From contig JAUCBJ010002827.1 of the NCBI GenBank assembly GCA_032718475.1, positions 1 through 64,000 on the forward strand: a stretch of 64,000 nt of DNA, read 5' to 3'. The notes beneath the pieces are model-generated. The model was not told the DNA's origin, ran no database searches, and saw only the letters and a list, made by a program, of their open reading frames with translations. Of the stretch, positions 1-64,000 are shown piece by piece. Source of the stretch: Nemertoderma westbladi. Its lineage: Eukaryota; Animalia; Xenacoelomorpha. Each line of letters opens with the position of its first letter. Within the stretch, counting starts at the first letter, position 1. Both the position numbers and the translations under genes were made by a program.

Positions 1-1990
1 GCCTTATATGCCTAAAGGTTAATCCGGCACTGTATTTTAATGGATATATGCAATTTAACTTCTTCTTTTTATTAACTTTTTAACTTTCAATGCAATCAAA
101 TATAACTGTAAAGCTATTGACTTTCGTGTTATTGGTTTTGCTGTTACTTCGAGATGGGATTTGAATCCCATCGGATTACTGATTAATTCCCATCATCGAG
201 ATGGGAATACTTTATAATGAAACAGTGTGGTGGTCCGCGGGATAGTGGGAAGGGATGGGACTGTTGCTGGTTGGTGGAATGTGACTGCCTGAAAAATTAA
301 AACAAACAAAACTTCCAGACTTCTATATTTTTACTTTCAAAACAAAACGTCCAAAACATTTCAATGCTGAAGTACTGTTCAAGTCCCATGGATGTATGGT
401 TGATAAACAGATAAAGAGGGGCAGAGGGGGGTCAGGGTTTCTGGTAGACTATAGTCCCCGCGATGATGGCTGTTCTTGTTTAGGTTACTCTTACTCAATA
501 AACATATAAATCAGAACGAGTTAATCTAATGGAACGATGCCTTTCGTGGCGTTAGCATACTCAAATTTATTAGGGCATAATATTTATGACGAGTAAGGGA
601 CTTTAGTATAATCAGAACGCGATGTTTGATATTTATACAGTACTGCAGTATGCAGTAAAACCTGTTGTCTGACAGCAGACAGGTCTGCAGGTTGATGTAC
701 CGTATTGTACCGTGGAGATCAGAGATTATTGCCATACATCCTGATTGACGACCGTGTATCACGTTACTGCAAGTTGACACATAAATTACATTAATATCTA
801 TGGGACTACACCTACCTACATTCACCCTACACGTGCATCTACATGTAGGCTACACATACCTACATGAAGCCTCTATGTAGGCTATACCTCTACGCAAAAG
901 ATATACCCCCATTAATGTGCCTCTACCGGTTGACCAGTAAAACTGTTGTAATGCATGCTGATTGGTTACTGTTCCTTGGTTGCCGGGCAACAATGGTTTC
1001 TGGGTAGTATTAGACACTTTCAAATTATTTTTTTTAGCAGCATATTAGGTAAAATTTAATGCTATTTAATGCCAATCATTTTTTCACTGTTTTCTGGACA
1101 GTTTATAGTTGTCCCAATGTTTTACGGAGATTACTTAATGGTGTGCTATGCGAGGAGTACATTTAAGATTACAAATTCAGTGTAATATGTACATGTATTA
1201 AATTTCCTGTTGATCAATATTTTTACTGTTTTACTATTGTTTTCCTAATTTAGAATTATCCTTCTTTCTATACCTACTGTTTATAACATACTTATTGGGA
1301 ATTTGATCCAAAGGTAAATTCACAGCCAGCCAAGCTGGGTTTCTAGTATTGAAATATAGTTGTAATCAAATCAGGGGACTTGGTTTTCACTCAGGAAGTA
1401 CTCCAAACCCTAGTAAATTGATTACAACTATGGAGACTACGAAGTAGGTTTGCTGTATTTTTAGGGTGAAATTTGGCAAATTTTGCAAAATTTTAAAGGC
1501 CATGAGGCTGGGTAGATTTATATGAACATCAAAATTTCACATTTTGTGTTTGTTTCCAACCTATTTGACATTAATTATTTGTATCTTCCTTAACTTTTAT
1601 CAAAAATACAAAATATCTGGGATTTTCAAAACTGGCATTGCCTTCTCAAAAATTTGAAATTTTCAACTGTCGTGAGGCGCGCTTAGAATTTTTAGAAATC
1701 AAAATTTTTTTTTGCAAAGTTAGTTTAGACCGATTTGGCATCAGAAAAATAGTGCTTCCCTTAAAAATAAGGAAAAAAATTTTTTCACTCCACCCTAATG
1801 TAGGTATCCAAGAGCAAATCAAAGGTCAATCAATAGGCATAACTTTATAGTCAGGCTTATATTTTCTGAATCTTGCATGAGATATTGTAGTAAATGTTTT
1901 GCGTGATTTTAATAGGAAATTTTATTGTGATCAATAAGCTAACTGATCCGGGTGATCCCCAACTTTCATTGTTGAGGATTTTGTTTTTAT

Positions 1991-2515
1991 TTGTTGCTCG
2001 TTGTTGCTCATTGTTGCTCATTGTTGCTCGTTGTTGCTCGTTGTTGCTCATTGTTGCTCATTGTTGCTCGTTGTTGCTCATTGTTGCTCATTGTTGCTCG
2101 CTGCTTCTCGTTGTTGCTCATTGTTGCTCGTTGTTGCTCATTGTTGCTCGCTGTTGCTCATTGTTGTTCGTTGTTGCTCATTGTTGCTCGTTGTTGTACT
2201 TTATTATTGCTCGTTGTTGTACTCTATTATTGCTCGTTGTTGCTCATTGTTGCTCGTTGTTGCTCATTGTTGCTCGTTGTTGCTCATTGTTGCTCATTGT
2301 TGCTCGTTGTTGCTTATTGTTGCTCATTGTTGCTCGTTGTTGCTTGGTGTAGCTCATTGTTGTTCGTTGTTGCTCATTGTTGCTCGTTGTTGTACTTTAT
2401 TATTGCTCGTTGTTGTACTCTATTATTGCTCGTTGTTGCTCATTGTTGCTCATTGTTGCTCGTTGTTGCTTGGTGTAGCTCATTGTTACTCGTTGTTAGT
2501 CATTGTAGCTCGTTT
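1991..2515. repeat. 10-bp tandem repeat TTGTTGCTC(A/G), about 50 degenerate copies
   Basis: Periodicity is directly visible. The overlapping ORFs at 1857-2560 are translations of the repeat. Confidence 0.95.
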
Positions 2516-3919
2516 TGCATTTTAGCACCTACACAAATCTTCATTTTACTATCCAGGTAGAACCCACCTTATAACATAAAAGAGGAGCTTATTGGAATAA
2601 TACTGAGTAAAAACGTTCTGGAACACCAACGAATACCCATGGGGGGATTGAAAATCGTATTACTTTGGCATTTAAAGTCGTGAAATTGGTAACTTTTAGT
2701 AAAATCCTAAACGATGCCAGTTGAGCATCAGTCGCATTATTGATGCCATAACAATATTACCTACCCGATTCAGTTAAAACATTTACTGTAGGCCTACTTA
2801 CATGCAAGGTTTAATGCAATATCTGTTGGACCATTACTACATTAAAATGCTATGTAGTAGACAAATCAAAACAAAATCATAACCAATAATTTTCAACAAT
2901 GATGGGTTCATTTTCAATTACAAAGTAACCACTAAATTTGTCTTGGATACTCAATTTTAACTCAGTTTCCTTTTCTGAAAAAATTTTATTCTAATATATT
3001 TCAATTAAAGATGAGTTTTATTTTTTACAAATTAAAATGTTAAACATTTAATTTACTTTACGCTTGTTTACTTACAATATTTTGTTGAAAAAATGTATGG
3101 TTCCAGTTGATTGTCGGCGACAGTAGTTGTAGTAGTAGTCGTAATGTCCTGAATTTTTTTTGTTTATGTTGTTTTTGGTTGTTTTGTTTGCGTTTTTTCA
3201 TGCAAGGCCCTAGGGCTGAGTTCTCTTTTGGGCGTAGTGTCTTGATTCTATGTTTTTTGTTGGTTTGTGGGGTGTAAGACTCTAGTGTTTACCTGTCTAT
3301 TTTACAGTAGTTGTTGTCTGCCCGCCAGTACAAAATACAGATGGTGAAGAAAATTAAAGAAATTCCTGATCTACCTACACCGTGAACAGGTAACCCATAT
3401 GATGTGCCATATGGCCGCGGGCTTACTGCATTCTATTATGAGTAGGCCTATTATAAAGCATTCTCACCCGCTGTATAAACGCTTAAAAGTTATACGTATA
3501 CTTTATTTTATACATATGGCATACGGATTAACAGACAAGAATGAATTAAATTTTTGTAAATAAAATAAACTTTATATCTAGCACCTGTTACGCACAATAT
3601 AAATATTATTGCCAATCTATGCGTATGACGGCCCTAGTATTCCGTTCATTATTACTGTATTTCGAGTGGATTGTTACATTGTCTTCGAATTATAAGAAAT
3701 CCGGGCACTTTCTGATGGCTGTAGTTTGACAAAGAACTTTAACTTATTAATTTCATGCAGAAATATATACAGTTCTTTAGTGCTAAATAACCGTGAGTAA
3801 TCGTTGATACAGCTGTGTCACCATTTATCCACTTATTATATTACCTATTAATCTCATGGAATATTCAAATTGTCGCATTGATATTCCAACGGAAATAGCT
3901 ATTCCGTAAATTAATCACA

Positions 3920-6856
3920 ATGAATTATTTTTTGTTATTAAGTTTCTCTTTGTTTTTGTCCGCAAATAGAGCAGAGGAATTGCTCCCAGATGTGCCTCCT
4001 CCAGTGCCGTTACCATTACCATTATCATTATTGCCGCCAATACCATTTAAATGTCCGCTTATTCTGGTAACACCTGATTGCTCCATGGACGACTGGTCTG
4101 ATTGTTCCAGCGACGACCAATGTAATAACGGGGAATTGTGTTGTCACAACGGCTGTCAATTGAAATGCACCGAACCTGTAGAAATTCCTCCGTGTAACAC
4201 TGAGAAACCTGGCGAGTGTCAACTGGTTAATCCAGACATCGAGATTTTTTGCATGGAAATTGTACCCCACCAGTGCGAATGTGATGCTCATTGTCCTAAT
4301 AATTACAAATGCTGCTGGGGACCTTGCTACAGGGAATGCCACCCGCCAGTAGAATTTCCACCATGTGATACGGAACATCCTGGGATTTGTCCAGATCCTG
4401 CTCTTTTGGATATAATGTGTAAACATCCCCCGGCTCATGAGTGCATGTGTGACCATCACTGCCAGGACAATGAAAAGTGTTGCTCGAATGGTTGTCAAAA
4501 TACCTGCATTACCGCGATTTTTGATCTTCCATGCTTTACAGAGAAGCCATGTAAATGTCCAAAGGTTGTAAAGCCGTTTACTTGTCTTATTTCTGACGCA
4601 GTGGCTGAGGAAATCACATTAAATTTGACAGAAGCAGCAAAAAAGAAAGCCGCAAAAAAGAAGGCAGCAAAAAAGAAGACAGCAAAAAAAGCGAAAAAGA
4701 AAACTTCAAAAAAGAATGCCACATTGAATGGAGCAATCAATGTCGCAGAAATTTCCGATATAATACCTTACACTAAATTTTGCGATTGCGATGATGATTG
4801 CATTGGACAAATGAAGTGTTGTTTCGATGGGTGCACTACTTCTTGTGTTAAACCCATATGCCCTTGCCTTACTGAGAGGATTGGCAAGTGCCCGAAGATT
4901 CTTTGCCCACCAATGTATTGTCCGTATCCGAGCATCCATCAGTGCCACTGCGATGAAGATTGTAAGCCTCCGTATAAGTGCTGCAACGACGGATGCAAGA
5001 ACGTTTGTGTTCGACCAGTGCTGCCCTGTCTGTATGAACGAATTGGTAAATGTCCTAAAAGTGTGTTCCCTCTGGAGATTGCCTTTCCTGGACCAGTTAC
5101 TCATGAATGCTACTGCGATAATGATTGCAAAGCACCTCAAAAGTGTTGTCGCGATGGTTGCCGATACGTGTGCAAAACACCTTGTACATGGCCTTGTAAA
5201 GTCAAGATTGGTACTTGCCCAAAGGTGTCGTTTTTACCAATATGTCCTGTAGACATGAAGGATGAATGCTGCTGCGATACAGACTGTCCAGGGAAGAAGA
5301 AATGTTGTTGGGATGGGTGTAAGAAAACTTGTGAAGATGCATGGAAGGTCAATCCGGGAGTTTGTCCATACGTGCCGGTGCTCAGTGATCGAGCCTGTCC
5401 AGATCGTGAGCACGAATGTACACATGATGGGGAATGTCGAAATGCAGGTAAATGTTGTCAAGATTCCTGTAAACGTGTCTGTAAGAGACCAGATACCGAT
5501 GTAACGAGCAACACGTGCTGTCCAGATGGAGTTAGGCTTAACTTATGTTATGTTGATCCTTGCCATGGGGCAGAATGTCCTGCAAACCCCGATGCAGAGT
5601 GTGTGAGGGATTATTGTGGCGGATGCAGACACAAATTTGTTGATGATTTTGGAAATATCGTGGATTGTGAGCCATTTGGTCCTTGTCCACCTGGAATACC
5701 TTATGTGTACTGCATTGTCAACCCATGCGACTTTGCCATATGTCCTGCACACCCCGATGCGATTTGCATACCTAACTACTGCGGTGGGTGTAATGCGGTC
5801 TTCTACAATTCTAATGGGCAAGCAGTTAACTGTGAGGAAACAGGTCCTTGCCCGCCAGGTGTTCCATTAGTCAGATGCGCAGTCAACCCATGTCATTTAC
5901 ACCCATGCCCCAATCATCCTGATGCCCATTGCAAACCGAACTTTTGCGGGGGTTGTTTTGCTGATTACTTTGATGAAGATGGCAACATCATTGATTGTGA
6001 TTGGCACGACTGTCCATGTCCCCCAGGGGTTCATCCTGTCTCGTGTTTCGTTAACCCATGCGACATCGCTGTATGCCCAGCTCATCCTAAAGCGCACTGC
6101 ATACCGTACTACTGCGGTGGATGTCATGCGTTCTTCTACAACGGTCTAAACCAGGTTGTCGATTGTGAACCAGCAACAGTCCCCATAACAACTACATCGT
6201 GCTTCTACACACCTTGTTTCGCAGACCCTTGCACCTTGTACTATTGCCCAGAACATCCCACAGCGATTTGTCAAGGAAATTACTGCAATGGATGCTTCGC
6301 TGAATTTTTCGATGATTTTGGGGTTCAGTATATGGACTGCACTCCTTGGGTATTCATAACAAGCACACCACCTACATCATCCTCGACTACGTCATGTTTA
6401 CCACTTCCTTGTGGGTGGGATGTCTGTTCAGCAAACTACTGCCCCGAGCACCTCGATGCGGTTTGCACAATAATTCCCTGCACTTGTGACATAATGTGGA
6501 TGAATCCATCAGGCGGTGTTTATATGGATTGCACTACGACCAGTACAGTACCACCAACAATAGGACCGCCAACATCGACAACAATCGCCGCACCTCCCAC
6601 TTCGACTGTGGCTATGCCACCCTCAACAACTACTACCTCATGCCCACCACTTCCTTGTGGATGGGATGTCTGCTCAGCGAATTACTGCCCGGAACATGCA
6701 GATGCGATCTGCTCTATACTTCCTTGCAGCTGTACCATTGTTTGGTTGATCCCAGGAGGTGGTATCTACCTGGATTGTTCTACAGTTAGCACGACCCCAT
6801 TACCACCAATGCCACCAATAGCAACCGCAGCGCCCTTTCCACCGGCAGTGGAGTGA
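3920..6856 (+). CDS. Secreted cysteine-rich protein: signal peptide, 8 WAP (four-disulfide core) domains, 7 Cys-rich repeats (C-x-C-VNPC-x-CP-x-HP-x-A-x-C-x-YCGGC-x-DC type) and Pro/Thr linkers
   Basis: Uninterrupted 978-aa ORF with hydrophobic N-terminus MNYFLLLSFSLFLSA. It has eight units of pattern (K/R)xGxCP...C..D..C....KCC..GC...C..P, then seven units such as CPPGVPLVRCAVNPC...CPNHPDAHCKPNFCGGC...DC. There is no transmembrane segment. Confidence 0.9.
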   Translation: MNYFLLLSFSLFLSANRAEELLPDVPPPVPLPLPLSLLPPIPFKCPLILVTPDCSMDDWSDCSSDDQCNNGELCCHNGCQLKCTEPVEIPPCNTEKPGECQLVNPDIEIFCMEIVPHQCECDAHCPNNYKCCWGPCYRECHPPVEFPPCDTEHPGICPDPALLDIMCKHPPAHECMCDHHCQDNEKCCSNGCQNTCITAIFDLPCFTEKPCKCPKVVKPFTCLISDAVAEEITLNLTEAAKKKAAKKKAAKKKTAKKAKKKTSKKNATLNGAINVAEISDIIPYTKFCDCDDDCIGQMKCCFDGCTTSCVKPICPCLTERIGKCPKILCPPMYCPYPSIHQCHCDEDCKPPYKCCNDGCKNVCVRPVLPCLYERIGKCPKSVFPLEIAFPGPVTHECYCDNDCKAPQKCCRDGCRYVCKTPCTWPCKVKIGTCPKVSFLPICPVDMKDECCCDTDCPGKKKCCWDGCKKTCEDAWKVNPGVCPYVPVLSDRACPDREHECTHDGECRNAGKCCQDSCKRVCKRPDTDVTSNTCCPDGVRLNLCYVDPCHGAECPANPDAECVRDYCGGCRHKFVDDFGNIVDCEPFGPCPPGIPYVYCIVNPCDFAICPAHPDAICIPNYCGGCNAVFYNSNGQAVNCEETGPCPPGVPLVRCAVNPCHLHPCPNHPDAHCKPNFCGGCFADYFDEDGNIIDCDWHDCPCPPGVHPVSCFVNPCDIAVCPAHPKAHCIPYYCGGCHAFFYNGLNQVVDCEPATVPITTTSCFYTPCFADPCTLYYCPEHPTAICQGNYCNGCFAEFFDDFGVQYMDCTPWVFITSTPPTSSSTTSCLPLPCGWDVCSANYCPEHLDAVCTIIPCTCDIMWMNPSGGVYMDCTTTSTVPPTIGPPTSTTIAAPPTSTVAMPPSTTTTSCPPLPCGWDVCSANYCPEHADAICSILPCSCTIVWLIPGGGIYLDCSTVSTTPLPPMPPIATAAPFPPAVE

Positions 6857-7354
6857 TCCTGTCATTGTTGACAAACAATAACTTTGTAGGGGAAAAGAAA
6901 AACGTAGTGTAGTAATAACTTATTAGAGTGTACATATAATACTACACTGCACTACATATTATTAGGCCTATTCATCGTTACTCGTTCACCACAATATTAC
7001 GCAAATTGGAATTACGATTCAAAAAATGTATTCCGCAAAATGGTCGTTTTAACAGATTTCCTGTATGTTAATAACTAACGTTTCAGGATTAAATACTGGA
7101 CTTTTTTTCCTGAAAATACATGAATTCAAGATAGAAGTATACGAATATTGAATGTTACAAATATTACATTAATTATGTATTATGTTAGGAATATTTCATT
7201 ATTATCTTAAGATATTGTAGTATAATATTATTGAATGGCTGGGTGAAGTCAATTATTTAATGGTGATTGGATAAATTATTACACATAATTTAAGAACAAA
7301 AAAACAATTAGTTTTTTATCTAATTGCGGAAGTGTGACGGTATATATAATCATA

Positions 7355-7906
7355 TTTACTAGAAACGCAACGCAAGCGTTGCGGAAAGGAGCCCTTTTCA
7401 CCGAGTTATGAAGACCCTGAAATTGGTACGGTTTTTTTTGTATATGTTCAGTTTGTTTACCATCGATTGGATCAACATTTCGGAGAGCTGGAACATGCAG
7501 TGGAATTACAACCCGACATCGCGACACCTTTATTAGTATGTATGTATGTGTGTGGATGTGGATATGTTTGTGGTTCCACTATAGCACTTCAGGACTCCAG
7601 CCTATTCGAACGTCTCGCAGAATATAAATAAACGTACGTGTAGCGTCGCGCAGCACGAGCAGCTGCTTACTCGAGAAAGGGTAACCCAAGTACTTACTCG
7701 TGCAGCACGAATGCCCCACGAAAATTTTCAAAATATTGGAACTTTTCCTCTCGTAGGTTAATCCAAATTAGGATAGAATTGAGTAAAGGCTTCAAAACGA
7801 TTGAATTTTCTATCACAAACAGACGGACGGACAAACAGACGGACATGATAATAGGCCCTAATACTACTGTAATTGAAATTGTGCGCTAGTAGCTTCGCTC
7901 ACTAAT
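7355..7906 (+). mobile_element. Putative non-autonomous Helitron/Helentron(DINE-1)-like element
   Basis: 5' ACTAG plus palindrome GCAACGC-AA-GCGTTGC, internal ACAG/ACGG microsatellite (7820-7845) and 3' GCGCTAGTAGCTTCGCTCACT. A diverged reverse copy of the 3' ~100 bp lies at ~59315-59424. Family assignment is inference. Confidence 0.3.
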
Positions 7907-7996
7907 CGTGGCTCGTTCCACAGTATATTAATTTAATACAGTTCCAATATAATAATTTATTTAATATAATTGAAGTAGAAGCTTGAAAATCCAATA

Positions 7997-8684
7997 ATAA
8001 AGAGTTAATTGTATTTTATTTATTAATTAAGCACGTTAAGTAAAAACCTTACCGGTAGCTATGTCAGTGCCAAAGTATGTAAAAAACTAAAAAGCAACAA
8101 GACCTAGACGTTGCATGCAATCAGTGATCAGCTGACGGCAGCCAGCTGATCGGTAGGTTTCGCCCCGCAACTGAAGGCATTCTCAGGAGGCCAAGCCAGG
8201 AAATGTAGAGAGAGAGTCCCAAAGGGGGACGGAACAGGTAACGAAATGAAGATATGTCTGTACTGCAACTAACCACTGGGAAGCAGCACCGTAAACTTGC
8301 GCCAGTCACGTTTCTGCTTGTTGATAACCGGCTTGCGTGTTTGGATGTGATACATTTCAAGCTTTTGCAAGACTGGCCGCAATGGGTGTCTAGCAATTAC
8401 AGTGAAATGTTTAAACAATTCACGCCAGTCAGTCAGCCAACGTGTATTGGGCTCGCCGCGGTGCGTCATGATGTGGTTGTGCACAGTCTTACCCTGTTCG
8501 CTCCCATCATTGGCTGTCCCAGCCTGGTGCTGTCTAACGCGTTCAAACAAGTGTTGGATGGTGTGTCCAACATATTCCCTCTTACAAGAGGGACAAGAGA
8601 AAGAGTAAACGACGTTAGACGCAAGGATTTCCGGGATGGGGTGTTTGAGAGATGGGAGTGACTGGCGCAGTTTAGATGTTGTAA
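7997..8684 (-). repeat. Inverted pLTR copy (~688 bp) of 9778-10464
   Basis: ORF 8269-8718(-) reproduces the C-terminus of ORF 9222-10193(+) (TTSKLRQSLPSLKHP...FTVLLPSG), and the 3' UTRs match in reverse complement. Confidence 0.95.
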
Positions 8685-10193
8685 GGTTGTTAGAAGGTAC
8701 ATAAATCTGGTGTCCCACTCTGTCCCATAACCTCTATGCGCGGCAGCATTTACCATCCTGTCGATGGGTTTCTCAGATACATGCTGGATGTGCTGCCTGA
8801 AGGCTACTAACAGTGCTGAGTCTGCCGATCGTCTCGCTGAACTAGAGGTAGAACCCACGGACCGCCTCTACTCCCTGGACGTTGTGAGTTTATTCCCTAA
8901 CGTCCCACTGAGGGAGGCGGTGCAGCTTGCTGCTGATCTACTGTATGAGCGGCATCCGGACAGCCAGCCAATCAGCAAGGACCAATTTATTTGTCTTATG
9001 CTGTTAGCCACCAAGGATGTCATATTCCTAGATCATCATGGCAACTACGTCTGTCAGAAAGCTGGTGTCGCTGTGGGGTGTCCATTGGGCCCCATACTCG
9101 CCAACATATTTCTGTCACAGTTCGACGAGAGGATCGCTGCGGGCACCAAGCTCAGTGACGACGGCGACGGTGGTACGTCGATGATGTATTTAGTGTTGGC
9201 AGTGACGACCCCACTGAGAAGTTGAGAGAGGTCAATGCCCTCCATCCCAATCTTAGGTTTACCCTTGAGATGGAGGAGGGCGGGCGCTTGTACATTCTTG
9301 ATTTGGTTGTCACTCGGGTTGACTATGCTCTTTCAACAGCGTGGAACCACAAGCATACAGATACTGGGCTCGTTCTCAATGCCACTGCGTGTGCCCCTGA
9401 GTCTCACAAACGCGGTGTAGTTCGTGGTATGTTTCATCGCATCTTTAATGCCAGTAAGGGTGGGGATGGTTCCCAACTTTATACCGCTATTAGGAATGCT
9501 AAGAATATTCTTAGCAATAACCAATATACTGATACGATGGTCGAGCATGAGCTTGCCGTAGTTCAAGCCGCTAGGGGGCGTGCAGGCAGTGGTTCTGGGG
9601 GCGAGGCACCAACAGCTGTCCCCACCGAGGTCATTGACCCGGTCGACCAGGCAGCTGCTGATGATTCCAAGCCTATTATCTGTAAGTTCGAGTACCGAGG
9701 TCGGGCAACTGATCTGTTTGTTCGAAAGTTACGTGGTCTTATACCCAGGTCTTGCACACGGCCAGTTCGGTTTGTTTTTACAACATCTAAACTGCGCCAG
9801 TCACTCCCATCTCTCAAACACCCCATCCCGGAAATCCTTGCGTCTAACGTCGTTTACTCTTTCTCTTGTCCCTCTTGTAAGGGGGAATATGTTGGACACA
9901 CCATCCAACACTTGTTTGAACGCGTTAGACAGCACCAGGATGGGACAGCCAATGATGGGAGCGAACAGGGTAAGACTGTGCCCAACCACATCATGACGCA
10001 CCGCGGCGAGCCCAATACACGTTGGCTGACTGACTGGCGTGAATTGTTTAAACATTTCACTGTAATTGCTAGACACCCATTGCGGCCAGTCTTGCAAAAG
10101 CTTGAAATGTATTACATCCAAACACGCAAGCCGGTTATCAACAAGCAGAAACGTGACTGGCGCAAGTTTACGGTGCTGCTTCCCAGTGGTTAG
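8685..10193 (+). pseudogene. Penelope-type reverse transcriptase + GIY-YIG endonuclease, frameshifted
   Basis: Motifs KVHKSGVPLCPI, SLDVVSLFPNVP, QKAGVAVGCPLGPILANIF, YVDD (~9174-9185, shifted frame), HPNLRFTLEME, and NVVYSFSCPSCKGEYVGHT...RVRQH (GIY-YIG with CCHH). Confidence 0.9.
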
Positions 10194-10274
10194 TTACAGT
10201 ACAGACATATCTTCATTTCGTTACCTGTTCCGTCCCCTTTGGGAATCTCTCTCTACATTTCCTGGCTTGGCCTC

Positions 10275-10360
10275 CTGAGAATGCCTTCAGTTGCGGGGCG
10301 AAACCTACCGATCAGCTGGCTGCCGTCAGCTGATCACTGATTGCATGCAACGTCTAGGTC
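10275..10360 (+). ncRNA. Variant hammerhead-like motif in the pLTR (second copy at ~8101-8186, minus strand)
   Basis: CTGAGAA-T-GCC(TTCAGTTGCG)GGGC-GAAA-CCTA...TAGG-TC. Stems II and III can form, but the core is CUGAGAA rather than CUGANGA and stem I is not evident. Penelope pLTRs are known to carry hammerheads. Confidence 0.4.
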
Positions 10361-10548
10361 TTGTTGCTTTTTAGTTTTTTACATACTTTGGCACTGACAT
10401 ACCTACCGGTAAGGTTTTTACTTAACGTGCTTGATTAATAAATAAAATACAATTAACTCTTTATCATTTAATATAGATCCATCTAACAACTTTTGTTATT
10501 GGGTTATTTAATACGCATGACCATTCAGTTTGACAAAACATTAACTTT

Positions 10549-11739
10549 TGTTACATTATGTCAACTTAACAGCGTTCTGGTGAATTACTTGTAACGCTGC
10601 AAAGTACAGTACTACTGTACTTTGCATCGTTGCAGCCTATAGGACGGAACGTTGCAAAGTATTCAATGACATGGAAACAACTTCAATTGCCATATTCCAG
10701 AATGTATTATTTCCATTTATGTTAATGAGTGCTGCTTTATTATCCAATTTGCAGTGACGGGACTAGCTACTATATGTAAATAATTGTTTAACGTGTACTG
10801 TAAAATCCATTATGGCGAAACGTCCAAGAGAAGACACTAAAATGACCAAAGAAAATGGCGACAGTGTTCAGTAAAATTGAAGGACACAGACGGTGACTAA
10901 GTTTGCTTCAGTCGACTATACTGTAGTCAAGATGGATTAATGATTATCTCATCCATATAGGAGATAACTTCAAATAAACTTTAATTAGATTTAAATGTAT
11001 AATTAATACTGTGTACCTATTAATAAATTTCACTTATATTAGATATACAGTAGTACATGATTAAAATGTTTAAATGAGTATCCATAAAATCCTTTCTTCA
11101 CATACCGAATGCTGATAAGTTGACAAAATGTAACAAAATTACACACATTGCTTGCAAAGGTCACTTGTCAGCGTTAATGACCTTTGTTTATTTATGTAAA
11201 CCTCCCTCGCTGCGCTCGCTTGGTACATAAATAAACTCGGGTCATAACGCTGCAAAGTACTATTTTGCACACAATGATGAAAATAGCTATTGTTACATTA
11301 TGTCAACTTAACAGAGTTCTGCTGAATTACTCGTAACGCTGCAAAGTAATCAATAACCTGGAAAAACAACTTAAATTACCGTATTCCAGAATGTATTATT
11401 TCCATTTATATTAATGTGTGCTTCTATATTCAATAAAGCAGCACGTTTTTGCATAATGCGTGCGTCCAGTTTGAAGTCACGGGACTAGCTACTGTATGTA
11501 AATAATTGTTTAATGTGTCAAGACTTTATTCCATACGTCCTATAGAAGACATTTTAGAGAAAACGAGCAAATAAAATATGGAGACAGTGTTCAGTAAAAC
11601 TGAACGGACACAGACGGTGACTCAGTGGACGACGGATCAAAGATTTATCACATCCATGCAGGACATAACAACAATAAACTTTAATTAGATATACATGTTT
11701 AATTAATATTTTGTACCTGTTAATAAATTTCGAAATAGT
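10549..11739. repeat. Head-to-tail ~740-bp repeat units; the second unit (from ~11290) is split by BEL element 1 and resumes at 19166-19360
   Basis: Shared blocks TGTTACATTATGTCAACTTAAC, TATTCCAGAATGTATTATTTCC, GGACACAGACGGTGACT, ACATGATTAAAATGTTTAAATGAG and GGTACATAAATAAACTCGGGTCATAACGC occur in the same order in both units. Confidence 0.85.
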
Positions 11740-12302
11740 TGTAAATAATCGCCAGGTTGTTTACCCATTTTTGGGATCGAAACGTAATCTGCTGTCTTGC
11801 AGCACTCTGTCCAACCTCCCTCTAGCGGGACGGTTGGCAGGCCCTCTTAGGATCGAAACGTAACTAACTGGCCACTCAGCAGTCTCCTTGGCTACCCAAT
11901 AGAGTTGTGGCGGTGCAATTTTGTCGATAAGCCGGCACAGCATCCTTAAAAATGCAGCTGCAATGCAGCATGCCGATCCTAGTAGTAGTGGATACCGAAT
12001 CAGGACGCTTCCTGGGAAGGTATTTAAGGAGCTGCTCGCCACTTTTTCTTCACTTCCAAGTCGACAACCCTTTCTTCCAAAGTTTAGTGATTTAATTCTT
12101 TCCTCTTCTATTTCCTTATTATTCATTGAATTATTAAAAATAAACTCAGTTATCACTTTTACTCAAAATCAACTTTTTCCACCTTCACCTTAAGAAATCT
12201 CTTCTACCTCTACTTTTGGTGCCGATACACAGTTGCACTCCCTTCGGCAACTGGGATTCTAAAATCGAAGGACTCTGCATCTCCAACGCCCAGTTCGCCA
12301 CA
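11740..12302 (+). repeat. 5' LTR of BEL element 1
   Basis: TGTAAATAATCGCC...GTTCGCCACA; matches 18664-19165 apart from indels. Confidence 0.93.
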
Positions 12303-12337
12303 CTTCGAACCGAATTGCTCTCTCAAACACAGTAACT

Positions 12338-13765
12338 ATGGAGAACTTCGCCGAGGCTACTCTACGGGGTCGCAAGAAGTCCACAAAGAAGGCCAACACT
12401 TCTCAGATCCGCGCGATAACCGCTCTGGATCCTGACACCCCCGAGCTCCTAGGACATCTGGCGCTACACACCGGTCGACTACAACAGCGAAAGGCGACCC
12501 TGCTGGAAGTCTTCGAATTTCTTCTACTCAAGTCTGAGGATGAAGAAGCCGCCAAACTAATGTCAGACGAAATGGAGTCGGAACGGGATCGAATCTTAGA
12601 GGCCGAACTCCATCTGGAACAGCTCCAGAAACTCTTCCCTGCCAACCAACCGGCACCTCCTTCTGACTGTGACTCTACTGCGTCGTCTGCTGCTGCTGGC
12701 ATTGCGGCCATCCTGTCTGCCTCAACGCTCCCTAAACTGTCGCTGCCCACCTTCTCGGGCGATCCCCTGGATTGGCGACAGTTCTACGACCAGTTCGTCG
12801 CTCTAGTCGACTTCGACAAATCGACTGTCTCCCCTGCGGCCAAGTTCGTTTACCTGAGGAACTGCCTACGGGGTCCTGCTCTCACTGCCGTGCAGGGCAT
12901 CAAGTGTGGCAACGGTGCCTACGCTGTGGCCACCAAAGAACTTCTCTCTCGGTTTGGTCAACCAAACGTTTTGATTGCTCTGTACAGTCAGAGGATTGTC
13001 AACGCCCCTGCAGTCACTAGTGAAAACCCGCATCAACTCCGTATTCTGGTCAACACCTTCTCTGCCGCCATCAGAGAGATGGAGTCTCTATTCGAGGACG
13101 TGGAGATGACTGGGCTCAATGGGGAGCGAGCCCCACGTGCCTTCTCCACTAAACTAGCTGGACACCTCTTGGCTCAACAGCTTATGTCCAAGCTTCTGAA
13201 GACGATTCTATTGGAATGGAATCGCCGGAACACCAAACCTACCAGTTGTCACAACCTCGAGGCATTGCTCAACTTCCTCAAGACTGAGCTGGAGGGCCTC
13301 GAGGCCTACAGACGCTCTGGAGAGCCGTCCAAGCATCCTGACGCTCGACCTCCACCTACCAACACTCGACAAATCCAGAAACCCTCAGTCACCTTCTCTG
13401 CTAAAACTCCGATGCCTCCTCGGATCAAAGACCTCCCTCGCGGTCAGCGGCTCGCAGCAGTGAGGGCACAACGACTCTGCAGAAACTGCCTGGCTGGTGG
13501 CCATATCGTGTCCATCTGCCCACAACCTCCCAGCTGCAGGGTGTGTCCTCTAAAACACCACAGGTTGCTCCATATGGAGCTCACTTCCCCCCCCCCCCCT
13601 GGGGGACCTTATAGGGTCGGCTCGTCCTCTACCTCTAATGGGCGTCGTCCGGCTCCCTCTTCTAATCCTCACCTGGATCCCTCAGTTCCAGAGTTTAGAC
13701 CTCCTGCCATGACTACGGTGGCCTGTCGAAGGCCAGATGTGGTGACGCGCCATGGTGACCACTAG
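12338..13765 (+). CDS. gag: BEL/Pao Gag (DUF1759-like region and zinc knuckles)
   Basis: LPKLSLPTFSGDPLDWRQFYDQF and KFVYLRNCLRGPA, plus CRNCLAGGHIVSIC and CRVCPLKHHRLLH knuckles. Confidence 0.85.
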   Translation: MENFAEATLRGRKKSTKKANTSQIRAITALDPDTPELLGHLALHTGRLQQRKATLLEVFEFLLLKSEDEEAAKLMSDEMESERDRILEAELHLEQLQKLFPANQPAPPSDCDSTASSAAAGIAAILSASTLPKLSLPTFSGDPLDWRQFYDQFVALVDFDKSTVSPAAKFVYLRNCLRGPALTAVQGIKCGNGAYAVATKELLSRFGQPNVLIALYSQRIVNAPAVTSENPHQLRILVNTFSAAIREMESLFEDVEMTGLNGERAPRAFSTKLAGHLLAQQLMSKLLKTILLEWNRRNTKPTSCHNLEALLNFLKTELEGLEAYRRSGEPSKHPDARPPPTNTRQIQKPSVTFSAKTPMPPRIKDLPRGQRLAAVRAQRLCRNCLAGGHIVSICPQPPSCRVCPLKHHRLLHMELTSPPPPGGPYRVGSSSTSNGRRPAPSSNPHLDPSVPEFRPPAMTTVACRRPDVVTRHGDH

Positions 13766-16700
13766 CGACCCCCGCCAAACTGCCTCTAGAAAGATCAGAC
13801 TCCTCCTAGACACCAGGTCGGAGGAGTCCTACATAACCTCCAAACTCGCCAGCTACCTCGAGCTGCCGGTTCGAGACAGAGCCTCATTTGCTTCTGAGGC
13901 TTTCGGTGGAATTGTCTCACCAACTCAGGATCGTTGTCAGGTGGACCTCCTCCTTAGCAAGGGAACCTCATCCCTTGGCGTCCGGGCCTGGGTGGTGGAC
14001 ACTATCTGCTCCCCCCTGGGCCCACAAAACCTTAGATCCACCAACTGGATCACCATCGACCTGGCAGACCCTGACCCTTCAGTGGTTCGCCCCACAGACT
14101 TCCTCCTCGGCACCGACCTCCTCCCTCGTGTCCTCCTTCCTGGGATGATCACTGAAGGCGGGGTAATGGCCAAGAATACGATCTTTGGGTGGACCCTCCT
14201 TGGCAGTCGCACATCTGCCACACCCAGTCTCTCCCAAGCCTTCCGTGTGTGTACCAGGAGCCTGGACATCCTGTGGGACCTGGAGACCATCGGGATAGAC
14301 CACAAATCAGAGGATGAAGGTTCGGACTCCTTCATCAAACCTCGTCTCGTTCATGGACGATTCGAGATCGACCTCCTTTAGATCGACGACCGCAGACCAT
14401 CCTCCAACTATGGCAGAGTCCCCTCGCGCCGGCTGAGACCCCATCATCTTGAGGGACTCAAACAACTCGAGTCACTGGGGTACATTGAGAGACTGGTCTC
14501 TTCTCCCCCCAGCGTGTACTTCCTTCCTCACCATGCCATGGTCCAGCATGGAAAGACTCGGGTCGTCTTCATTGGGGCAAATAAATCTCCTAATGGCCTC
14601 TCGATCAATGACTGTCTGAAGACAGGGCCAAATCTCCTACCATTACTCTTCAATGTGGCTATACGTTTCAGAGTCTACCCTTGTGTGGCCGTTGGGGATA
14701 TAGTGAAGGCCTTCCACCAAATCTCGATCACAGACCACGACTGCGACTATCTCTGCATTCGGTGGCAAGACGAAGATGGAGAGGTGTTGAGCCACTTCGT
14801 GCGCCTCCCCTTCGGCCTGAACTGCTCCCCGAGCGCTCTACAATCCACTCTATGGGTTCAGTTCGGCCTACTCGAGGACTCTGCCCTTCCTCTACCAGTC
14901 CCGGACACTGACCACTCAGTCGTTCAACCCCAGGTCAGTGACCTCTCGTTCGCTGAACCTCAGGTCAGTGAACCCTTGGTCGTTGAACTCATGGTTGATG
15001 ACCCCTCGATAGTCAAACCCCTGGTCAATGACCCCTCGGCCATCCAACCCCGGGTCATTGACCCCTCGGCCATCGGCCCCCACACTCTCTCATGACTCAT
15101 TGAGAGCCTCTACGTCAATGACGTGGTGTTAGGGGGAGAGACTCCATCAGACATGAACACACTTAGAGAAACTCTCACTGAACTGTTGTCTCGCGCCTCG
15201 ATGAACCTTCACAAGTGGAGGTCAACGAACTCCACCTGTGACGAGGAGAGGCTCCCAACTCGAGTACTTGGGACCCCTTGGGATCCCATCTCAGACGAGA
15301 TCTCAGTCAACTTCGATAATGTGACCCCCCCTAAAGTCTTTACCAAACGAACTCTGCTCGCGTGTACAGTGTCGATCTTCGACCCTCTTGGTCTCCTCTC
15401 GCCATGGACCCTCTCTCTACCCCTGCAACTGCAGGACCTCTGGTGCGCCGGCTCTGGATGGGAACAGCAGCTGGACCCAGAAGCAGCACGCCGCTGCCTG
15501 GAGCTCATCTCTCAGGTGCCAGCAATCCCTCCAATGCTGCCTCGAGACTGCTCCAACCCTGATCGCATCGAGATCTACACCGATGCCTCGCTCCAGGCCT
15601 ATGCTGCCTGCCTCTACACATTTTGTGGGGGCACACGAACTCTACTCTGCACCAAGGCGTGCGCTGCCCCCCTAAAGCCGAAACCATCCTTACCTCGGCT
15701 TGAACTGATGGCCGCCCTCCTGGGGCACGTCTTTATGGCTCCATTATCAAGGCCCACAAGGACTTCCCTGATGTCAAAGCTATCTTCCACTCCGACTCCA
15801 CCACAACTCTCGCCTGGCTGAGTAAACCTCCCAACACTTGGAAGACCTTTGTAAGAAACCGAGTGCGCGAGATCCAGGACCATGCACCCTTCCATCTCTG
15901 GCACCACATACCCGGGTGCCAGAACCCTGCCGATATTGGCACTCGAGGTTATGACCTTGGAGCCCTCGCCTCTTCGAGCTGGTGGCTCGGCCCCTCTGGT
16001 GACCTTCACGCCGCCGACACCTCGGTCATTGACCCCTCGGCGATTGACCACCAGGTTACTGATCTCAGACATGTGACAATGGAGCGCCGATCTCTATTGA
16101 CTAATCTCATCATGGGGAGCGAGCAAGTGGTGGACCTTAAATGGTTCTCTAACCTGACTCGAGCAGTTCGGGTCATGGCCTGGGTCTCTCGATTCATTAG
16201 CAACTGCAGGGTTCGTCGGCGAACCTGCAGCTCTGCCTCCACTGGGCCTCTCAGCAAAGCGGAGTGAGACCGCGCCCTTGTTCAGCTGTTCTACCTCGAA
16301 CAGCGAGCAACTATCTCTAATGACATCGACCTAATCCAAGATGGTGACGCCCGGGAATCCTCTCTATGGCCCTTCCGGCCATTTATCGACACAGCAACCA
16401 ACCTGGTCAGTGGATGCCCTCGAACCCAGGAATAATCCCTGCCTCTGCTGCCCAAGGGTTCTCCCCCCGCTCGCCTACTCGCCTGGGACGTCCACATCGT
16501 CACCAAACATAGTGGAGTCCCCACAATGATGTCTGAACTCAGTAAGACCGTGTGGATTGCAGGTCTGCGTTCGATCTGTAAGAAGATCACGTATGACTGC
16601 GTCCCCTGCCGCTGCTATAACTCCCGCCACTTCTGCACCCCAGAGGGGGCGCTTCCTGACTTCCGGGTAAGGCCGGGGGTCATACCCTTCCAGTCCACTG

Positions 16701-18405
16701 GCTTGGACTGCGCTGGTGGTCTCTATAACAATGATGGGGAGAAGCGATACATCCTTCTCCTCACCTGCGCGTCTACCCGTGCACTACACCTTGAGTTGAC
16801 CTCCCAGATGGACGCCGAGGACACCCACAACGCACTGCGTCGTTTCGCGGCCAGGTGTTCCTGAGGTGTTGTACTCTGACAACACCGCCACCTTCAAACT
16901 ACTCAGTCGAGTTTGGGGCGGAACCGAGTGGCACTTTATTCTGGTCCACGCCCCCTGGCATGGTGGCTTCTGGGAGAGGATGGTTGGAGTAGTGAAGCAG
17001 GCGCTACGGAAGAGTCTGGGGTGCGCTGCACTCACCGACGACAAACTGCGAACTGTGCTGGCCGAGGTTGAAGCGACAGCCAATCGACGGCCCCTCGTAC
17101 AATCCCCTGACAGCAGTACCGAACCGTTAACTCCCACTCACTTTCTGTTAGGTGGCACTCCGCCACCTCTTGCGCCATTGGCCCTCCTCTCTCCTAAGGA
17201 CTACCCCCAATCTCTCTCTTCCTCATCCCGTCGCTCTGCTAAAGAGTTGAGGAGCAGCTGGCGCCGATCTGTGGCAGCTACTGAGGCGATCTGGAAGCGC
17301 TGAACCTCAGAGTACCTGCCCACACTTCGATACTGGCGTAGGAAGTTGCGTCCTGCGCCAAAGGTTGAGAGTGGAGCCATTGTCATTGTCGATACCCCCC
17401 TCAAGCCGCGATCGAGCTGGCCCCTTGGGAATGTTGTTCGGGTCCACCCTGGAGGACGCCCAGCATATAAAGGACATCACCCGCCTCCTACCCTAACTAA
17501 TTTCAAAATGGGCTGTCTGTCTGCATTTGGCTGTTTGGGTTGGTTTAGGAATTCTAAGTAAAAAAGAAAAAGACGAACAATCCAACTGTCTGACGAGTGC
17601 AAGGTCCAGGATATAATCCACCTAATCTAATTATAACCGAAAAGCTAGGACCTTGACGCTATTCCGGCTAGATAAGGCTTTAGTCCACTACAGTACTGGG
17701 TGATAGATTGGTACCGTTACATTACATATAATAACAAATCAACTAATCTATCGATAAATGAGATTAATATTATCAGGCAGTTAATAATATCGTATACTTC
17801 TGTCTGTTCTGTAGTTTATAAAGAGTTACCGGTACCGCACTGTCTTAGGTAAATAGTACAATATTATATTACAGGGTATATTAAATAGTTAAATTAGGGG
17901 GAAACACGTTTATGTTCTACCGGCTGACCATAACTAACTAACAAACTAACAATTGAACGGAAACAATCTATATAACAACCTAATCAGCTAACAATCTATA
18001 TATGGGTCTAACTAACAATCCAACCATCTAACATCAGAATATTAGTGGGCAAATCTGCACATGACAGACATGGTGAGTTGAGACTGCCAGACTGCAGACA
18101 GCTTACTGCAGTTGTACTGACTAGCTATTTTACAGCTGTCAGTCAGACTGTTGACTGCATTCTGGTCACGTGGTGAGCTCACGGTCGACTCTTACTAATT
18201 AAATAATGAAAGTAATTATGTATACTGTATTTATTGCTGCGAACTGAAATGTATTATACTGTAGGTTGATTATTTTATACTTATACTATATTATATTAAA
18301 ATATTTGAGTTACGAGGAGATGGTGAACACACAGCAGATGTCCGGGTCAATGGCCACGTATCCTCGCGCCCCCTTGCCGGACTTGTTCCCCTCGAGATAG
18401 ACTGA
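13752..18405 (+). pseudogene. pol: BEL/Pao Pol (protease, RT, RNase H, integrase) with stops, frameshifts and an insertion
   Basis: LLDTRS protease; YFLPHH; INDCLKTGPNL; YVND (mutated YVDD); YTDAS and PRLELMAA; PGCQNPADIGTRG; APWHGGFWERMV; C-terminal RPLAGLVPLE after the 17457-18313 insertion. Confidence 0.92.
17457..18313. mobile_element. 857-bp unclassified insertion in the integrase C-terminus
   Basis: Flanked by GAGGA (17452-17456 / 18314-18318). Removing it restores VHPGG-DGEHTADVRVNG. Confidence 0.75.
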
Positions 18406-18663
18406 CTTGCGCCCTCTAAGTCTATGTATGATTTCAACGCTTATATTACTCTGTCTCACTTTATTCTATGCTGGTATTATATTCCGTATTGAATTTATAT
18501 TAGTATATTGCCTTATGTTACTTTATCTTACTTGTATTGATGCGTAATGATTACTTAATTATTTGAGTGTCTGTATGCACTAGTTTAAAATTGGCTTTCC
18601 TATTTCTTGTATTTTCTGTCATTATTTATCGTCCTATTTTGAGCGATCAAAATAGGAGGGGAG

Positions 18664-19165
18664 TGTAAATAATCGCCAGGTTGTCGACCGAACTTTCTAA
18701 TTTATCTGTACCCATTTTTGGGATCGAAACGTAATCTGCTGTCTTGCAGCACTCTGTCCAACCTCCCTCTAGCGGGACGGTTGGCAGGCCCTCTTAGGAT
18801 CGAAACGTAGCTAACTGGCCACTCAGCAGTCTCCTTGGCTACCCAATCAGGACGCTTCCTGGGAAGGTATTTAAGGAGCTGCTCGCCACTTTTTCTTCAC
18901 TTCCAAGTCAACAACCCTTTCCTTGTGCAAACCCCGGCTTCAAAGCTTAGTGATTTAATTGTTTCCTCTTCTATTTCCTTATTATTCATTGAATTATTAA
19001 AAATAAACTCAGTTATCGCTTTTACTCAAAATCAACTTTTTCCACCTTCACCTTAAGAAATCTCTTCTACCTCTACTTTGGGAGCCGACACACAGTTGCA
19101 CTCCCTTCGGCAACTGGGATTCTAAAATCGAAGGACTCTGCATCTCCAACGCCCAGTTCGCCACA
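18664..19165 (+). repeat. 3' LTR of BEL element 1
   Basis: TG..CA termini, preceded by the PPT and followed by TSD ATAGT. Confidence 0.93.
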
Positions 19166-20849
19166 ATAGTACATGATTAAAATGTTTAAATGAGTATCCA
19201 TAAAATCCTTTCTTCACATACCGAACGCTGATAAGTTGATATAATGTAACAAAATTTTCATGTATTAATTTATGTAAACCTCCCTCACTGCGTTCGCTCG
19301 GTACATAAATAAACTCGGGTCATAACGCTGCAAAGTGCTACTTTGCACACAATGATGTTAATACAGTAGTTATTCTGTCCATTACTCAAAACGGAAACTT
19401 TAGCCAAACTTTGACACTGATGAAAAGGCATTCTGTAACGTAGGCCATGTAAGCCTACTTTAAATGTTTTTCAAATAAAATAATATATTCGATATAAAAA
19501 CGTAACGGAAAAAACTCTTTCAATAACTTTTTAGCAAAATTAAGATATTCTGTTCTCGTGTGTTGAGTTTTACGCTTTTTGGCATATTGGCACTCGTTTC
19601 GCTCGTATTGGAAAGTTATCAACTCGAGCAAAACTCGACCACTGTGATATAATAATAGTCGAATATTACTAAACAAAAGATAACATGGAACAAAGCGCTG
19701 CTTTTCGAATAGTTATTGTTATCGAATATTATTAATATATACCCGATCTTGTTCGGTAAAACGTATGTAACGTGGCAGTAGGCACAGAAAGATGAAATTG
19801 GATGTTGAATTTTGCCGATCACATTAATGGAACATCGGTAAAATTTATCTCCATTAAAGAGCATCCTACCTAATATTACAATATTTCAAAAAATGATTTA
19901 CTATTACTTTACCATTTATTTAATAATTAATTATTATAATCAAAATAATCATCAATTAAGCAATATTATAATTATCAATAATACTTCAAATAAATTTTTC
20001 ATAGTTAAATGAACTTCGTCTATTTATTGAAAACCAGTAATTTTGGCCTCTTTGAAGGCCCGTATTTCGTCAGAGATGCCATACTTCAATTGTCCGACCA
20101 TGAGAATCAAACATACAATATTTATTATCATCTGGTAGTTGACCAACCATAACAGCGAAATTTAGAATACACATGTCAGTTGGGTGGAATGACTTGGTGA
20201 GACCTCAATAGCCCCATAACACGAAAATTGCCATAGACTCAATGATAGAAATACCAGCTGGTGCGAATACGCCCAAACTACAGAGAAGTATTTTACGGTA
20301 GATGCTAAATTCACTCCACAGACTTGACATCTTCAATAGGCACTAGGGCTTCATCCATTGGATGTTGCCATGTAAACTAGCTCCGCCTACTTAACATAAA
20401 TCAGCTGATTCTTTGTTCATTCGACAGCAGTAGTATGTAGTACTACCGGTAGGTTTGATTTGATTACACAATTACCAATTACCGTACTGAATTAGGCCTA
20501 CAACATGAAGTAAGTGAGTCTGCTAGTATACTGTACAGGTATATTTGCAGATGCGAGCGCGATGCTTAGCCTGCAAGACGATAAATGAAACTTTAATTCA
20601 TCTGCGGTCAATTTGCACAGGAGATCACTTTTCCCTTCTGAGAATCAGAATAGGCCTATGATAGCCCTATGAAAATTGTTAAATTAATTGTCGCTTGGCA
20701 TAAATATTTATAATCGTATCTACAGGAATGTATATGACGTACTGATGAATCAGAGCTTGCCCAGAGATACGCTCCTGGAACATGGTTTTTTGTATTGTCC
20801 ACAACTAATTAATAGGCGGCCAGGCTTACAGATTTGGAATTAGCTATAA

Positions 20850-21318
20850 TGTCATAATGAAGTGGTAGTCAAATTTTACAAATGTAAAATCGGCCTCATA
20901 TAGAGAAACTACTGCGTAAGAGCCAAAACGGATTTCGACCAAATAGATCAACAATAGCTCAGATACTTGCACTATGGAGACTGATTGAAGGAATTAAGTC
21001 AAAGAATCTCCCAGCAGTCATGACTTTTGTGGACTTCAAGAAGGCATTCGACTCCATCCATTGTGTTAAAATGCTTGAAATCCTATGAGCTTATGGAATA
21101 CCAGAAGTAATTGTTGCTGGCATTGGATTGTTATATTGTGACACAGAAGCAGAGGTACTCTCTCCAGATGGTGAAACTGAGTTTTCTCAATCCTGGCTGG
21201 CGTACTGCAAGGTGACACATTAGCACCATTACTATTTGTAATTGTGCTGGATTACGCAATGAGGATGGCCACAAAGGGTGAAGATCTGGGATTCACACTT
21301 CAAGAACGCAAAAGTAGT
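20850..21318 (+). mobile_element. RTE-clade LINE, 5' part (RT remnant), interrupted by BEL element 2
   Basis: Translates to QNGFRPNRSTIAQI, FVDFKKAFDSI, GVLQGDTLAPLLF...LQERKSS and continues after 36376. Confidence 0.85.
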
Positions 21319-22566
21319 TGTACGCGCTTTTGAAGACCTTTAGCAGTTTAACCTGCCAAAATTTGTATGTCTTTTGGTTTATAAATAGACTTTAGAAGTT
21401 GACAAATATTTAATACCAATAAACACAACATTAGCAGAAGCCAGCCTAGTGCGCGTCCATTCACCCGCTGGATATACCCGGGAGACTGGATTCTGAGGGC
21501 TTAGATTATTATTGCAGTGTAAGCTTACTGTATTATTCGATTGATCGTTAATAAATAATTTCTGACTAATATTATTCACTTTCGGGAAATATTAACAGTT
21601 CCTTTAGGACGTGGCGCTCTATCTAGGTAAACAGAGATATGACTTATACTAATCACAACGGTAAGTCGGTAAGGCTTATGATTCACGTATGAGGCGCATT
21701 CTTTAGGAAATGCTTAGTTATCAGTCACAATCAGGCACACTACCGGTAACACACAATACGGCTCACTAATTTGCCGACCGTCAATGAATTTTATCATATA
21801 TAAAGAGAACAGCAACGGACTCATGTAGTGCTTATCAAATAGCATTAAATTCACTACAAACCACAATAATATAAGTCGCAATCGCTATATATAACCCGTC
21901 TCTCTAACCTGTAGTGTATCAAGAAAATTGGGAAATTTGGGTTCTTTATAGATATTCTCCAAATAATATTCAACCAAACAATAGTAAATAGCAGTATAAT
22001 AATGTATATTGAACCGATAATGTAAAACTGAATTGCGATCAGTTGATATGATAAGATAACAGTTATACGCTCTATAATTTAAGCCTACTAATGTTTCTTC
22101 TAAAGTATGAAAACGAATTGACTCTAGAGCCGGTGTTCCTGGCCTAGATAGCAACAACACAACAGTATCAAGAAAAAACAGTAAGACTGAACACTCCTAG
22201 TATGATCGGCCGAATATCTCCACATCGACAGAAAAAATCGCTCTGATTGGCTTAAGCTAAACAAAGAACCATGTGTCCAATGGCTGTTCCCATGTCAGCA
22301 ACCAGCTGTTAGATGTCGTAATCTGAATCATCAAGGCTAAGCTGTGTAAAGGTATTTGGTGCATTGCGGGTTTTTTGCCTTACCATGTCCGCCAAAACAC
22401 GTATATAGAAGAATGACTTTTATGTCCGTTAAAACACTTATAACGGTACCTCGCGGGCGAGGGGAATATATATATAGTTAGAGAGCCTTTTAGAGTATTC
22501 CAGCGCCTGGGGGGAAACTGGATTGCGAAGCAAAGGGGCCAGTTATATCCCACAGAAGCTTTTACA
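21319..22566 (-). repeat. 3' LTR of BEL element 2 (1248 bp)
   Basis: Near-identical to 35129-36376. Confidence 0.96.
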
Positions 22567-22644
22567 CCGCTCCCAGAAAATGGGATTTGAGTCTATAAAA
22601 TATACAAAATCACAGTTTCTAATATACGTAAATACTCTAAACAG

Positions 22645-25600
22645 TTAGTCTTTCTTGCGCGGACGGCGTTTACGCAGTTTTTTAAAGCTAGCCAGAGTCC
22701 TTTTCTCTTTGGGGCGAGCCACTTTACAAGGAGGGCTATAACTCCTGGGTGAAGGGTGCAATATGATTGCATCAGAGGGTGTAGGATTATGGTCGGTGTA
22801 TCCGCCAGTCGAAGTACCGGGTTGATTGACATCAACGTCAGGGGAGAGAGGTCTAACGGCTTTGAGAGCTCGTTTCAAGACAGCCGCTCTTACGGGTCCT
22901 TTACGAGTGGTCTGAACGAGGGCCGTGGGTGGACCATAGGCAGTTAGAAACCTCCGGGGTTTAATGGTCCTTTCCAACTCGTGTTCGCGGGCTCGGTATT
23001 CGTAAGGCCGTCGATATACTTCCTGTAACTCGGGGTGTGAGTTAACAAACAAGTCTCCATAGTCCGGATCCTGACGGATATAATTGATTAAGTTATAGGA
23101 ATGAAGGTCGCTAGGATTAACACTCCTGAGAAATTTGCGTACGAATTTGGTTGAAATACATTCTCCGACGCGCTTCAGTAGCTCGTAACTTGATATGCGT
23201 GATTTCTGTTCAACCGAAGCGAATAGATAAGGATGGAACGCATAAACTCCTTCGTAAGCGCGTCCGGGATAATAGCGATGGCGCGAATCACAATGTAAAT
23301 CAGCGTTCGCTTCCCAAGCTCTGATGTAACGTAGTGTGATCATTTCATCTACGCTTTCCAAATCGTGATTAAAAGGGCAATCGAAACTGGCATATCCCTT
23401 TAGTTGACAATGGTGACATTGAGTCATAAATTGAGGGCAAACCGCAAAGATATGCAAGTTATTGAGTCTGCAATATGCGCAATAAATTTCCATAGTCGGT
23501 TGTTCTTGGAAATAGGAACAGCGGACGTTGGTGTCCATGGGCGTATCGTGGTCTCTCGATGCGCATAACCGACAACGTTGCCTAGAAACATAGTTGGCAT
23601 GTCGATAATCGTACGCAGTGAGACACTGTGGACCTTGATACCATTCTATGATGTAATCGTTGTCGCTGTTCCGGGGCGCGATAGGCTGAATCTCTTCAGA
23701 TTCTAGACATATTGGTTCGTCTTCCAAGTGCATAGCTGAAGTGGGCGCGTCTGTCTCTTCAGGTGGACCTATTGTCTGAATTTCCACGACAGAATAACCT
23801 GTGGGGATTCGAGGTCTTTGTATAACAGAGGAGTGCAAGTTCGATATACAAATCTCTTGGAAAACGGCGAATCCAGCGCTATCCAACTTCTCTGCAGCTG
23901 AGTTTCTTAGGCTGAGCTTGGTCAAAGCGCGGTCTTTAAATTGGCTATCCACGTTGCGGAACGGGGTTAAAAATCGCCGGAAACATTCGAAACGGATGAA
24001 TTTATTATGTTCATCTAGCTTAGCGAGTTTGGTCCCAAGTATTAATGGATGGGCGCGTATAGTACGACTGCACACATCGGCTAGCCAACCGGCAAGTGCG
24101 GTGTTTTCAAAGATCGTGTATATAGCTAAGGAGGGACGGAGTGGAACACTCATGAAGCTATACACGGCGCCAGGTGCGGTCAATGGTCCATCAAAGTATA
24201 ATCGAGAATAATGGTCTCCGTATACTTGTTGATAGTTAATGGGATTTCCGACTTTGAAATTCCATCCGTATTCCTGAAAGGCAAGATGTCCGATGGAAGT
24301 TCGTTGCACCTTTGTAATGTTGCTAGACGTATTAGCATACATAGTGCGGAAGAAACCTCGACCTTCTGCCCAGGGAGCAATCAGCTGAGTATCAACGAAA
24401 GGGTATGGAATGTTCTCCATATTCCGAAAGTCGTTTTGGAGATCTCCATAAACAGCTGAGCCGATTTTAAGGATTCTTTCATTGAACAACATCTCGAGTA
24501 CGGGCTGGGGTAACATCGATCCATCGATGCCCATGGCCGGTTTGCGTTCGGTGTCAATGAAGTAACGCTGCGCGAGTTCGAATTGTCCATGTCGGAGATT
24601 CTTTTGTGTTTCAGTGAGAGTTTCAAAAGAATAATCAATCACGTCGGAACACGCTCGAGTAAACACGTGGGTAGAACCAGCTAATCCGCGTATGTGGATC
24701 ATGCGCGTAGTTCCTAGTTCTCCGACCGGAACGCTACCTTCATTATCGTAGGTGACAACTCCATACATCTCAATAACATTAAGAGTTTCATTCCACTCCT
24801 TGGTGGCGTTCTCTAGGGTCATCCCTACTGGATGCCACAAGGTGGCGCATTGGTTAGCGTCAGGGAGATCACTATACTTCATATGCCGAGTGGTATACGT
24901 CTCCACATTTCCATATCTTTGTATTTTCTCTTCTTCAAATAATACATCTAGATTCCAATGGACTAATCGAGTTTTAATAAATCCATCGAGATTATAAGGA
25001 GGTTCTATATCTTTCTCGATTCGAGAAATGTTATATGGTTTTCTAAATGAGTTTACCTTTACTAACTGATCCAGATGTTTCTGCAATTGTTCGAGTTCGA
25101 CAATGTCTAGAGGATTTATTAGTGGTAGAAACTTTAAATTATGTGTCGGGTCTTCTGGTTTTACCATATAATATTGAGTCAGATTAACGTAATAAGGGTG
25201 GTCTTTAATCCCATAAAACGAGTTCTGTAAAGGTCTAGCGCGTATGTTGACATCGTGTACCATACGACGGACAAGATCCGCTCGATTGTCCGGAGGTTCA
25301 ACGAGTATACCGTCAACACGAGCGGCCTCGATCGGCGGACGCTGTAACATAGGGGCGTCAGCGATAAGATTTTGCGATCCTGTACTGATATCAACCGGTT
25401 GAGGTTGTATCGTCGCGAAGAGCTTGTCCCCGAAATGTGGAATCATCGAGGGATGACGAACGGTTTTAGAGTAGAGGTCCGTCATGAGGATTTGAGCTTC
25501 CGGTTGGGCTAAAGCGGCTTCTTCTCTCTCTTCCAGTTTCGTGTGTTTCTCTTCGAGTAGATTTTCTTCCGCTTGTCTCTGTAAGCGTTCATCTAAAAAT

Positions 25601-26898
25601 TCTTGTAGAGAATACGTGCGTCCAAGCTCGATGTCTTCCTCGAGGTTTTGGATTTCTCTATCGAACTGTGGCAAGGCTAACTCCTTCACCGATTGGACTT
25701 GTTGTTGTAATTTACGTTTCTCTAAACAATCTTGTGTTCCCTTTCCGATTTTCTGTCGAATGGCGTCTAAAGCGTTTCTTATAACGCTCTCCTCGACTTC
25801 CGTGGCGGGTTGCATCGGGTTTAATCCTGGACGATTGTAAGGATCAAAGGGCGATATTAGCTGCCCGCGTCCCAATCCGGCTAAGTAGGATGGGCGGATG
25901 TCTAACGAACCCACTACCGGAGCACCACCGATTAATTGTTCGGGTAACACTAAGTCTTTGAACAGGGAATATAGTTCGGGAGGATCAGTGATACTGTTAG
26001 GATCAAGAGTTTGAGGTCTCACTAGGGAATGAGGAGGCCTGACCGAGTATTCCGGAACTCTGATCATGGGTTTATTCAGTGATCGTTTAAGACGAGCGAT
26101 CGTGGGTGGTATGTCGAACAGGTTTCGCTCGAAACTCCCGTAAGTGTAACACGTAAAACTATGTTTAGCGCAACGTCTCCGCGGATGTTTGTGTCTTTCA
26201 GTTTGTTGGTTGGGTCTAGGGCATTCGTCACAATAATACCAAAGACGTACGTCCTGTAGAGGAAACGCGGGTGAACGTTCTCCAGTTTTGCAATATTCTT
26301 CCATTTGTTCAAAACTATCCGGGATAACAGGTAGTGGACGATCGGCGGTAAGATACATCATAGTGAAATAGAGCCGTTTGAGTTCTACCACAGGGTCGTG
26401 ATGTATACCTTGAGGATATCGAGTCTCTAAGTTCTGCTGACTAGCGATGTTGAGATAGGTTTCTCTCAAAAATTCTAGGTATTCGTTGAAGTCGATGCGT
26501 TTATCCGGTTCTTCAACGTTTTCTCTTTCCAGTCTATTACGAATAGAATTTTCGTGATCTATTCTCGGTTTATCGTTACGACTCCGCTGGGTATGATATT
26601 TAAATAGAACCATTTCCCTCTCTGTATCTACATCGTCCGTATCATGTAAATCGATAGGATGGCCGGTCGTTAAGAAGTCCATATACGTACCATTACGATT
26701 CGTATAGCGAGTGGTGAATTTTCGATAGTCCAATTCACGCGCAAGTTGCTCTTGGGACATCGGCGGTTCGATATAACGACCATCGTCCTCCGTAATGGTT
26801 GGATCGGCTTCACCGCGTATTAAGCTATCCACAAATGCTTGTAAAGGTAGAGTATATCGCTCCCTAATACCAAGATCATCTTCTATCAACTCCGTCAT
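22645..26898 (-). CDS. Accessory ORF: 1417-aa protein with DEDDy-type 3'-5' exonuclease-like domain, three CCHC-type zinc knuckles, coiled-coil and basic C-terminus
   Basis: ExoI VVTYDNEG (~24736-24759); ExoII LPQPVLEMLFNERILKIGSAVYGDL; FVDTQ; ExoIII-like PLRPSLAIYTIFEN. Knuckles CRLCASRDH..C, CAYCRLNNLHIFAVC and CHHCQLKGYASFDC (~23375-23580). C-terminal KKLRKRRPRKKD. Confidence 0.8.
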   Translation of the reverse strand: MTELIEDDLGIRERYTLPLQAFVDSLIRGEADPTITEDDGRYIEPPMSQEQLARELDYRKFTTRYTNRNGTYMDFLTTGHPIDLHDTDDVDTEREMVLFKYHTQRSRNDKPRIDHENSIRNRLERENVEEPDKRIDFNEYLEFLRETYLNIASQQNLETRYPQGIHHDPVVELKRLYFTMMYLTADRPLPVIPDSFEQMEEYCKTGERSPAFPLQDVRLWYYCDECPRPNQQTERHKHPRRRCAKHSFTCYTYGSFERNLFDIPPTIARLKRSLNKPMIRVPEYSVRPPHSLVRPQTLDPNSITDPPELYSLFKDLVLPEQLIGGAPVVGSLDIRPSYLAGLGRGQLISPFDPYNRPGLNPMQPATEVEESVIRNALDAIRQKIGKGTQDCLEKRKLQQQVQSVKELALPQFDREIQNLEEDIELGRTYSLQEFLDERLQRQAEENLLEEKHTKLEEREEAALAQPEAQILMTDLYSKTVRHPSMIPHFGDKLFATIQPQPVDISTGSQNLIADAPMLQRPPIEAARVDGILVEPPDNRADLVRRMVHDVNIRARPLQNSFYGIKDHPYYVNLTQYYMVKPEDPTHNLKFLPLINPLDIVELEQLQKHLDQLVKVNSFRKPYNISRIEKDIEPPYNLDGFIKTRLVHWNLDVLFEEEKIQRYGNVETYTTRHMKYSDLPDANQCATLWHPVGMTLENATKEWNETLNVIEMYGVVTYDNEGSVPVGELGTTRMIHIRGLAGSTHVFTRACSDVIDYSFETLTETQKNLRHGQFELAQRYFIDTERKPAMGIDGSMLPQPVLEMLFNERILKIGSAVYGDLQNDFRNMENIPYPFVDTQLIAPWAEGRGFFRTMYANTSSNITKVQRTSIGHLAFQEYGWNFKVGNPINYQQVYGDHYSRLYFDGPLTAPGAVYSFMSVPLRPSLAIYTIFENTALAGWLADVCSRTIRAHPLILGTKLAKLDEHNKFIRFECFRRFLTPFRNVDSQFKDRALTKLSLRNSAAEKLDSAGFAVFQEICISNLHSSVIQRPRIPTGYSVVEIQTIGPPEETDAPTSAMHLEDEPICLESEEIQPIAPRNSDNDYIIEWYQGPQCLTAYDYRHANYVSRQRCRLCASRDHDTPMDTNVRCSYFQEQPTMEIYCAYCRLNNLHIFAVCPQFMTQCHHCQLKGYASFDCPFNHDLESVDEMITLRYIRAWEANADLHCDSRHRYYPGRAYEGVYAFHPYLFASVEQKSRISSYELLKRVGECISTKFVRKFLRSVNPSDLHSYNLINYIRQDPDYGDLFVNSHPELQEVYRRPYEYRAREHELERTIKPRRFLTAYGPPTALVQTTRKGPVRAAVLKRALKAVRPLSPDVDVNQPGTSTGGYTDHNPTPSDAIILHPSPRSYSPPCKVARPKEKRTLASFKKLRKRRPRKKD

Positions 26899-27711
26899 AT
26901 CTGCTATCTGAGTTTATTAATATCAAATAAGTTTATATTTAGGCGAGCGGGCGTCGCTGCCTACTTCTCTTTGCCCCCGGACAGTGGGATTCTCAGCGCC
27001 GATGTACCGTCGTCGCGGTGTTTACGCCAACATGTAGCAACAGCACGACAACGATAACTGGCACAAGTCACTCCACTGTCCGTCCCAAAGGCTTGGATCC
27101 ACTTAGGTTCTTTCTATAGGAGAGTTGGGCTACTTTTACAATTGCGACTAGCTACTGTAAACATACTTTAGCAGTAACATTCACCTATAAACGCACAAAT
27201 TCCACACAACTGTCACCAACTGCACACATACAGGCCATTTGTCCGTTAGTCAGTGCCTTCCAGAATGTCACGTTATTACTGTGTATCCTTGGATACTAGC
27301 AGTGTGCTATATTCTCTATGCTATGCAATGGGACAAGCTTTCTATTGTTCTTTTAACTTGCTTCTAATTCTAGCGTGGGTGTTGCTATGGTGACATTATG
27401 GAATGCTAGCGGTAGAATTAGGGTAATTCTCATGCATACAGATCTGGGATGCTATTTAATAATAATTCTTTAATTGTCAATATCCTCTTTATGCATGATT
27501 TTATTAATTTTATCGGCTATTGACTATATGTTGGAGATTCTCGCACTCTAATACACTCAATAGGATGAATCTCCGCTCCCATGATCTATTAATTAATGGA
27601 ATTTTGGGAATGTTATAAATTGTACAAAATGACAATTTATGAAATTCATTTAAAATATGAATTTAAATTTATTCCCGTGAATTTTATTATTTGATGTTAA
27701 AATTGACACAA

Positions 27712-27976
27712 TTTGATTCCAGAGCAGGTCTGGGGACATAGGATCCTTAATTCTATGAAATTTGTCTTTTAAGAGTATCGGTAAGTGCTACGATATCTTA
27801 ATCGACTAGAATTGTTAACGGATCTGAATTTTACAGATTGTAATAAATATTAAATTAATATTTAAGATGGGCACCGATTTATTCCAGAGCTTGTCTGGGG
27901 ACGTTAACCACTGATTCTAGAATTGGTCTTTCAAGTATATCGGTGGGTGCCGCGATATCTTAATCGACTAGAATTA
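27712..27976. repeat. Two ~100-bp imperfect direct repeats in the integrase-accessory ORF spacer
   Basis: ATTCCAGAGC..TCTGGGGAC...CGATATCTTAATCGACTAGAATT at ~27716-27813 and ~27881-27975. Confidence 0.8.
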
Positions 27977-28523
27977 CAGATGGTCAAAAGGTTTAACAGA
28001 TTTATTTGCGTTTTACGCTACTGTTAGAGGGACATCACGCTACTATATGTATTATTTAATATAAGGTAGAAGAGCAATATCGCACGAAGCAATGTCAGTG
28101 TGAAGAGGCAAGTCGTTTCCAAGGTCTACCCAGAGCTTGGTTTAGCCGAGACACGAGGATCTGAACTTTGCATTCCTAATACTCTGCCTACTAATAATAC
28201 TTGAATATAGTAGTGGCTTTATTGTACTTTAAGAAGTATGGACATTTCATCTTACTGTAGTCACGTATTTATAATATGATACGGACAGTAAGGAAAGAGA
28301 AAAATAATTATTTTCTCGCCGTCGCACTAAATATATATTATAAGTAATTACGTACGTAATAAACACTAATATATCGCACTAATCTACTAAATAATCACTA
28401 AAATAACATTCTACTAAATAAAATTGAATAAAAACGATTATAATAAAGTACATAATAAAGTTCGCATATAAAAATGTAATAAAATAGATAAAACAATATA
28501 GTCATACACCCACTCCAGACGTA

Positions 28524-30062
28524 TCACGTTGGGGAGTCCCTAGATGTTTGAGGAATTAGGGAGGTGGTCGTGGGAAGAGTGTCTTGCCTTCCATAGTTTC
28601 CAGAGAGTTCTCTGTCTCTTTCCAGTAAACATAAACGACCAACTGGGCGATTGAGTTGTTGCGTCTCAAAGATTATGCCTGGCTTCTTGAAGTTACGCCG
28701 CATGACGACAAGTTCTACTGAGCGCACTAAACCATCATCCGAGATGTGAGTCTCGATGATACGACCTGTCTGCCACCGTTTACGTGGGAGGTCTGGATCT
28801 ACAATAAGCACCATATCTCCGGCGCTGACGTTTTCTTGCTGCGCAAACCACTTAGTTCGAAGTTGTAGCGTGGGCAGATAATGTTTCTCGAAATGGTCAG
28901 CAAAACGACGGGATAGCAACTGCATAAGTTGCCAAGTTCGACGGCAGTATTCGTCTCCGTCGGCAATCTCCGATCGTGGGAGCATGGCTACAGGTTTCTT
29001 CAGTAGGAAGTGCGCGGGTGTTAGCGCTTCCAGGGAATCGGGACTCGATGAGACTGGCATAAGCGGTCTCTCGTTGAGATAGGCAGCAATTTCCTCCATT
29101 AATGTCCGCAAAAGTTCGTCGGTGAGATACGCGCGGCATGGCACTATAAAGTGAAATGCGGTTTTGACACTTCGAATTAATCTCTCCCAACTTCCTCCCC
29201 ACCAAGGGGCGTCGGCGGCATTGAAGGTCCAGCTAGACGCTGTTATCCTTAGCTGGTCGTCCACCTGTCTTTGGTTCCAGTCCTTCACGTAAGCCTGTAT
29301 TTCGTTGTTGGCACCAATGAAGTTCGTTCCCTTATCCGATCTCATGGTATTACTCGTCCCGAAGCGAGCGATCTGTCGTCGTAAACTTAAGACGAAGCTG
29401 TTGGTAGATAGATCGTTCACCATATCGAGATGGATGGCTCTACAAGTCATGCACACGAAGATGACACACCATCTCTTGACTATAGTCCTAGCACGATATA
29501 CTTCAATAGGGCCAAATAAATCTACACCAGTATTAGTAAAAGGTGGTTCATAGAAGCTTACTCGTTCCCTAGGTAATTCTGCCTCTCGCTGTGTTAAAGG
29601 CCTACTGAATGCCTTCCTACAGGGTATGCAGTTCCTAAGAACTTGGTTCAGAGCTCTACGGGGTTTATCAAAATAATAGCGAGTTCGAATTTCGCTAAGA
29701 ATTCGTTCTCTACCAGCATGATAAAGTTTACTGTGAACATCTACAATCATCTTGATTTGTACATCAAGATTTCTAATAAGTATGGGGAATTTGGTGTCAA
29801 AGGATAAGGGCGCATTGGTGAGTCTTCCTCCAACACGTATTAACCCATCTATCATTGTGCTCGAGAATCGATCCCTTAAGCGCATCTGCGGATTTCTCAA
29901 CAACAGGAAATACTTTTCGGAATCCTCATAGCATTGCAGGAGTCTCAGTATCTGCTTATTGGTTTCTTCATGTTCCTGGTGACTAATTTTATCCTTTAGA
30001 AAACGGTCAGATGTCTTATATTTGGGTAAATTTTTAATAACATGAACGTGTGCAGATGTCAA
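28524..30062 (-). CDS. pol: BEL/Pao integrase
   Basis: HSKLYHAG...CIPC zinc finger; PFTNTGVDLFGP; SDKGTNF; APWWGGSWERLI; C-terminal domain ending RPVGRLCLLE. Confidence 0.93.
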   Translation of the reverse strand: MTSAHVHVIKNLPKYKTSDRFLKDKISHQEHEETNKQILRLLQCYEDSEKYFLLLRNPQMRLRDRFSSTMIDGLIRVGGRLTNAPLSFDTKFPILIRNLDVQIKMIVDVHSKLYHAGRERILSEIRTRYYFDKPRRALNQVLRNCIPCRKAFSRPLTQREAELPRERVSFYEPPFTNTGVDLFGPIEVYRARTIVKRWCVIFVCMTCRAIHLDMVNDLSTNSFVLSLRRQIARFGTSNTMRSDKGTNFIGANNEIQAYVKDWNQRQVDDQLRITASSWTFNAADAPWWGGSWERLIRSVKTAFHFIVPCRAYLTDELLRTLMEEIAAYLNERPLMPVSSSPDSLEALTPAHFLLKKPVAMLPRSEIADGDEYCRRTWQLMQLLSRRFADHFEKHYLPTLQLRTKWFAQQENVSAGDMVLIVDPDLPRKRWQTGRIIETHISDDGLVRSVELVVMRRNFKKPGIIFETQQLNRPVGRLCLLERDRELSGNYGRQDTLPTTTSLIPQTSRDSPT

Positions 30063-30075
30063 TGGAGCGTTATCA

Positions 30076-31035
30076 CTAGTGGTCTTCGTCCTGGAGTAGT
30101 GATGATGAAAACATCGTCTTTAAATATGTGACGGCTTTACAGAGCCGATTCCAGGAACTGTAATGATGCATTGCTCTCTGCAGCATGGGTGAGATTCCTT
30201 GCGAGACGTCTGGTATTCCAGATTTCCAATCTCTATCTCTAATTTCCACAACAGACTTATTTGTGTTGAGGGATTGTGGATCCGAAGCATCATTCCCGGA
30301 AGTATGTAATACAGATAGATCGATAGTCGGTTTAAATAACTTCGATTTACTCGCCCGGGTTTTAGGTTTGACTGTCTCCGCTCCCTTGGCTTGTCTAATC
30401 TCCGCCGTAGTAAGGTGAGGAGGCCATTCATCCTCTTCCTTGTTCAGGAAGTCGGGTCCACCCAACCAATCTGGAGTATCTATCAGTTCCTGTGGAGTTG
30501 CTCCCCTGGAGGCGATATCGGCTGGATTAATCGTACCAGGGCAATGTCTCCATTGATCTATCTTTGTGCGACTAAGAATAATAGCTACTCTGTTAGTAAC
30601 AAAAATGCTGAACTGACAGACTTCATTGGTTAGATACTCCAACACGAGTAAAGCGTCAGTCCAATAAACCGTTTTCTCCAGTGGATAGTCGATTTGTTCC
30701 GTTACGTTCCGGCCGATGGCTGTAGCGTATAAAGCCGCCTTTAACTCCGCTCGAGGAACCTTTAACTTGTTGTTAATCAATGCCTTAGAGGTAACCAAGG
30801 CGACTTTGATTCCATCCGGAGTTTCGACTCGCAGATATGCTACTATACCTATTCCCATGTCGCTGGCGTCTCCAAACACATGGAGTTGATAAGAATACGT
30901 AGGAAGAACATGGCCAAAATATGCACGAGAAATTATAAAGTTCTCGATGGCAGGTAGAGAATCTTCCCATTTCATCCATTTCTTTAACAATTCTCCCTTA
31001 AGCGGATCGTCCCATGAGTGGTTTTCAAGCCACAT
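30076..31035 (-). pseudogene. pol: BEL/Pao RNase H region (Pao peptidase A17-type), out of frame with the integrase
   Basis: SWDDPL, LHVFGDAS, PRAELKAA, WTDA, FVTNRV and WRHCPGTINPADIASRG motifs. Confidence 0.9.
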
Positions 31036-31043
31036 TTGTTGTA

Positions 31044-32894
31044 CTAAACTTCGACCGCCGAAGCGGGAGTCGCCAACATTGTAGCGGGCTGACGCGGGAT
31101 GACAGGAGACAAATCTTTGATTTCTCTCTCAGATTCCAGGACAGGGATATTCTCATGGACTGTTCTACCGGGTACAGGCAGTGTAGTACTGTGTAAAGGG
31201 AACTTAGAGTTAAGCTCTGGAAGTACAGGGGTCTCTAGCACAGGAGTGACTTTGGGAACGACAGGCCTAATTATTTCAGGCTCATCAACTATAGTAGGGA
31301 GTTTTTTGACCTTAATAATTTGGTCTGTAGGTTCTATTCTACTTAAGTCTGTGCTAGCTAGTTGTCTTCTCACAGCTGAGGGCAAATCAGGCAATTTGTG
31401 ACGGTAAGATGTTTTTCTACGCCTGCTTAGACGAGATCTATTTCCTCCGCCTTCAGGATCGGTGGTTTCGCTTTCCTCCGATGACGTATATCCCTGGCGT
31501 TTGGGAGTAGATCTTCTCATCATCTGCATGTGACTAGCAGTTAACTGTTTATTTATGTTGTCTTGCGTCTCTTGCAGATTCTCCAACTCCAGTTGGGTAG
31601 TCTCCTCAGAGGCTCTCCATTCTGCTTCTGCCACTGCCTTTGCTGCTTTTCTTTCTGCTTCTGCTTCTGCCTCCGCTGCCTTTCTTTCTACTTCTGCTTC
31701 TGTCATGGCCGCCGCCTTTTTTTCCTCTATCCGTCTTTTCTTTACTTCTTCTTCCTGGACTCTAGCGAGGCGAAGTTTTTCATCAAATTTAGCTTGGTTT
31801 GCAGCTAACATTTCAGCATCGATTGAGTCTAACACACGCTGGGTTCCTTCACTATTAGGGGAAAGTCCAGACAGCCGTCTCCTCAACTCTTCGTCTCCTA
31901 GGAAACGCTGATAGTCGGACAGATAAATGTCGATGGCGTCTCTCGTTCGTGGTCTCTCTGCGGTCTCTTCGCCTTCCACTTGAGAAAGGGTGGCATCGGT
32001 TGGTTCTTCATAGGTTAGTCTCTCAGACAGCTGGGATTTCCACTGGTCCGTTTCTTGTACTTTGAGACCTACCCGCTGGAACCAAGTTTTGACAGCAACC
32101 TGCAGCGACGTGTCCTGTCTTCTTTTGGAAGTTTCCTCAAAGGCTGATAGGATTAGTCTAATGCGTAGGGTTCTTTCACGTACTTGATAAAGCAGCTCTT
32201 CCTGCTCTTGAGGTCCTTGGGGTTGTCGAAACAATTGTTCTTCCAATCGCTCTAAGGAGCCGAAGAATCCCTGCACATATCCTGCTGCCGACCTCTTCCA
32301 AACAGCTGGATCCATCGTATCTTTAGCCACTCCCATCCTGTGTATATCTTCCCAAGTAGCCTCGGACAAATCTAACGGGAGTCCGGGTCCGGGAAAGTTC
32401 CATTGTGACTCGACAACAGACATCAATTCTCCCCTGGCGTATCCCGCATAATTATCTTGGGTCGCGCTCATACTTCTCGCCCAATCGGCTTGATGTTCTT
32501 CCACCGCAATCAATATAGTAGTTAGTACTGCGGCAGGAAGGGTGAGAAGGGGGTCCGAGTAGGCTGTAGCCGCCATCTGCAATCCGCATTCGGGGGTCAG
32601 CTCTACAGTATCCGAACTACTGGAGCTATCTGATCGCTGGGAACAAGTTTCTTGACTAGGATGTTGCTGCTGTTGGACAGCTGCTTCCTGGTTCCGCTTG
32701 ACTTGGGCCCGAGTGCCGATGATAGACCTACGGTGTTGGATCAGCTTAGGGTCTGATACTACTACTGGAGGGATGACTTTTCTTTCAGTAGGAGGTGAGC
32801 TGAACTCCTTTCTTAATCGCTCCACACTCCTATCTGTGTCACAGATGGTTGTATCGATTAGACTGTCTGACAGGTTTTGCTGGGTGTCAGACAT
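31044..32894 (-). pseudogene. gag: N-terminal part of Gag, truncated by an internal deletion that removed the Gag core, protease and RT
   Basis: 616-aa charged/coiled-coil ORF at the gag position, joined at ~31040 directly to the RT-RNase H connection. No protease or YVDD motif is visible anywhere in the element. Confidence 0.7.
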
Positions 32895-32974
32895 GTTTAG
32901 CTATACAGTTGAATGCTTACTGCTATAGTTACAGTTAAAGCAAGTCTAGTAATTCAGTATGACCGTTGGCCTAG

Positions 32975-35065
32975 TACCGGTAATTTATTACAGTATATTA
33001 GAATACCGGTATGCACTTATAATATATATAAGTATTGTAAACTAGTTTTGTCACAGAGTACCGGTATATAAATTTAGCACAAATATATATAAATATATAA
33101 TAGGCCTATCGTGAATACCGGTATACAGCTTACACTTATAGTATATATAAGTATAATTATGAACTAGAATTAATTACAGAATACCGGTATGATTTTAGCT
33201 CAAATTTATAGAAATAAATATAATAAGCCTATGGTAAATACCGGTATGTCAATTATTTTAGAATAATTGAATTTCTGAATATTTTAGGGTTACTTGGTTA
33301 CTTTAACTTACTTTATTACCGTTATTTAAGCAGTAGTCCAACTGATATTGAGACCTAGTTGTTGTATGGCAGGCCTACTATTTATAAATCGTTTGAGTTG
33401 ATTTATAATAGATATATACCCGTTTAAAAATGGGTTTTGTCAATATTTGAAATAAATGTTATTATTTCTGGGGGGTCACTACACAGAAGCTGTGCGCTCT
33501 CAGTGGAGTGCTACTTATGGGACACTAAAACAGATAATTCTAATTTACCTAAGTTACTTAATACTACAAATTACTTACGATACGGGTGAGATTAAATCTC
33601 TAATTAAACACAACAAAAATATTATGTACGAATTTTTAGGGTAATTTTACAGGAAGTCTACAAACCAGCCTAACAAAGGGTTAGAATTCTGGTTATTCTA
33701 TCGGACAGGGTACTACGGTATTTAAAATAATAAGTAGTAGTAAATATATTGCGCTGTCCAGATAGGAAAATACCACCGCCTGACGACCTATAGCCGTATC
33801 GCTATAGGTACTACGTTATGTATCACGGAGTGTTCCTACCTGGAAGTTAGTTACCGCGGACTACCAGATCCAGCGTGCCTATTAACCACTTTACAACACA
33901 AATATACTGCCTACACACTAATTACCTCGGAAAGCACTGTACACTAAACCCTAAATTAGGTACAAATACTGGTACAACAAATAATCAGTAGTTAAATATA
34001 CTTGAACAGTTAAAAGAACCACGGCATCTGCTGGAGTGACCGAAGCACAAAGTCACCAGTCTTTTCCTACGCCAAGCAGCCCATGTAGTACCGGGGTTAA
34101 TTTAACTATAACGGTATGTGTAACAAGCACAATTACTGTAGGAATAAACTTGGGGACACGAATGTTGCGAATAATCGCATAAACTCTGAATAATAAATAT
34201 TACGCTACCCATACAGAATACTCAAACAAAATACAAACCAAACGCTGGCAGACTACCACCAAGCCCAAATAAACTACCGTACGTGTAGATTCCGAAATGG
34301 TTAGTTAGTATGCGTTCTAACACGGTAGTACGACTTATTCTTTAAGAGGGGATTGACCTTACAGCTATGGCTGCCCCAACTTACTAACTGGCACTTTATC
34401 AGACAAACTCTACACACGCAGCAATCTCTTCAGACCTAATAATAGCTAGACAACAATCCAGCCTACAAAATATCTGAGTAATAACTATTACGGTACCTGA
34501 ACAGACCACACAAACAAACACAGGCCAAAACGTTGGCAGAATACTGTCAAGCCTAAATAAACTACAGTATGTGCAGATTCCAAAATGGTTAGTTAGTATG
34601 CGTTCTAACACGGTAGTACGACTTATTCTTTAAGAGGGGATTGACCTTACAGCTATGGCTGCCCCAACTTACTAACTGGCACTTTATCGGACAAACTCTA
34701 CACACGCCGCAATCGCTCCAAACCCAACAACAATCTAACAACAGTCCGGCCTACAATTATCTGAACAATCTGAGCAGACTTACACGTCTTCAGCTCAATA
34801 TTAACTTACTAGGAAATAAAACTGACAGAAATAAGTAAAGTCTCAATAAAAAACCAGGGCTGCAGTCCCTGATTAAATACTAAGACCTACTGGTATACAA
34901 TAATCAAAATCGAATAATACTAATGTACTTATACTGGAAGTACCGGTTAGGACAGTTGGGCCTACGGACCTACAGAAGTACCAGTTCTGGCAGTTGGGCC
35001 TACTGACCTACAGAAATACCGGTTCTGGCAGTTGGGCCTACTGACCTACAGAAGTACCGGTTCAG
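32975..35065. repeat. Repeat-rich 5' leader of BEL element 2
   Basis: ACCGGTAT units spaced ~60 bp apart (32975-33250), a ~190-bp direct duplication (~34235-34420 and ~34525-34710), and three ~37-bp units CAGTTGGGCCTACTGACCTACAGAAGTACCGGTTC (34950-35065). Confidence 0.8.
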
Positions 35066-35128
35066 GTTTACCGGTCGACCGGTACTTTCAACTTTATTGC
35101 TTACTGCAATAAAGACAATAACTGTTAT

Positions 35129-36376
35129 TGTACGCGCTTTTGAAGACCTTTAGCAGTTTAACCTGCCAAAATTTATATGTCTTTTGGTTTATAAATAGAC
35201 TTTAGAAGTTGACAAATATTTAATACCAATAAACACAACATTAGCAGAAGCCAGCCTAGTGCGCGTCCATTCACCCGCTGGATATACCCGGGAGACTGGA
35301 TTCTGAGGGCTTAGATTATTATTGCAGTGTAAGCTTACTGTATTATTCGATTGATCGTTAATAAATAATTTCTGACTAATATTATTCACTTTCGGGAAAT
35401 ATTAACAGTTCCTTTAGGACGTGGCGCTCTATCTAGGTAAACAGAGATATGACTTATACTAATCACAACGGTAAGTCGGTAAGGCTTATGATTCACGTAT
35501 GAGGCGCATTCTTTAGGAAATGCTTAGTTATCAGTCACAATCAGGCACACTACCGGTAACACACAATACTGCTCACTAATTTGCCGACCGTCAATGAATT
35601 TTATCATATATAAAGAGAACAGCAACGGACTCATGTAGTGCTTATCAAATAGCATTAAATTCACTACAAACCACAATAATATAAGTCGCAATCGCTATAT
35701 ATAACCCGTCTCTCTAACCTGTAGTGTATCAAGAAAATTGGGAAATTTGGGTTCTTTATAGATATTCTCCAAATAATATTCAACCAAACAATAGTAAATA
35801 GCAGTATAATAATGTATATTGAACCGATAATGTAAAACTGAATTGCGATCAGTTGATATGATAAGATAACAGTTATACGCTCTATAATTTAAGCCTACTA
35901 ATGTTTCTTCTAAAGTATGAAAACGAATTGACTCTAGAGCCGGTGTTCCTGGCCTAGATAGCAACAACACAACAGTATCAAGAAAAAACAGTAAGACTGA
36001 ACACTCCTAGTATGATCGGCCGAATATCTCCACATCGACAGAAAAAATTGCTCTGATTGGCTTAAGCTAAACAAAGAACCATGTGTCCAATGGCTGTTCC
36101 CATGTCAGCAACCAGCTGTTAGATGTCGTAATCTGAATCATCAAGGCTAAGCTGTGTAAAGGTATTTGGTGCATTGCGGGTTTTTTGCCTTACCATGTCC
36201 GCCAAAACACGTATATAGAAGAATGACTTTTATGTCCGTTAAAACACTCATAACGGTACCTTGCGGGCGAGGGGAATATATATATAGTTAGAGAGCCTTT
36301 TAGAGTATTCCAGTGCCTGGGGGGAAACTGGATTGCGAAGCAAAGGGGCCAGTTATATCCCACAGAAGCTTTTACA
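35129..36376 (-). repeat. 5' LTR of BEL element 2 (1248 bp)
   Basis: Near-identical to 21319-22566 and followed by TSD GTAGT. Confidence 0.96.
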
Positions 36377-37186
36377 GTAGTAGATATCCGGCAACTACAG
36401 TCACAGACACCGACTTTGCGGAAGACATCGCCCTGCTCTCTAATACGCTAACAGATGCACAGCTTCTACTAAATAAAGTAGAGAGGGCTGCTAAGGAGGT
36501 TGGATTGCATATAAATGCTACCAAGACTGAATTCATGACCTTTAATGTTGATGGAAACTTGACAACAATTGATAATGGTCAACTAGGGAGGGTCGGCGAC
36601 TTCCAGTACCTTGGATCATGGATAGAGAGTAGCAAAAAGGACATATAAGTTAGGAAAGCAAAGGCTTGGGTAGCTCTCTCAAAAATGGATACCATCTGGA
36701 AATCAGATCTCTCCAGGCACCTGAAGACTAAGTTCTTTCGAGCCATAGTGGATAGTGTATTTTTATACGGGGGTGAGACCTGGACACTGACTAAATCACT
36801 TGAACAACGAATTGATGGTTGCTACACAAGACTACTAAGGGCAGCCCTAAACATCAGCTGGGGACAACACATGGCAAACGCCGAGCTTTATGGTACAATA
36901 CCACCTGTATCAACCACCCTCCGTGAACACAGATTAAGATTCAGTGGGCACTGCTGACGAAGTAAAGACGAGGTCATACCAAATCTACTTTTCTGGCAAC
37001 CAACTCATGGAAAGCGTAGTTGTGGACGACTGGCCATAACATACAGTATATAGATCAACTTGAAAGGAATACTGAACTTGGGTGAAACGAAATTGCGACA
37101 ACTATTGAGAATCGGGAAGCCTGGAAGGATCTCATTTCCACTATCCGAGTTTGCTCGACCTAGTAGTAGTACAGTAGTAGTTGTAG
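36377..37186 (+). mobile_element. RTE-clade LINE, 3' part
   Basis: SRYPATTVTDTDFAEDIALL, GLHINATKTE, FQYLGSWI, LYGGETWTL and RLRFSGHC; ends in a (TAG)n-like tail at ~37161-37186. Confidence 0.9.
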
Positions 37187-37520
37187 ATAATAGATTAAAG
37201 TGTGGGAAACCATTAGTGATTGTTTATCTAAGCTGATAATTCGTTTCTACTGAGCAGGTGTATTAGGGAAGGAATTTCATAGAATTTCAAGAATTACAAG
37301 CAATATTGAAAAAAGTATTAACAGAAGTACAGTAGTCCTTGTATCTCATTTTGAAAAAATCCAAAGTAGGAAAGCATTATGGCATGATATCATAAGTCCA
37401 AAACACAAATGTTCCAAACTCTGATGTAAATTGCAATAATACAATGGCTTGTGCAAATCTCAGTTCTACGGAGCCCCTAAAGGGACATGGGTTTCCTCTT
37501 TTTTTTCTAAGTCCGACCCA

Positions 37521-37734
37521 GAGATACTAAGTCCAGCCCGGAGATACTAACTCTGGCCCGGAGATACTAAGTCCGGTCCGGAGATACTAAGTCCAGCCCG
37601 GAAATACTAAGTCCGGCCTGGAGATACTAAGTCCAGCCCGGAGATACTATGTCCGGACCGGAGATACTATCTCAGGTCCTGAGATACTAAGTCCGGCCCG
37701 GAGATACTATCTCAGGTCCGGAGATACTAAGTCC
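37521..37734. repeat. 20-bp minisatellite GAGATACTAAGTCC(A/G)GCCCG, ~11 copies
   Basis: Exact 20-bp periodicity. It is preceded at 37466 by CTACGGAGCCCCTAAAGGGACATGG, possibly the end of a truncated MITE. Confidence 0.92.
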
Positions 37735-37789
37735 TTGATTTATTGTTTAAGCACCAAGTGTCCTTGTTTATGTTCGACGTTCACACTAA

Positions 37790-38040
37790 ACTCCATCCCT
37801 CCTAACTCTGACCTTGGTCAGCTCTTTTCTAAAACATCTACAGTACATAGCTACGCTACTGGTGCTGCAACTAATCTCAATTTTTATATCCCCCTTGTTA
37901 GACTTTCTTCCACACAACGATCCATGAGTTTCTTGGGCCCATTCATATGGAACGCAATCCCAGTGATTATAAAAAAATAATAGCACAAAGAGGACTTTCT
38001 CAAAATATATCAAGCAATACTACCTATCTAAACTATAACT
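37790..38040 (+). mobile_element. 3' fragment of a CR1/L2-group LINE
   Basis: HSYATGAA...FYIPLVR...RSMSFLGPFIWNAIP...FSKYIKQYYL resembles the ORF2 C-terminus of this group. Confidence 0.6.
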
Positions 38041-39299
38041 AACAATAACTTTAACTTAATTTTGTAATTCTAGGCGTACACATTCTTAGTTACACTACTA
38101 TTGTTTTAGCCACAATAATAGTGTACCACCAATACCGTATCAACATCCATTCTGCCATTATCTGCCATTACATCTTCATTCGGCTGCCGCATTCCTATCT
38201 AACTAACTTTTGTTTTTATCTTCTATTATTAACAGTACTATCTTCAAATCTGGAGTACACAGATCTGGAACCTACCTACCCCACCCCTACCTACCCCCCC
38301 CCCCCCCCCCCCAACCACAAATTCCCAGCCCTCCAATAGGGTGGTGGCAACGGTTACGTCGCGTTTCGGCAACTGTCACGTTTATGCAACTCAAATTCGC
38401 GTTTTGGCAAGTGGACAATTACGTTTCACCAACTGCTATAGTTGTGTTTCGGCAACTCGTACATACATAGTTGCATTTCGGTGAACTGAAGTCGCGTTTC
38501 GGCAGCTACTGAGCTAGGTCACATACCCTGACCCTCGTATGTAATGTAACTGTGACTACATTCATTTTGTAAGTAAATTATAAATGATGACAAGTATAAG
38601 TTAGTTATAGTTTTTGACGGCAGAGTTGTTAACTGTTTGAGTGAGTTAGTTAATTTTAAATATACCCGCAGCTGAAGTTGTGGATGTAAACGTTTAGAAC
38701 TGGGGTCTGGGGTCTGTCTGTCTGTCTTTCAATTTCCAAGGGGAGTTTTTCTAATACAAAGCAAAGCGCACCTTGCTGGGCGGGGTTTACAGCTACAACT
38801 TCAGTAATAATTAATTTAAGTTAATATTTTGTTGAATTGGTAAGTTTTTGAATGATTTTTTTTTTTAATATTTTGCTCACTCTTGCTTACCGGTACAATA
38901 TTACGCTTACAAGGCTGCAAGGGGATATAGAGTTCCACGATATGTGTACAGTAGTAGCCCTAACTTTGATTTTATGGATCAAACATAATAACAATAATAA
39001 TAATTCATTTATTGTTGTCATTTATAGTCAGTAGTGTTGAAGTAGGCGTGGGAAAACTAAAGTAAAATGAAATTGAATAATGGGAAACGTATGAGGCAAA
39101 GGTAATAATCTATACTCTAGGCTCCTATACAGTATGGCCTTTGTTTACGAGTTGCCGAAACGTATCTATCAGTTTGTCTAAGCGCATCCTGAACAGTTGC
39201 CGAAATACAACTATCTGACTATGAGTTGCCGGAATGCAACCTTGTTGCATTCCCCACTCTTGTTGAATGTTGCCGAAACGCGTCTCTAAATACAGATTC

Positions 39300-40609
39300 A
39301 TTTCTTTCAGGTGATTCACATTACTGACGTTTTTTAAACTGTTGACTATTCATTCATTTATTTTATATTATATTTGTCTGTTTGTATATATGATATATGG
39401 TTTTGATTTTCCTATACTGAATTCCAGAACGAGGAGTTCCAGGAACAAATTGAGTATCGGATCCGGTACCAGTACCGGCGGGCGGGGTACTGGCTCCAGC
39501 CACGTAAATGCGGCTATTTCCACCCCCAAAGGAAGTGCTACGAAATCTAAGTCGAAGAAACAGGGCGGAAGAAAATCCGGTGCAAATTGACATGTCCAAA
39601 CTTTTCTATTGTGATAACTGTCCACCCATTTTCATAAATAAAGCCGATTGCAATCAACATGTAGCAGAGTGCGATCCATCGGTTACTTCTACTAGCGACG
39701 TTTGTCCACATTGTGACACTGCAGTTTCTGGCACTGACTGCCTGGGATGTGAAGTCTGTGGTTGTTGGGTTCATGGACGGTGTCTCAACCTAACCACCGT
39801 GGAAGTTGCCACAATTGGGGAGTGCAAAAACTGCGTCATTATCTGTAACTCTTGTCTCGGCCGTGGTAAGGTCGGCCTCATCAACCAAACGGAAGACGGG
39901 CTAGATTCAGTGATTTCGAAAGTACAGAAGTCCCTTTCTGATCACTAGGATCGGATTTCTGCCCAGATCTCGTGTCTTCGTAGTGATCTGGGTGATGACA
40001 CTTCCCTGTGGAACACGGTCAAATCAAAACGCTCGAACTCCTCTAAAGATTCCACTATTGGCGGTCTATCAGCCGACGATGTAGATAAAGAGGTTCAAGA
40101 GCAACGTCGATGTGAACAGAATATCGTCATCCGTCAGTCCGTGGTCTATCCCTACCTGAAGTCAGTTCTAACGACATTGGTTTTGTCAGCGAATTTATCT
40201 CTAGTGAGTTCGGCAGTGACACTGCTGTTAGTAAAGTACTATATTAACTTATTTATTTATTTTATTTACTTATTTATTATACTGTATTCAAAACTTGCAT
40301 CGTGTCTTGCTGCCCCATTATCGGTTATTTTTCAGGTTTCTTTTATCGGCCATGCTTTACCTACTATTTGGTTGACAGCATAAGTTGTACCTGTGTACAA
40401 GAAAAATGATGCTTCCGACCCTTATAATTACAGGCATGTTTCACTTACTTACATAGCATGTAAAGTAATGGAATTGTGCATTAAAAAGGAATTGTTATCG
40501 TATTTATATTTGCACAAACTTATAAACAAGGCACAGCATGGTTTCCTGAAAAAACGTTCGACCTGTACCCAACTATTGAACTGTGTTAATGAATGGTAAC
40601 AATGTGTTG
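39300..40609 (+). mobile_element. CR1-clade LINE, 5' part: ORF1 with zinc finger and PHD finger, then start of RT (endonuclease deleted)
   Basis: MSKLFYCDNC..H..C; PHD CPHC...CEVCGCWVHGRC...CNSC (39592-39948); RT-proximal VVPVYKKNDASDPYNYRHVSLT and QHGFLKKRSTCTQLL. Confidence 0.85.
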
Positions 40610-40810
40610 GCAAGCTGTATTTTTCGAGGAGTTTGTTATTATACATTTATTATAGGAAGGGATCTAGGGGTCTTAACCTCGAATGATAAGTTTATTTTAC
40701 CGAAAATAACTTATCTTTTATTGGCGCAATTGTAGGACTAATCCCATCACATGCGTACTTTTTAACCGGGTAGTGTACAAATTTAGGAATCGCGTAATTT
40801 TTCTTGAAAT

Positions 40811-40934
40811 TAATATCTCATATCTCTCCAAACCACGTACGCGTTTCGACCTTACTGGGTCTCATCAGCGTGGTGTCGGATTCGAACCTGGGACCTCGAG
40901 GTGGAAGCCGAGATTACAACCACTAGGCCACAGG
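40811..40934 (-). mobile_element. tRNA-derived SINE/retrozyme-like element (Pol III head + hammerhead ribozyme)
   Basis: Minus strand has A-box TGGCCTAGTGG and B-box GGTTCGAATCC followed by a hammerhead. Flanked by the 10-bp direct repeat TTCTTGAAAT (40801-40810 / 40935-40944). Confidence 0.85.
40832..40874 (-). ncRNA. Type I minimal hammerhead ribozyme
   Basis: ACCACG-CTGATGA-GACC(CAGTAA)GGTC-GAAA-CGCG-TA-CGTGGT: perfect core, 6-bp stem I, 4-bp stem II, palindromic minimal stem III and GUA cleavage triplet. Confidence 0.92.
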
Positions 40935-43809
40935 TTCTTGAAATATGGGGTATTAATTTCAAAGCCAGCTGCCATTTTATTAGCCACTGATTTTTGATAA
41001 TCAAAATTCTTCATAGCCTGCGGCACATGCTCCGCCAAGAAATCTCTGAATTCTCCCCGATTCTCCGGCGTCCACCTGTCCAAATACCTCTGCGTATTTA
41101 TCACTCCGGCATACGACGCCGCCTTCGACACCTCCTGATAGGTAAACGGAAGTCTCCATTTTATAATCTCCAGGTGGGCCTCTTGGTTGATATTAAAGAA
41201 TGGCCTTCATCCGCTGTCGGGTCATGGTACCGACGTCAGCCCACTCCTCGAAGATCCTAAACTTCTCCTCGTCGTCCATCCAGTCGCACTGGCGTCCGTA
41301 GTGCCCCCGGAAGTTGCACTTAGAGCACCGGTTGTGCAACCGTGGACACGCCCCCATCCTATGACTCGACTCGCGGCAGTAGAGACAGCTAGTCCCCTTT
41401 TGGAATTGGTACAGGCAGTTCCTTTCCTGGTAAGTTTGCCTCCCGCAGTAATCGCAACCGAGTACCAATGCCTCCCACCCCATGTCGTCTTTCCTCCCAA
41501 GCGATCTCCTCGGTCTATGGAGTCGCTGGTAAGCGAACTTCTGGACGTTAGCGTCCCTGTCCACGTCTATCTCCTCGCCCCTCCTGGGCATCGTCTCCCC
41601 GAATACTACCCATGGTGCCATTCCCGGTTGCTCGCCCAACCTGATGGTGCTCCCCGCGAAATCCATCGCTGGCTCCTCATGCACCCAGGCCCGCTTGCCG
41701 GGTCTATCCCAGAAGGCCCTCGCCCCGCTGGCCATCACCACTCTCCCGCCAACCCAGTCTGTGCCCGATTGGCCGATCCTCCCAATGGGCGGCATCTCTC
41801 CGAACTCGTCGTCATCCTCGTCTTCCTCAGGGAGTGGTTCCAATCCCGGTAACCCGGTGGATCCACTGTGTCCCTTCCCACCTTGGCTCTCGCCCATGAT
41901 TCTCCATCCTTCCAGCTCCCCCGGCCTCCTCTGCACGAAATCGCCCTCGGCGCCCGCTGGTATGGGTGTCACCTGCAATCCCGATGTCGACTGTTTCGGT
42001 GACCCTACCGTCCACCCCAACTCTCGCCCTAGAGACTCGCCCGAACTCCCTGATGATGTCCAACGAAGTTCGTCTAAGGCCGCCTGTTCCTCGAACCCGT
42101 AGCTCTCTGCTCTGGCTGCCTCCTCCCTTTCTTCTGCCTCTCTCCTTTCTCGTCTAGCGATTTCTTCCAATCGCTTCTCTTCTCGTCTATCCGCCTCTAG
42201 CTGCTCCCACCTCTGATATGGCGTATCCGCATCCCTGTCTACTAGATGTCGGCAGTTATAATACACCGACTCGCCCTTCAGCCCCGGGTGGTCTACCAGA
42301 CCCTCGAAAGCCACTCTGAAGGCTCTTCTGTAGTTCAGGGGTGATCCCGATAGCAGGAATGCTGTTGGTTCTCTCTCGATAACCACGGTGATGAATAGGT
42401 TTAGCAAACCTATCATTATCCAGTCCTCCTGCAGGATATATCGCTTCTGATATACCTTTATCGCTCCTCTCCGGAATTGATACACCTCTTGCTTCCCCGG
42501 CCTCGCTCCCCACTTCAGCGAGTTTGCCAACTCCGCTCCGTACTCCTCCCTGATTTTACCCCAGTCCATTGTTTGTGGCATACGAGTCCCATTAGCTGGC
42601 CCATCGCCACCGCTCCACAATGGCCCGCGTTCTCCACTAGTCCCAACCCGTCTGGTGCCATCATAGCCATGTAGACCGTTTGCGTATCCAGGAGGTTGGA
42701 GGTCTCCGGACCGATGATCCTCTCCGCATCGTCGCGGATCGCCGATCCCACCTTTATCGTCGACTTCTCCCTTACTAGACTCTGCACCGCTTTCGGCAGC
42801 CGGTTCAACTTCGGTCCGTTCTTCTTCCCATACGTTCCTAGATCGAACAGGAATATATCCCCATTTGGCGCGGCCAAATGCAGGAGTATGGTTCTGGCCG
42901 ACCCCGCCGACCCTCTTCTCGAACCTTCCTTGTCTTCCACGGTCCCCTCATCGTCTAGGACCATGTATCCTCCCCTGCTGACGGACTCTACGAACCTCTT
43001 CCAATCCTTTCTCGGTGGCTCCTTTGCGTACTTCGGTATCCCGAACTTCGCCTCGTCTCCCTTCACCATGTAGTGGAAATGCTCGAAGATCGCATTGTCT
43101 AGCGACGGTGTCCCGTAGGTCCCGACCAGTCGCTGTTCGTGCACCTCCCTGAAATGGTCCTGCAGCGCTCGCGCTTTGTGACCCCTCTCTAACCGCTCGT
43201 AGTATCCCCTCGTCTTTTCTTCCGGATGCCTCTCGGTGAAATCCACCAGTATCTCCTTCCCTCCCAACTCCGCCTTTCTCTTTCTGACCAGTTCTCCGCC
43301 ATTTCGAACTTTCCCGATCGCTCACCTATAAGATGGGGCCTTGCCAAGGCACAATATAAATGAGTGATGTGGTTTGGATGGTCTGTACTGTCCGATAATG
43401 GCCTATCTCTCACTGTATGTTAGGTTATCGCCTAATTTTCCTACCCTAATTTCCTAAAAGTGCCAAATTCTGCTAAATTTCGTAATTCTGTCCGTTACTT
43501 AAATTATGTTCCAGAATATTTCTCCTACTGTTACCATAATTTGTCTAATTTTCTATTTTTATTTAATTTTAATATTTAATTTTATCCTACAACTGTATTA
43601 TCAATATCTGCTAATGGATTATTCTACTTTATAATCCATATTCTAGCCTACTCTATGGGCCTGTGCAGTACAGCAGTATGTATCGCGTGGCCTACACGAT
43701 TTATCCAGCTGTACCCACGTGCCCCCCTCTCGCTACCTACCACTAACTCTACTAACTTTCCAACTGATTTCTACTAATTCTTACCATATACTATATTATA
43801 CATATCCTC

Positions 43810-44345
43810 CTACCACTAACTCTTACTACTAACGGTACTATACGTACCCTCTCACTAACTAACTCTCCAACTAACTCTTACTAACCGGTACTACGTACCC
43901 TCCTACTACTAACTAACTCTCCAACTAGCTCTTACTAACCGGTACTACGTACCCTCTTACTAACTAACTCTCCAACTAACTCTTGCTAACCGGTACTACG
44001 TACCCTCCTGCTACTAACTAACTCTCCAACTAACTCTTACTAACCGGTACTACGTACCCTCTTACTAACTAACTCTCCAACTAACTCTTGCTAACCGGTA
44101 CTACATACCCTCTTACTAACTAACTCTACTAAGGGTACTACGTACCCTCTTACTAACTAACTCTACTAACGGACTACGTACCCTCTTACTAACTAACTCT
44201 ACTAATGGTACTACGTACCCTCTTACCAATTAACTCTACTAATGGTACTACGTACCTTCTTACTAACTAACTCTACTAACGGTACTACATACCCTCTCAC
44301 TAACTAACTCTACTAACGGTACTACGTACCCTCTTACCAACTAAC
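43810..44345. repeat. Minisatellite (~37-55-bp units built on CTAAC(C)GGTACTACGTACCCTCTTACTAACTAACTCT) between integrase and accessory gene
   Basis: About 12 tandem units are visible directly. Confidence 0.9.
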
Positions 44346-44449
44346 TTCTATCTGCCTACTTACCTATTGCGTATCTACTATGTACTATTACTTTCCTTTA
44401 TCTTTCTTTCTTTCTCTATTATTTTTAATTTTATTATTTTTTTTATATA

Positions 44450-47400
44450 AAAAGTCCTTAGTACGTCCTCTGTTACCATGTGGGTGTTCATTAACTTTGT
44501 CATCAGACGCTTGGAACTACCCACGAGTCTCTCGACGCATCCTAGAGTATGCGGAGCATACGGCGTCCTCCTCTCCCACTTCACCTGTCATCTTCTCATG
44601 GCTGCCCTGACTTCCTCCCCTTCCAGGATGTCCAAGGCCTCTGCTAGCTCGTTCTCCGCCCCCACAAAGTTGGTTCCGTTATCCGAGTATATTACTGCGA
44701 TCGTCCCACCTTTGCGGTCTCTGAACCTCTCTAGGGCATTGATGAATGCCGATGCGGTTGCGTTTTGGGCGAGTTCTATCCCTACCGCCCGCGTGTTATT
44801 ACATACGAAGATAATGCCGTAGCGCTTCTCCGTGTGCCGCATCACCTTAATCTTTATCAGCCCGAACATATCTACACCGCAGTGTGTGAATGGCGGGTCG
44901 TGCTGTCTCACCCTACTGGCCGGTAGTGGCGCCATCTCCTGTATGGCCCGCTCCTTTCTCGTCCGTCGGCAGGTCTGGCACTGCTCCACCACTGCCTTTA
45001 CCTTCTTCGTCAACTGTGTGATCCAAAAGGTCCTCCGTATCTCCGTGATGGTCCGGTTGGTGCCCCCGTGCAATATCGACTTATGGGAGTCCCAAATGAT
45101 CTGGTGCACTATCGGCGATTTATTAGGGATGATGATGGGTTTTGGTGGTATAATGAGGCTTTTATTATTTAGAACTCTAGAATTCATTACTAAGATTCCA
45201 TCGTCATTGAGTTGTGGCGACAGCGTGATCAGCTCGCTGTCCCGTCGAAGATGTTGATGTTTACCGATTCGCTCCACTTCGTCGCCGTAGCTCTTTCTTT
45301 GTTCGTAAAGGACCATGGCCTTGGCCGCTCCCTCCAGATCGACGTTTGGTTTGTTCTTGGTGTCTTGGCCGACCTCTTTTATGAAGTTCCCGAAGGCTCT
45401 CCAGTACGCCACTAACTTTTTGGTCTTGTACCAACTTGAGCTGTAGCTAAGGAGTTTGTCCGTCGGGTTATCGCACAGTTCTTCCGGTTTTGGTTGCACG
45501 TCCCTTATCTCCCTCACCAACTGGCTATATATCTCCTCGCCTTCTGAGTCTCCTCCCTCCTCCTCTAGTGCTACTTCCTCTGAGCCCGGGTCCACCTTCT
45601 TCATCGGTGGCCAGGCTGTCCTGTCGTTCAGGAATTGTGGCCCGTGCTGCCACAATACTTCCTTCTTCAAGAAAGTGTGGCGTGCCACGCCCCTCGATAA
45701 CAAGTTCGCTGGGTTCTCGTCCGCTGGGCAGTAGTGCCACCTTTCCAGCTCCGTCGTCGCTCTTATTTCGTCCACCCTTTTGCGACGAATATAGGGTATC
45801 TCGTCCTCTCGTTGTGTAGCCAACCAAGCACTACCATGGAGTCCGTCCAGTAGTGTGTCTCCTCTATGTTGGGAATAGCATCCATCAGGTAGGCTGTGGC
45901 CCTAACTCCTAACCTCGCAGCTGTCAACTCGAGTTTCGGGACCGATGCTGAATCTGGCGGTGTCGACTTTGCTTTGCTGAATGCAAGTCTGGGCTTATGA
46001 GCCCCCTCCCATTGTACTAAGTAGAGTGCCACTCCGTATGCCTCCAATGATGCATCGGAGAACATATGTAGATCCAGATTCGTCATGTCCCCATCCGGGA
46101 AATACACGCGTGGCATGCTGTATGTTCCCATCTGTTCTAAACTCTCTGTCCACTTGCACTATTGTTTGCTGAGCTCTTCCGATACCTCTGTATCCCACTC
46201 ATCCTTTAGCTTATATACTTTCTTGAGTATTTGTTTCCCCGTGACTAGTAATGGGGATGCTAGGCGTAGGGGATCGTATATCCTTGCTATATACGATACA
46301 TAGCCCCTTTTTGTGTGGATGTCCGCGCCCTCCTGGCTCAACTGGTACTTCAACTCGTCTGTCTCTCGGTTCCACACGATCCCTAATGCCTTCTGCTGGG
46401 ACTCTACCCTTTTGTTCGCCATGTCCTGTCCCTTGGCTGTCGTGGGATTATCCATGGTCGACTCTGGCCTCCTGTCCTCTATGGCTTTCATGAACTCTCC
46501 CGAACTGGACTGGAACTTGGTCAGGTTGAACCCGGATCCTTTTAGGATGTCGCGAACCTCGCGCCCCGTATCCAGTAGTTCTTTAACCGTGTTTCCAGAC
46601 TCCATTCCGTCGTCTACATAGAAGCCGCGTCGAATCATATCGACGGCTTTGGCGCTATATTTCTCTTCTTTACCCTCTACTGTGTTTCTTACAGCCACAG
46701 TCGTCGTGAATGAGGACGACTTGGCACCCATATTCTGCTCCACCATCTTGTACATCGGTATTGTCGACGGTTCCTCATCGCCGTTGTACCATAGGAAGTG
46801 CTGACTGTCGCTATCCTCTTCCGTTACATGGACTTGGTTGAACATGCCTTCGATGTCGCAGGTGAAGGCGTGCTTCCCATTCCTGAATCTAAGTAGGACC
46901 TCGATCCCTGAGTTATAGATATTGGGACCCTCCAGCAGGTAATCGTTTAGGCATTTGCCGTCTGTCTTGGCCGATGCGTCAACTACCATCCGCAGTTTAC
47001 CTTTCTTTAGATCTAGAGCCACGTGGAGTGGCAGGTAATAGGTCCTGTCCGTGTTTGGTTCGTCGACCTGTAACTCTACGGCCCACCCTTTCTCGACATA
47101 CTTCCTAATCGTCTTATGAATGTACTCATTCTTTTCGGGGCTCCGTCTTAGCGTTTGCTTCAACTTACGAAGCCTCGTGAGTACCATTCCCTTGTTGTCA
47201 GGTAGCGGTAGTTTTGGTAGTTTCCATACCATCCCTATGGTATACCGCCCCTCGTCGCACCTCATCGACTCCTTTACGCTTTGTAAAGCCTGCTTATCTT
47301 CTACCGAGGTTCTGACCCCGGTCTCTTTCAATCCCTCAAAATCCTGCCTAAGCAGTCTTCTGAGCTGCTCTTCCGCTCCTCCATCTTCCATCTCCCGCAT

Positions 47401-47940
47401 AGTTCCCGCGAACATGCACCCTGATGTCTCCGACATCCTAAACGTTATTTTGCTTCTGATTGGGCCGCTCAGCGTCCACCCGAATGGTGTTAAAATTGCC
47501 ACCGGGTCACACTGCCTGTATTCGCCTAAGACCGTCTGCATTCTCTCGTGGGCCGTCGGGCAGTCCATTCCTACAATAATGGATACTTTCCTAACATCCA
47601 CGTCTGGTATTGAGAAGTCGATACTGTCTAGGAATTTGTATTGTTCGACCTCGATGTTGGTTGGTCGCCTGGCGTTGATATTTATCGACTCTATCACCTG
47701 GATGGGGTCAATGGTCGCCCCATAGTCGCATCCCGGTGCTATCGCTGCTATCCCGCACCGTCCAGTCCTCATCCTCAGGACCTCATCTTTGCTGGAGATG
47801 GTTGTTACCGCCATTCTACTTGGCCTCGTCCTCAATCCTATCTCTTCGGCCACCCAATTCTCAACCAACGTGAAGGCTGCTCCACTGTCGACCAGCATCA
47901 GTGTGGTTACTGATCGATTGCCTTCCCCAATCACCCGCAC
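44450..47940 (-). pseudogene. pol: BEL/Pao Pol of element 3 (PR, RT, RNase H, IN; frameshifted, integrase 3'-truncated)
   Basis: MLVDSGA, YYLPLH, LNDYLLEGPN, DIEGMFNQV, FYVDDG, LHMFSDAS, PKLELTAA, PFTHCGVDMFG, SDNGTNF and APHTLGCVERLV motifs. Confidence 0.93.
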
Positions 47941-47945
47941 TGGTA

Positions 47946-50252
47946 CTACCCGATTAGTACCGTTCCTCTCTTCTTTGCCCCTACGGTGCTTGTTGCCATC
48001 GTCTGTCCTTTGCCTTGACCGAACTTAATTGGCGTTTCTTTGCATTGGTTGGCTCTATGTCCACCCGTCACACATCGAGAACAAACTTCGTTCCTCCTCG
48101 CATATTCTGTCTGATCTTCTCTGGGTAGTGCTTGCCAATATCTGCAGTTCATTGTCTGATGAAGTGCGTTCGCGTGCAATTGGCATTTGTTGTTTGGGTT
48201 ATAGCCGTCCTTGTATAGTGCGCTGCGTATCGCACTTGGATTTGTACCTAAGTCCCTACTGTTTTTATTGCTTGGGTTCGGCCTACTGGGTGTGTTAGGG
48301 TTGTGTTTATTTGTGTTGTTATTTTTCCCCTGTCCACTCCATGGTGCAGCCTTACCCCCGGCTACATGTGGACTAGCAGTCCCCTGCGTCGCCGCGTATG
48401 GCAGCGATTGCCTGAGCTTTGGCAATGCGTTCGCCGTGTTATGTTCTGGTTTCGGCCTATTGTATTCGGTCTTTGGTCCCTTTCCCAGGCTATCCTCGCT
48501 ATAGACTGGGTCTGTTATGATTTCGGCTTCGTAGTTAAGGAAGCTCGACATTTCTTCTAGGCCCGGTTCCACACCCTTCCTCTCTCGAGTGGAGAAAGCG
48601 ATCTTCCTCCACTTGTTGCACAACCACATCGGCAGTGCCTGTGCTATCGTGGTGATGTTGTTGGATGCGTTAAGTTCGTATGGTGCGTCCAGCGTCTTTA
48701 GCACGATTAGCGCTTTCTCGACTTTGTTCGCAAATGTCTTTATGCTAATGGGATTATCCTGTAGGCCACCCGATGTTATACCTCTCAGGGTCTGCCGGAT
48801 GATCTTGGCCGGGTGCCTGTACTCCCTGTCTAGCGCCCGCCATGCTGTCGTGAAGCCACCCTCGATGCCCTGGTACTGCCTCACGATGTCGTATGCTGGG
48901 CCTCCTGTATACACCTGTAGATATTTTAGGCACTCCGCCTGCGTCAAGTTCTTCGTCAATATCTCATTGCTATACATGCGCCGAAACTGCAGGTATTCTT
49001 CCAGCCTACTTCCATCGAATTTAAACGGCTCCACGGGTGGTAACTCGATCCTGGTCTTTAATGCATCAATTAATGTAGCCATTCCCATCGCTTGTGCTTC
49101 CAATGGGTTCGATGGATGCTGTACAGATTCTCCTGTTGGGTGCGGTCCGTTCGTCCTATCTGCTGCCTTTCTATGGGTTGGATATATCATAGGGGGTAGC
49201 GGCCCCCTCCATATTTCGGTGTCGCATGATCTGTTCTCGTCCAGGGGGTTCGATGTTCTTATTCCTATTGGAGTATATTGTTGATATCGCGATGGGGGAA
49301 TGTCACCCTGTCCCCCCCCCACCGGTATGTTTGATACTGGGGTTGATGGTAATATATTGGGGCCCATGCACCTATCCGCAATAACTCTCCCCTCCCCTGG
49401 ATATATGTTATGTCCTTGCATGCTGTAGTCATACTGCTGTGCTGGTACCGGTATAGGCCTATCCACTTCTGGCCTACCTACAGGTATATACTCCGCGACT
49501 TCCGGGTTTAATCCCTTCGTCCGCGCTACCCTATCGCCTACATTATCTCTTCCAGCATGGCCTATAGTATGTGCAGTAAGGCCTACAGTGTGTCCTGCAG
49601 TCTGTATGTGTCGCTCGGGATCGGAGTTTAACCTTCTCGAATAATCCTCCCCGCGGCTACCGTATTCTCGATCAGCAGGTATATCCCGTCGGGAAGTTTC
49701 TCTTCGATCCCCTCTACTGCTCTCGTCCTCGTACCGGTACACCCTGTACCCCTCTCTCGGTGCGTAGTACGCCTCGTCAGGTCGCGTCTCCCCAGGACGA
49801 CGGCAATCTCCCGGAGTTCGACCCCACTGACTCTCCGTCTCCATCTCTACTACCGACGGCTCGCTATCCGTCCTCACTTTCCTGTCGTTCGCGACGACAA
49901 TTCTTCTACTCTCTTCCCTTCTTCTCTCTGCAGTGCAGTATCCCCGCTCATGAGATCTCTCGTCGACCTCCCGGTTAAACTCCACTGTTCTTCTTCCCTC
50001 TTCTGATTGGGCTCGACGTCTCGTCGCTCGCCCTCTCGCGACGTCAACCTGTCTCTTTCTGCTCGATCGCACGCCGCTGGGGATACTCGTAATCCCCCTA
50101 CTATTCTCCATCGCCGGGTGCTGCGGTTCACCTAATTCGCCCCGCGCATTATCCGCCGACGCCTGTGGGGCACTCCCTGCCCCCCCCCCCTCTCTCGCCG
50201 CTAATCCCTCGTTGTGGGGCTCCTGCAGCCCCCCCCCCCCCTCACTCGCCAC
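47946..50252 (-). CDS. gag: BEL/Pao Gag of element 3
   Basis: LPPVEPFKFDGSRLEEYLQF and LKYLQVYTGGPA, plus CQLHANALHQTMNC and CSRCVTGGHRANQC knuckles. Confidence 0.85.
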   Translation of the reverse strand: MASEGGGGLQEPHNEGLAAREGGGAGSAPQASADNARGELGEPQHPAMENSRGITSIPSGVRSSRKRQVDVARGRATRRRAQSEEGRRTVEFNREVDERSHERGYCTAERRREESRRIVVANDRKVRTDSEPSVVEMETESQWGRTPGDCRRPGETRPDEAYYAPREGYRVYRYEDESSRGDRRETSRRDIPADREYGSRGEDYSRRLNSDPERHIQTAGHTVGLTAHTIGHAGRDNVGDRVARTKGLNPEVAEYIPVGRPEVDRPIPVPAQQYDYSMQGHNIYPGEGRVIADRCMGPNILPSTPVSNIPVGGGQGDIPPSRYQQYTPIGIRTSNPLDENRSCDTEIWRGPLPPMIYPTHRKAADRTNGPHPTGESVQHPSNPLEAQAMGMATLIDALKTRIELPPVEPFKFDGSRLEEYLQFRRMYSNEILTKNLTQAECLKYLQVYTGGPAYDIVRQYQGIEGGFTTAWRALDREYRHPAKIIRQTLRGITSGGLQDNPISIKTFANKVEKALIVLKTLDAPYELNASNNITTIAQALPMWLCNKWRKIAFSTRERKGVEPGLEEMSSFLNYEAEIITDPVYSEDSLGKGPKTEYNRPKPEHNTANALPKLRQSLPYAATQGTASPHVAGGKAAPWSGQGKNNNTNKHNPNTPSRPNPSNKNSRDLGTNPSAIRSALYKDGYNPNNKCQLHANALHQTMNCRYWQALPREDQTEYARRNEVCSRCVTGGHRANQCKETPIKFGQGKGQTMATSTVGAKKRGTVLIG

Positions 50253-52021
50253 CTATCACTTCCCTACCTCTCACTTCGTCTCTACACCCCTCTCTAGTCG
50301 ACGCACTAACTCTACTGCGGCTGGGTCTATTCACCCCCGCCTCTCCCTCTACTACTGTGTGGCCTACCAGGCCCCCCTCGGGTTGACTCAACCCTGCCAC
50401 TCCCTGCATACTAACTACGTGGCCTACCAGGCCCCCATCGGGCTCTCTCACCCCCGCCGCCTCCTGCCTACTGATTACATGGCCTACCAGGCTCCCGTCG
50501 GGGTTTCTCACCCCCGCCACCTCCTCCCTACTGATTACGTGGCCTACCAGGCTCTCATTGGGGTTTCTCACCCCCGTTGCTTCCTGCCTACTAACTGCGT
50601 GGCCTACCAGGCTCTCATTTGACGGGCCATCCGCATCCGCCACATTTATATTAATAGCACCATTATCAACACTGTTTACCAAATTATTTAAATTATTTTG
50701 CACATCTAAACTAGAAACGGGATTATTTTGTTCGTTCGAATTAAGATTATTATTTAAATTATTTTGCGTAATTATATTATTTGAATTATTTTGTATATTC
50801 GGATCTAAATTATTACTTGAATTATTTGGGTTACTATGTACGTTTAAATTGTAATCGTTCGGATTTAAATTACTAGTATCGGGCAAAATTTTATTTCCTG
50901 CAACGAAAGTTTGATTAGGGTTATCCACTATGGTACTATTAATATTAATGTTTTCTACAGTATTATTATTATTACCCCCCCGCCGGTACGGTCACACCAG
51001 TCTTGGGTCTGTCGTCCGGTCCCTGTAAGTGGGGTATTAATAAATGTTTCCATAACTTCTGGCTCCTCGTAAACACTACCCGAGCCAGCCTCTCTCTCTG
51101 ACAGCCCCACCTGCGCCAGTTCTAGTCGGTGCTTCTGTTTCGCCTGATACTGCATAAGCCCCCTCAACCGGGCGTGCATGTCATCCCGCACACGCTTTCC
51201 CGTTCTCTCTCTCTCCCTGTCCTCTCGCATACTCTACTCGGCCAATTCCGCCTCTCTCGCAACTCTCTCAAGTCGTCTCGCCTCGTGCTCTTTTCACTCA
51301 CTCGCCCCTCTCGCCTCACGCTCTTTATGTTCATTCTCCTCTCTCGCCTCACGCTCTTTACGTTCATTCTCGTCTCTCGCCTCACGCTCTTTACGTTCAT
51401 TCTCCGCTCTCGCCTCACGCTCTTTACGTTCATTCTCCACTCTCGCCCCTCTCGCCTCTCTCGCCGCCTCACGCTCTTTACGTTCGCTCGCCTCTGCCGC
51501 TCTTCTTGCTCCTTCCTTTCCCTCATTCCTATTTCTTCACACTCCCTAAAGTTTCTCGCGACCCTCTTGGCCCTCTCTTTATTCTCTCTGGCCAGCTCTC
51601 TGTCTTTCTCTAGTAATGCACTCCCTTCTTCCAACTGCCTCTCTAATTCTCTCTGTTCCAGCGCCACCAGATCGAGCCAACACGCCAGATCTATTTCTAG
51701 CACCCGTCTTACTTTTGCGGAGGATGTAGCAGACTTGTCGGTCGCGACGGACTCCTACCGCCTTCCCGTCCTACTAACTTTCCCCCGCTTTCTGGAATTC
51801 TCGCCGACCGACGAGACCGAATCCTCGGGATTAACCTCGGATTCGCCCTCCTGCGGTCCCCTCCAACCCACTAACTTAATTCCCTGGGCATCGACTAAGT
51901 ATGGCCCTATGTACACTACACCAGGCTCCATAACCCTACGCCTACATTCCCACAGTTCGAACAGTTCGGTGGCGACCCCTCTCGCTCTCTCATTGGCTAG
52001 TTCTCCCTGCCCAAAGCGCAC
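50242..52021 (-). pseudogene. Probable long, repeat-rich N-terminal Gag extension (fragments 51755-52021, 51164-51703, 50955-51230, 50242-50928)
   Basis: Consecutive same-strand ORFs upstream of gag, containing 33-bp (MNVKSVRRERR) and 60-bp (SLVGHVISRQEAAGVRNPDG) in-frame repeats and an Asn-rich tract. The break to gag falls at a poly-C run. Confidence 0.55.
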
Positions 52022-52552
52022 TAAATAATCAAAATGTTTATTCTACTCACCTAGCCGCTTCTCTAACTTCACCTGGTCCATCTTCGCCCCTTCTTTGGCT
52101 TCCCTCAGCTGTTTTCTGGTTGGGTTGTAGGCTCGTCAGAGCCGATCGCTGATTCCGACGTCCTCGTCGCCGACATCCCCTCTTTCTCTCCGTGTTCGGC
52201 GTCGTACCGGCGGCCCCACCATCGCTGTTCCGGTGGGCCGTCCATTGCCCTCGGCCTGTGGCTGGCCGGCGACATCGGTACGTCGACCGCCGTCGTGCGT
52301 CGACTCGTCTCTCCTTTCCCCCGACTCACTCGTCCCTCCTTGTGGGAGACAGCCGCCCTACGCTTGGGCTACCGGATCGTTCGGGGTTGACGAGTCCGGC
52401 GTCCTGGGTCGATACTGTCGCGTTGCGGCCTCGTGGATCGTTTCGTTTGTATCATCCGGGGTCCGCGGCGGTGTTCTTTCTCCCTCTAGACTCATCTTTA
52501 ACTTCTTCTGGTGGCTGGCAGTCACAGTTTTGGGTAGCTGGTATTTTATTAC

Positions 52553-52829
52553 TGTGACGGGATCACAGGATCCCGACCGGTTTTAGTTTATTTACGCGTC
52601 CCCGCCGTGTGAGTGAAAATGAGTTTATTATCATTCCGATATTATTGGTGAATATAAAATATAGTTTGTGATTAAAGAACAGATAACACAGTTGATAGAT
52701 ATTGAGTGAATGGCAGACTGGATATATGAAATGGTTTGTGGCCTTACTACTCAGTCGATGCTTGCCCCCCATTGGCCAATAACCTAATTCTCGGCTCCCA
52801 CCTCTGTGGGAGTGTTTCCCCCTTGCTAC
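52553..52829 (-). promoter_or_regulatory. Probable 5' LTR of BEL element 3
   Basis: Minus strand starts GTAGCAAGGGG (terminal T absent), contains CCAAT, ATATAT and two AATAAA, and ends in hairpin GGGATCCTGTGATCCC followed by GTCACA. There is no second copy to confirm the boundaries. Confidence 0.5.
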
Positions 52830-55381
52830 CGACTGTACAAATTTAATTCGTGCTCTACATATTTTGGAATCTTGGGCTGATACTTGGCAATTGAAAGTTG
52901 CAGCTCATAAGTGCCATGTGCTTCAAATAGGAACTTACGGCCGAGATAATGGTGCTATTACTTACCAGTTGTGCGGTAGTATTTTGAAACTGAATGCATC
53001 GTGTAGGGACTTGGGAATTACCATGTGCAGTGACTTAAATTTTGACCTGTATTGTCGTGAACATGTTTCCAAGGCGTTCAAGATTGTAAATATTATTTTC
53101 AGATGCTTCTGTACAAATAATACTCGTGCCTTTCTCACTGCTTTTAAATCCTATGTACGACCTTATATTTCACCTCTGTTTGGTCGCCCTATCATGTTGG
53201 AGCAATTGATCTCCTTGAGCGGGTACAAAGATATTTTACGCGTCGACTGTGGAATTTGGAACATGTAGGGCAGTGGCGGAGATCTGTATTTGATAGTGGG
53301 GGGGACAGAAAGAGAATTAACTTTTTTACTAACTTGAATTTACAGGGAGTGGGGGGGGGGGGGGGGGGGGTGGGGGGAGGGTGGTGTGGTAGCGAATGAT
53401 CACAAATACAACTACTTCTCATTGTGATGTTTTCGCAGCCTAAAATTTAGTGAAAAGTTTAGGAATGGACATTGGACAATCCAAATTCTTTAAAAAAAAA
53501 GTCACCATGATAGCACTTTAGCGGCCAAATGGCCTATTTGCCAAAAAGGGTAGGCCTATACTTCTTGAACAATATCTGAATATTGCTGTTATTGAGTTCA
53601 AATTTGGTGAATCGGTTTATTTCATGGTTGCATCCAATGCTATCGAGCAATTATGGCAGAAATTTAGCTGTGGCCATTTTATAAACAAAAAGGCCCAAAA
53701 AAGGCCCGTTTTGGAGCCTTTTCGCTCTCAAATGGCCCCGTGAAGCATTTTTAGCTAAAATTGCTTGATAACCATAGAGACAAGCATATTTTGAAGCTCT
53801 GTTCCAAATTTCAACTAATTTCATTAACTGATTTCGAGAAATATAGTTTTTCGAGAAAAAAATACATTCTCTGCGATTTAATGGGTTTAATAAAGTAAAG
53901 AAAATGCAAAGTTTACCGTTAATTTAGATAATATCTTCTTTCTTTGTTCGACTATGACTTTGTCAAATAATTTTTTATCATTTCGTTTGAAATTCAACTA
54001 AATTTTTTATCATAGCTAAAAATATACTGTAAGATATACTGTATGCCTACAGCATGTATATATACAGTATATTGCAGCATTTATATGTAGCATATTTATA
54101 CAGTACAACCATTTGCCAATTTTATTAATTTATACCTGCACCTTGGGAGCCTTTTTGGTGAAAAGGGCCTTATTCGATTGAAATTATCGTCCTGCTCGAA
54201 GGCCTCTCAAAAAAAGACTAGCTCTTACATTTTGGCTAATAACTTGAGTTTGAGAAAAGATATTTGAGAAAGCTGCTTGCAAACTTGCGTTGAAAACATA
54301 TCCAAATACATTTACTATTTAAATGTGGTTAGAATGTCATTATTATACAAATAATACAGGTCTTTCATTTTTGGAGGTCCAATTTTACAATGCAAAATGT
54401 ATTGTATTTTTATGTAGGTATATACTGCGATAATTAATTTTAACCAATAATGGATCAATGGGTGGGTCTCATTGATGGACTGAATGAAAAACCTATCTTT
54501 ACTAATTATGGAGGGGATATTATCACCGATTCTAAAAAGTGGGGGGGGACAATGTCCCCCTCTCCCCCCCAGGATTTCCGCCACTGATGTAGGGTATTTA
54601 GATAGGATTAGGATATTAAAACTACAACCTCTCGAAGTGCGCCGTGTTATTTTTGACTTAAAAATGGCACATTCTATCGTTTACTTTACAGTAATATCGA
54701 ATATCGATTTGAACGATTTCTTCACTATTGCACCGAGAGCTGGACTTAGAGGTCACGAGCTTAAACTCTACCATAAACAGTCGAGGCTTCTAATGTGCAA
54801 GAATAATTTTGCCCACCGAGTAGTTTCAATTTGGAACTGGCTCATAGCGGAAACTGTCAATACTGAAAGTAAATTTTTATTTTCTAAAAAGCTTAAAGAC
54901 CTTGACCTGCTATCTTTTTTGTAAATTTAATTTGTAATTTAAAATGTAATTTAATTTTTTATTTTTTTGATTATTTTTGTGAATCATAACAATCAATTTT
55001 TATTGCGAATATTTTATTGCACATAGCCTACTGTTTAGTGTACCCTTGTATTTATTTTATTTTATATTTTCAGCACCGCTTCTGTCTATTCTACTGCACC
55101 GTTTAATGCTTTTTTATTTTGAATGTAAATATGACATCTTTATTTACTGCAACAAATTTTTTTTTTTATCAATTTTCAGAAATTCGTAGACTATGACATT
55201 GTTGCGTTAATTTTAATTTGTAGAATATATTTCTGTATTTTTGTGTAATTTTAGAGCCTGCTCGGGCAACCATAAGTGTTTAATTTTTAATAACCTGGCT
55301 GTTTTCTCTCCTCATGTACTTTTAATTTAATTTTTATATATACATAGAGTGATAATAATAAAAAAATAATAAATAAATAAA
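52830..55381 (+). mobile_element. CR1-clade LINE, 3' part (RT C-terminus, 3' UTR, AAAT-rich tail), split by a hAT MITE
   Basis: DCTNLIRALHILESWADTWQL, RDLGI, FKSYVRP, YLDRIRILKLQPLEVRR, LRGHELKL and FAHRVVSIWN; tail AATAATAAAAAAATAATAAATAAATAAA. Confidence 0.88.
53271..54586. mobile_element. hAT-superfamily non-autonomous element (1316 bp)
   Basis: TIRs CAGTGGCGGA / TCCGCCACTG; 8-bp TSD ATGTAGGG (53263-53270 / 54587-54594). Confidence 0.9.
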
Positions 55382-56412
55382 GCTACTATCAGTTGCCGAA
55401 ACGCGACAACACCGGTGGCAACTACTAGCCCTGCTACTAGCTATCATCCTATTCCTTCCTTCTGTAAGCTTCATCAATCTTATTTCACTCATAAGTGCAA
55501 TTTTACTCATAAAAGGATGGAAGAATTAAATTGAAAAATTGAAATTGAAATTGAATCGGCATAAGGTAAAGGGGAACTTTCCTTTCTTCTTTGATTTATT
55601 CTCATTGGCGGTTTGGTTAAATTTCTTATTTATTTATTTAAATTTCTTAAGTATCGATTTTGGGATAGAATTGCTCAATTTTAATCTGTATCTAATAACT
55701 GAGCCTCGCCTGCGCGATGGCCCCACGAAAATGTTGTTATTGTAAAAGCTGTCAAGTGTGTATAACTACTGTAATTTCACACATTTTATATTCGCCCGTG
55801 TATAAATTATTAACTTAATAAATCAATTCTAAATGATATAATTCGTAATTAATATTAGTTTTTAAACGTTCTTCAGTTCATTGTGCACACGTTTTACTGT
55901 TTTATGTGCTATTGAGGAACAAATTTTTTTGGTTGGTGTAAATTCAGTGTTGCTTGGCGCAAATTATTCTACGCCCGGCGCACCTCCGGCGTGCAATACA
56001 TAGGGGGACGTCTATTTACACCAAAAACACACAAAAACACACAAAAACTCACAAAAACACACAAAAACACACAAAAACTCACAAAAACACACAAAAACAT
56101 ACAAAAACACACAAAAACAGACAAAAACATACGGCATATATATGAAATGCCTGCAAAGGTAATTATCATTGCGGTTTGGGTTGTTGTCTGTTTGTATGCC
56201 TGTTTGTCTGTGTGGATGTAATTAATTGTAATCCAAAACGCAATAGTCAGATAGTTATTGCTGAAATACCTGTAGGCATACTCCAGTAGGGTCAGCCTAA
56301 TCACCCAACTACACCCAACTTTCACCCAACTACACCCAACTACACCCAACTTTCACCCAACTACCACCCAACTACACAACTACACCCAACTTTCACCAAC
56401 TACACCCAACTA

Positions 56413-57650
56413 CAGTCCCTATCTCATTCTGAATATTATTTCTCAAACTGGGTATCATTTCTCAAACCTTTTACTAATGATAGTCAACGGAGAATTTCAG
56501 TAGGTAAGACTGGGGTAAGAGTTGAGAAATCAGAAAGATGCAACCAGCTCAATCTAACTCAACTAGAGTCTGGCGCCGCCATGGTTTGAGTTAGGTTGAC
56601 TTCCAACGGTGCCATACTCAGCATTACTCTTCCTGTACGGGATGGATAATTACTCTGGTTGAGTGAGGCACCACATGGGGAAGGGGCCTCTGTCTGTTGC
56701 TTGGGCTCTTGAGTTAATGGGTTGAATTACATAAGCTGGGCAGGCCGGCAGGCTTGCTCATAAAAGACATGTCAATCACGCAATTCCTTTGTGGGCTTTA
56801 CTAAATGTATGTTGTTAACTAAACCACACTGGCTCGGTCTGTTTGTAGAGATAGTTTTAATTCTGGGAATATTGTTGTCGAAAATTGGTGCTCTGTTGTC
56901 TGTCTGTTTGATGTCAATTGGTCCCTTACAAGACATATCAGTTTAAAAATCTAATGGTTAATTAAGAATTATTAGTGCATATGGGACCTCGCAACACCCC
57001 CCTCCCATAAATATGGCCCTGTCTATAATTACAGAGGTTTCCTCTGGCCCCTTTGCCCGGTATAGCCACACCCGGACGTATTGCGAATAATTGTGTTGAC
57101 GATGTAATAGAGAATTAAACATTGGTAAAACATTAACGTTAAACATTAGAAACATTAGCGAAATATACGCGACATTAAAATAAATTTATAAAATTGGTTG
57201 GTTATATTATATGGTTATATTTTAATGTAAAATAACGTTAATATGTTATGAGTCATACATACTTAATAAATGTAATAAAAATTTATAAATCTTCAGTTTA
57301 ATAATTTTTTAGCATATAATTTTTTTATTCTGAAATTTAAAAATAAATAGAGTCACTGAGTCTGCAACTTAATTCTCACTGTCTACTGGAGTTAATTACA
57401 CACAAACAAATCAAGTTTAGGGAATGTTATAACAGCAGGAGACCATCAAACCCGTAGGCAGAGTATAACAGAAGCGAGTGGGCCATTAAACACAGACAGC
57501 TTGCTGTATGAATGCTACACAGTGCACAGTGGGTGGTTACGCGAGTTTGAGTTGGGTTTGAGTAAACCAGACAGGTTTGAGTTAGTAAGAGTGAGGTAAG
57601 AAAAAAGGTACCCAGTTTGAGAAACAGTATCTAGAATGAGTTAGGGACTG
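56413..57650. mobile_element. Tc1/mariner-type MITE
   Basis: TIRs CAGTCCCTATCTCATTCT...TTTCTCAAACTGGGTA / TACCCAGTTTGAGAAA...AGAATGAGTTAGGGACTG, with TA on both sides. Confidence 0.75.
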
Positions 57651-58644
57651 TATACCACCCATCTATGATCTACACCCAACTCTGCAAATACACCCAACTT
57701 CAACGTTCAACACAACAGCATCCAACTTACACCAAACTATACTGTATGGCACCTATCTTCCACAAATTACAATATGTACAGTAAACAAACTCTGAACTTC
57801 TTTGAGGAATTGCTGAGATATGAACTTTTAAAAGTTGCATGTACTCGTGCTGTATTTTGCCATCACTGCCCTGCAATTATGAAAATAACTAACTAACATT
57901 TTATTTTTATTGCAGGTTGATTCTAGAATAATTGATGAATTTAGCAATAAATATACAAAGGAGAGACACAGAGACTATTGACGGACGATCCAGATACCTA
58001 TAGATGTCTACACATACCACGCATCAAAACTCCAAACTAAGCTACAGTACAAACTAAACTGGCGCTGTGGGATTGCGGTGAAAATGAAAACGGTATTGAT
58101 ACACAGGAGGGTCACCGTCACAGCCTTAACGACGAAATCGCATTATTGGAAACTTCTGCTGTGGGAATAGCAATGCAGATAATTCGTACAAAGTTAATGG
58201 ACATAAGTTCTATATTATACAGTATGTTTAATGCAATTATAATAATGTAATTATCCTTTATGTATCATAGAATACAAGAAAAAAAACTGTAACATTATTT
58301 TCAGCTTCTTTATCTTAAACTTTATGGCCTTTATACTGTATTAATTAATTTTTAACGAAACAACAGAAATAAATTTAGAACTTTTTACATTTCTCATTAC
58401 ATTTTACATGTCTCAAGTTTACACTCCATTTGGCTCCCTGATCCAATCTTAATGGTTAGCAAATAAAGTACTTTCTGTATAATATAGGCGAATAATAAAT
58501 TTCTCATGGAACCAAAATAATAAACGAAAGATAAGATCAAATTAATATAAAGGCCACGAAGTTTAGAATAAAACTGTTGAAAATAAAGACTACTGTATGT
58601 TACAATCTTTCTTGTAATATGATACATAAAGGATAATTATAATA

Positions 58645-58772
58645 TTTTATTGTTAAATTTCTGAATTACTTAACGCTCGTCCTTGGACAAGCCGTAAATA
58701 CAGTAGATAGATGGATTATTTGCGGCTCGTCCATAGACGAGCGCTAAGTAATCAAGAAATTTAACAATAAAA
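58645..58772. repeat. 128-bp imperfect palindrome (hairpin/mini-MITE)
   Basis: TTTTATTGTTAAATTTCT..ATTACTTA.CGCTCGTC / GACGAGCG.TAAGTAAT..AGAAATTTAACAATAAAA. Confidence 0.8.
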
Positions 58773-59576
58773 CAACGTATTTTAGTGTATAATGTACTTT
58801 TATCTCACTTCGGTCCCTCGTTTCAATATTTCACTAACTCGAATATGATAATAACTCGAAATAAATTTTCCAGTATTTACTAATTATCATAGTGCGTTAA
58901 GGCTCGCCTTTACTACGTGGCTCGCATGTTCTCGCTGTTATGCCTCAGAACTAAACATTAGATATATTGTACTGTATGTCCTACTCATCTTCACATCCAA
59001 AAAAGCGACGTAGATTAGGATTTGTATGGTTTTTGGCAATTTTATAATTTGCTTTATAATTTTTTATTTTCAAAAATCCTGACCTGCGAGAAAGTGGTGA
59101 AAGGTAAGTGTAGTTGTGTGGAAGTGAGACAATGTTGAGTGTACTGTAGTTGGGTGGAGAATTGGGTGTAGTTGGGCGAAAGTTGGGTGTTGTTGGGGGT
59201 AGTTGGGTGAAAGTTGGGTGTAGTTGGGTGGAAGTGGAGTGTAGTTGGGTGAAAGTGAGTCAAAGTTGAGTGTAGTTGGTTGGAGAGTTTGGTGTTCTGT
59301 GGACGAGTCACGCAGTCAGGGCAAGCCTTAGCGCACAATTGCAATTAGTAAAAATAGGGCAAAATTTCATCTCCAGTCGGTCGATCTGTCCGCTTGTCTG
59401 TCTGTAATGAAAAATTCATTCGTAAGTAACTTTTGAAGATTTTCGCCAACTGATCCACATTAAAGCCCGATGAGAAACCCCACTTGGGATCCGACTATGT
59501 AGCAACATACCTAAAGTGTGTGACATATTATTCATTCACATGTGAGAATTTAGCTTGGAAACCTCAATGTTGATCA

Positions 59577-60000
59577 GATAGACTTTGCTGATGACTTAGG
59601 AGTACTCTCAGAATCATTAGAGGGAGCCCAACGGCTCCTCAGCTCATTAGAACATTCTGCTTCTAGTGTTGGTCCCATGAGCATAAGCTCAAAAGATGGT
59701 ATGCTTGAGCATGTGGACAACTTCTGTTACCTGGGATCATGGATCCGGAAGTCAGATGAGGACCTTCGAATACGTAAGGGAAAGGCATGGGCAGCCTTGA
59801 ATAGGCTTTCCAGGATTTGGAAGTCACCGAGAATTAATCGGAAACTCAAGGTCCGATTATTTAGAGCAGCAGTAGTTCCAGTACTCCTCTACGGGAGTCC
59901 ATGCTGGGCTCTAACTGCTGAGGACACCAAATCTCTGGATGGCACATTCACAAGAATGCTACGCCGGGTTCATTGTGTCAAGTACAATGCACACATTAGG
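59577..60000 (+). mobile_element. Internal RTE-LINE RT fragment between 22-bp direct repeats
   Basis: DFADDLGVLS, FCYLGSWI and LLYGSPCWAL; TTGGAAACCTCAATGTTGATCA at 59555-59576 and 60001-60022. Confidence 0.85.
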
Positions 60001-60321
60001 TTGGAAACCTCAATGTTGATCACATGAGGATTTTCGAATGGGTGGAATGTCTGAAAGATTAAAAAGATGTGTGATGAATTATTATTTCTACTACTGTAAG
60101 ATCTGTAATGTATAACGATCTTATCGATTCTCATACTGTAGAGATCTTGTCCATTCTGGCATCGCCTGTATGTGAAGTTCATAATAAGTTCCTTGCAGAA
60201 ATTCCCTTGACCTGTACAGATCTTACCAGATCCCCTTTTAGTTTATCAAAAATGTAAAATGTTCTAAAATTATTGCTGTTGTTTCGTTAAAAATTAATTA
60301 ATATAAAGGCCATAAAGTTCG

Positions 60322-60520
60322 CCCATGTGAATAATACCAGGATTTCACTTTTCGGTCGACATTTTATTGGAATTTTATGTATGAAGATTTTTTATTTTTT
60401 TTAATTTATCTTTTTGATACGTTTCGTTTTGATACGGCTAAATTTCGTTTATTGTTTTGGTTAGATTCAGCCCTTTTGTAACCTGTGATTTTAATGAAAA
60501 CCTGGGATTCTTCACATGGG
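60322..60520. mobile_element. Small MITE-like insertion
   Basis: CCCATGTGAATAATACCAGG / CCTGGGATTCTTCACATGGG inverted ends; interrupts one arm of the foldback element. Confidence 0.45.
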
Positions 60521-61599
60521 GGCAACTGCAAAGTGAAATATATAACGGCAGAAAGTGTTTACATGGGCCCAAGATTAAAATAAAGCTGCTGAAAATAATG
60601 TTACAGTTCTTTTTCTTGTATTCTATGATACATAAAGGATAATTAAATTATTATAATTGCATTAAACATACTGTATAATATAGAACTTATGTCCATTAAC
60701 TTTGCACGAATTATCTGCATTGCTATTCCCATAACAGAAGTTTCCAATGCGATTTCGTCGTTAAGGCTGTGACGGTGACCCCCCTGTGTATCAATACCGT
60801 TTTCATTTTCACCACAATCCCAAACAGCGCCAGTTTAGTTTTATACTGTAGCTTGGATCGTTCGTCAATAGTCTCTGCGTCTCTCCTTTGTATATTTATT
60901 GCTAAATTCATCAATTATTCTAGAACCAACCTGCAATAAATATAAAACGTTAGTTTGTTATTTTCATAATTGCTCAGCAGTGGGGGCAACATACAGTACA
61001 TGAAACATTTAAAAGCTCATATCTCAGCAATTCCTCGAAGAGTTTGTTACTGTACATATTGTAATTTGTGGAAGTTTGGTGCCATACAGTAGGTATAGTT
61101 TGGTGTAAGTTGGATGCAGAGTGGAAGTGGAAGTGCAGTGGAAGTTGGGTGTAGTGGGGTGGAACTGTGTGGGTGTAGTTGGCTGAAAGTTGGGTGTAGT
61201 TGGGTGAAAGTTGGGTGTAGTTGGGTGAAAGTTGGGTGTAGTTGGGTGTAGTTGGGTGAAAGTTGGGTGAAGTGGGATGCACTCGATCCTCCGTGGAATT
61301 CCCATTATGAACATCACATATACTGATATATTTCGCCTGGACGGATGCATCGCGCTTATTCAATCTAAACATTACTATATGATTGTGATCAGGCAGGCAG
61401 GTTATGGTTGATATCAGTTAATGCGATGCCTTTGATAAATTGCGCAAAGGGCGATTAAGTACTGTAATACAGTAGATAGTGTGGTTGCGTTTCCGCCAAC
61501 ATCTCTTTCCAAGCTTGGTGAGAATAACTCTTCCGGGAAGAAAAATATACTCGATTTATGACTACCATCATCTGATCATATGTTGACGTCACATTAAAT

Positions 61600-62470
61600 A
61601 AACACAAATAAACAAAAACACACACAAACAAAAGCAAACAAAACACACAAAAACACACAAAAACACACAAAAACAAACAGAAACACACAAAAACATACAA
61701 TTCACACAAAAACACACAAAAACATACAATTCACATAAAAACACACAAAACAAACAAAAACACACAAAAACAAACAAAGGCAAACAAAACAAACAAAAAC
61801 AAACAAAAACACAAAAACAAATAAACAAAAACACACACAAACAAACAAAAGCAAACAAAACACACAAAAACAAACAAAAGAAACATAACGAAACAAAACA
61901 CACAAAAAGAAACAAAAACACACAAAAACAAACAGAAACACACAAAAACATACAATTCACACAAAAACACACAAAAACATACAATTCACACAAAAACACA
62001 CAAAACAAACAAAAACACACAAAAACAAACAAAGGCAAACAAAACAAACAAAAACAAACAAAAACACAAAAACAAACACAAATAAACAAAAACACACACA
62101 AACAAACAAAAGCAAACAAAACACACAAAAACAAACAAAAGAAACATAAAGAAACAGAACACACAAAAAGAAACAAAAACACACAAAAACAAACAGAAAC
62201 ACACAAAAACATACAATTCACACAAAAACACACAAAAACATACAATTCACACAAAAACACACAAAACAAACAAAAACACACAAAAACAAACAAAAACACA
62301 CAAAAACAAACAAAAACACACAAAAACACACAAAACACACAAAAACAAACAAAAACACACAAAAACAAACAAAACATACAAAAACAAACAAAAACACACA
62401 AAAACAAACAAAAACACACAAAAACAAAACAAAGACACAGAAAAACAACAAAAACAAACAAACAAAAACT
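61600..62470. repeat. CA-rich simple repeat (ACAAAAACAC-type) with higher-order duplication
   Basis: Directly visible; same basic motif as in the foldback TIRs. Confidence 0.95.
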
Positions 62471-64000
62471 TTGTTTTTGTTTTAAAACAAAACAAAACAT
62501 TTATTTTGTAACAATATATCACTCTCTTTTATTAAAGAATTAAGCCACAATAAAGTACCAAATTAAGAATAAAATTACTTAGGCCTATATTACATAGGGG
62601 AAAAAAAACTTAAGAACATATAAGCCGTGAAGTTTATAACTGGTCTTGCTTTCCCATGTAATAAATAAATTAGTTTTATCATGGCCATTCAATTCCACTA
62701 CAATTCCGATTTTATTACCGATTTTAAAATATTATTACATTTTTAAAAAATGTTGTTTATAGGCCTACTACAGTATGATTCTTCTGCAAATATATTTATT
62801 ACATCGTCCCAATAAATCACATCAAACTTCCCGTTTCTCTACTGTATACTTAATAAATCCAAACTACTTAAACGATCTTGTAATTGTAAATATAGTAATA
62901 GCATTGTTGTTGCAAGTGGCAAGCCCTGGGTGATTTAATAATAAAATGGTTTTGTAAGTGTTTTATTCCATCAATAGGCCCAATAAAATAATTAATTTTT
63001 TTTTAAATTATTTAATTATTTTCTAATCCCCAGCCCCCCCCCCCCCCCACCCTCGGTATGCCTCTGTTAAGCATACATGAGTATGAAATACAGACACAGG
63101 GTGTTATAATGACAAAGTATGAATGAATCGAGCTAATACTGTAGTTTCAGATTCGCAGGTAGAATTTAATGTGACGTCAACATATGATCAGATGATGGTA
63201 GTCATAAATCGAGTATATTTTTCTTCCCGGAAGAGTTATTCTCACCAAGCTTGGAAAGAGATGTTGGCGGAAACGCAACCACACTATCTACTGTATTACA
63301 GTAAATAATCGCCCTTTGCGCAATTTATCAAAGGCATCATTAACTGATATCAACCATAACCTGCCTGCCTGATCACAATCATATAGTAATGTTTAGATTG
63401 AATAAGCGCGATGCATCCGTCCAGGCGAAATATATGTGATGTTCATAATGGGAATTCCACAGAGGATCGAGTGCATCAATGATCTAATTTATACTGAAGG
63501 TACCTGTAGAGTGTAGACTACTGGACTATGCCTATAGGTATTTCAGCAATAACTATTGCGTTTTGGATTACAATTAATTACATCCATACAGACAAACAGG
63601 CATACAAACAGACAACAACCCAAACCGCAATGATAATTACCTTTGCAGGCATTTCATATATGTGCCGTATGTTTTTGTCTGTTTTTGTGTGTTTTTGTAT
63701 GTTTTTGTGTGTTTTTGTGTGTTTTTGTGAGTTTTTGTGTGTTTTTGTGTGTTTTTGTGTGTTTTTGTGAGTTTTTGTGTGTTTTTGTGTGTTTTTGGTG
63801 TAAATAGACGTCCCCAATACATAGAGATTCCAGTCTGGCAAACAGTGAGCTGTGCTGCAGTACTGCAGTAATGGTACCGGTACCGGTAGCCTAGCTCTGT
63901 AGCCAGGTAGCTGTTAGGATTATTACAGTATTAGGCCTACTGCTGTACTGTATTACCGGTATACATTTCCATGCCTGTCTTACGGGGTCATCTCTTCCCC

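What the first reader, a model, noticed from the sequence alone, without database searches (positions are those of the whole stretch)
22645..43302. Two divergent BEL/Pao retrotransposons share an env-position accessory gene: DEDDy 3'-5' exonuclease + triple zinc knuckle
Seen: elements 2 and 3 have dissimilar LTR, leader and gag sequences. Yet both carry, after the integrase and a repeat-containing spacer and in the same orientation, a gene with the same ordered motifs: VVTYDNEG/YMVLDDEG, LPQPVLEMLFNERILKIGSAVYGD/LPKAVQSLVREKSTIKVGSAIRDD, FVDTQ/LLDTQ, YTIFE/YILQE, three CxxC knuckles, and WEANADLHCDSRHR/FEEWADVGTMTRQR. Established: this pattern is that of the DnaQ-like DEDDy family (RNase D, WRN-exo, EXD1/2, Mut-7/Nibbler), several members of which act in small-RNA/piRNA pathways. 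From memory, DEDDy extra ORFs have been reported in bdelloid rotifer Ty3/Gypsy elements and Terminons; I do not know of a BEL/Pao lineage with this exonuclease-knuckle architecture. Inference: motif conservation across highly diverged copies points to an old, selected function. Candidates are anti-silencing (trimming piRNA/siRNA), RNA 3'-end or primer processing, or RT proofreading.
Basis: partly seen in the sequence, partly recalled or inferred. Interest (0 to 1): 0.92.

Follow-up and report, generated by a model that had tools for sequence, protein, structure and literature searches.

The report
BEL/Pao retrotransposons carry nuclease-knuckle gene
Two distantly related jumping genes of the BEL/Pao group carry, where an envelope gene would sit, an extra gene for a predicted RNA-trimming nuclease joined to three zinc-finger-like knuckles; selection has kept its nuclease part in one family, and it likely acts on RNA to help the element, possibly against the host's small-RNA defence.

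Summary
Element 2 (15.1 kb, LTRs 99.5% alike, 5-bp target duplication) carries an open 1,417-aa third gene but has lost protease and RT. Element 3's copy is broken and its second LTR was not found. Pfam does not name either protein, and their direct nuclease alignment is marginal. An independent public protein (P0002) links both and carries the same knuckles, which were not in the query. The three-sequence profile matches RNase D-type exonucleases (hhalign 91%, E 9e-7). All motifs lie in order, but ExoIII reads Y-x3-E, not Y-x3-D. Among other copies of family 2, 36 of the 40 listed differences in the nuclease region are synonymous. The protein has no membrane segment, so it is not Env. Element 2 also lacks a tRNA primer site and shows a Tf1-like self-priming match. 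DEDDy third genes are in print for rotifer Ty3/gypsy elements and Terminons; my searches found none for BEL/Pao. The scan earlier noted such genes in gypsy elements, and self-priming BEL/Pao elements, on other DNA, but not this combination. Function is untested; anti-silencing is my best guess (about 35%).

The parts
35129..36376 (-). E2 5' LTR, 1,248 bp, TG..CA; TSD at 36377-36381
21319..22566 (-). E2 3' LTR, 6 mismatches to the 5' LTR; TSD at 21314-21318
35118..35128 (-). E2 primer-site position: no TGG within 60 nt of the LTR; these 11 nt are the exact complement of LTR nt 501-511 (candidate self-priming site)
35866..35876 (-). LTR nt 501-511 in the 5' LTR (22056-22066 in the 3' LTR): candidate self-primer
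31044..32900 (-). E2 gag 5' remnant, no DUF1759 hit; meets the RNase H region near 31054 (capsid, nucleocapsid, protease and RT missing)
30076..31128 (-). E2 RNase H region (Peptidase_A17, E 8e-27)
28524..30119 (-). E2 integrase (Integrase_H2C2, DUF5641 E 2e-20), in a different frame from the RNase H region
26899..28523 (-). E2 AT-rich spacer with a two-copy repeat (27697-27813, 27862-27975)
22645..26898 (-). E2 third gene, open, 1,417 aa from the first ATG: about 690 aa of unknown N-terminus, exonuclease, linker, three knuckles, conserved motif, basic tail; no membrane segment
24079..24813 (-). E2 DEDDy-derived domain: ExoI Asp 24745-24747 and Glu 24739-24741; ExoII Asp 24442-24444; ExoIII Tyr 24118-24120 and Glu 24106-24108
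   Evidence: selection:
23377..23574 (-). E2 three CxxC knuckles (first with long spacing, third with Tyr at the His position)
23275..23316 (-). E2 post-knuckle motif shared with E3 and P0002
22567..22574 (-). E2 short purine-rich tract before the 3' LTR
47946..52494 (-). E3 gag region, in several broken frames (DUF1759 E 3e-9 in 47946-50252)
46159..48024 (-). E3 protease and RT, start of Peptidase_A17
44450..46239 (-). E3 RNase H and integrase, broken; stop near 44590, C-terminal part and DUF5641 absent; 33% identical to the E2 integrase over 186 aa
43799..44346 (.). E3 spacer tandem arrays (periods 37 and 51/105)
42515..43321 (-). E3 third gene, first piece: ExoI (42944-42967), ExoII, DTQ motif; frame break near 42570-42600
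41193..42600 (-). E3 third gene, second piece: ExoIII (42426-42440), linker, knuckles (41286-41456), post-knuckle motif, stop at 41193-41195
40817..40935 (-). tRNA-like stretch followed by a minimal hammerhead core at E3's 3' break; probably a separate insertion

Best explanation
Both elements carry a third gene after the integrase, kept by selection in family 2, that encodes a predicted DEDDy-derived 3'-5' exoribonuclease joined to three zinc knuckles, and it likely protects the element by trimming or destroying host silencing RNAs. Shown: position, architecture, motif order, purifying selection, absence of a membrane segment. Inferred: the fold (profile match; structure only low-confidence); a separate transcript (1.6-kb spacer, own ATG); the knuckles binding single-stranded RNA, as in nucleocapsid and Air2; two-metal catalysis with Glu as fourth ligand; the substrate. 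The protein would act in trans and outside the particle, which fits its survival in a copy that has lost RT. I put gene identity and selection at about 0.9, catalytic activity at about 0.65, and the anti-silencing role at about 0.35.
For: hhalign of E2+E3+P0002 against 11 bacterial RNase D/PolA exonucleases: 91.3%, E 9.4e-7, 99 columns from ExoI to the DTQ motif. NCBIfam RNase D on E2: E 0.0025 and 0.019. Four motif blocks rank first among all windows in P0002; in E2 ranks 3,1,1,1; in E3 ranks 2,1,1,1, in order. Foldseek ranks 1-10 are all EXD2, then WRN, REXO2, RNase D; VIA-align ties Egalitarian and EXD2 at Z 3.2-3.6. P0002, found with the nuclease profile alone, also has three knuckles and the post-knuckle motif; its knuckles match retroviral nucleocapsid (E 1e-4) and Air2 (E 0.064). 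36 of 40 listed differences are synonymous against 23-30% expected; crude pN/pS 0.03-0.05. Acidic ligands and the Tyr are kept in three proteins only 25-33% identical. Relatives work in small-RNA pathways (mut-7, EXD1: PMC5408684 discussion; Nibbler recalled), and arenavirus exonuclease suppresses innate signalling (PMC7968707, abstract start).
Against: No result bears directly on substrate or on silencing. ExoIII has Glu for Asp. No Pfam hit on the window proteins; the DEDDy profile scores them only at E 1.0 and 1.6 among 729 segments; all Foldseek E-values are 0.12 or worse and the model has pLDDT 36. The hhalign match stops before ExoIII and had no negative control. The 40 sites are the best-supported of 141, not a random sample. 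P0002's genomic context is unknown. Host enzymes of this class mostly build small RNAs rather than destroy them, and piRNA 3' ends are often methylated (recalled). The roughly 690-aa N-terminus is unexplained.
Confidence: 0.38

Rival explanations
1. The enzyme matures the element's own RNA: the knuckles anneal a piece of the transcript's 5' end to the primer site and the exonuclease trims it back to the duplex edge to make a self-primer, or it trims genomic 3' ends.
For: E2 has no tRNA-type site; its first 11 nt after the LTR complement LTR nt 501-511 (12 of 5000 Markov simulations; only 7 of 12,551 internal 11-mers have a complement in the LTR, one being this position). Knuckles resemble nucleocapsid. 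The rotifer paper names 3'-end processing first.
Against: The 11-mer is nearly palindromic, duplex energy is reached by 8 of 200 shuffles, and the transcription start is not known. Self-priming is described for Tf1/sushi and plant lineages with no exonuclease mentioned in the passages read; Tf1 uses its RNase H (recalled). Unchecked scan notes list many self-priming BEL/Pao elements without mention of a nuclease. No route into the particle is evident. E3 shows no contiguous match.
Confidence: 0.24
2. The domain is a non-catalytic RNA-binding module, like Egalitarian or EXD1, that packages, shields or transports element RNA, for example into the germ line.
For: ExoIII Asp-to-Glu in all three proteins; Egalitarian is among the tied top structural matches and its catalytic residues are dispensable (PMC13186709 passages); EXD1 and Maelstrom are inactive derivatives.
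Against: Three acidic ligands and the Tyr persist at 25-33% identity and the fourth stays acidic; none of the 4 non-synonymous listed differences touches a ligand, and 5 of 5 listed differences in codons 718-724 around ExoI are synonymous.
Confidence: 0.2
3. The domain proofreads for reverse transcriptase or trims cDNA ends, allowing a large genome.
For: E2 is 15.1 kb even without protease and RT, above the 4.2-10 kb of the family; WRN and EXD2 act on DNA; Dada transposases carry a DEDDy domain thought to trim DNA ends.
Against: It is a separate gene, not fused to Pol; it is joined to knuckles; best profile hits are RNase D; family copies range from under 90% to over 99% identity.
Confidence: 0.07
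4. The gene is a passenger: a captured host gene, or part of another element. At E3 it could belong to a Penelope/Terminon-like unit, since a hammerhead lies just downstream.
For: Terminons carry DEDDy genes and 3' hammerheads; a hammerhead core lies about 300 bp past E3's stop; E3 has a deletion between integrase and the gene and no 3' LTR.
Against: In E2 the stop lies 78 bp from the 3' LTR inside a TSD-bounded element; strong purifying selection; all 30 bins from pol to the gene are covered in four runs; E3's minus-strand purine bias (0.58-0.69) runs unbroken from gag through the gene and ends near 41000.
Confidence: 0.06

Closest known systems
DEDDy ORF3 of bdelloid rotifer Juno and Vesta LTR retrotransposons, shared with Terminons (PMC5408684; parts 2-3 of 5 and passages read)
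   Same: RNase D-like 3'-5' exonuclease gene in the env position, no membrane segment, altered acidic motif, function untested.
   Different: Those are described as retrovirus-like rotifer clades with gypsy-type integrase tails (Ty3/gypsy assignment recalled) and motif DEED; here BEL/Pao, motif D-E-D-E, three knuckles, a long N-terminus, and clear purifying selection (the paper found no departure from neutrality for the env and GDSL ORF3s it tested). Sequences could not be compared.
Cellular DEDDy exonucleases: RNase D, EXD2, WRN-exo, EXD1, Egalitarian
   Same: Motif order ExoI, ExoII, DTQ, P-L-x6-Y ExoIII register; best profile and structure matches.
   Different: ExoIII Glu; about 30-40 extra residues between DTQ and ExoIII; fused to knuckles; no significant hit to any curated model.
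BEL/Pao retrotransposons, Belpaoviridae (PMC8742986, whole text; PMC3118150, passages)
   Same: LTRs, Peptidase_A17, DUF1759, DUF5641, order PR-RT-RH-IN, third gene after integrase.
   Different: The third gene described is env-like; 'exonuclease' occurs 0 times in the 2011 survey's main text. E2 is longer than 10 kb and lacks the tRNA-Arg/Gly primer site.
Tf1/Tj1 self-priming elements (PMC4600332, PMC6317226; passages)
   Same: Primer-site position complementary to the element's own LTR.
   Different: Described for Ty3/gypsy and some copia lineages; here one BEL/Pao copy, start site unknown.
Dada DNA transposons with a DEDDy domain (PMC3706591; passages)
   Same: Mobile element carrying a DEDDy domain.
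   Different: Inserted within a DDE transposase, all four DEDD residues canonical.

Membership tests
DEDDy (DnaQ-like) exonucleases | ExoI D-x-E | tested here: met
   Aligned to RNase D D28/E30 by hhalign; present in E2, E3, P0002. E2 has a second, higher-scoring D-x-E block at aa 781-790, too close to ExoII and not aligned with the other two.
DEDDy (DnaQ-like) exonucleases | ExoII Asp | tested here: met
   Rank 1 block in all three; aligned to RNase D D85.
DEDDy (DnaQ-like) exonucleases | ExoIII Y-x3-D | tested here: not met
   Tyr in register but Y-x3-E in all three. I file it as a DEDDy-derived variant, not a canonical member.
DEDDy (DnaQ-like) exonucleases | RNase H-like DnaQ fold | tested here: inconclusive
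   Model pLDDT 36; top matches nearly all DEDD nucleases but E 0.12 or worse, Z 3.6 or less.
DEDDy (DnaQ-like) exonucleases | Two-metal 3'-5' exonuclease activity | not testable with these tools
   Needs an assay.
CCHC zinc knuckles | C-x2-C-x4-H-x4-C spacing | tested here: inconclusive
   Met exactly by E3 knuckles 2-3 and P0002 knuckles 2-3; the others depart. P0002 matches nucleocapsid at E 1e-4.
BEL/Pao (Belpaoviridae) | Pol signature and order PR-RT-RH-IN | tested here: met
   E3 has all four in order; E2 keeps RH-IN; Peptidase_A17 in both, DUF1759 in E3, DUF5641 in E2. I file both as BEL/Pao on this ground.
BEL/Pao (Belpaoviridae) | Paired LTRs with target duplication | tested here: met
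   Met for E2; no pair found for E3.
BEL/Pao (Belpaoviridae) | tRNA-Arg/Gly primer site and 4.2-10 kb size (typical traits in the ICTV profile) | tested here: not met
   E2: no TGG in 60 nt, 15,058 bp. A departure from the described members.
BEL/Pao (Belpaoviridae) | Placement in an RT tree | not tested
   No reference RT set was loaded; E2 lacks RT.
Env proteins | Transmembrane anchor | tested here: not met
   Highest 19-residue hydropathy 1.2 in E2 and P0002, 1.6 in one E3 piece.
Rotifer Juno/Vesta/Terminon DEDDy ORFs | DEED motif and common descent | tested here: inconclusive
   Motif differs; their sequences were not on hand.
Tf1-type self-priming elements | Primer site complementary to the transcript's 5' end | tested here: inconclusive
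   11-nt complement in the LTR found; start site not mapped.

The most novel reading that the evidence does not exclude
An old, undescribed BEL/Pao lineage has replaced env with its own nuclease-plus-knuckle RNA machine, an active D-E-D-E exonuclease, that either destroys host piRNAs/siRNAs or cuts the element's own self-primer to length: a retrotransposon-encoded nuclease with a defined role in beating silencing or in tRNA-free priming.
Probability: 0.3. Interest if true: 0.85.

Novelty: new variant of a known kind. Interest (0 to 1): 0.62.

Why it matters
Exonuclease third genes were described in print for rotifer retroelements, with no function and no evidence of selection. Finding one in a second LTR superfamily, under strong purifying selection and as an intact 1,417-aa gene in a young copy, suggests repeated recruitment of the same enzyme class and gives a clean substrate for biochemistry. 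How retrotransposons persist against piRNA silencing is a long-standing question; an element-encoded nuclease makes one answer directly testable.

Tried and rejected
No host genome was held, so no genome-wide tblastn or RT-versus-nuclease tree. Word-based protein searches: 0 hits for E2 aa 680-1260; only P0002 itself for P0002 and for the three-sequence profile. Of 2 hits in the 1.84-billion search, P0001 was dropped as a repeat artefact (9 stretches of a 2,611-aa repetitive protein). Locus scans: nothing in viral contigs or the first metagenome scan; the one locus of the second (L013) matches a single knuckle only and was dropped. Plasmid tblastn: nothing. PDB sequence searches: nothing significant for the nuclease; the profile's 21 hits were 20 designed repeat proteins and RNase D at E 1.7. 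Single-sequence fold useless. The ESM Atlas and the wide structure search did not complete. Expression: no RNA holder listed; run X4 is only guessed to be RNA, so nothing is concluded. E3 self-priming: no contiguous match; a split match across a GT-AG interval at the candidate LTR end 52553 had no control and a second such match appeared elsewhere, so it is inconclusive. Homology past E3's stop is weak (7 and 70 of 1000 shuffles). No paper found on a D501E Klenow change, so activity with Glu at ExoIII has no cited support. Element 1 (about 11740-19165) shows no match to the gene. ARAGORN found no tRNA gene.
Full report
What is there. The window holds three BEL/Pao elements. Element 2 (E2, minus strand, 21319-36376, 15,058 bp) has LTRs of 1,248 bp with 6 mismatches, TG..CA ends and a 5-bp target duplication, so it inserted recently. 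Inside lie a 2.2-kb leader, a gag 5' remnant, the RNase H region, the integrase, a 1.6-kb AT-rich spacer and one open frame of 1,417 aa whose stop is 78 bp from the 3' LTR. Protease and RT are missing; no part of E2 matches element 3's RT. Loose contig ends pile up at 31054 in two runs (31 and 5 contigs), so other copies continue differently at that junction. Element 3 (E3) has gag, protease, RT, RNase H and a truncated integrase, then tandem arrays, then the gene in two frames with a stop after the knuckles. No second LTR was found. The integrases are 33% identical over 186 aa: these are distant families.

Are the two genes homologous? All ten motifs searched are in place. Directly, the nuclease parts align weakly (tblastn E 3.1; 4 of 2000 shuffles) and the knuckles clearly (E 0.001; 0 of 2000). 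A profile of the two nuclease parts, read against 1.84 billion proteins, gave 2 hits at E 0.001 or better. One is a repeat artefact. The other, P0002 (648 aa, one unnamed ENA contig), matches E2 at 9e-14 and E3 at 1e-7, and carries three knuckles and the post-knuckle motif that were not in the query (E 1e-12 to E3, 0.002 to E2). The architecture is therefore real and occurs elsewhere. Whether P0002 lies in a retrotransposon is unknown.

Is it a DEDDy nuclease? Curated models are weak: Pfam gives nothing for the window proteins and PF01612 at E 0.2 for P0002; NCBIfam gives RNase D at E 0.0025 and 0.019 for E2, nothing for E3 or P0002; PHROGs gives an exonuclease at 0.3. I aligned 11 bacterial RNase D and PolA exonuclease domains. 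hhalign of the three-sequence profile gave 91.3%, E 9.4e-7, over 99 columns from ExoI to the DTQ motif; E3 alone 73%, E2 alone 10%. A plain HMM search ranked P0002 first, E3 third and E2 fifth of 729 segments, at non-significant E for the window pieces. Scoring four motif blocks over every window put the expected sites first in all four for P0002, and first in three of four for E2 and E3. ExoIII keeps the RNase D register but ends in Glu in all three. The fold from three sequences has pLDDT 36; even so Foldseek's first ten rows are EXD2, followed by WRN, REXO2 and RNase D, none better than E 0.12, and a second alignment of those 298 chains gives Egalitarian and EXD2 at Z 3.2-3.6. No single test is decisive; together they point to one family. 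I call it a DEDDy-derived D-E-D-E variant. It has no membrane segment, so it is not Env.

Is it selected? Six of 7 listed public runs, from 4 studies, hold the E2 stretch; one may be the source sample. Four were laid. Tens of thousands of short contigs at under 90% to over 99% identity cover all 30 bins from gag to the third gene, as expected of a large repeat family. On 24090-24790 the tool listed the 40 best-supported of 141 variable places, and no indels or joints. Classed one at a time, 36 of 40 are synonymous against 23-30% expected (binomial p below 1e-14; crude pN/pS 0.03-0.05), and none of the 4 others touches a catalytic residue. From the wider laying I classed 34 of the 40 listed places (6 in the spacer dropped): third gene 8 of 12 synonymous, integrase 10 of 11, RNase H 3 of 4, gag remnant 1 of 7. 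The subset is chosen by support, not at random, and E3's family was not tested.

How it likely works. Shown: a separate, selected, non-membrane gene joining a nuclease-like domain to knuckles that match retroviral nucleocapsid (E 1e-4) and Air2 (E 0.064). Inferred: the knuckles hold single-stranded RNA and the nuclease trims it from the 3' end. The gene is not fused to Gag or Pol and survives intact in a copy without RT, which fits action in trans. My best guess is defence against host small RNAs (about 0.35), by analogy with mut-7 and EXD1 pathways and with arenavirus exonuclease (abstract start only). A local clue favours a rival: E2 has no tRNA-type primer site, and the 11 nt after its LTR complement LTR nt 501-511 (12 of 5000 simulations), as in Tf1 and Tj1. 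A trimming enzyme with nucleocapsid-like knuckles could finish such a primer. I found this before seeing the scan's notes; those unchecked notes report self-priming in many BEL/Pao elements with no nuclease mentioned, which lowered this rival to about 0.24. A non-catalytic, Egalitarian-like role stands at 0.2, proofreading at 0.07, passenger at 0.06.

What is known. PMC5408684 (parts 2-3 of 5 and passages; supplement listed, not read) describes DEDDy third genes in rotifer Juno and Vesta elements and Terminons, with motif DEED and no function. PMC6431247, PMC6338049 and PMC3706591 (passages) repeat this or add Dada transposons. The ICTV profile (whole text) lists only gag, pol and env for Belpaoviridae; the 2011 survey PMC3118150 (passages; supplements not read) has no occurrence of 'exonuclease'. 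PMC4600332, PMC6317226, PMC3601003 and PMC13186709 were seen as passages. Nine literature searches listed no BEL/Pao element with such a gene; Repbase, Dfam, GyDB and most subscription journals were not searchable, so an existing database note is possible. The scan's own notes list Rrp6-like and dead DEDDh genes in gypsy-type elements and none for BEL/Pao with an exonuclease.

Verdict. A real, selected accessory gene: a new variant of a known kind (exonuclease third gene), new in its host superfamily, its triple knuckle and its D-E-D-E site. The fold is well supported but not proven, the lineage rests on three sequences, and the function is untested. Interest 0.62.

Noticed in passing
window 35118-35128 and 35866-35876: Element 2 lacks a tRNA primer site; the 11 nt after the LTR complement LTR nt 501-511, a Tf1-like self-priming signature.
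   Followed up: partly
window 40817-40935 (minus): A tRNA-like stretch followed by a minimal hammerhead core (Rfam HH9, 26.6 bits, below the cut-off of 52; E 0.012 in 36 kb) at element 3's 3' break; single copy in the window.
   Followed up: partly
window 31044-32900: In element 2's gag remnant 6 of 7 listed family differences are non-synonymous, unlike integrase (1 of 11) and the third gene (4 of 12); small sample.
   Followed up: no
window 23724-26529 and 28652-30378: Contigs in three and in four runs join across these stretches, so internally deleted derivatives of the family exist, one lacking the nuclease domain.
   Followed up: no
window 11740-19165 (plus): A third, decayed BEL/Pao element without the accessory gene; what follows its 5' LTR resembles part of a tRNA-type primer site (resemblance recalled).
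   Followed up: partly
window 3899-6856 (plus): An intron-less 985-aa cysteine-rich secreted-type protein with eight WAP domains and further Cys repeats.
   Followed up: no
window 9159-10193 (plus): 3' part of a Penelope-like element (GIY-YIG, E 0.003) within a 692-bp inverted repeat 7993-8684 / 9778-10468.
   Followed up: no
window 24850-26898: The N-terminal half of element 2's third gene has no family hit; it holds a C-x2-C..H..C..H-like cluster near aa 228-255 and a charged helical stretch near aa 395-475.
   Followed up: partly
window 55983-56289, 57718-63815: Nested inverted repeats with 10-nt tandem arrays, suggesting foldback-type DNA elements.
   Followed up: no

Follow-up and report, generated by a model that had tools for sequence, protein, structure and literature searches.

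The insert at 21319-36376 of the window, by which we mean the whole 64,000-nucleotide stretch of the Nemertoderma westbladi contig JAUCBJ010002827.1 analysed here, is a young, internally deleted and defective copy of a BEL/Pao LTR retrotransposon. The intact ORF3 that it retains is probably an accessory gene of the element's lineage, predicted to encode a nucleic-acid-binding protein in which three Cys-His knuckles come after a very divergent, DEDDy-like (RNase D/WRN-type) 3'-5' exonuclease domain. The 15-kb, minus-strand element is inserted in a LINE RT gene and has the following parts, with X1, X3, X4 and X5 denoting sets of sibling contigs:

21314..21318, left target-site duplication, GTAGT (flank reading and empty-site joint)
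21319..22566, minus strand, 3' LTR of 1248 bp, TGT..ACA, with 6 mismatches to the 5' LTR
22645..26898, minus strand, intact accessory ORF3 of 1417 aa, protein P0001 (ORF scan and relatives)
26899..28523, minus strand, 1.6-kb spacer from integrase to ORF3 (ORF scan and sibling contigs)
28524..30119, minus strand, integrase ORF with Integrase_H2C2 and DUF5641 (Pfam)
30076..31128, minus strand, pol remnant with the C-terminal part of the Peptidase_A17 region and RNase H (Pfam profile positions 33-161 of 162)
31044..32894, minus strand, ORF1 of 616 aa, N-terminal part of a Gag-like protein (ORF scan)
31050..31054, deletion breakpoint, with Gag core (DUF1759), protease and RT absent (sibling loose ends on both sides in X1, X3, X4 and X5, and Pfam)
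32895..35128, minus strand, 2.2-kb leader with a 288-bp direct repeat at 34240-34756 (repeat search)
35129..36376, minus strand, 5' LTR (LTR comparison)
36377-36381, right copy of the target-site duplication (flank reading)

The two LTRs are of equal length with the same termini and are 99.52% identical, the 5-bp GTAGT duplication is present at both flanks, and the empty site is found as a joint from 21312 to 36376, with 6 shared letters, in sibling contigs of X1, X3 and X5. The first pol ORF past the breakpoint begins within Peptidase_A17, entering at position 33 of the 162 in the profile, and the frame of ORF1, a low-complexity sequence for which the Pfam search gave no match and in which Cys knuckles are absent, is cut 10 nt before its stop. 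The window's two other BEL/Pao elements each encode a DUF1759 Gag, and one of them also Asp_protease. The RNase H and integrase ORFs lie in different frames with an offset of 1, and on the element strand the spacer holds no frame of at least 60 aa and is crossed by gaps in sibling contigs. The original prediction had thus read the copy correctly in its ~99.5% LTR identity, its frameshift between RNase H and integrase and its loss of Gag core, protease and RT, with the breakpoint now moved from ~31040 to 31050-31054. This position is set by the siblings themselves: in X1, 28 contigs leave the window sequence behind 31054, and 8 and 9 leave it before 31054 and 31050, respectively; contigs of X3, X4 and X5 diverge at the same 31050-31054, where siblings on the two sides of the breakpoint overlap by at most 5 letters.

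It had been proposed that the deletion marks a non-autonomous subfamily mobilised in trans, with ORF3 under selection and with a spliced subgenomic RNA, whose acceptor lies just upstream of the ATG, for its expression. The youth of the copy, its intact LTRs and its target duplication fit such a history, as does the high repetition of the element family in organism A; moreover, the loose ends at 31054 show that undeleted relatives exist, and helpers are therefore plausible. The predicted acceptor-like sites are also there, in that CTCAG and AGCAG lie at most 17 nt from the ATG, but AG dinucleotides so near are expected by chance. The other copies with the same junction did not appear: among the sibling pieces listed (4 of 4 for X4, 8 of 15 for X5 and part of those for X1 and X3) no contig bridges 31054, and because of this a subfamily with a common deletion is not demonstrated. 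One template switch would account for the breakpoint equally well, as would a deletion arising later in this copy alone. Further, five of the 15 joints listed among siblings fall in ORF3, skipping 2804, 209, 160, 139 and 106 bp, all of them out of frame, as against two in pol, so that ORF3 is not visibly spared in the siblings. The X4 contig with the 2804-bp deletion has a word depth of 2918, with bins inside the ORF summing to ~280-850, depth being a weak measure. Taken with the age of the copy, discussed next, we regard mobilisation of a selected subfamily as unlikely.

Coding-type conservation of ORF3 is visible in diverged siblings, where it gathers substitutions and almost no gaps, like pol and unlike the non-coding spacer. 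Among the pieces listed, a single gap occurs in the 15 from ORF3, beside 217 substitutions, and again a single gap in the seven from pol and ORF1, beside 127 substitutions, whereas five pieces from non-coding internal parts carry 47 substitutions and 17 gaps; counted by pieces with a gap, this is 1/15, 1/7 and 5/5 (Fisher P 3.9e-4), in a sample chosen by the tool from >100,000 contigs. Such conservation in the siblings might be read in favour of the trans-mobilised subfamily, yet the openness of this particular copy is expected by chance at its age: about 10 substitutions are expected since insertion, and the intact ORF3 needs no selection because 68% of simulations stay free of stops. Most likely, then, the intact ORF3 in a crippled copy reflects the youth of the copy, rather than selection on a non-autonomous subfamily.

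ORF3 itself is open throughout its 1417 codons, as had been noted, beginning at the first ATG, five codons past the upstream stop; given its own base composition, the probability that a frame of this length is open by chance is about 4e-34. The following parts can be recognised in it:

26143..26244, minus strand, N-terminal Cys/His cluster, residues 219-252 (sequence reading)
25474..25761, minus strand, E/L/Q-rich stretch and putative coiled coil, residues 380-475 (16 E, 12 L and 11 Q in 76 residues)
24049..24780, minus strand, DEDDy-like (RNase D/WRN-type) exonuclease-like domain, residues ~707-950 (motifs, alignments and profile matches)
23377..23574, minus strand, three Cys-His knuckles, residues 1109-1174 (sequence reading and alignment)
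22648..22761, minus strand, basic, NLS-like C-terminal tail, residues 1380-1417 (sequence reading)

The protein, whose N-terminus is acidic and whose Kyte-Doolittle means over 19 residues peak at 1.2, has neither TM segment nor signal peptide, which agrees with the earlier statement that it is not Env. The Cys/His cluster had been described as extra, and does belong to an orphan N-terminal extension of ~700 aa missing from both relatives of the protein; in this region the sole Pfam match is DUF7353 at E 0.12. The predicted NLS-like C-terminus likewise finds its counterpart in the basic tail. The exonuclease-like motifs are D718-x-E720, K811-I-G-S-x4-D819, D836-T-Q and Y927-x3-E931, and the knuckles read, in order, C-x2-C-x4-H-x9-C, C-x2-C-x5-H-x4-C and C-x2-C-x4-Y-x4-C. 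Two of the three are non-canonical; residues 1118-1417 did not match Pfam zf-CCHC, which P0002, one of the two relatives, reached only at E 0.046, and the second and third agree in spacing with the knuckles of both relatives.

These relatives make the known family one of three members only. P0002 was the single match of a phmmer search with residues 218-1417 against 1.84 billion representatives (E 1.9e-5); it is only 30% identical to P0001, with a BLASTP value of 1e-13 for residues 796-942 and one of 0.002 for the knuckles. When P0002 was in turn compared with the window by tblastn, ORF3 was matched at 7.9e-13, and a further homologue emerged in a second, divergent BEL/Pao element, with its knuckles and tail at 2.5e-10 (44% identity) and its exonuclease-like part at 3.5e-5:

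41193..43321, minus strand, frame-broken ORF3 homologue 3' of the integrase of the second element (tblastn and alignments); frame A with DDE/ExoII/DTQ at 42680-42964, frame B with Y-x3-E at 42420-42443 and three knuckles at 41286-41456

All three sequences, only about 25-30% identical, have in common DxE, K-[IV]-G-S-x4-D, DTQ and Y-x3-E and then the Cys-His knuckles; the invariant columns of three-way alignments include D718, E720, K811, G813, S814, D819, D836-T-Q, Y927 and E931, along with the Cys of knuckles 2 and 3. Judging from these comparisons, ORF3 is a real, lineage-typical accessory gene and the element's own. One might instead see in it a captured host gene, or another element nested between integrase and 3' LTR, in view of the 1.6-kb non-coding spacer that parts it from pol, of the element's lowest summed word depth in its interior (X1, X3 and X4) and of a total length far above the 4.2-10 kb usual for BEL/Pao (PMC3118150, as quoted there). 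A foreign origin is nonetheless very improbable: the homologue sits after integrase and spacer in a second BEL/Pao element whose pol proteins are only about 30% identical to those of the first, and no additional LTRs or target duplications are present around ORF3.

The prediction of an exonuclease fared less evenly, with support from NCBIfam, hhalign and the protein atlas but nothing from Pfam, PDB or AlphaFold. Among the 18,950 NCBIfam models only two matched, both of RNase D (TIGR01388 at E 0.0026, NF008089 at E 0.019) and both over residues 798-844; the RNase D match reaches 17 bits, where the curated cutoff is 299. A metagenomic ORF, L002:3303-3974, scores 25.9 bits with Pfam PF01612, above the cutoff of 23.6, aligns to the ExoII-region block of P0001 (BLASTP 1e-6) and is matched by the three retrotransposon sequences in hhalign with 87% probability and E 3.9e-6; L002, like L001, was retrieved by a pattern derived from that very block. 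The 15 residues adjoining the pattern give a score of 31, reached by 12 of 2,000,000 random 15-mers, or P about 1.6e-3 after correction for 264 candidates. P0002 shows a weak PF01612 match (E 0.2) at the corresponding place. In the atlas of language-model neighbours, the nearest cluster for P0001 (0.88) and P0002 (0.86) is PF01612+zf-CCHC and the second-nearest is EXD1-like, with scores <0.9 and 164 and 163 features in common, fewer than the 170 that true family members typically share. All the quantitative support stems from one ~45-residue block around ExoII. The ExoIII block by itself lacks significance (its score was reached by 643 of 3000 shuffles), the 98 residues between ExoI and ExoII include an insertion relative to P0002, and MAFFT without the third sequence put ExoI elsewhere. 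Pfam yielded no family for P0001, even with sub-segments at E 10, PDB searches by sequence and by profile gave no exonuclease, and two AlphaFold models had pLDDT of 29 and 33 with no confident fold. These failures, the shortness of the similar block and the pattern-based retrieval of L001 and L002 would all be in keeping with an orphan, nucleocapsid-like structural or regulatory protein unrelated to exonucleases, its ExoII-like block being due to chance or convergence. Against this stand the RNase D matches, which come from a pattern-free search and are of no other NCBIfam family, the same atlas outcome for two sequences so dissimilar, the collinear order of DxE, ExoII, DTQ and Y-x3-E with plausible beta-strand spacing, and the survival of the extension test after correction; an unrelated protein is accordingly rather improbable. 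The evidence, weak but concordant, suggests that P0001 carries a DEDDy 3'-5' exonuclease-like domain.

Such a domain might also be catalytically dead, serving with the knuckles as an RNA-binding or adaptor module comparable to EXD1 or Maelstrom. This would suit the EXD1-like cluster in the atlas, the replacement of D by E in ExoIII and a divergence so extreme that Pfam is not matched, and loss of catalysis has been raised for the bdelloid ORF3s too, in the account of Rodriguez et al. 2017 (PMC5408684). However, the invariance of D-x-E, the ExoII D and Y-x3-E among the three sequences would be unexpected without catalysis, and we think a dead domain doubtful. The domain is predicted to be active because, at such low identity, all four acidic positions are conserved together with the Tyr. 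In the preferred reading of ORF3 as a lineage accessory gene, the knuckles would act in the fashion of a nucleocapsid and hold the protein to single-stranded RNA or cDNA within the element's replication complex, where the exonuclease-like domain would then bind 3' ends or trim them, and the basic tail may bring the protein into the nucleus. Expression of the gene might rely on splicing or on a promoter inside the 1.6-kb spacer.

The individual modules find parallels in several known systems. The C-x2-C-x4-H-x4-C knuckles of P0002 and the second element are those of retroviral and retrotransposon nucleocapsids, and P0001 keeps the same register; unlike those of Gag, they stand in an accessory protein, and in P0001 two or three of them have altered spacing or Y for H. 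Cellular proteins of PF01612 (DNA_pol_A_exo1), i.e., RNase D, WRN, Mut-7/Nibbler and EXD1, share the collinear ExoI DxE, ExoII K-[IV]-G-x5-D and ExoIII Y-x3-acid, the RNase D model matches and, through the PF01612-positive ORF of L002, the ExoII block, whereas ORF3 lacks a Pfam match, has E for D in ExoIII and the ExoI-ExoII insertion, and is borne by a retrotransposon. Mut-7, Nibbler and EXD1 are linked to small-RNA pathways. An exonuclease domain followed by CCHC knuckles (PF01612 + zf-CCHC) also occurs in euglenozoan "CCHC-type domain-containing" proteins, which differ from ORF3 in being cellular, 381 aa long and from another phylum; this likeness rests on the alignment-free atlas scores and is a lead only. 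Among BEL/Pao elements, a few have an env-like ORF3 as described by de la Chaux and Wagner 2011 (PMC3118150), which is likewise a third ORF between integrase and 3' LTR; going by that description, ORF3 here is set apart in lacking signal peptide and TM, and the element in reaching 15 kb despite its deletion, against the 4.2-10 kb quoted. The closest known relatives in kind are the DEDDy-type exonuclease ORF3s of bdelloid rotifer LTR retrotransposons (Juno, Vesta) and Athena/Terminon retroelements (PMC5408684; Arkhipova and Yushenova 2019, PMC6431247). In both cases, as far as these accounts describe them, an extra ORF that is not an envelope gene occupies the env position past pol of an LTR retroelement, with RNase D-like DEDDy motifs bearing one acidic change (DEED in bdelloids, Y-x3-E here) and, in some bdelloid members, an added Cys-His motif. 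The bdelloid carriers are Ty3/gypsy-like or Penelope-like, "strong homology" to DEDDy exonucleases is reported for their ORF3s, and their proposed function is in 3'-end processing or in interfering with silencing (PMC5408684, PMC6431247). Measured against these published descriptions, the present ORF3 differs in having a BEL/Pao carrier, an exonuclease similarity under every curated threshold, ~700 orphan residues before the domain and three nucleocapsid-type knuckles after it.

The element, 15 kb long, sits within a LINE reverse-transcriptase gene: both flanks (20888-21318 and 36377-36957, plus strand) encode this enzyme on translation (...FVDFKKAFDS..., GVLQGDTLAPLLF, ...DFAEDIALLS...), a 5-bp GTAGT duplication borders both ends, and contigs of three public sequencing runs (X1, X3 and X5) join 21312 straight to 36376, an empty site yielded by uninterrupted copies of the LINE. 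The two LTRs (21319-22566 and 35129-36376, each 1248 bp with TGT..ACA ends) show 6 differences, and the 99.52% identity agrees with the ~99.5% of the original prediction. Between them the following features can be recognized.

Features of the element, in order on its own strand (window coordinates)
Start of the element, minus: 5' LTR, then a 2.2-kb leader, then ORF1
31044-32894, minus: ORF1, 616 aa, no Pfam family
30076-31128, minus: truncated pol ORF, beginning within the Pao Peptidase_A17 domain at profile position 33 of 162 and continuing through RNase H
28524-30119, minus: integrase ORF with Integrase_H2C2 and DUF5641, in a frame different from that of the RNase H ORF
Between integrase ORF and ORF3, minus: 1.6-kb spacer with no frame of at least 60 aa
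22645-26898, minus: ORF3, followed by 78 bp and the 3' LTR

Pao-type pol markers are present in Pfam searches, namely Peptidase_A17 (5.3e-24, partial, profile positions 33-161), Integrase_H2C2 (1.1e-7) and DUF5641 (1.8e-20), and RNase H and integrase occupy separate ORFs in different frames, as had been proposed. Pfam and inspection of the ORFs found no DUF1759 Gag capsid domain, aspartic protease or reverse transcriptase in this copy; of the two other BEL/Pao elements in the window, both have DUF1759 and one has an aspartic protease. The copy is a BEL/Pao deletion derivative lacking the autonomous set, and the predicted loss of the Gag core, protease and reverse transcriptase is borne out, with the breakpoint refined from ~31040 to 31050-31054. 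Summed word depth, a weak measure, peaks in X1 and X3 at two non-coding parts, 27324-28377 and 33121-34174 (~1.2-1.3 million, as against 0.14-0.8 million elsewhere); other repeats, or solo or deleted derivatives, may contain these parts as well.

On the minus strand, ORF3 runs through 1417 codons between its ATG (26898) and its stop (22645), uninterrupted as the original prediction had it, with an upstream stop five codons before its start; from its base composition, the chance of a frame of this length staying open is ~4e-34. Neither a signal peptide nor a transmembrane anchor is evident in its hydropathy and N-terminal composition (19-residue Kyte-Doolittle means peak at 1.2, and the N-terminus is acidic), which rules out an env gene, again as had been argued. 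The N-terminal Cys/His cluster and the basic C-terminal tail of the earlier description were located at residues 219-252 and 1380-1417 of the ORF3 protein (P0001). The acceptor-like CTCAG and AGCAG do lie directly upstream of the ATG; as a sign of splicing they are dismissed, since chance alone should place an AG within 20 nt.

Database searches place this protein in near isolation. Pfam offers no family for P0001, even at an E-value of 10 on sub-segments, and sequence and profile searches of the PDB with P0001 and derived profiles returned no exonuclease and only unrelated rows with E above 1. Word-indexed protein searches with whole P0001, with its distant relative P0002 and with the two-sequence profile of both recovered no relative except P0002 itself. 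An exhaustive phmmer search with residues 218-1417 against 1.84 billion representatives gave one match, this same P0002 (648 aa, E 1.9e-5), a singleton. BLASTP aligns residues 796-942 of P0001 with 107-244 of P0002 (31% identity, E 1e-13) and also their Cys-rich regions (E 0.002). Scans with the two-sequence profile picked out 63 pattern stretches in genome contigs and 289 in viral contigs, none of which was confirmed, and tblastn of the exonuclease-like domain against phages gave no match.

A further homologue was found in the window itself, in one of its two other BEL/Pao elements.

Other BEL/Pao elements of the window
41193-50991, minus: second, older element with DUF1759 Gag, aspartic protease, Peptidase_A17 and integrase; pol at 44588-50252
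12078-19165, plus: third element with LTRs of 225 bp, 97% identical; DUF1759 Gag and Peptidase_A17

In the second element, for which no LTR pair was found (12-nt seed, 60-nt minimum length), two overlapping frames lie 3' of the integrase and past a spacer, at 42515-43321 and 41193-42947, and jointly have an ORF3-like architecture. The first reads ...MVLDDEG...TILLHLAA...IFLFDL...IKVGSAIRDD...LLDTQ..., and past the frame change follow ...RYILQEDW..., three C-x2-C knuckles and an EKF..W..G..TRQR tail. The spacer, at 43841-44356, contains tandem repeats of 37 and 51-54 bp. With P0002 as the query, tblastn against the window matched ORF3 at 7.9e-13, the knuckles and tail of the second element at 2.5e-10 (44% identity) and its N-terminal domain at 3.5e-5. 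Residues invariant in the three-way alignments of P0001, P0002 and the second element include D718, E720, K811, G813, S814, D819, D836-T837-Q838, Y927 and E931, as well as the cysteines in knuckles 2 and 3; neither relative has anything corresponding to the first ~700 residues of P0001.

Because the homologue shares the position after the integrase in a BEL/Pao element whose pol protein is only ~30% identical, ORF3 belongs, as judged from these alignments, to an old gene family with few members; it is an accessory gene proper to the lineage, and neither a chance frame nor a one-off capture. A captured host gene or nested element was considered and is rejected, as the second element carries the gene at the same place. 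The third element leaves no space for an accessory ORF, and the extra gene is therefore not universal across the superfamily here. The family is real and under-described, and being invisible to Pfam, it has probably been overlooked in transposable-element annotation. Elsewhere in the window, the plus strand has a 985-aa open frame (3899-6856) in which Pfam recognizes 8 WAP four-disulfide-core domains (E 3e-29) and which probably represents a host gene or a large exon, and long arrays of ~10-bp tandem repeats lie near both ends (1911-2400 and 61582-62500).

The blocks common to the family read like ExoI (DxE), ExoII and ExoIII (Y-x3-acid) of the DEDDy 3'-5' exonucleases, motifs described in PMC5408684. 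For ExoI, VVTYD718-N-E720 is aligned with SIDVE in P0002 and VLDDE in the second element, a placement that hinges on the three-sequence alignment, with D and E invariant. ExoII, KIGSAVYGD819 (K-[IV]-G-x5-D), 98 residues from ExoI in P0001, is likewise invariant and underlies every significant comparison. The ExoIII candidate, Y927-x3-E931, occurs in all three retrotransposon-borne sequences with E in place of the family's D; a Smith-Waterman comparison confined to ExoIII against an ORF with a Pfam exonuclease domain (PF01612) was not significant, as 643 (P0001) and 1349 (P0002) of 3000 shuffles each scored as high.

Against NCBIfam, residues 685-965 matched two models only, both of ribonuclease D (TIGR01388, E 0.0026, 17.1 bits against a curated cutoff of 298.95; NF008089, E 0.019) and both at residues 798-844. 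Metagenome contigs scanned by pattern, with the alignment of P0001 and P0002 as query, gave 264 pattern matches, from which 2 loci were retained, one of them an ORF (3303-3974 on contig L002) that exceeds the PF01612 cutoff (25.9 bits against 23.6), aligns with the ExoII block of P0001 (BLASTP 1e-6) and is matched to the three retrotransposon sequences by hhalign (87% probability, E 3.9e-6, 31 columns). Because a 9-residue pattern had served to pick the metagenome loci, scoring was confined to the 15 residues next to it; their score of 31 was equalled by 12 of 2,000,000 random 15-mers, i.e., ~1.6e-3 after multiplication by the 264 candidates. P0002 has a weak PF01612 match (E 0.2) at the same place. 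In a protein atlas, P0001 (0.88) and P0002 (0.86) share their nearest cluster, in which 100% of the members have PF01612 and 61% have zf-CCHC, with an EXD1-like cluster second-nearest and all scores below 0.9. The exonuclease reading of the original prediction finds weak, if consistent, support: ribonuclease D as the only NCBIfam family, the alignments with the PF01612 ORF and the atlas speak for it, whereas no curated threshold was reached and the AlphaFold2 models had a pLDDT of only 29 (residues 568-1117, single sequence) and 33 (residues 685-965, four-row alignment).

Taken together, an exonuclease-like fold in ORF3 appears quite probable. As five key residues are invariant across three sequences that are ~25-30% identical, we lean, with low confidence, toward predicting an active enzyme; a catalytically dead adaptor, like EXD1 or Maelstrom, is a live alternative. 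Were the exonuclease reading wrong, what remains would be an orphan ORF in a young, defective retrotransposon copy of the ordinary sort.

On the 7049-bp metagenome contig, the PF01612 exonuclease gene is split by introns (3058-5270) and stands beside ORFs without a Pfam match, which we take to resemble fungal KDZ-type transposase genes; if that resemblance holds, this would be a further exonuclease domain moving with a mobile element.

The knuckles of P0001 (C-x2-C-x4-H-x9-C, C-x2-C-x5-H-x4-C and C-x2-C-x4-Y-x4-C) are partly altered relative to the canonical C-x2-C-x4-H-x4-C, and Pfam does not match them to zf-CCHC (PF00098). Canonical knuckles occupy the aligned columns of P0002 (zf-CCHC E 0.046) and the second element.

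The family is highly repeated in one organism with public sequencing runs (106,539 contigs of X1 and 28,457 of X3 match the element at 90% identity or more). The substitution and gap counts among sibling copies rest on a tool-chosen sample of contig pieces.

Differences between the element and sampled sibling contig pieces
ORF3: 15 pieces, 217 substitutions, 1 gap; 1 of 15 pieces bears a gap
Non-coding internal parts: 5 pieces, 47 substitutions, 17 gaps; 5 of 5 pieces bear gaps
pol and ORF1: 7 pieces, 127 substitutions, 1 gap; 1 of 7 pieces bears a gap

In this sample gap-bearing pieces are rarer in ORF3 than in the non-coding parts (Fisher P 3.9e-4). On this evidence ORF3 has evolved as coding sequence does, much as pol has, and the pattern suits a functional gene of the active lineage.

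The original prediction went further, seeing in the intact ORF3 of a pol-defective copy a non-autonomous subfamily mobilised in trans. In four runs, contigs matching one side of 31050-31054 continue into sequence unlike the window: in X1, 28 diverge behind the breakpoint and 8 + 9 before it; in X3, 5 behind and 4 + 3 before; X4 has one behind and X5 one before. As sibling contigs diverge here in four runs, the breakpoint is real and undeleted relatives exist. None of the contig pieces listed bridges 31054 (all 4 pieces of X4, 8 of 15 of X5, and those of X1 and X3 among the pieces listed). Of the 15 joints listed out of 131—contigs linking two separated window positions—5 are internal to ORF3, as against 2 in pol, and none runs from the leader to ~26.9 kb; those in ORF3 skip 2804, 209, 160, 139 or 106 bp, all of them out-of-frame lengths. 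The largest skip, a deletion of 23725-26528 (joint 23724->26529), recurs in contigs of X1, X4 and X5, one of which carries a different species label; an ORF3-less derivative is therefore common to these runs. At an LTR divergence of 0.48%, ~10 substitutions are expected in ORF3, and 68% of simulated copies remain stop-free. Given this expectation, the ORF3 deletions among siblings and the lack of a bridging contig among those listed, the survival of ORF3 next to a disrupted pol calls for no special explanation. One template switch, or a deletion at a later time, would explain the breakpoint, and a trans-mobilised subfamily retaining ORF3 has no support so far.

As for function, the most likely role would be 3'-end processing of the element's own RNA or cDNA within the replication complex: the nucleocapsid-like knuckles would bind single-stranded nucleic acid, the protein would offer 3' ends to its RNase D-like domain, and the basic tail would carry it to the nucleus. 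A counter-silencing factor that trims host small RNAs is a live alternative; this and the dead-adaptor role are both discussed for bdelloid ORF3s in PMC5408684. In its fullest form—a BEL/Pao lineage that encodes an active 3'-5' exonuclease of RNase D/Mut-7-like type, joined to nucleocapsid-type knuckles and trimming or destroying the host piRNAs or siRNAs (or precursors) that target the element, with defective expressing copies supplying a shared, family-wide anti-silencing factor—the counter-defence idea strikes us as improbable.

LTR retrotransposons seldom carry accessory genes other than env, and those that exist are poorly understood. In the available text of de la Chaux & Wagner 2011 (PMC3118150), which gives BEL/Pao sizes of 4.2-10 kb, env is the only extra gene mentioned, and the full-text literature outside subscription journals and Repbase entries yielded no report of a DEDDy exonuclease ORF3 in BEL/Pao elements, nor of one joined to nucleocapsid-type knuckles. 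A DnaQ-like exonuclease is among the known accessory domains of LTR elements (PMC6338049). The closest parallel is with the DEDDy exonuclease ORF3s that Rodriguez et al. 2017 (PMC5408684) describe in the bdelloid Juno and Vesta LTR retrotransposons and Athena/Terminon elements, with one catalytic acid altered (DEED) and a Cys-His-Cys motif in some members, an account repeated in the review PMC6431247. Both cases place a DEDDy-like ORF3 in an LTR retroelement. The bdelloid hosts are Ty3/gypsy-like and Penelope-like elements (PMC5408684), whereas here the host is BEL/Pao, a third superfamily, and the ORF3, so divergent that Pfam misses it, also bears nucleocapsid-type knuckles and a long N-terminal part of orphan sequence. 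If the domain is truly an active exonuclease, its protein would be a tractable one for testing, and a third retroelement superfamily would have acquired the same kind of enzyme independently, which would point to a general benefit, either in RNA/cDNA 3'-end processing or in interference with small-RNA silencing.

Follow-up and report, generated by a model that had tools for sequence, protein, structure and literature searches.

A candidate self-primer in the LTR of a BEL/Pao element without a TGG-type primer-binding site

Introduction

The choice of primer is a defining replication step of LTR elements: it determines the LTR boundary and ties the element to the RNA metabolism of its host. According to the ICTV profile of the Belpaoviridae (Semotivirus), the genome is 4.2-10 kb long, the LTRs measure 0.2-1.2 kb, and an 18-nt site serves tRNA-Arg or tRNA-Gly as primer (PMC8742986); the statement in our first-pass annotation that BEL elements are normally tRNA-primed agrees with this. 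Tf1, as described in PMC6317226, is self-primed by an 11-nt stretch of its own LTR transcript that is complementary to a site beside the 5' LTR.

The locus examined here, element 2 of a 64-kb window (the whole stretch of DNA that was analysed), raises the question of which RNA primes its minus-strand DNA. We consider it about an even call that element 2 plausibly uses a piece of its own LTR transcript, and not a tRNA, for this purpose; for this single copy the evidence for self-priming is suggestive and not decisive.

Boundaries and coding content of element 2

Element 2 is a minus-strand LTR element of 15,058 bp with LTRs of 1,248 bp each. The LTR limits were set by the repeat pair (21318-22566 versus 35128-36376, 99.52% over 1249), by base-by-base comparison, by the TGT...ACA ends and by a 5-bp ACTAC duplication. 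Its main features are as follows.

21314..21318, minus strand: target-site duplication ACTAC, downstream copy (sequence comparison)
21319..22566, minus strand: 3' LTR, 1248 bp (repeat pair and base-by-base limits)
22567..22574, minus strand: short polypurine-like tract GGGAGCGG adjoining the 3' LTR
22648..26913, minus strand: 1422-aa extra ORF downstream of the integrase, with CCHC-like knuckles
28527..30119, minus strand: 531-aa integrase ORF (Integrase_H2C2, DUF5641)
30079..31128, minus strand: 350-aa ORF, RT-connection/RNase H part of BEL/Pao pol (Peptidase_A17)
31047..32900, minus strand: 618-aa first ORF in the gag position, no Pfam family
35129..36376, minus strand: 5' LTR, 1248 bp, TGT...ACA (repeat pair and base-by-base limits)
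36377..36381, minus strand: target-site duplication ACTAC, upstream copy (plus strand GTAGT, reverse complement ACTAC)

The two LTRs differ at six positions (LTR positions 63, 115, 128, 328, 807 and 1202). These few differences and the intact target duplication indicate that the copy is young and properly integrated, and therefore that its priming site was functional recently.

Pfam matches to Peptidase_A17 (E 7.8e-27), DUF5641 (E 2.1e-20) and Integrase_H2C2 (E 1.1e-7) were found in the element, and its integrase has 701 homologues, the best at about 40% identity; among those listed, all carry DUF5641 and most carry H2C2. Judged by these pol and integrase domains, element 2 belongs to BEL/Pao (Belpaoviridae), and the same domains, being BEL/Pao-specific, place it outside the Tf1/sushi clade, whose pol groups with Ty3/gypsy and whose integrase usually has a chromodomain. 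The terminal features of BEL/Pao are likewise present, namely TGT...ACA LTRs, a 5-bp duplication and a purine tract before the 3' LTR. In tblastx comparisons with the BEL/Pao elements 1 and 3 of the window, homology begins at element position 5321, in the 350-aa ORF, and only short ORFs lie between the 5' LTR and the 618-aa ORF. Neither an ORF nor a Pfam match for a protease or a reverse transcriptase was found in element 2, which must therefore be copied by others.

An LTR segment complementary to the sequence after the 5' LTR

On the sense strand, the last bases of the 5' LTR, ...AAAGCGCGTACA, end at 35129, and ATAACAGTTAT comes next. That no TGG comes after the LTR, as the first-pass annotation had claimed, was borne out: there is none within 0-5 nt of the LTR end, and the first lies about 128 nt downstream, inside a tandem repeat. 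No tRNA gene was found in the 64-kb window. Only 2 of the 11 nt of the site are G or C (18%), a composition unlike that of nuclear tRNA, for which the site would be very A+T-rich.

35118..35128, minus strand: ATAACAGTTAT, 11 nt that occupy the primer-binding-site position and adjoin the 5' LTR
35866..35876, minus strand: putative self-primer ATAACTGTTAT in the 5' LTR, exact complement of the post-LTR site, LTR positions 501-511
22056..22066, minus strand: ATAACTGTTAT 11-mer, 3' LTR copy

The exact complement that had been claimed for each LTR is indeed present (35876-35866 and 22066-22056), and in the register described, with the 3' T of the primer-like 11-mer pairing with the first base after the LTR. 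The complementarity covers exactly 11 bp, with the flanking base unpaired on either side, and ATAACNGTTAT has no exact occurrence in the 64 kb beyond the three sites.

Several controls gauge how often such a complement arises by chance. Of 12552 internal 11-mers, 7 have an exact reverse complement in the element 2 LTR; of 48943 11-mers elsewhere in the window, 14 do on one strand and 28 on the other. After dinucleotide shuffling, the LTR held a complement of the site in 28 of 20000 trials. The control frequency of an exact 11-mer complement is thus 0.03-0.14% overall. Element 2 also scores as a predicted self-primed element under the looser computational criterion published in PMC6317226 (a complement no shorter than 10 bp whose start lies 0-5 nt from the LTR), for which false positives with the element 2 LTR numbered 60/12512, 332/48861 and 394/48861 (0.5-0.8%). 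The complement exceeds chance, at about 0.001-0.008 before correction for the three elements inspected in the first pass.

When the whole LTR was paired with the first 12 leader nt, the best duplex was this same 11-bp pair, which was equalled in 3 of 300 shuffled leaders; with the first 20 leader nt, 5 of 300 equalled it. The corresponding duplex of element 1 in the window was equalled by 160-176 of 300 shuffles, and that element did not score as self-primed. A search for split (GT...AG) complements returned none better than the contiguous match in element 2 and none in element 1. An extended duplex around the 11-mer (-26.6 kcal/mol) was considered and set aside as not special, since other LTR segments reach -30.1.

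Sequence context and predicted folding

Three palindromic features open the leader, and a single candidate polyadenylation signal lies inside the LTR.

35115..35131, minus strand: palindrome of 17 nt, ACAATAACAGTTATTGT, that extends across the LTR end and includes the 11-mer
35092..35114, minus strand: leader hairpin CTTTATTGC-AGTAA-GCAATAAAG, 9-bp stem, containing AATAAA
35069..35084, minus strand: perfect 16-nt palindrome TACCGGTCGACCGGTA in the leader
35219..35224, minus strand: ATTAAA (LTR positions 1153-1158), sole poly(A)-signal hexamer of the LTR

The caution that the 11-mer is quasi-palindromic was well placed, and extends further: the 11-mer is also the core of the 17-nt palindrome across the LTR end, itself the first of three consecutive leader palindromes. 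The stems take up 50 of the first 75 leader nt, which is matched by 3 of 600 windows of element 2. Because the 11-mer is the core of this palindrome, its exact complement in the LTR is also a 10/11 direct copy of the motif.

Two properties of the pair count against self-priming. The 11-mer duplex is weak (-10.1 kcal/mol), and the LTR 11-mer is located 737 nt from the post-LTR site. The predicted fold depends strongly on where the RNA begins: for an RNA starting exactly at the 11-mer, the two segments pair with probability 0.95 or 0.11, according to the 3' limit chosen; with 21 extra nt at the 5' end this falls to 0.03, and with the whole LTR to 0. We found no TATA box 30 nt upstream of the LTR 11-mer, in line with the caveat that none was visible at the expected distance. 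A TATA-like TATAGAG lies 10 nt upstream of the 11-mer and would place the transcription start just downstream of it. The position of ATTAAA would imply a U5 of about 70 nt. An Rfam scan of the LTR and leader gave two sub-threshold chance matches only.

How the 11-mer might act can be outlined by analogy with Tf1. LTR-derived RNA carrying the 11-mer would anneal to the site, acting in cis or as part of a second, co-packaged molecule. An autonomous relative would provide the reverse transcriptase, whose RNase H would cleave immediately 3' of the 11-mer, and synthesis would proceed from the freed 3' OH through U5 and R. In this scheme the primer does not have to coincide with the first 11 nt of the RNA; any start upstream of LTR position 501 would suffice.

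Family copies and distant relatives

The family of element 2 is highly repeated, as judged from contig depth (16080 contigs of run X1). Within the LTR 11-mer, no variant at a frequency of at least 10% was seen in 365 contigs of run X1 and 12 of run X5, and the post-LTR site showed no variant among the rows listed. Directly 3' of the LTR 11-mer lies the following zone.

35847..35865, minus strand: 19 nt rich in indels and substitutions when family copies are compared, adjoining the 3' (sense) side of the LTR 11-mer

An invariant 11-mer beside an indel hotspot would fit a constraint that ends at the cut site, and provides weak evidence for one. Since no such variant of either 11-mer was seen in the contigs and one element copy is readable, there is no covariation signal, which counts against self-priming. 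No joint linking the two 11-mers was found in the sequencing-run contigs. None of the runs that cover this stretch is recorded as RNA. Run X4, which we guess to be RNA and which carries another organism label, gave 125 contigs over 34600-36500 and 0 over 35800-35950.

Scans of wider contig collections returned no family copy or close relative. A 20-nt LTR-end pattern had 0 matches in viral contigs; its 2 matches in metagenome contigs were dismissed as chance (contigs of 58-62% G+C that BLAST did not match to the window). In genome contigs, a conserved LTR pattern of 22 nt had 0 matches, and scans of viral contigs with the integrase protein and with an integrase alignment were likewise negative.

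We compared five distant BEL/Pao loci with readable LTR-leader junctions (L008, L011, L014, L017 and L024). Three of these (L014, L017 and L024) have TGG sites, which counts against self-priming; L008 and L011 have none. In 0 of the five is there a contiguous LTR complement of at least 8 nt to the post-LTR site. The 14 nt that follow the LTR in L008 are exactly complementary to a joint of AAACGGT with TTTTTAC, a match reached by 0 of 200 shuffles; this joint would arise by removal of a predicted 318-nt LTR intron with a GTAAGT donor and a pyrimidine-rich TTGTAG acceptor. Its sister L011 has a homologous acceptor and a different exon-1 end (TGC) that matches a different site (...GGCA), giving a spliced-form complement of 11 nt (3 of 200 shuffles were as good). 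Matched differences of site and complement were seen only in this distant pair, in spliced form. Because the sites of L008 and L011 pair with predicted LTR splice joints, self-derived primers probably exist in the BEL/Pao superfamily. A 13-nt inverted-repeat scan of 23 loci gave isolated matches (L018, L023 and others) that could not be placed relative to an LTR end and were left uncounted.

The interpretation given in the first-pass annotation is supported in part. Its premises, the missing TGG-type site and the exact 11-bp LTR complement, are present in element 2; a tRNA-independent BEL lineage goes beyond what one copy can show, and this copy has no reverse transcriptase or protease of its own.

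Alternative explanations

The most serious competitor to self-priming, which we regard as possible but distinctly less probable, is that the complement is a by-product of the leader palindromes. The LTR 11-mer would then be a chance or motif-level second copy, and the true primer would be some other RNA of the host, for example a fragment of a tRNA or a mitochondrial tRNA. Three palindromes or hairpins make up the first 60 leader nt, and their role would be in dimerising the RNA, in packaging or in recognition at the DNA level. Such richness is equalled in only the 3 of 600 windows noted above, and the LTR 11-mer is also a 10/11 direct copy of the site. Promoter support for a start at the 11-mer is absent, the fold does not favour the long-range pair unless the RNA starts there, and the missing TGG in L008 and L011 indicates that odd sites are not rare in BEL/Pao. 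Those two loci nevertheless have LTR-derived complements themselves. The exact complement, moreover, is still rare in the controls (0.03-0.14%), its register is exact (offset 0), and ATAACNGTTAT is confined in the 64 kb to its three sites; no candidate host RNA is known, and so A+T-rich a site would be unusual for a nuclear tRNA.

The direct similarity of the two 11-mers can be read in another way, which we think unlikely: the LTR 11-mer would descend from the primer site, as a relic or duplicate in the same sense with one central change, and would not act as a primer. It could have originated if the LTR grew when priming shifted to a downstream copy of the site; alternatively, the two copies could be a repeated binding site for a dimeric protein. 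The repeat is 10/11 identical, and GCGTA precedes both copies with a 3-nt offset. When GCGTA and the 11-mer were taken together as an extended direct repeat, there was no excess over chance. Direct similarity upstream of the 11-mers is at chance level (1559 of 2000 shuffles score as well), a third copy is absent from the window, and the single difference between the copies is exactly the change that gives perfect complementarity.

The first-pass annotation had also suggested that a 3'-5' exonuclease encoded by the element trims the 3' end of the RNA back to the 11-bp duplex and so makes the primer. This idea, now very improbable, traces to the 1422-aa ORF, whose nearest clusters in the Atlas carry DNA_pol_A_exo1 and some zf-CCHC (score 0.88, 164 shared features, a lead only). 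The only relative found for this ORF is P0121 (E 1.1e-5), with which it has in common a K-[IV]-G-S-x4-D-L stretch that we take to resemble an Exo II motif. P0121 itself has no Pfam family. In the 1422-aa ORF, no Pfam family was detected at E up to 5, no PDB sequence matched, a search of proteins between 782 and 2489 aa long gave no relatives, and the AlphaFold model built from the sequence alone was unusable (pLDDT 31). An exonuclease domain in this protein is therefore a weak lead, and the trimming step lost its footing for want of Pfam, PDB or fold support. Trimming about 660 nt of R plus tail would, in addition, destroy the repeat required for strand transfer. According to what is reported from the Levin laboratory, Tf1-type RNase H cleavage needs no exonuclease, and the self-priming mechanism works without a trimming step.

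Comparison with known systems

Taken together with the spliced-form complements, self-priming of element 2 leads to a broader proposal, for and against which we see roughly equal weight: that some BEL/Pao lineages prime reverse transcription from their own LTR transcript, ready-made in element 2 or spliced from the LTR in L008 and L011. If true, self-priming would be recurrent in all three LTR-retrotransposon superfamilies and priming would be tied to host splicing; annotation tools that look for tRNA complements alone would misjudge the primer-binding sites of many BEL/Pao elements; and element 2, without a reverse transcriptase, would show that the primer is a cis-encoded feature usable with an enzyme supplied in trans.

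The closest parallel is with Tf1 and Tf2 of Schizosaccharomyces pombe (Tf1/sushi), in which, as in element 2, there is no tRNA site and an 11-nt LTR complement has its 3' end facing the LTR end. Tf1/sushi elements are Ty3/gypsy chromoviruses, whereas element 2 is BEL/Pao by Pfam. The distance from primer to site is short in Tf1, and Tf1-type primers are the first nucleotides of the transcript, at the start of R. In element 2, by contrast, 737 nt separate the site from the 11-mer, which is located 501 nt inside the 1248-bp LTR, and no TATA box is present at -30; element 2 lacks an active reverse transcriptase/RNase H enzyme set of its own, and cleavage there is putative.

In plants, Tcn1 (Ty3/gypsy) and TAR (Ty1/copia) are predicted to be self-primed by the identical criterion, according to Neumann et al. 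2019 (PMC6317226), and element 2 is picked out by it as well. The prediction for Tcn1 and TAR is lineage-wide in plants; element 2 is an animal BEL/Pao element, for which the prediction concerns a single copy. Half-tRNA priming, which the same paper describes for copia and for plant Osser, Bryco and Bianca, resembles element 2 in that no TGG directly follows the LTR (PMC6317226); half-tRNA sites match the anticodon-stem region of tRNA-Met or tRNA-Ile, while the site of element 2 is 18% G+C.

With canonical BEL/Pao elements, element 2 has in common Peptidase_A17, a DUF5641 integrase, TG...CA LTRs, a 5-bp duplication and a purine tract before the 3' LTR; it differs from them in having no TGG-type tRNA site, a length of 15.1 kb, no protease or reverse transcriptase and an extra 1422-aa ORF. 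In the literature combining self-priming with Pao, no description of BEL/Pao self-priming was found in the accessible portions of the papers, including PMC3601003, PMC5443660 and PMC6317226, the others being off-topic by title. The words PBS, primer binding and tRNA are absent from de la Chaux and Wagner 2011 (PMC3118150). Short pieces of the post-LTR sequences had 0 matches in the 7 supplementary files of an eLife 2026 errantivirus study, a weak comparison because the table there lists tRNA sites of another group.

The nearest counterparts within the superfamily are L008 and L011, which, like element 2, are BEL/Pao elements without a TGG and with a site predicted to pair with RNA derived from their own LTR. 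Their complement would form only after removal of an LTR intron and would lie about 74-133 nt from the LTR end (about 74 in L008), whereas that of element 2 is contiguous and far.

Structure and coding content of element 2

Element 2 is a 15,058-bp LTR element on the minus strand of the window, with the following features (window coordinates).

36376-35129, minus: 5' LTR, 1,248 bp, starting TGT and ending ACA
35876-35866 and 22066-22056, minus: LTR 11-mer, ATAACTGTTAT, one per LTR
35131-35115, minus: 17-nt palindrome spanning the LTR end
35128-35118, minus: the site, ATAACAGTTAT, the 11 nt directly after the 5' LTR
35069-35131, minus: three consecutive palindromes or hairpins that open the leader
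22648-26913, minus: intact 1,422-aa ORF, downstream of the integrase
22566-21319, minus: 3' LTR, 1,248 bp, starting TGT and ending ACA

The LTR pair is 99.52% identical across 1,249 aligned bases (6 differing positions), a 5-bp duplication (ACTAC) flanks the element, and a short purine tract (GGGAGCGG) adjoins the 3' LTR. Because of the near-identical LTRs, their TGT/ACA ends, the duplication and the purine tract, we conclude that element 2 is young and normally integrated. The insertion is hosted by highly repeated sequence (window 21100-21318 and 36377-36500) that resembles, as read by eye, a LINE-type reverse transcriptase on the plus strand (a GDTL..PLLF-like motif).

Pfam searches identified Peptidase_A17 in a 350-aa ORF and Integrase_H2C2 with DUF5641 in a 531-aa ORF; judged by these domains, the element is of the BEL/Pao class. 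Neither a protease nor a reverse transcriptase was found in it, and it resembles the window's other two BEL/Pao elements only from the RNase H part onward. ORFs in the 2.2 kb that follow the LTR are all short, and the 618-aa first ORF matches no family.

The first-pass annotation had proposed a co-encoded 3'-5' exonuclease, which the sequence searches did not confirm. The 1,422-aa ORF has no Pfam family, no sequence match in the PDB and no relative of similar length, and a single-sequence AlphaFold model of it was unusable. Among 1.84 billion representatives it has one distant relative, P0121 (E 1.1e-5), with which it shares CCHC knuckles like those of retroviral nucleocapsid and a stretch resembling what we take to be an Exo II motif. 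The Atlas links the ORF to DNA_pol_A_exo1 clusters (score 0.88, a lead only). Three CCHC-like knuckles lie close to its C-terminus, and the ORF also has a possible DEDD exonuclease-like stretch. An exonuclease function is thus possible for this ORF.

An exact complement at the LTR boundary

Pairing between the site and the LTR 11-mer extends over exactly 11 bp, and the 3' end of the 11-mer faces the base that immediately follows the LTR; the complement and register described in the first-pass annotation were confirmed in each LTR. Its statement that the site is not TGG also held: no TGG occurs close to the 5' LTR end, and the nearest downstream is ~128 nt away, within a 38-nt tandem repeat. 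The window contains no tRNA gene, and the G+C content of the site (2/11) is presumably unlike that of a nuclear tRNA.

An exact reverse complement in the LTR was found for 7 of 12,552 internal 11-mers of element 2 and, elsewhere in the window, for 14/48,943 and 28/48,943 11-mers (two strands); dinucleotide-shuffled LTRs contained the complement in 28 of 20,000 cases. When pairing was scored by a self-primer criterion given in Neumann et al. 2019 (at least 10 bp, starting 0-5 bp past the LTR; PMC6317226), 0.5-0.8% of control positions qualified with the element 2 LTR. In the 64 kb, exact occurrences of the motif ATAACNGTTAT are limited to the site and the two LTR 11-mers, and a pure chance origin of the complement is unlikely.

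Two earlier caveats were borne out. The site, described as quasi-palindromic, is the core of the 17-nt palindrome, which is directly followed by a 9-bp hairpin (with an AATAAA hexamer in its stem) and then by a perfect 16-nt palindrome that may serve as a dimerisation site. The expected TATA box is likewise missing 30 nt upstream of the LTR 11-mer; the closest TATA-like box (TATAGAG) lies 10 nt upstream, a position from which a transcription start just downstream of the 11-mer would be expected. The sole poly(A) hexamer within the LTR is ATTAAA at 35224-35219 (minus), from which we infer a U5 of ~70 nt. The pair appears in the predicted fold only when the LTR 11-mer is set as the start of the RNA. 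The 11-bp duplex is weak (-10.1 kcal/mol), and its G:U-containing extension is no better than those that other LTR segments form.

The element 2 family is highly repeated in public sequencing runs (16,080 contigs of run X1 on 34600-36500); the sequence collections searched yielded no family copy or close relative. Because no variant reached at least 10% in the LTR 11-mer (365 X1 and 12 X5 contigs, 35800-35950), the 11-mer pair is invariant in these runs, whose contigs are too short to span both 11-mers, and this neither favours nor opposes pairing. Across thousands of family copies, indels and substitutions are concentrated in the 19 nt just 3' of the LTR 11-mer (window 35847-35865). Here we observed an 8-nt deletion, 5- and 10-nt insertions, and a ~100-fold fall in summed contig depth.

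Putative priming sites of other BEL/Pao elements

An integrase alignment scan of genome contigs yielded 23 BEL/Pao loci (L003-L025). The contigs that carry them are assigned to MAGs of bacteria or archaea, among them symbiont bins and the record of a Wolbachia chromosome; these integrases are presumably animal DNA from the hosts that was co-binned or co-assembled with the microbial sequence. In a quick tree (stops read as X; L025 and window element 1 omitted), element 2 falls on a long branch without a resolved position, so these loci are not close relatives of it. The LTR-leader junction was legible in five of the 23 (L008, L011, L014, L017 and L024). Three (L014, L017 and L024) have a TGG site 0-4 nt past the LTR, which we take to match tRNA-Tyr; no TGG site was found in L008 or L011, which form a supported clade in the quick tree. 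Neither these five nor element 1 has a contiguous LTR complement, which argues that the signature of element 2 is not a general artefact.

The two loci lacking TGG sites have a different kind of complement, at the following positions.

L008:5072-5776: LTR (within the region L008:5072-5800)
L008:5378 and ending 5695: predicted intron donor and acceptor
L008:5777-5790: site
L011:7475-8315 with L011:183-193: corresponding positions in L011

The 14 nt after the L008 LTR are the exact complement of a joint, AAACGGT/TTTTTAC, that would arise by removal of a 318-nt predicted intron present in both LTRs (GTAAGT donor; TTGTAG acceptor with pyrimidine-rich tract); none of 200 shuffles reached this match. 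L011 has a homologous acceptor (CTTTCAG/CTTTTTAC) and a different exon-1 end (TGC/GTAAGA), paired by a correspondingly different site, GTAAAAAGGCA (11 nt, 3/200 shuffles), assuming an LTR end of ...GTCACA; the L011 donor lies in a stretch that is not provably LTR. Exon-1 ends and sites thus differ between the two loci in matching ways. The pol ORF of L008 is long and includes Peptidase_A17, rve and DUF5641. As read from these sequences, the pattern raises the odds that BEL/Pao lineages in which a TGG site is missing use LTR-derived primers. L023 (7152-7164 vs 7411-7423) and L018 (6830-6842 vs 7034-7046) each have a single 13-nt inverted repeat on the downstream side of the integrase, where LTR ends are not definable; one opens with TGG, one overlaps a TATA box.

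Element 1 (plus strand, window 11740-12330; LTR ending at 12302) has a good purine tract (AGGAGGGGAG), and after its LTR comes CTTCGAACCGAATTGC in place of TGG. This sequence resembles the TGG sites TGGTCCTTCGAGCCGGA of L014, L017 and L024 minus their first five bases, as if a tRNA-type site had been shortened on the LTR side; it has no LTR complement. Sequence downstream of its 3' LTR matches that upstream of its 5' LTR (window 11047-11279 vs 19163-19357, 93-96% identity), and the element appears to lie in a duplicated or repeated target. Element 3 (window 41000-52000, minus) has gag (DUF1759), protease/RT and integrase ORFs, with no LTR pair detectable within 36377-58000. A long open frame at window 3899-6856 (plus) encodes eight WAP four-disulfide-core domains, which indicate an animal host.

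Proposed priming mechanism and comparison with known systems

The sequence shows the lack of a tRNA-type site, the exact complement in register, a young copy and a missing reverse transcriptase. We give about even chances to element 2 priming with its own LTR-derived RNA. An LTR-derived RNA containing the 11-mer would anneal to the site, RNase H provided in trans would cut 3' of the 11-mer, and the cut end would be extended through U5 and R, with strand transfer via the LTR sequence downstream of the cut. Such a primer would not need to be the extreme 5' end of the RNA. The earlier variant, in which the element's own exonuclease trims RNA back to the duplex, is very improbable.

A less probable but substantial alternative is that the palindromic leader, or some other primer, explains the site. 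Of the 75 nt that open the leader, 50 lie in stems of this kind, a value reached by only 3 of 600 element windows. Because the site is near-palindromic, its exact complement also matches it directly at 10/11 positions, so that a motif present more than once, or a leader acting in dimerisation/packaging, is a real rival. That the LTR 11-mer is a relic or duplicated motif is unlikely: GCGTA precedes both 11-mers, but direct similarity upstream of them is not above chance.

For this single copy our confidence in self-priming is moderate. A search of full-text literature, as far as its texts were accessible, returned no description of self-priming in BEL/Pao elements. Element 2 belongs with canonical BEL/Pao elements by its proteins, but differs from them in having no reverse transcriptase and in departing from the family's stated tRNA-site feature. 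In its way of working it would instead resemble Tf1/sushi elements, in which reverse transcription begins from 11 nt of the element's own transcript, and the predicted Tcn1/TAR self-primers, while standing outside all of those clades.
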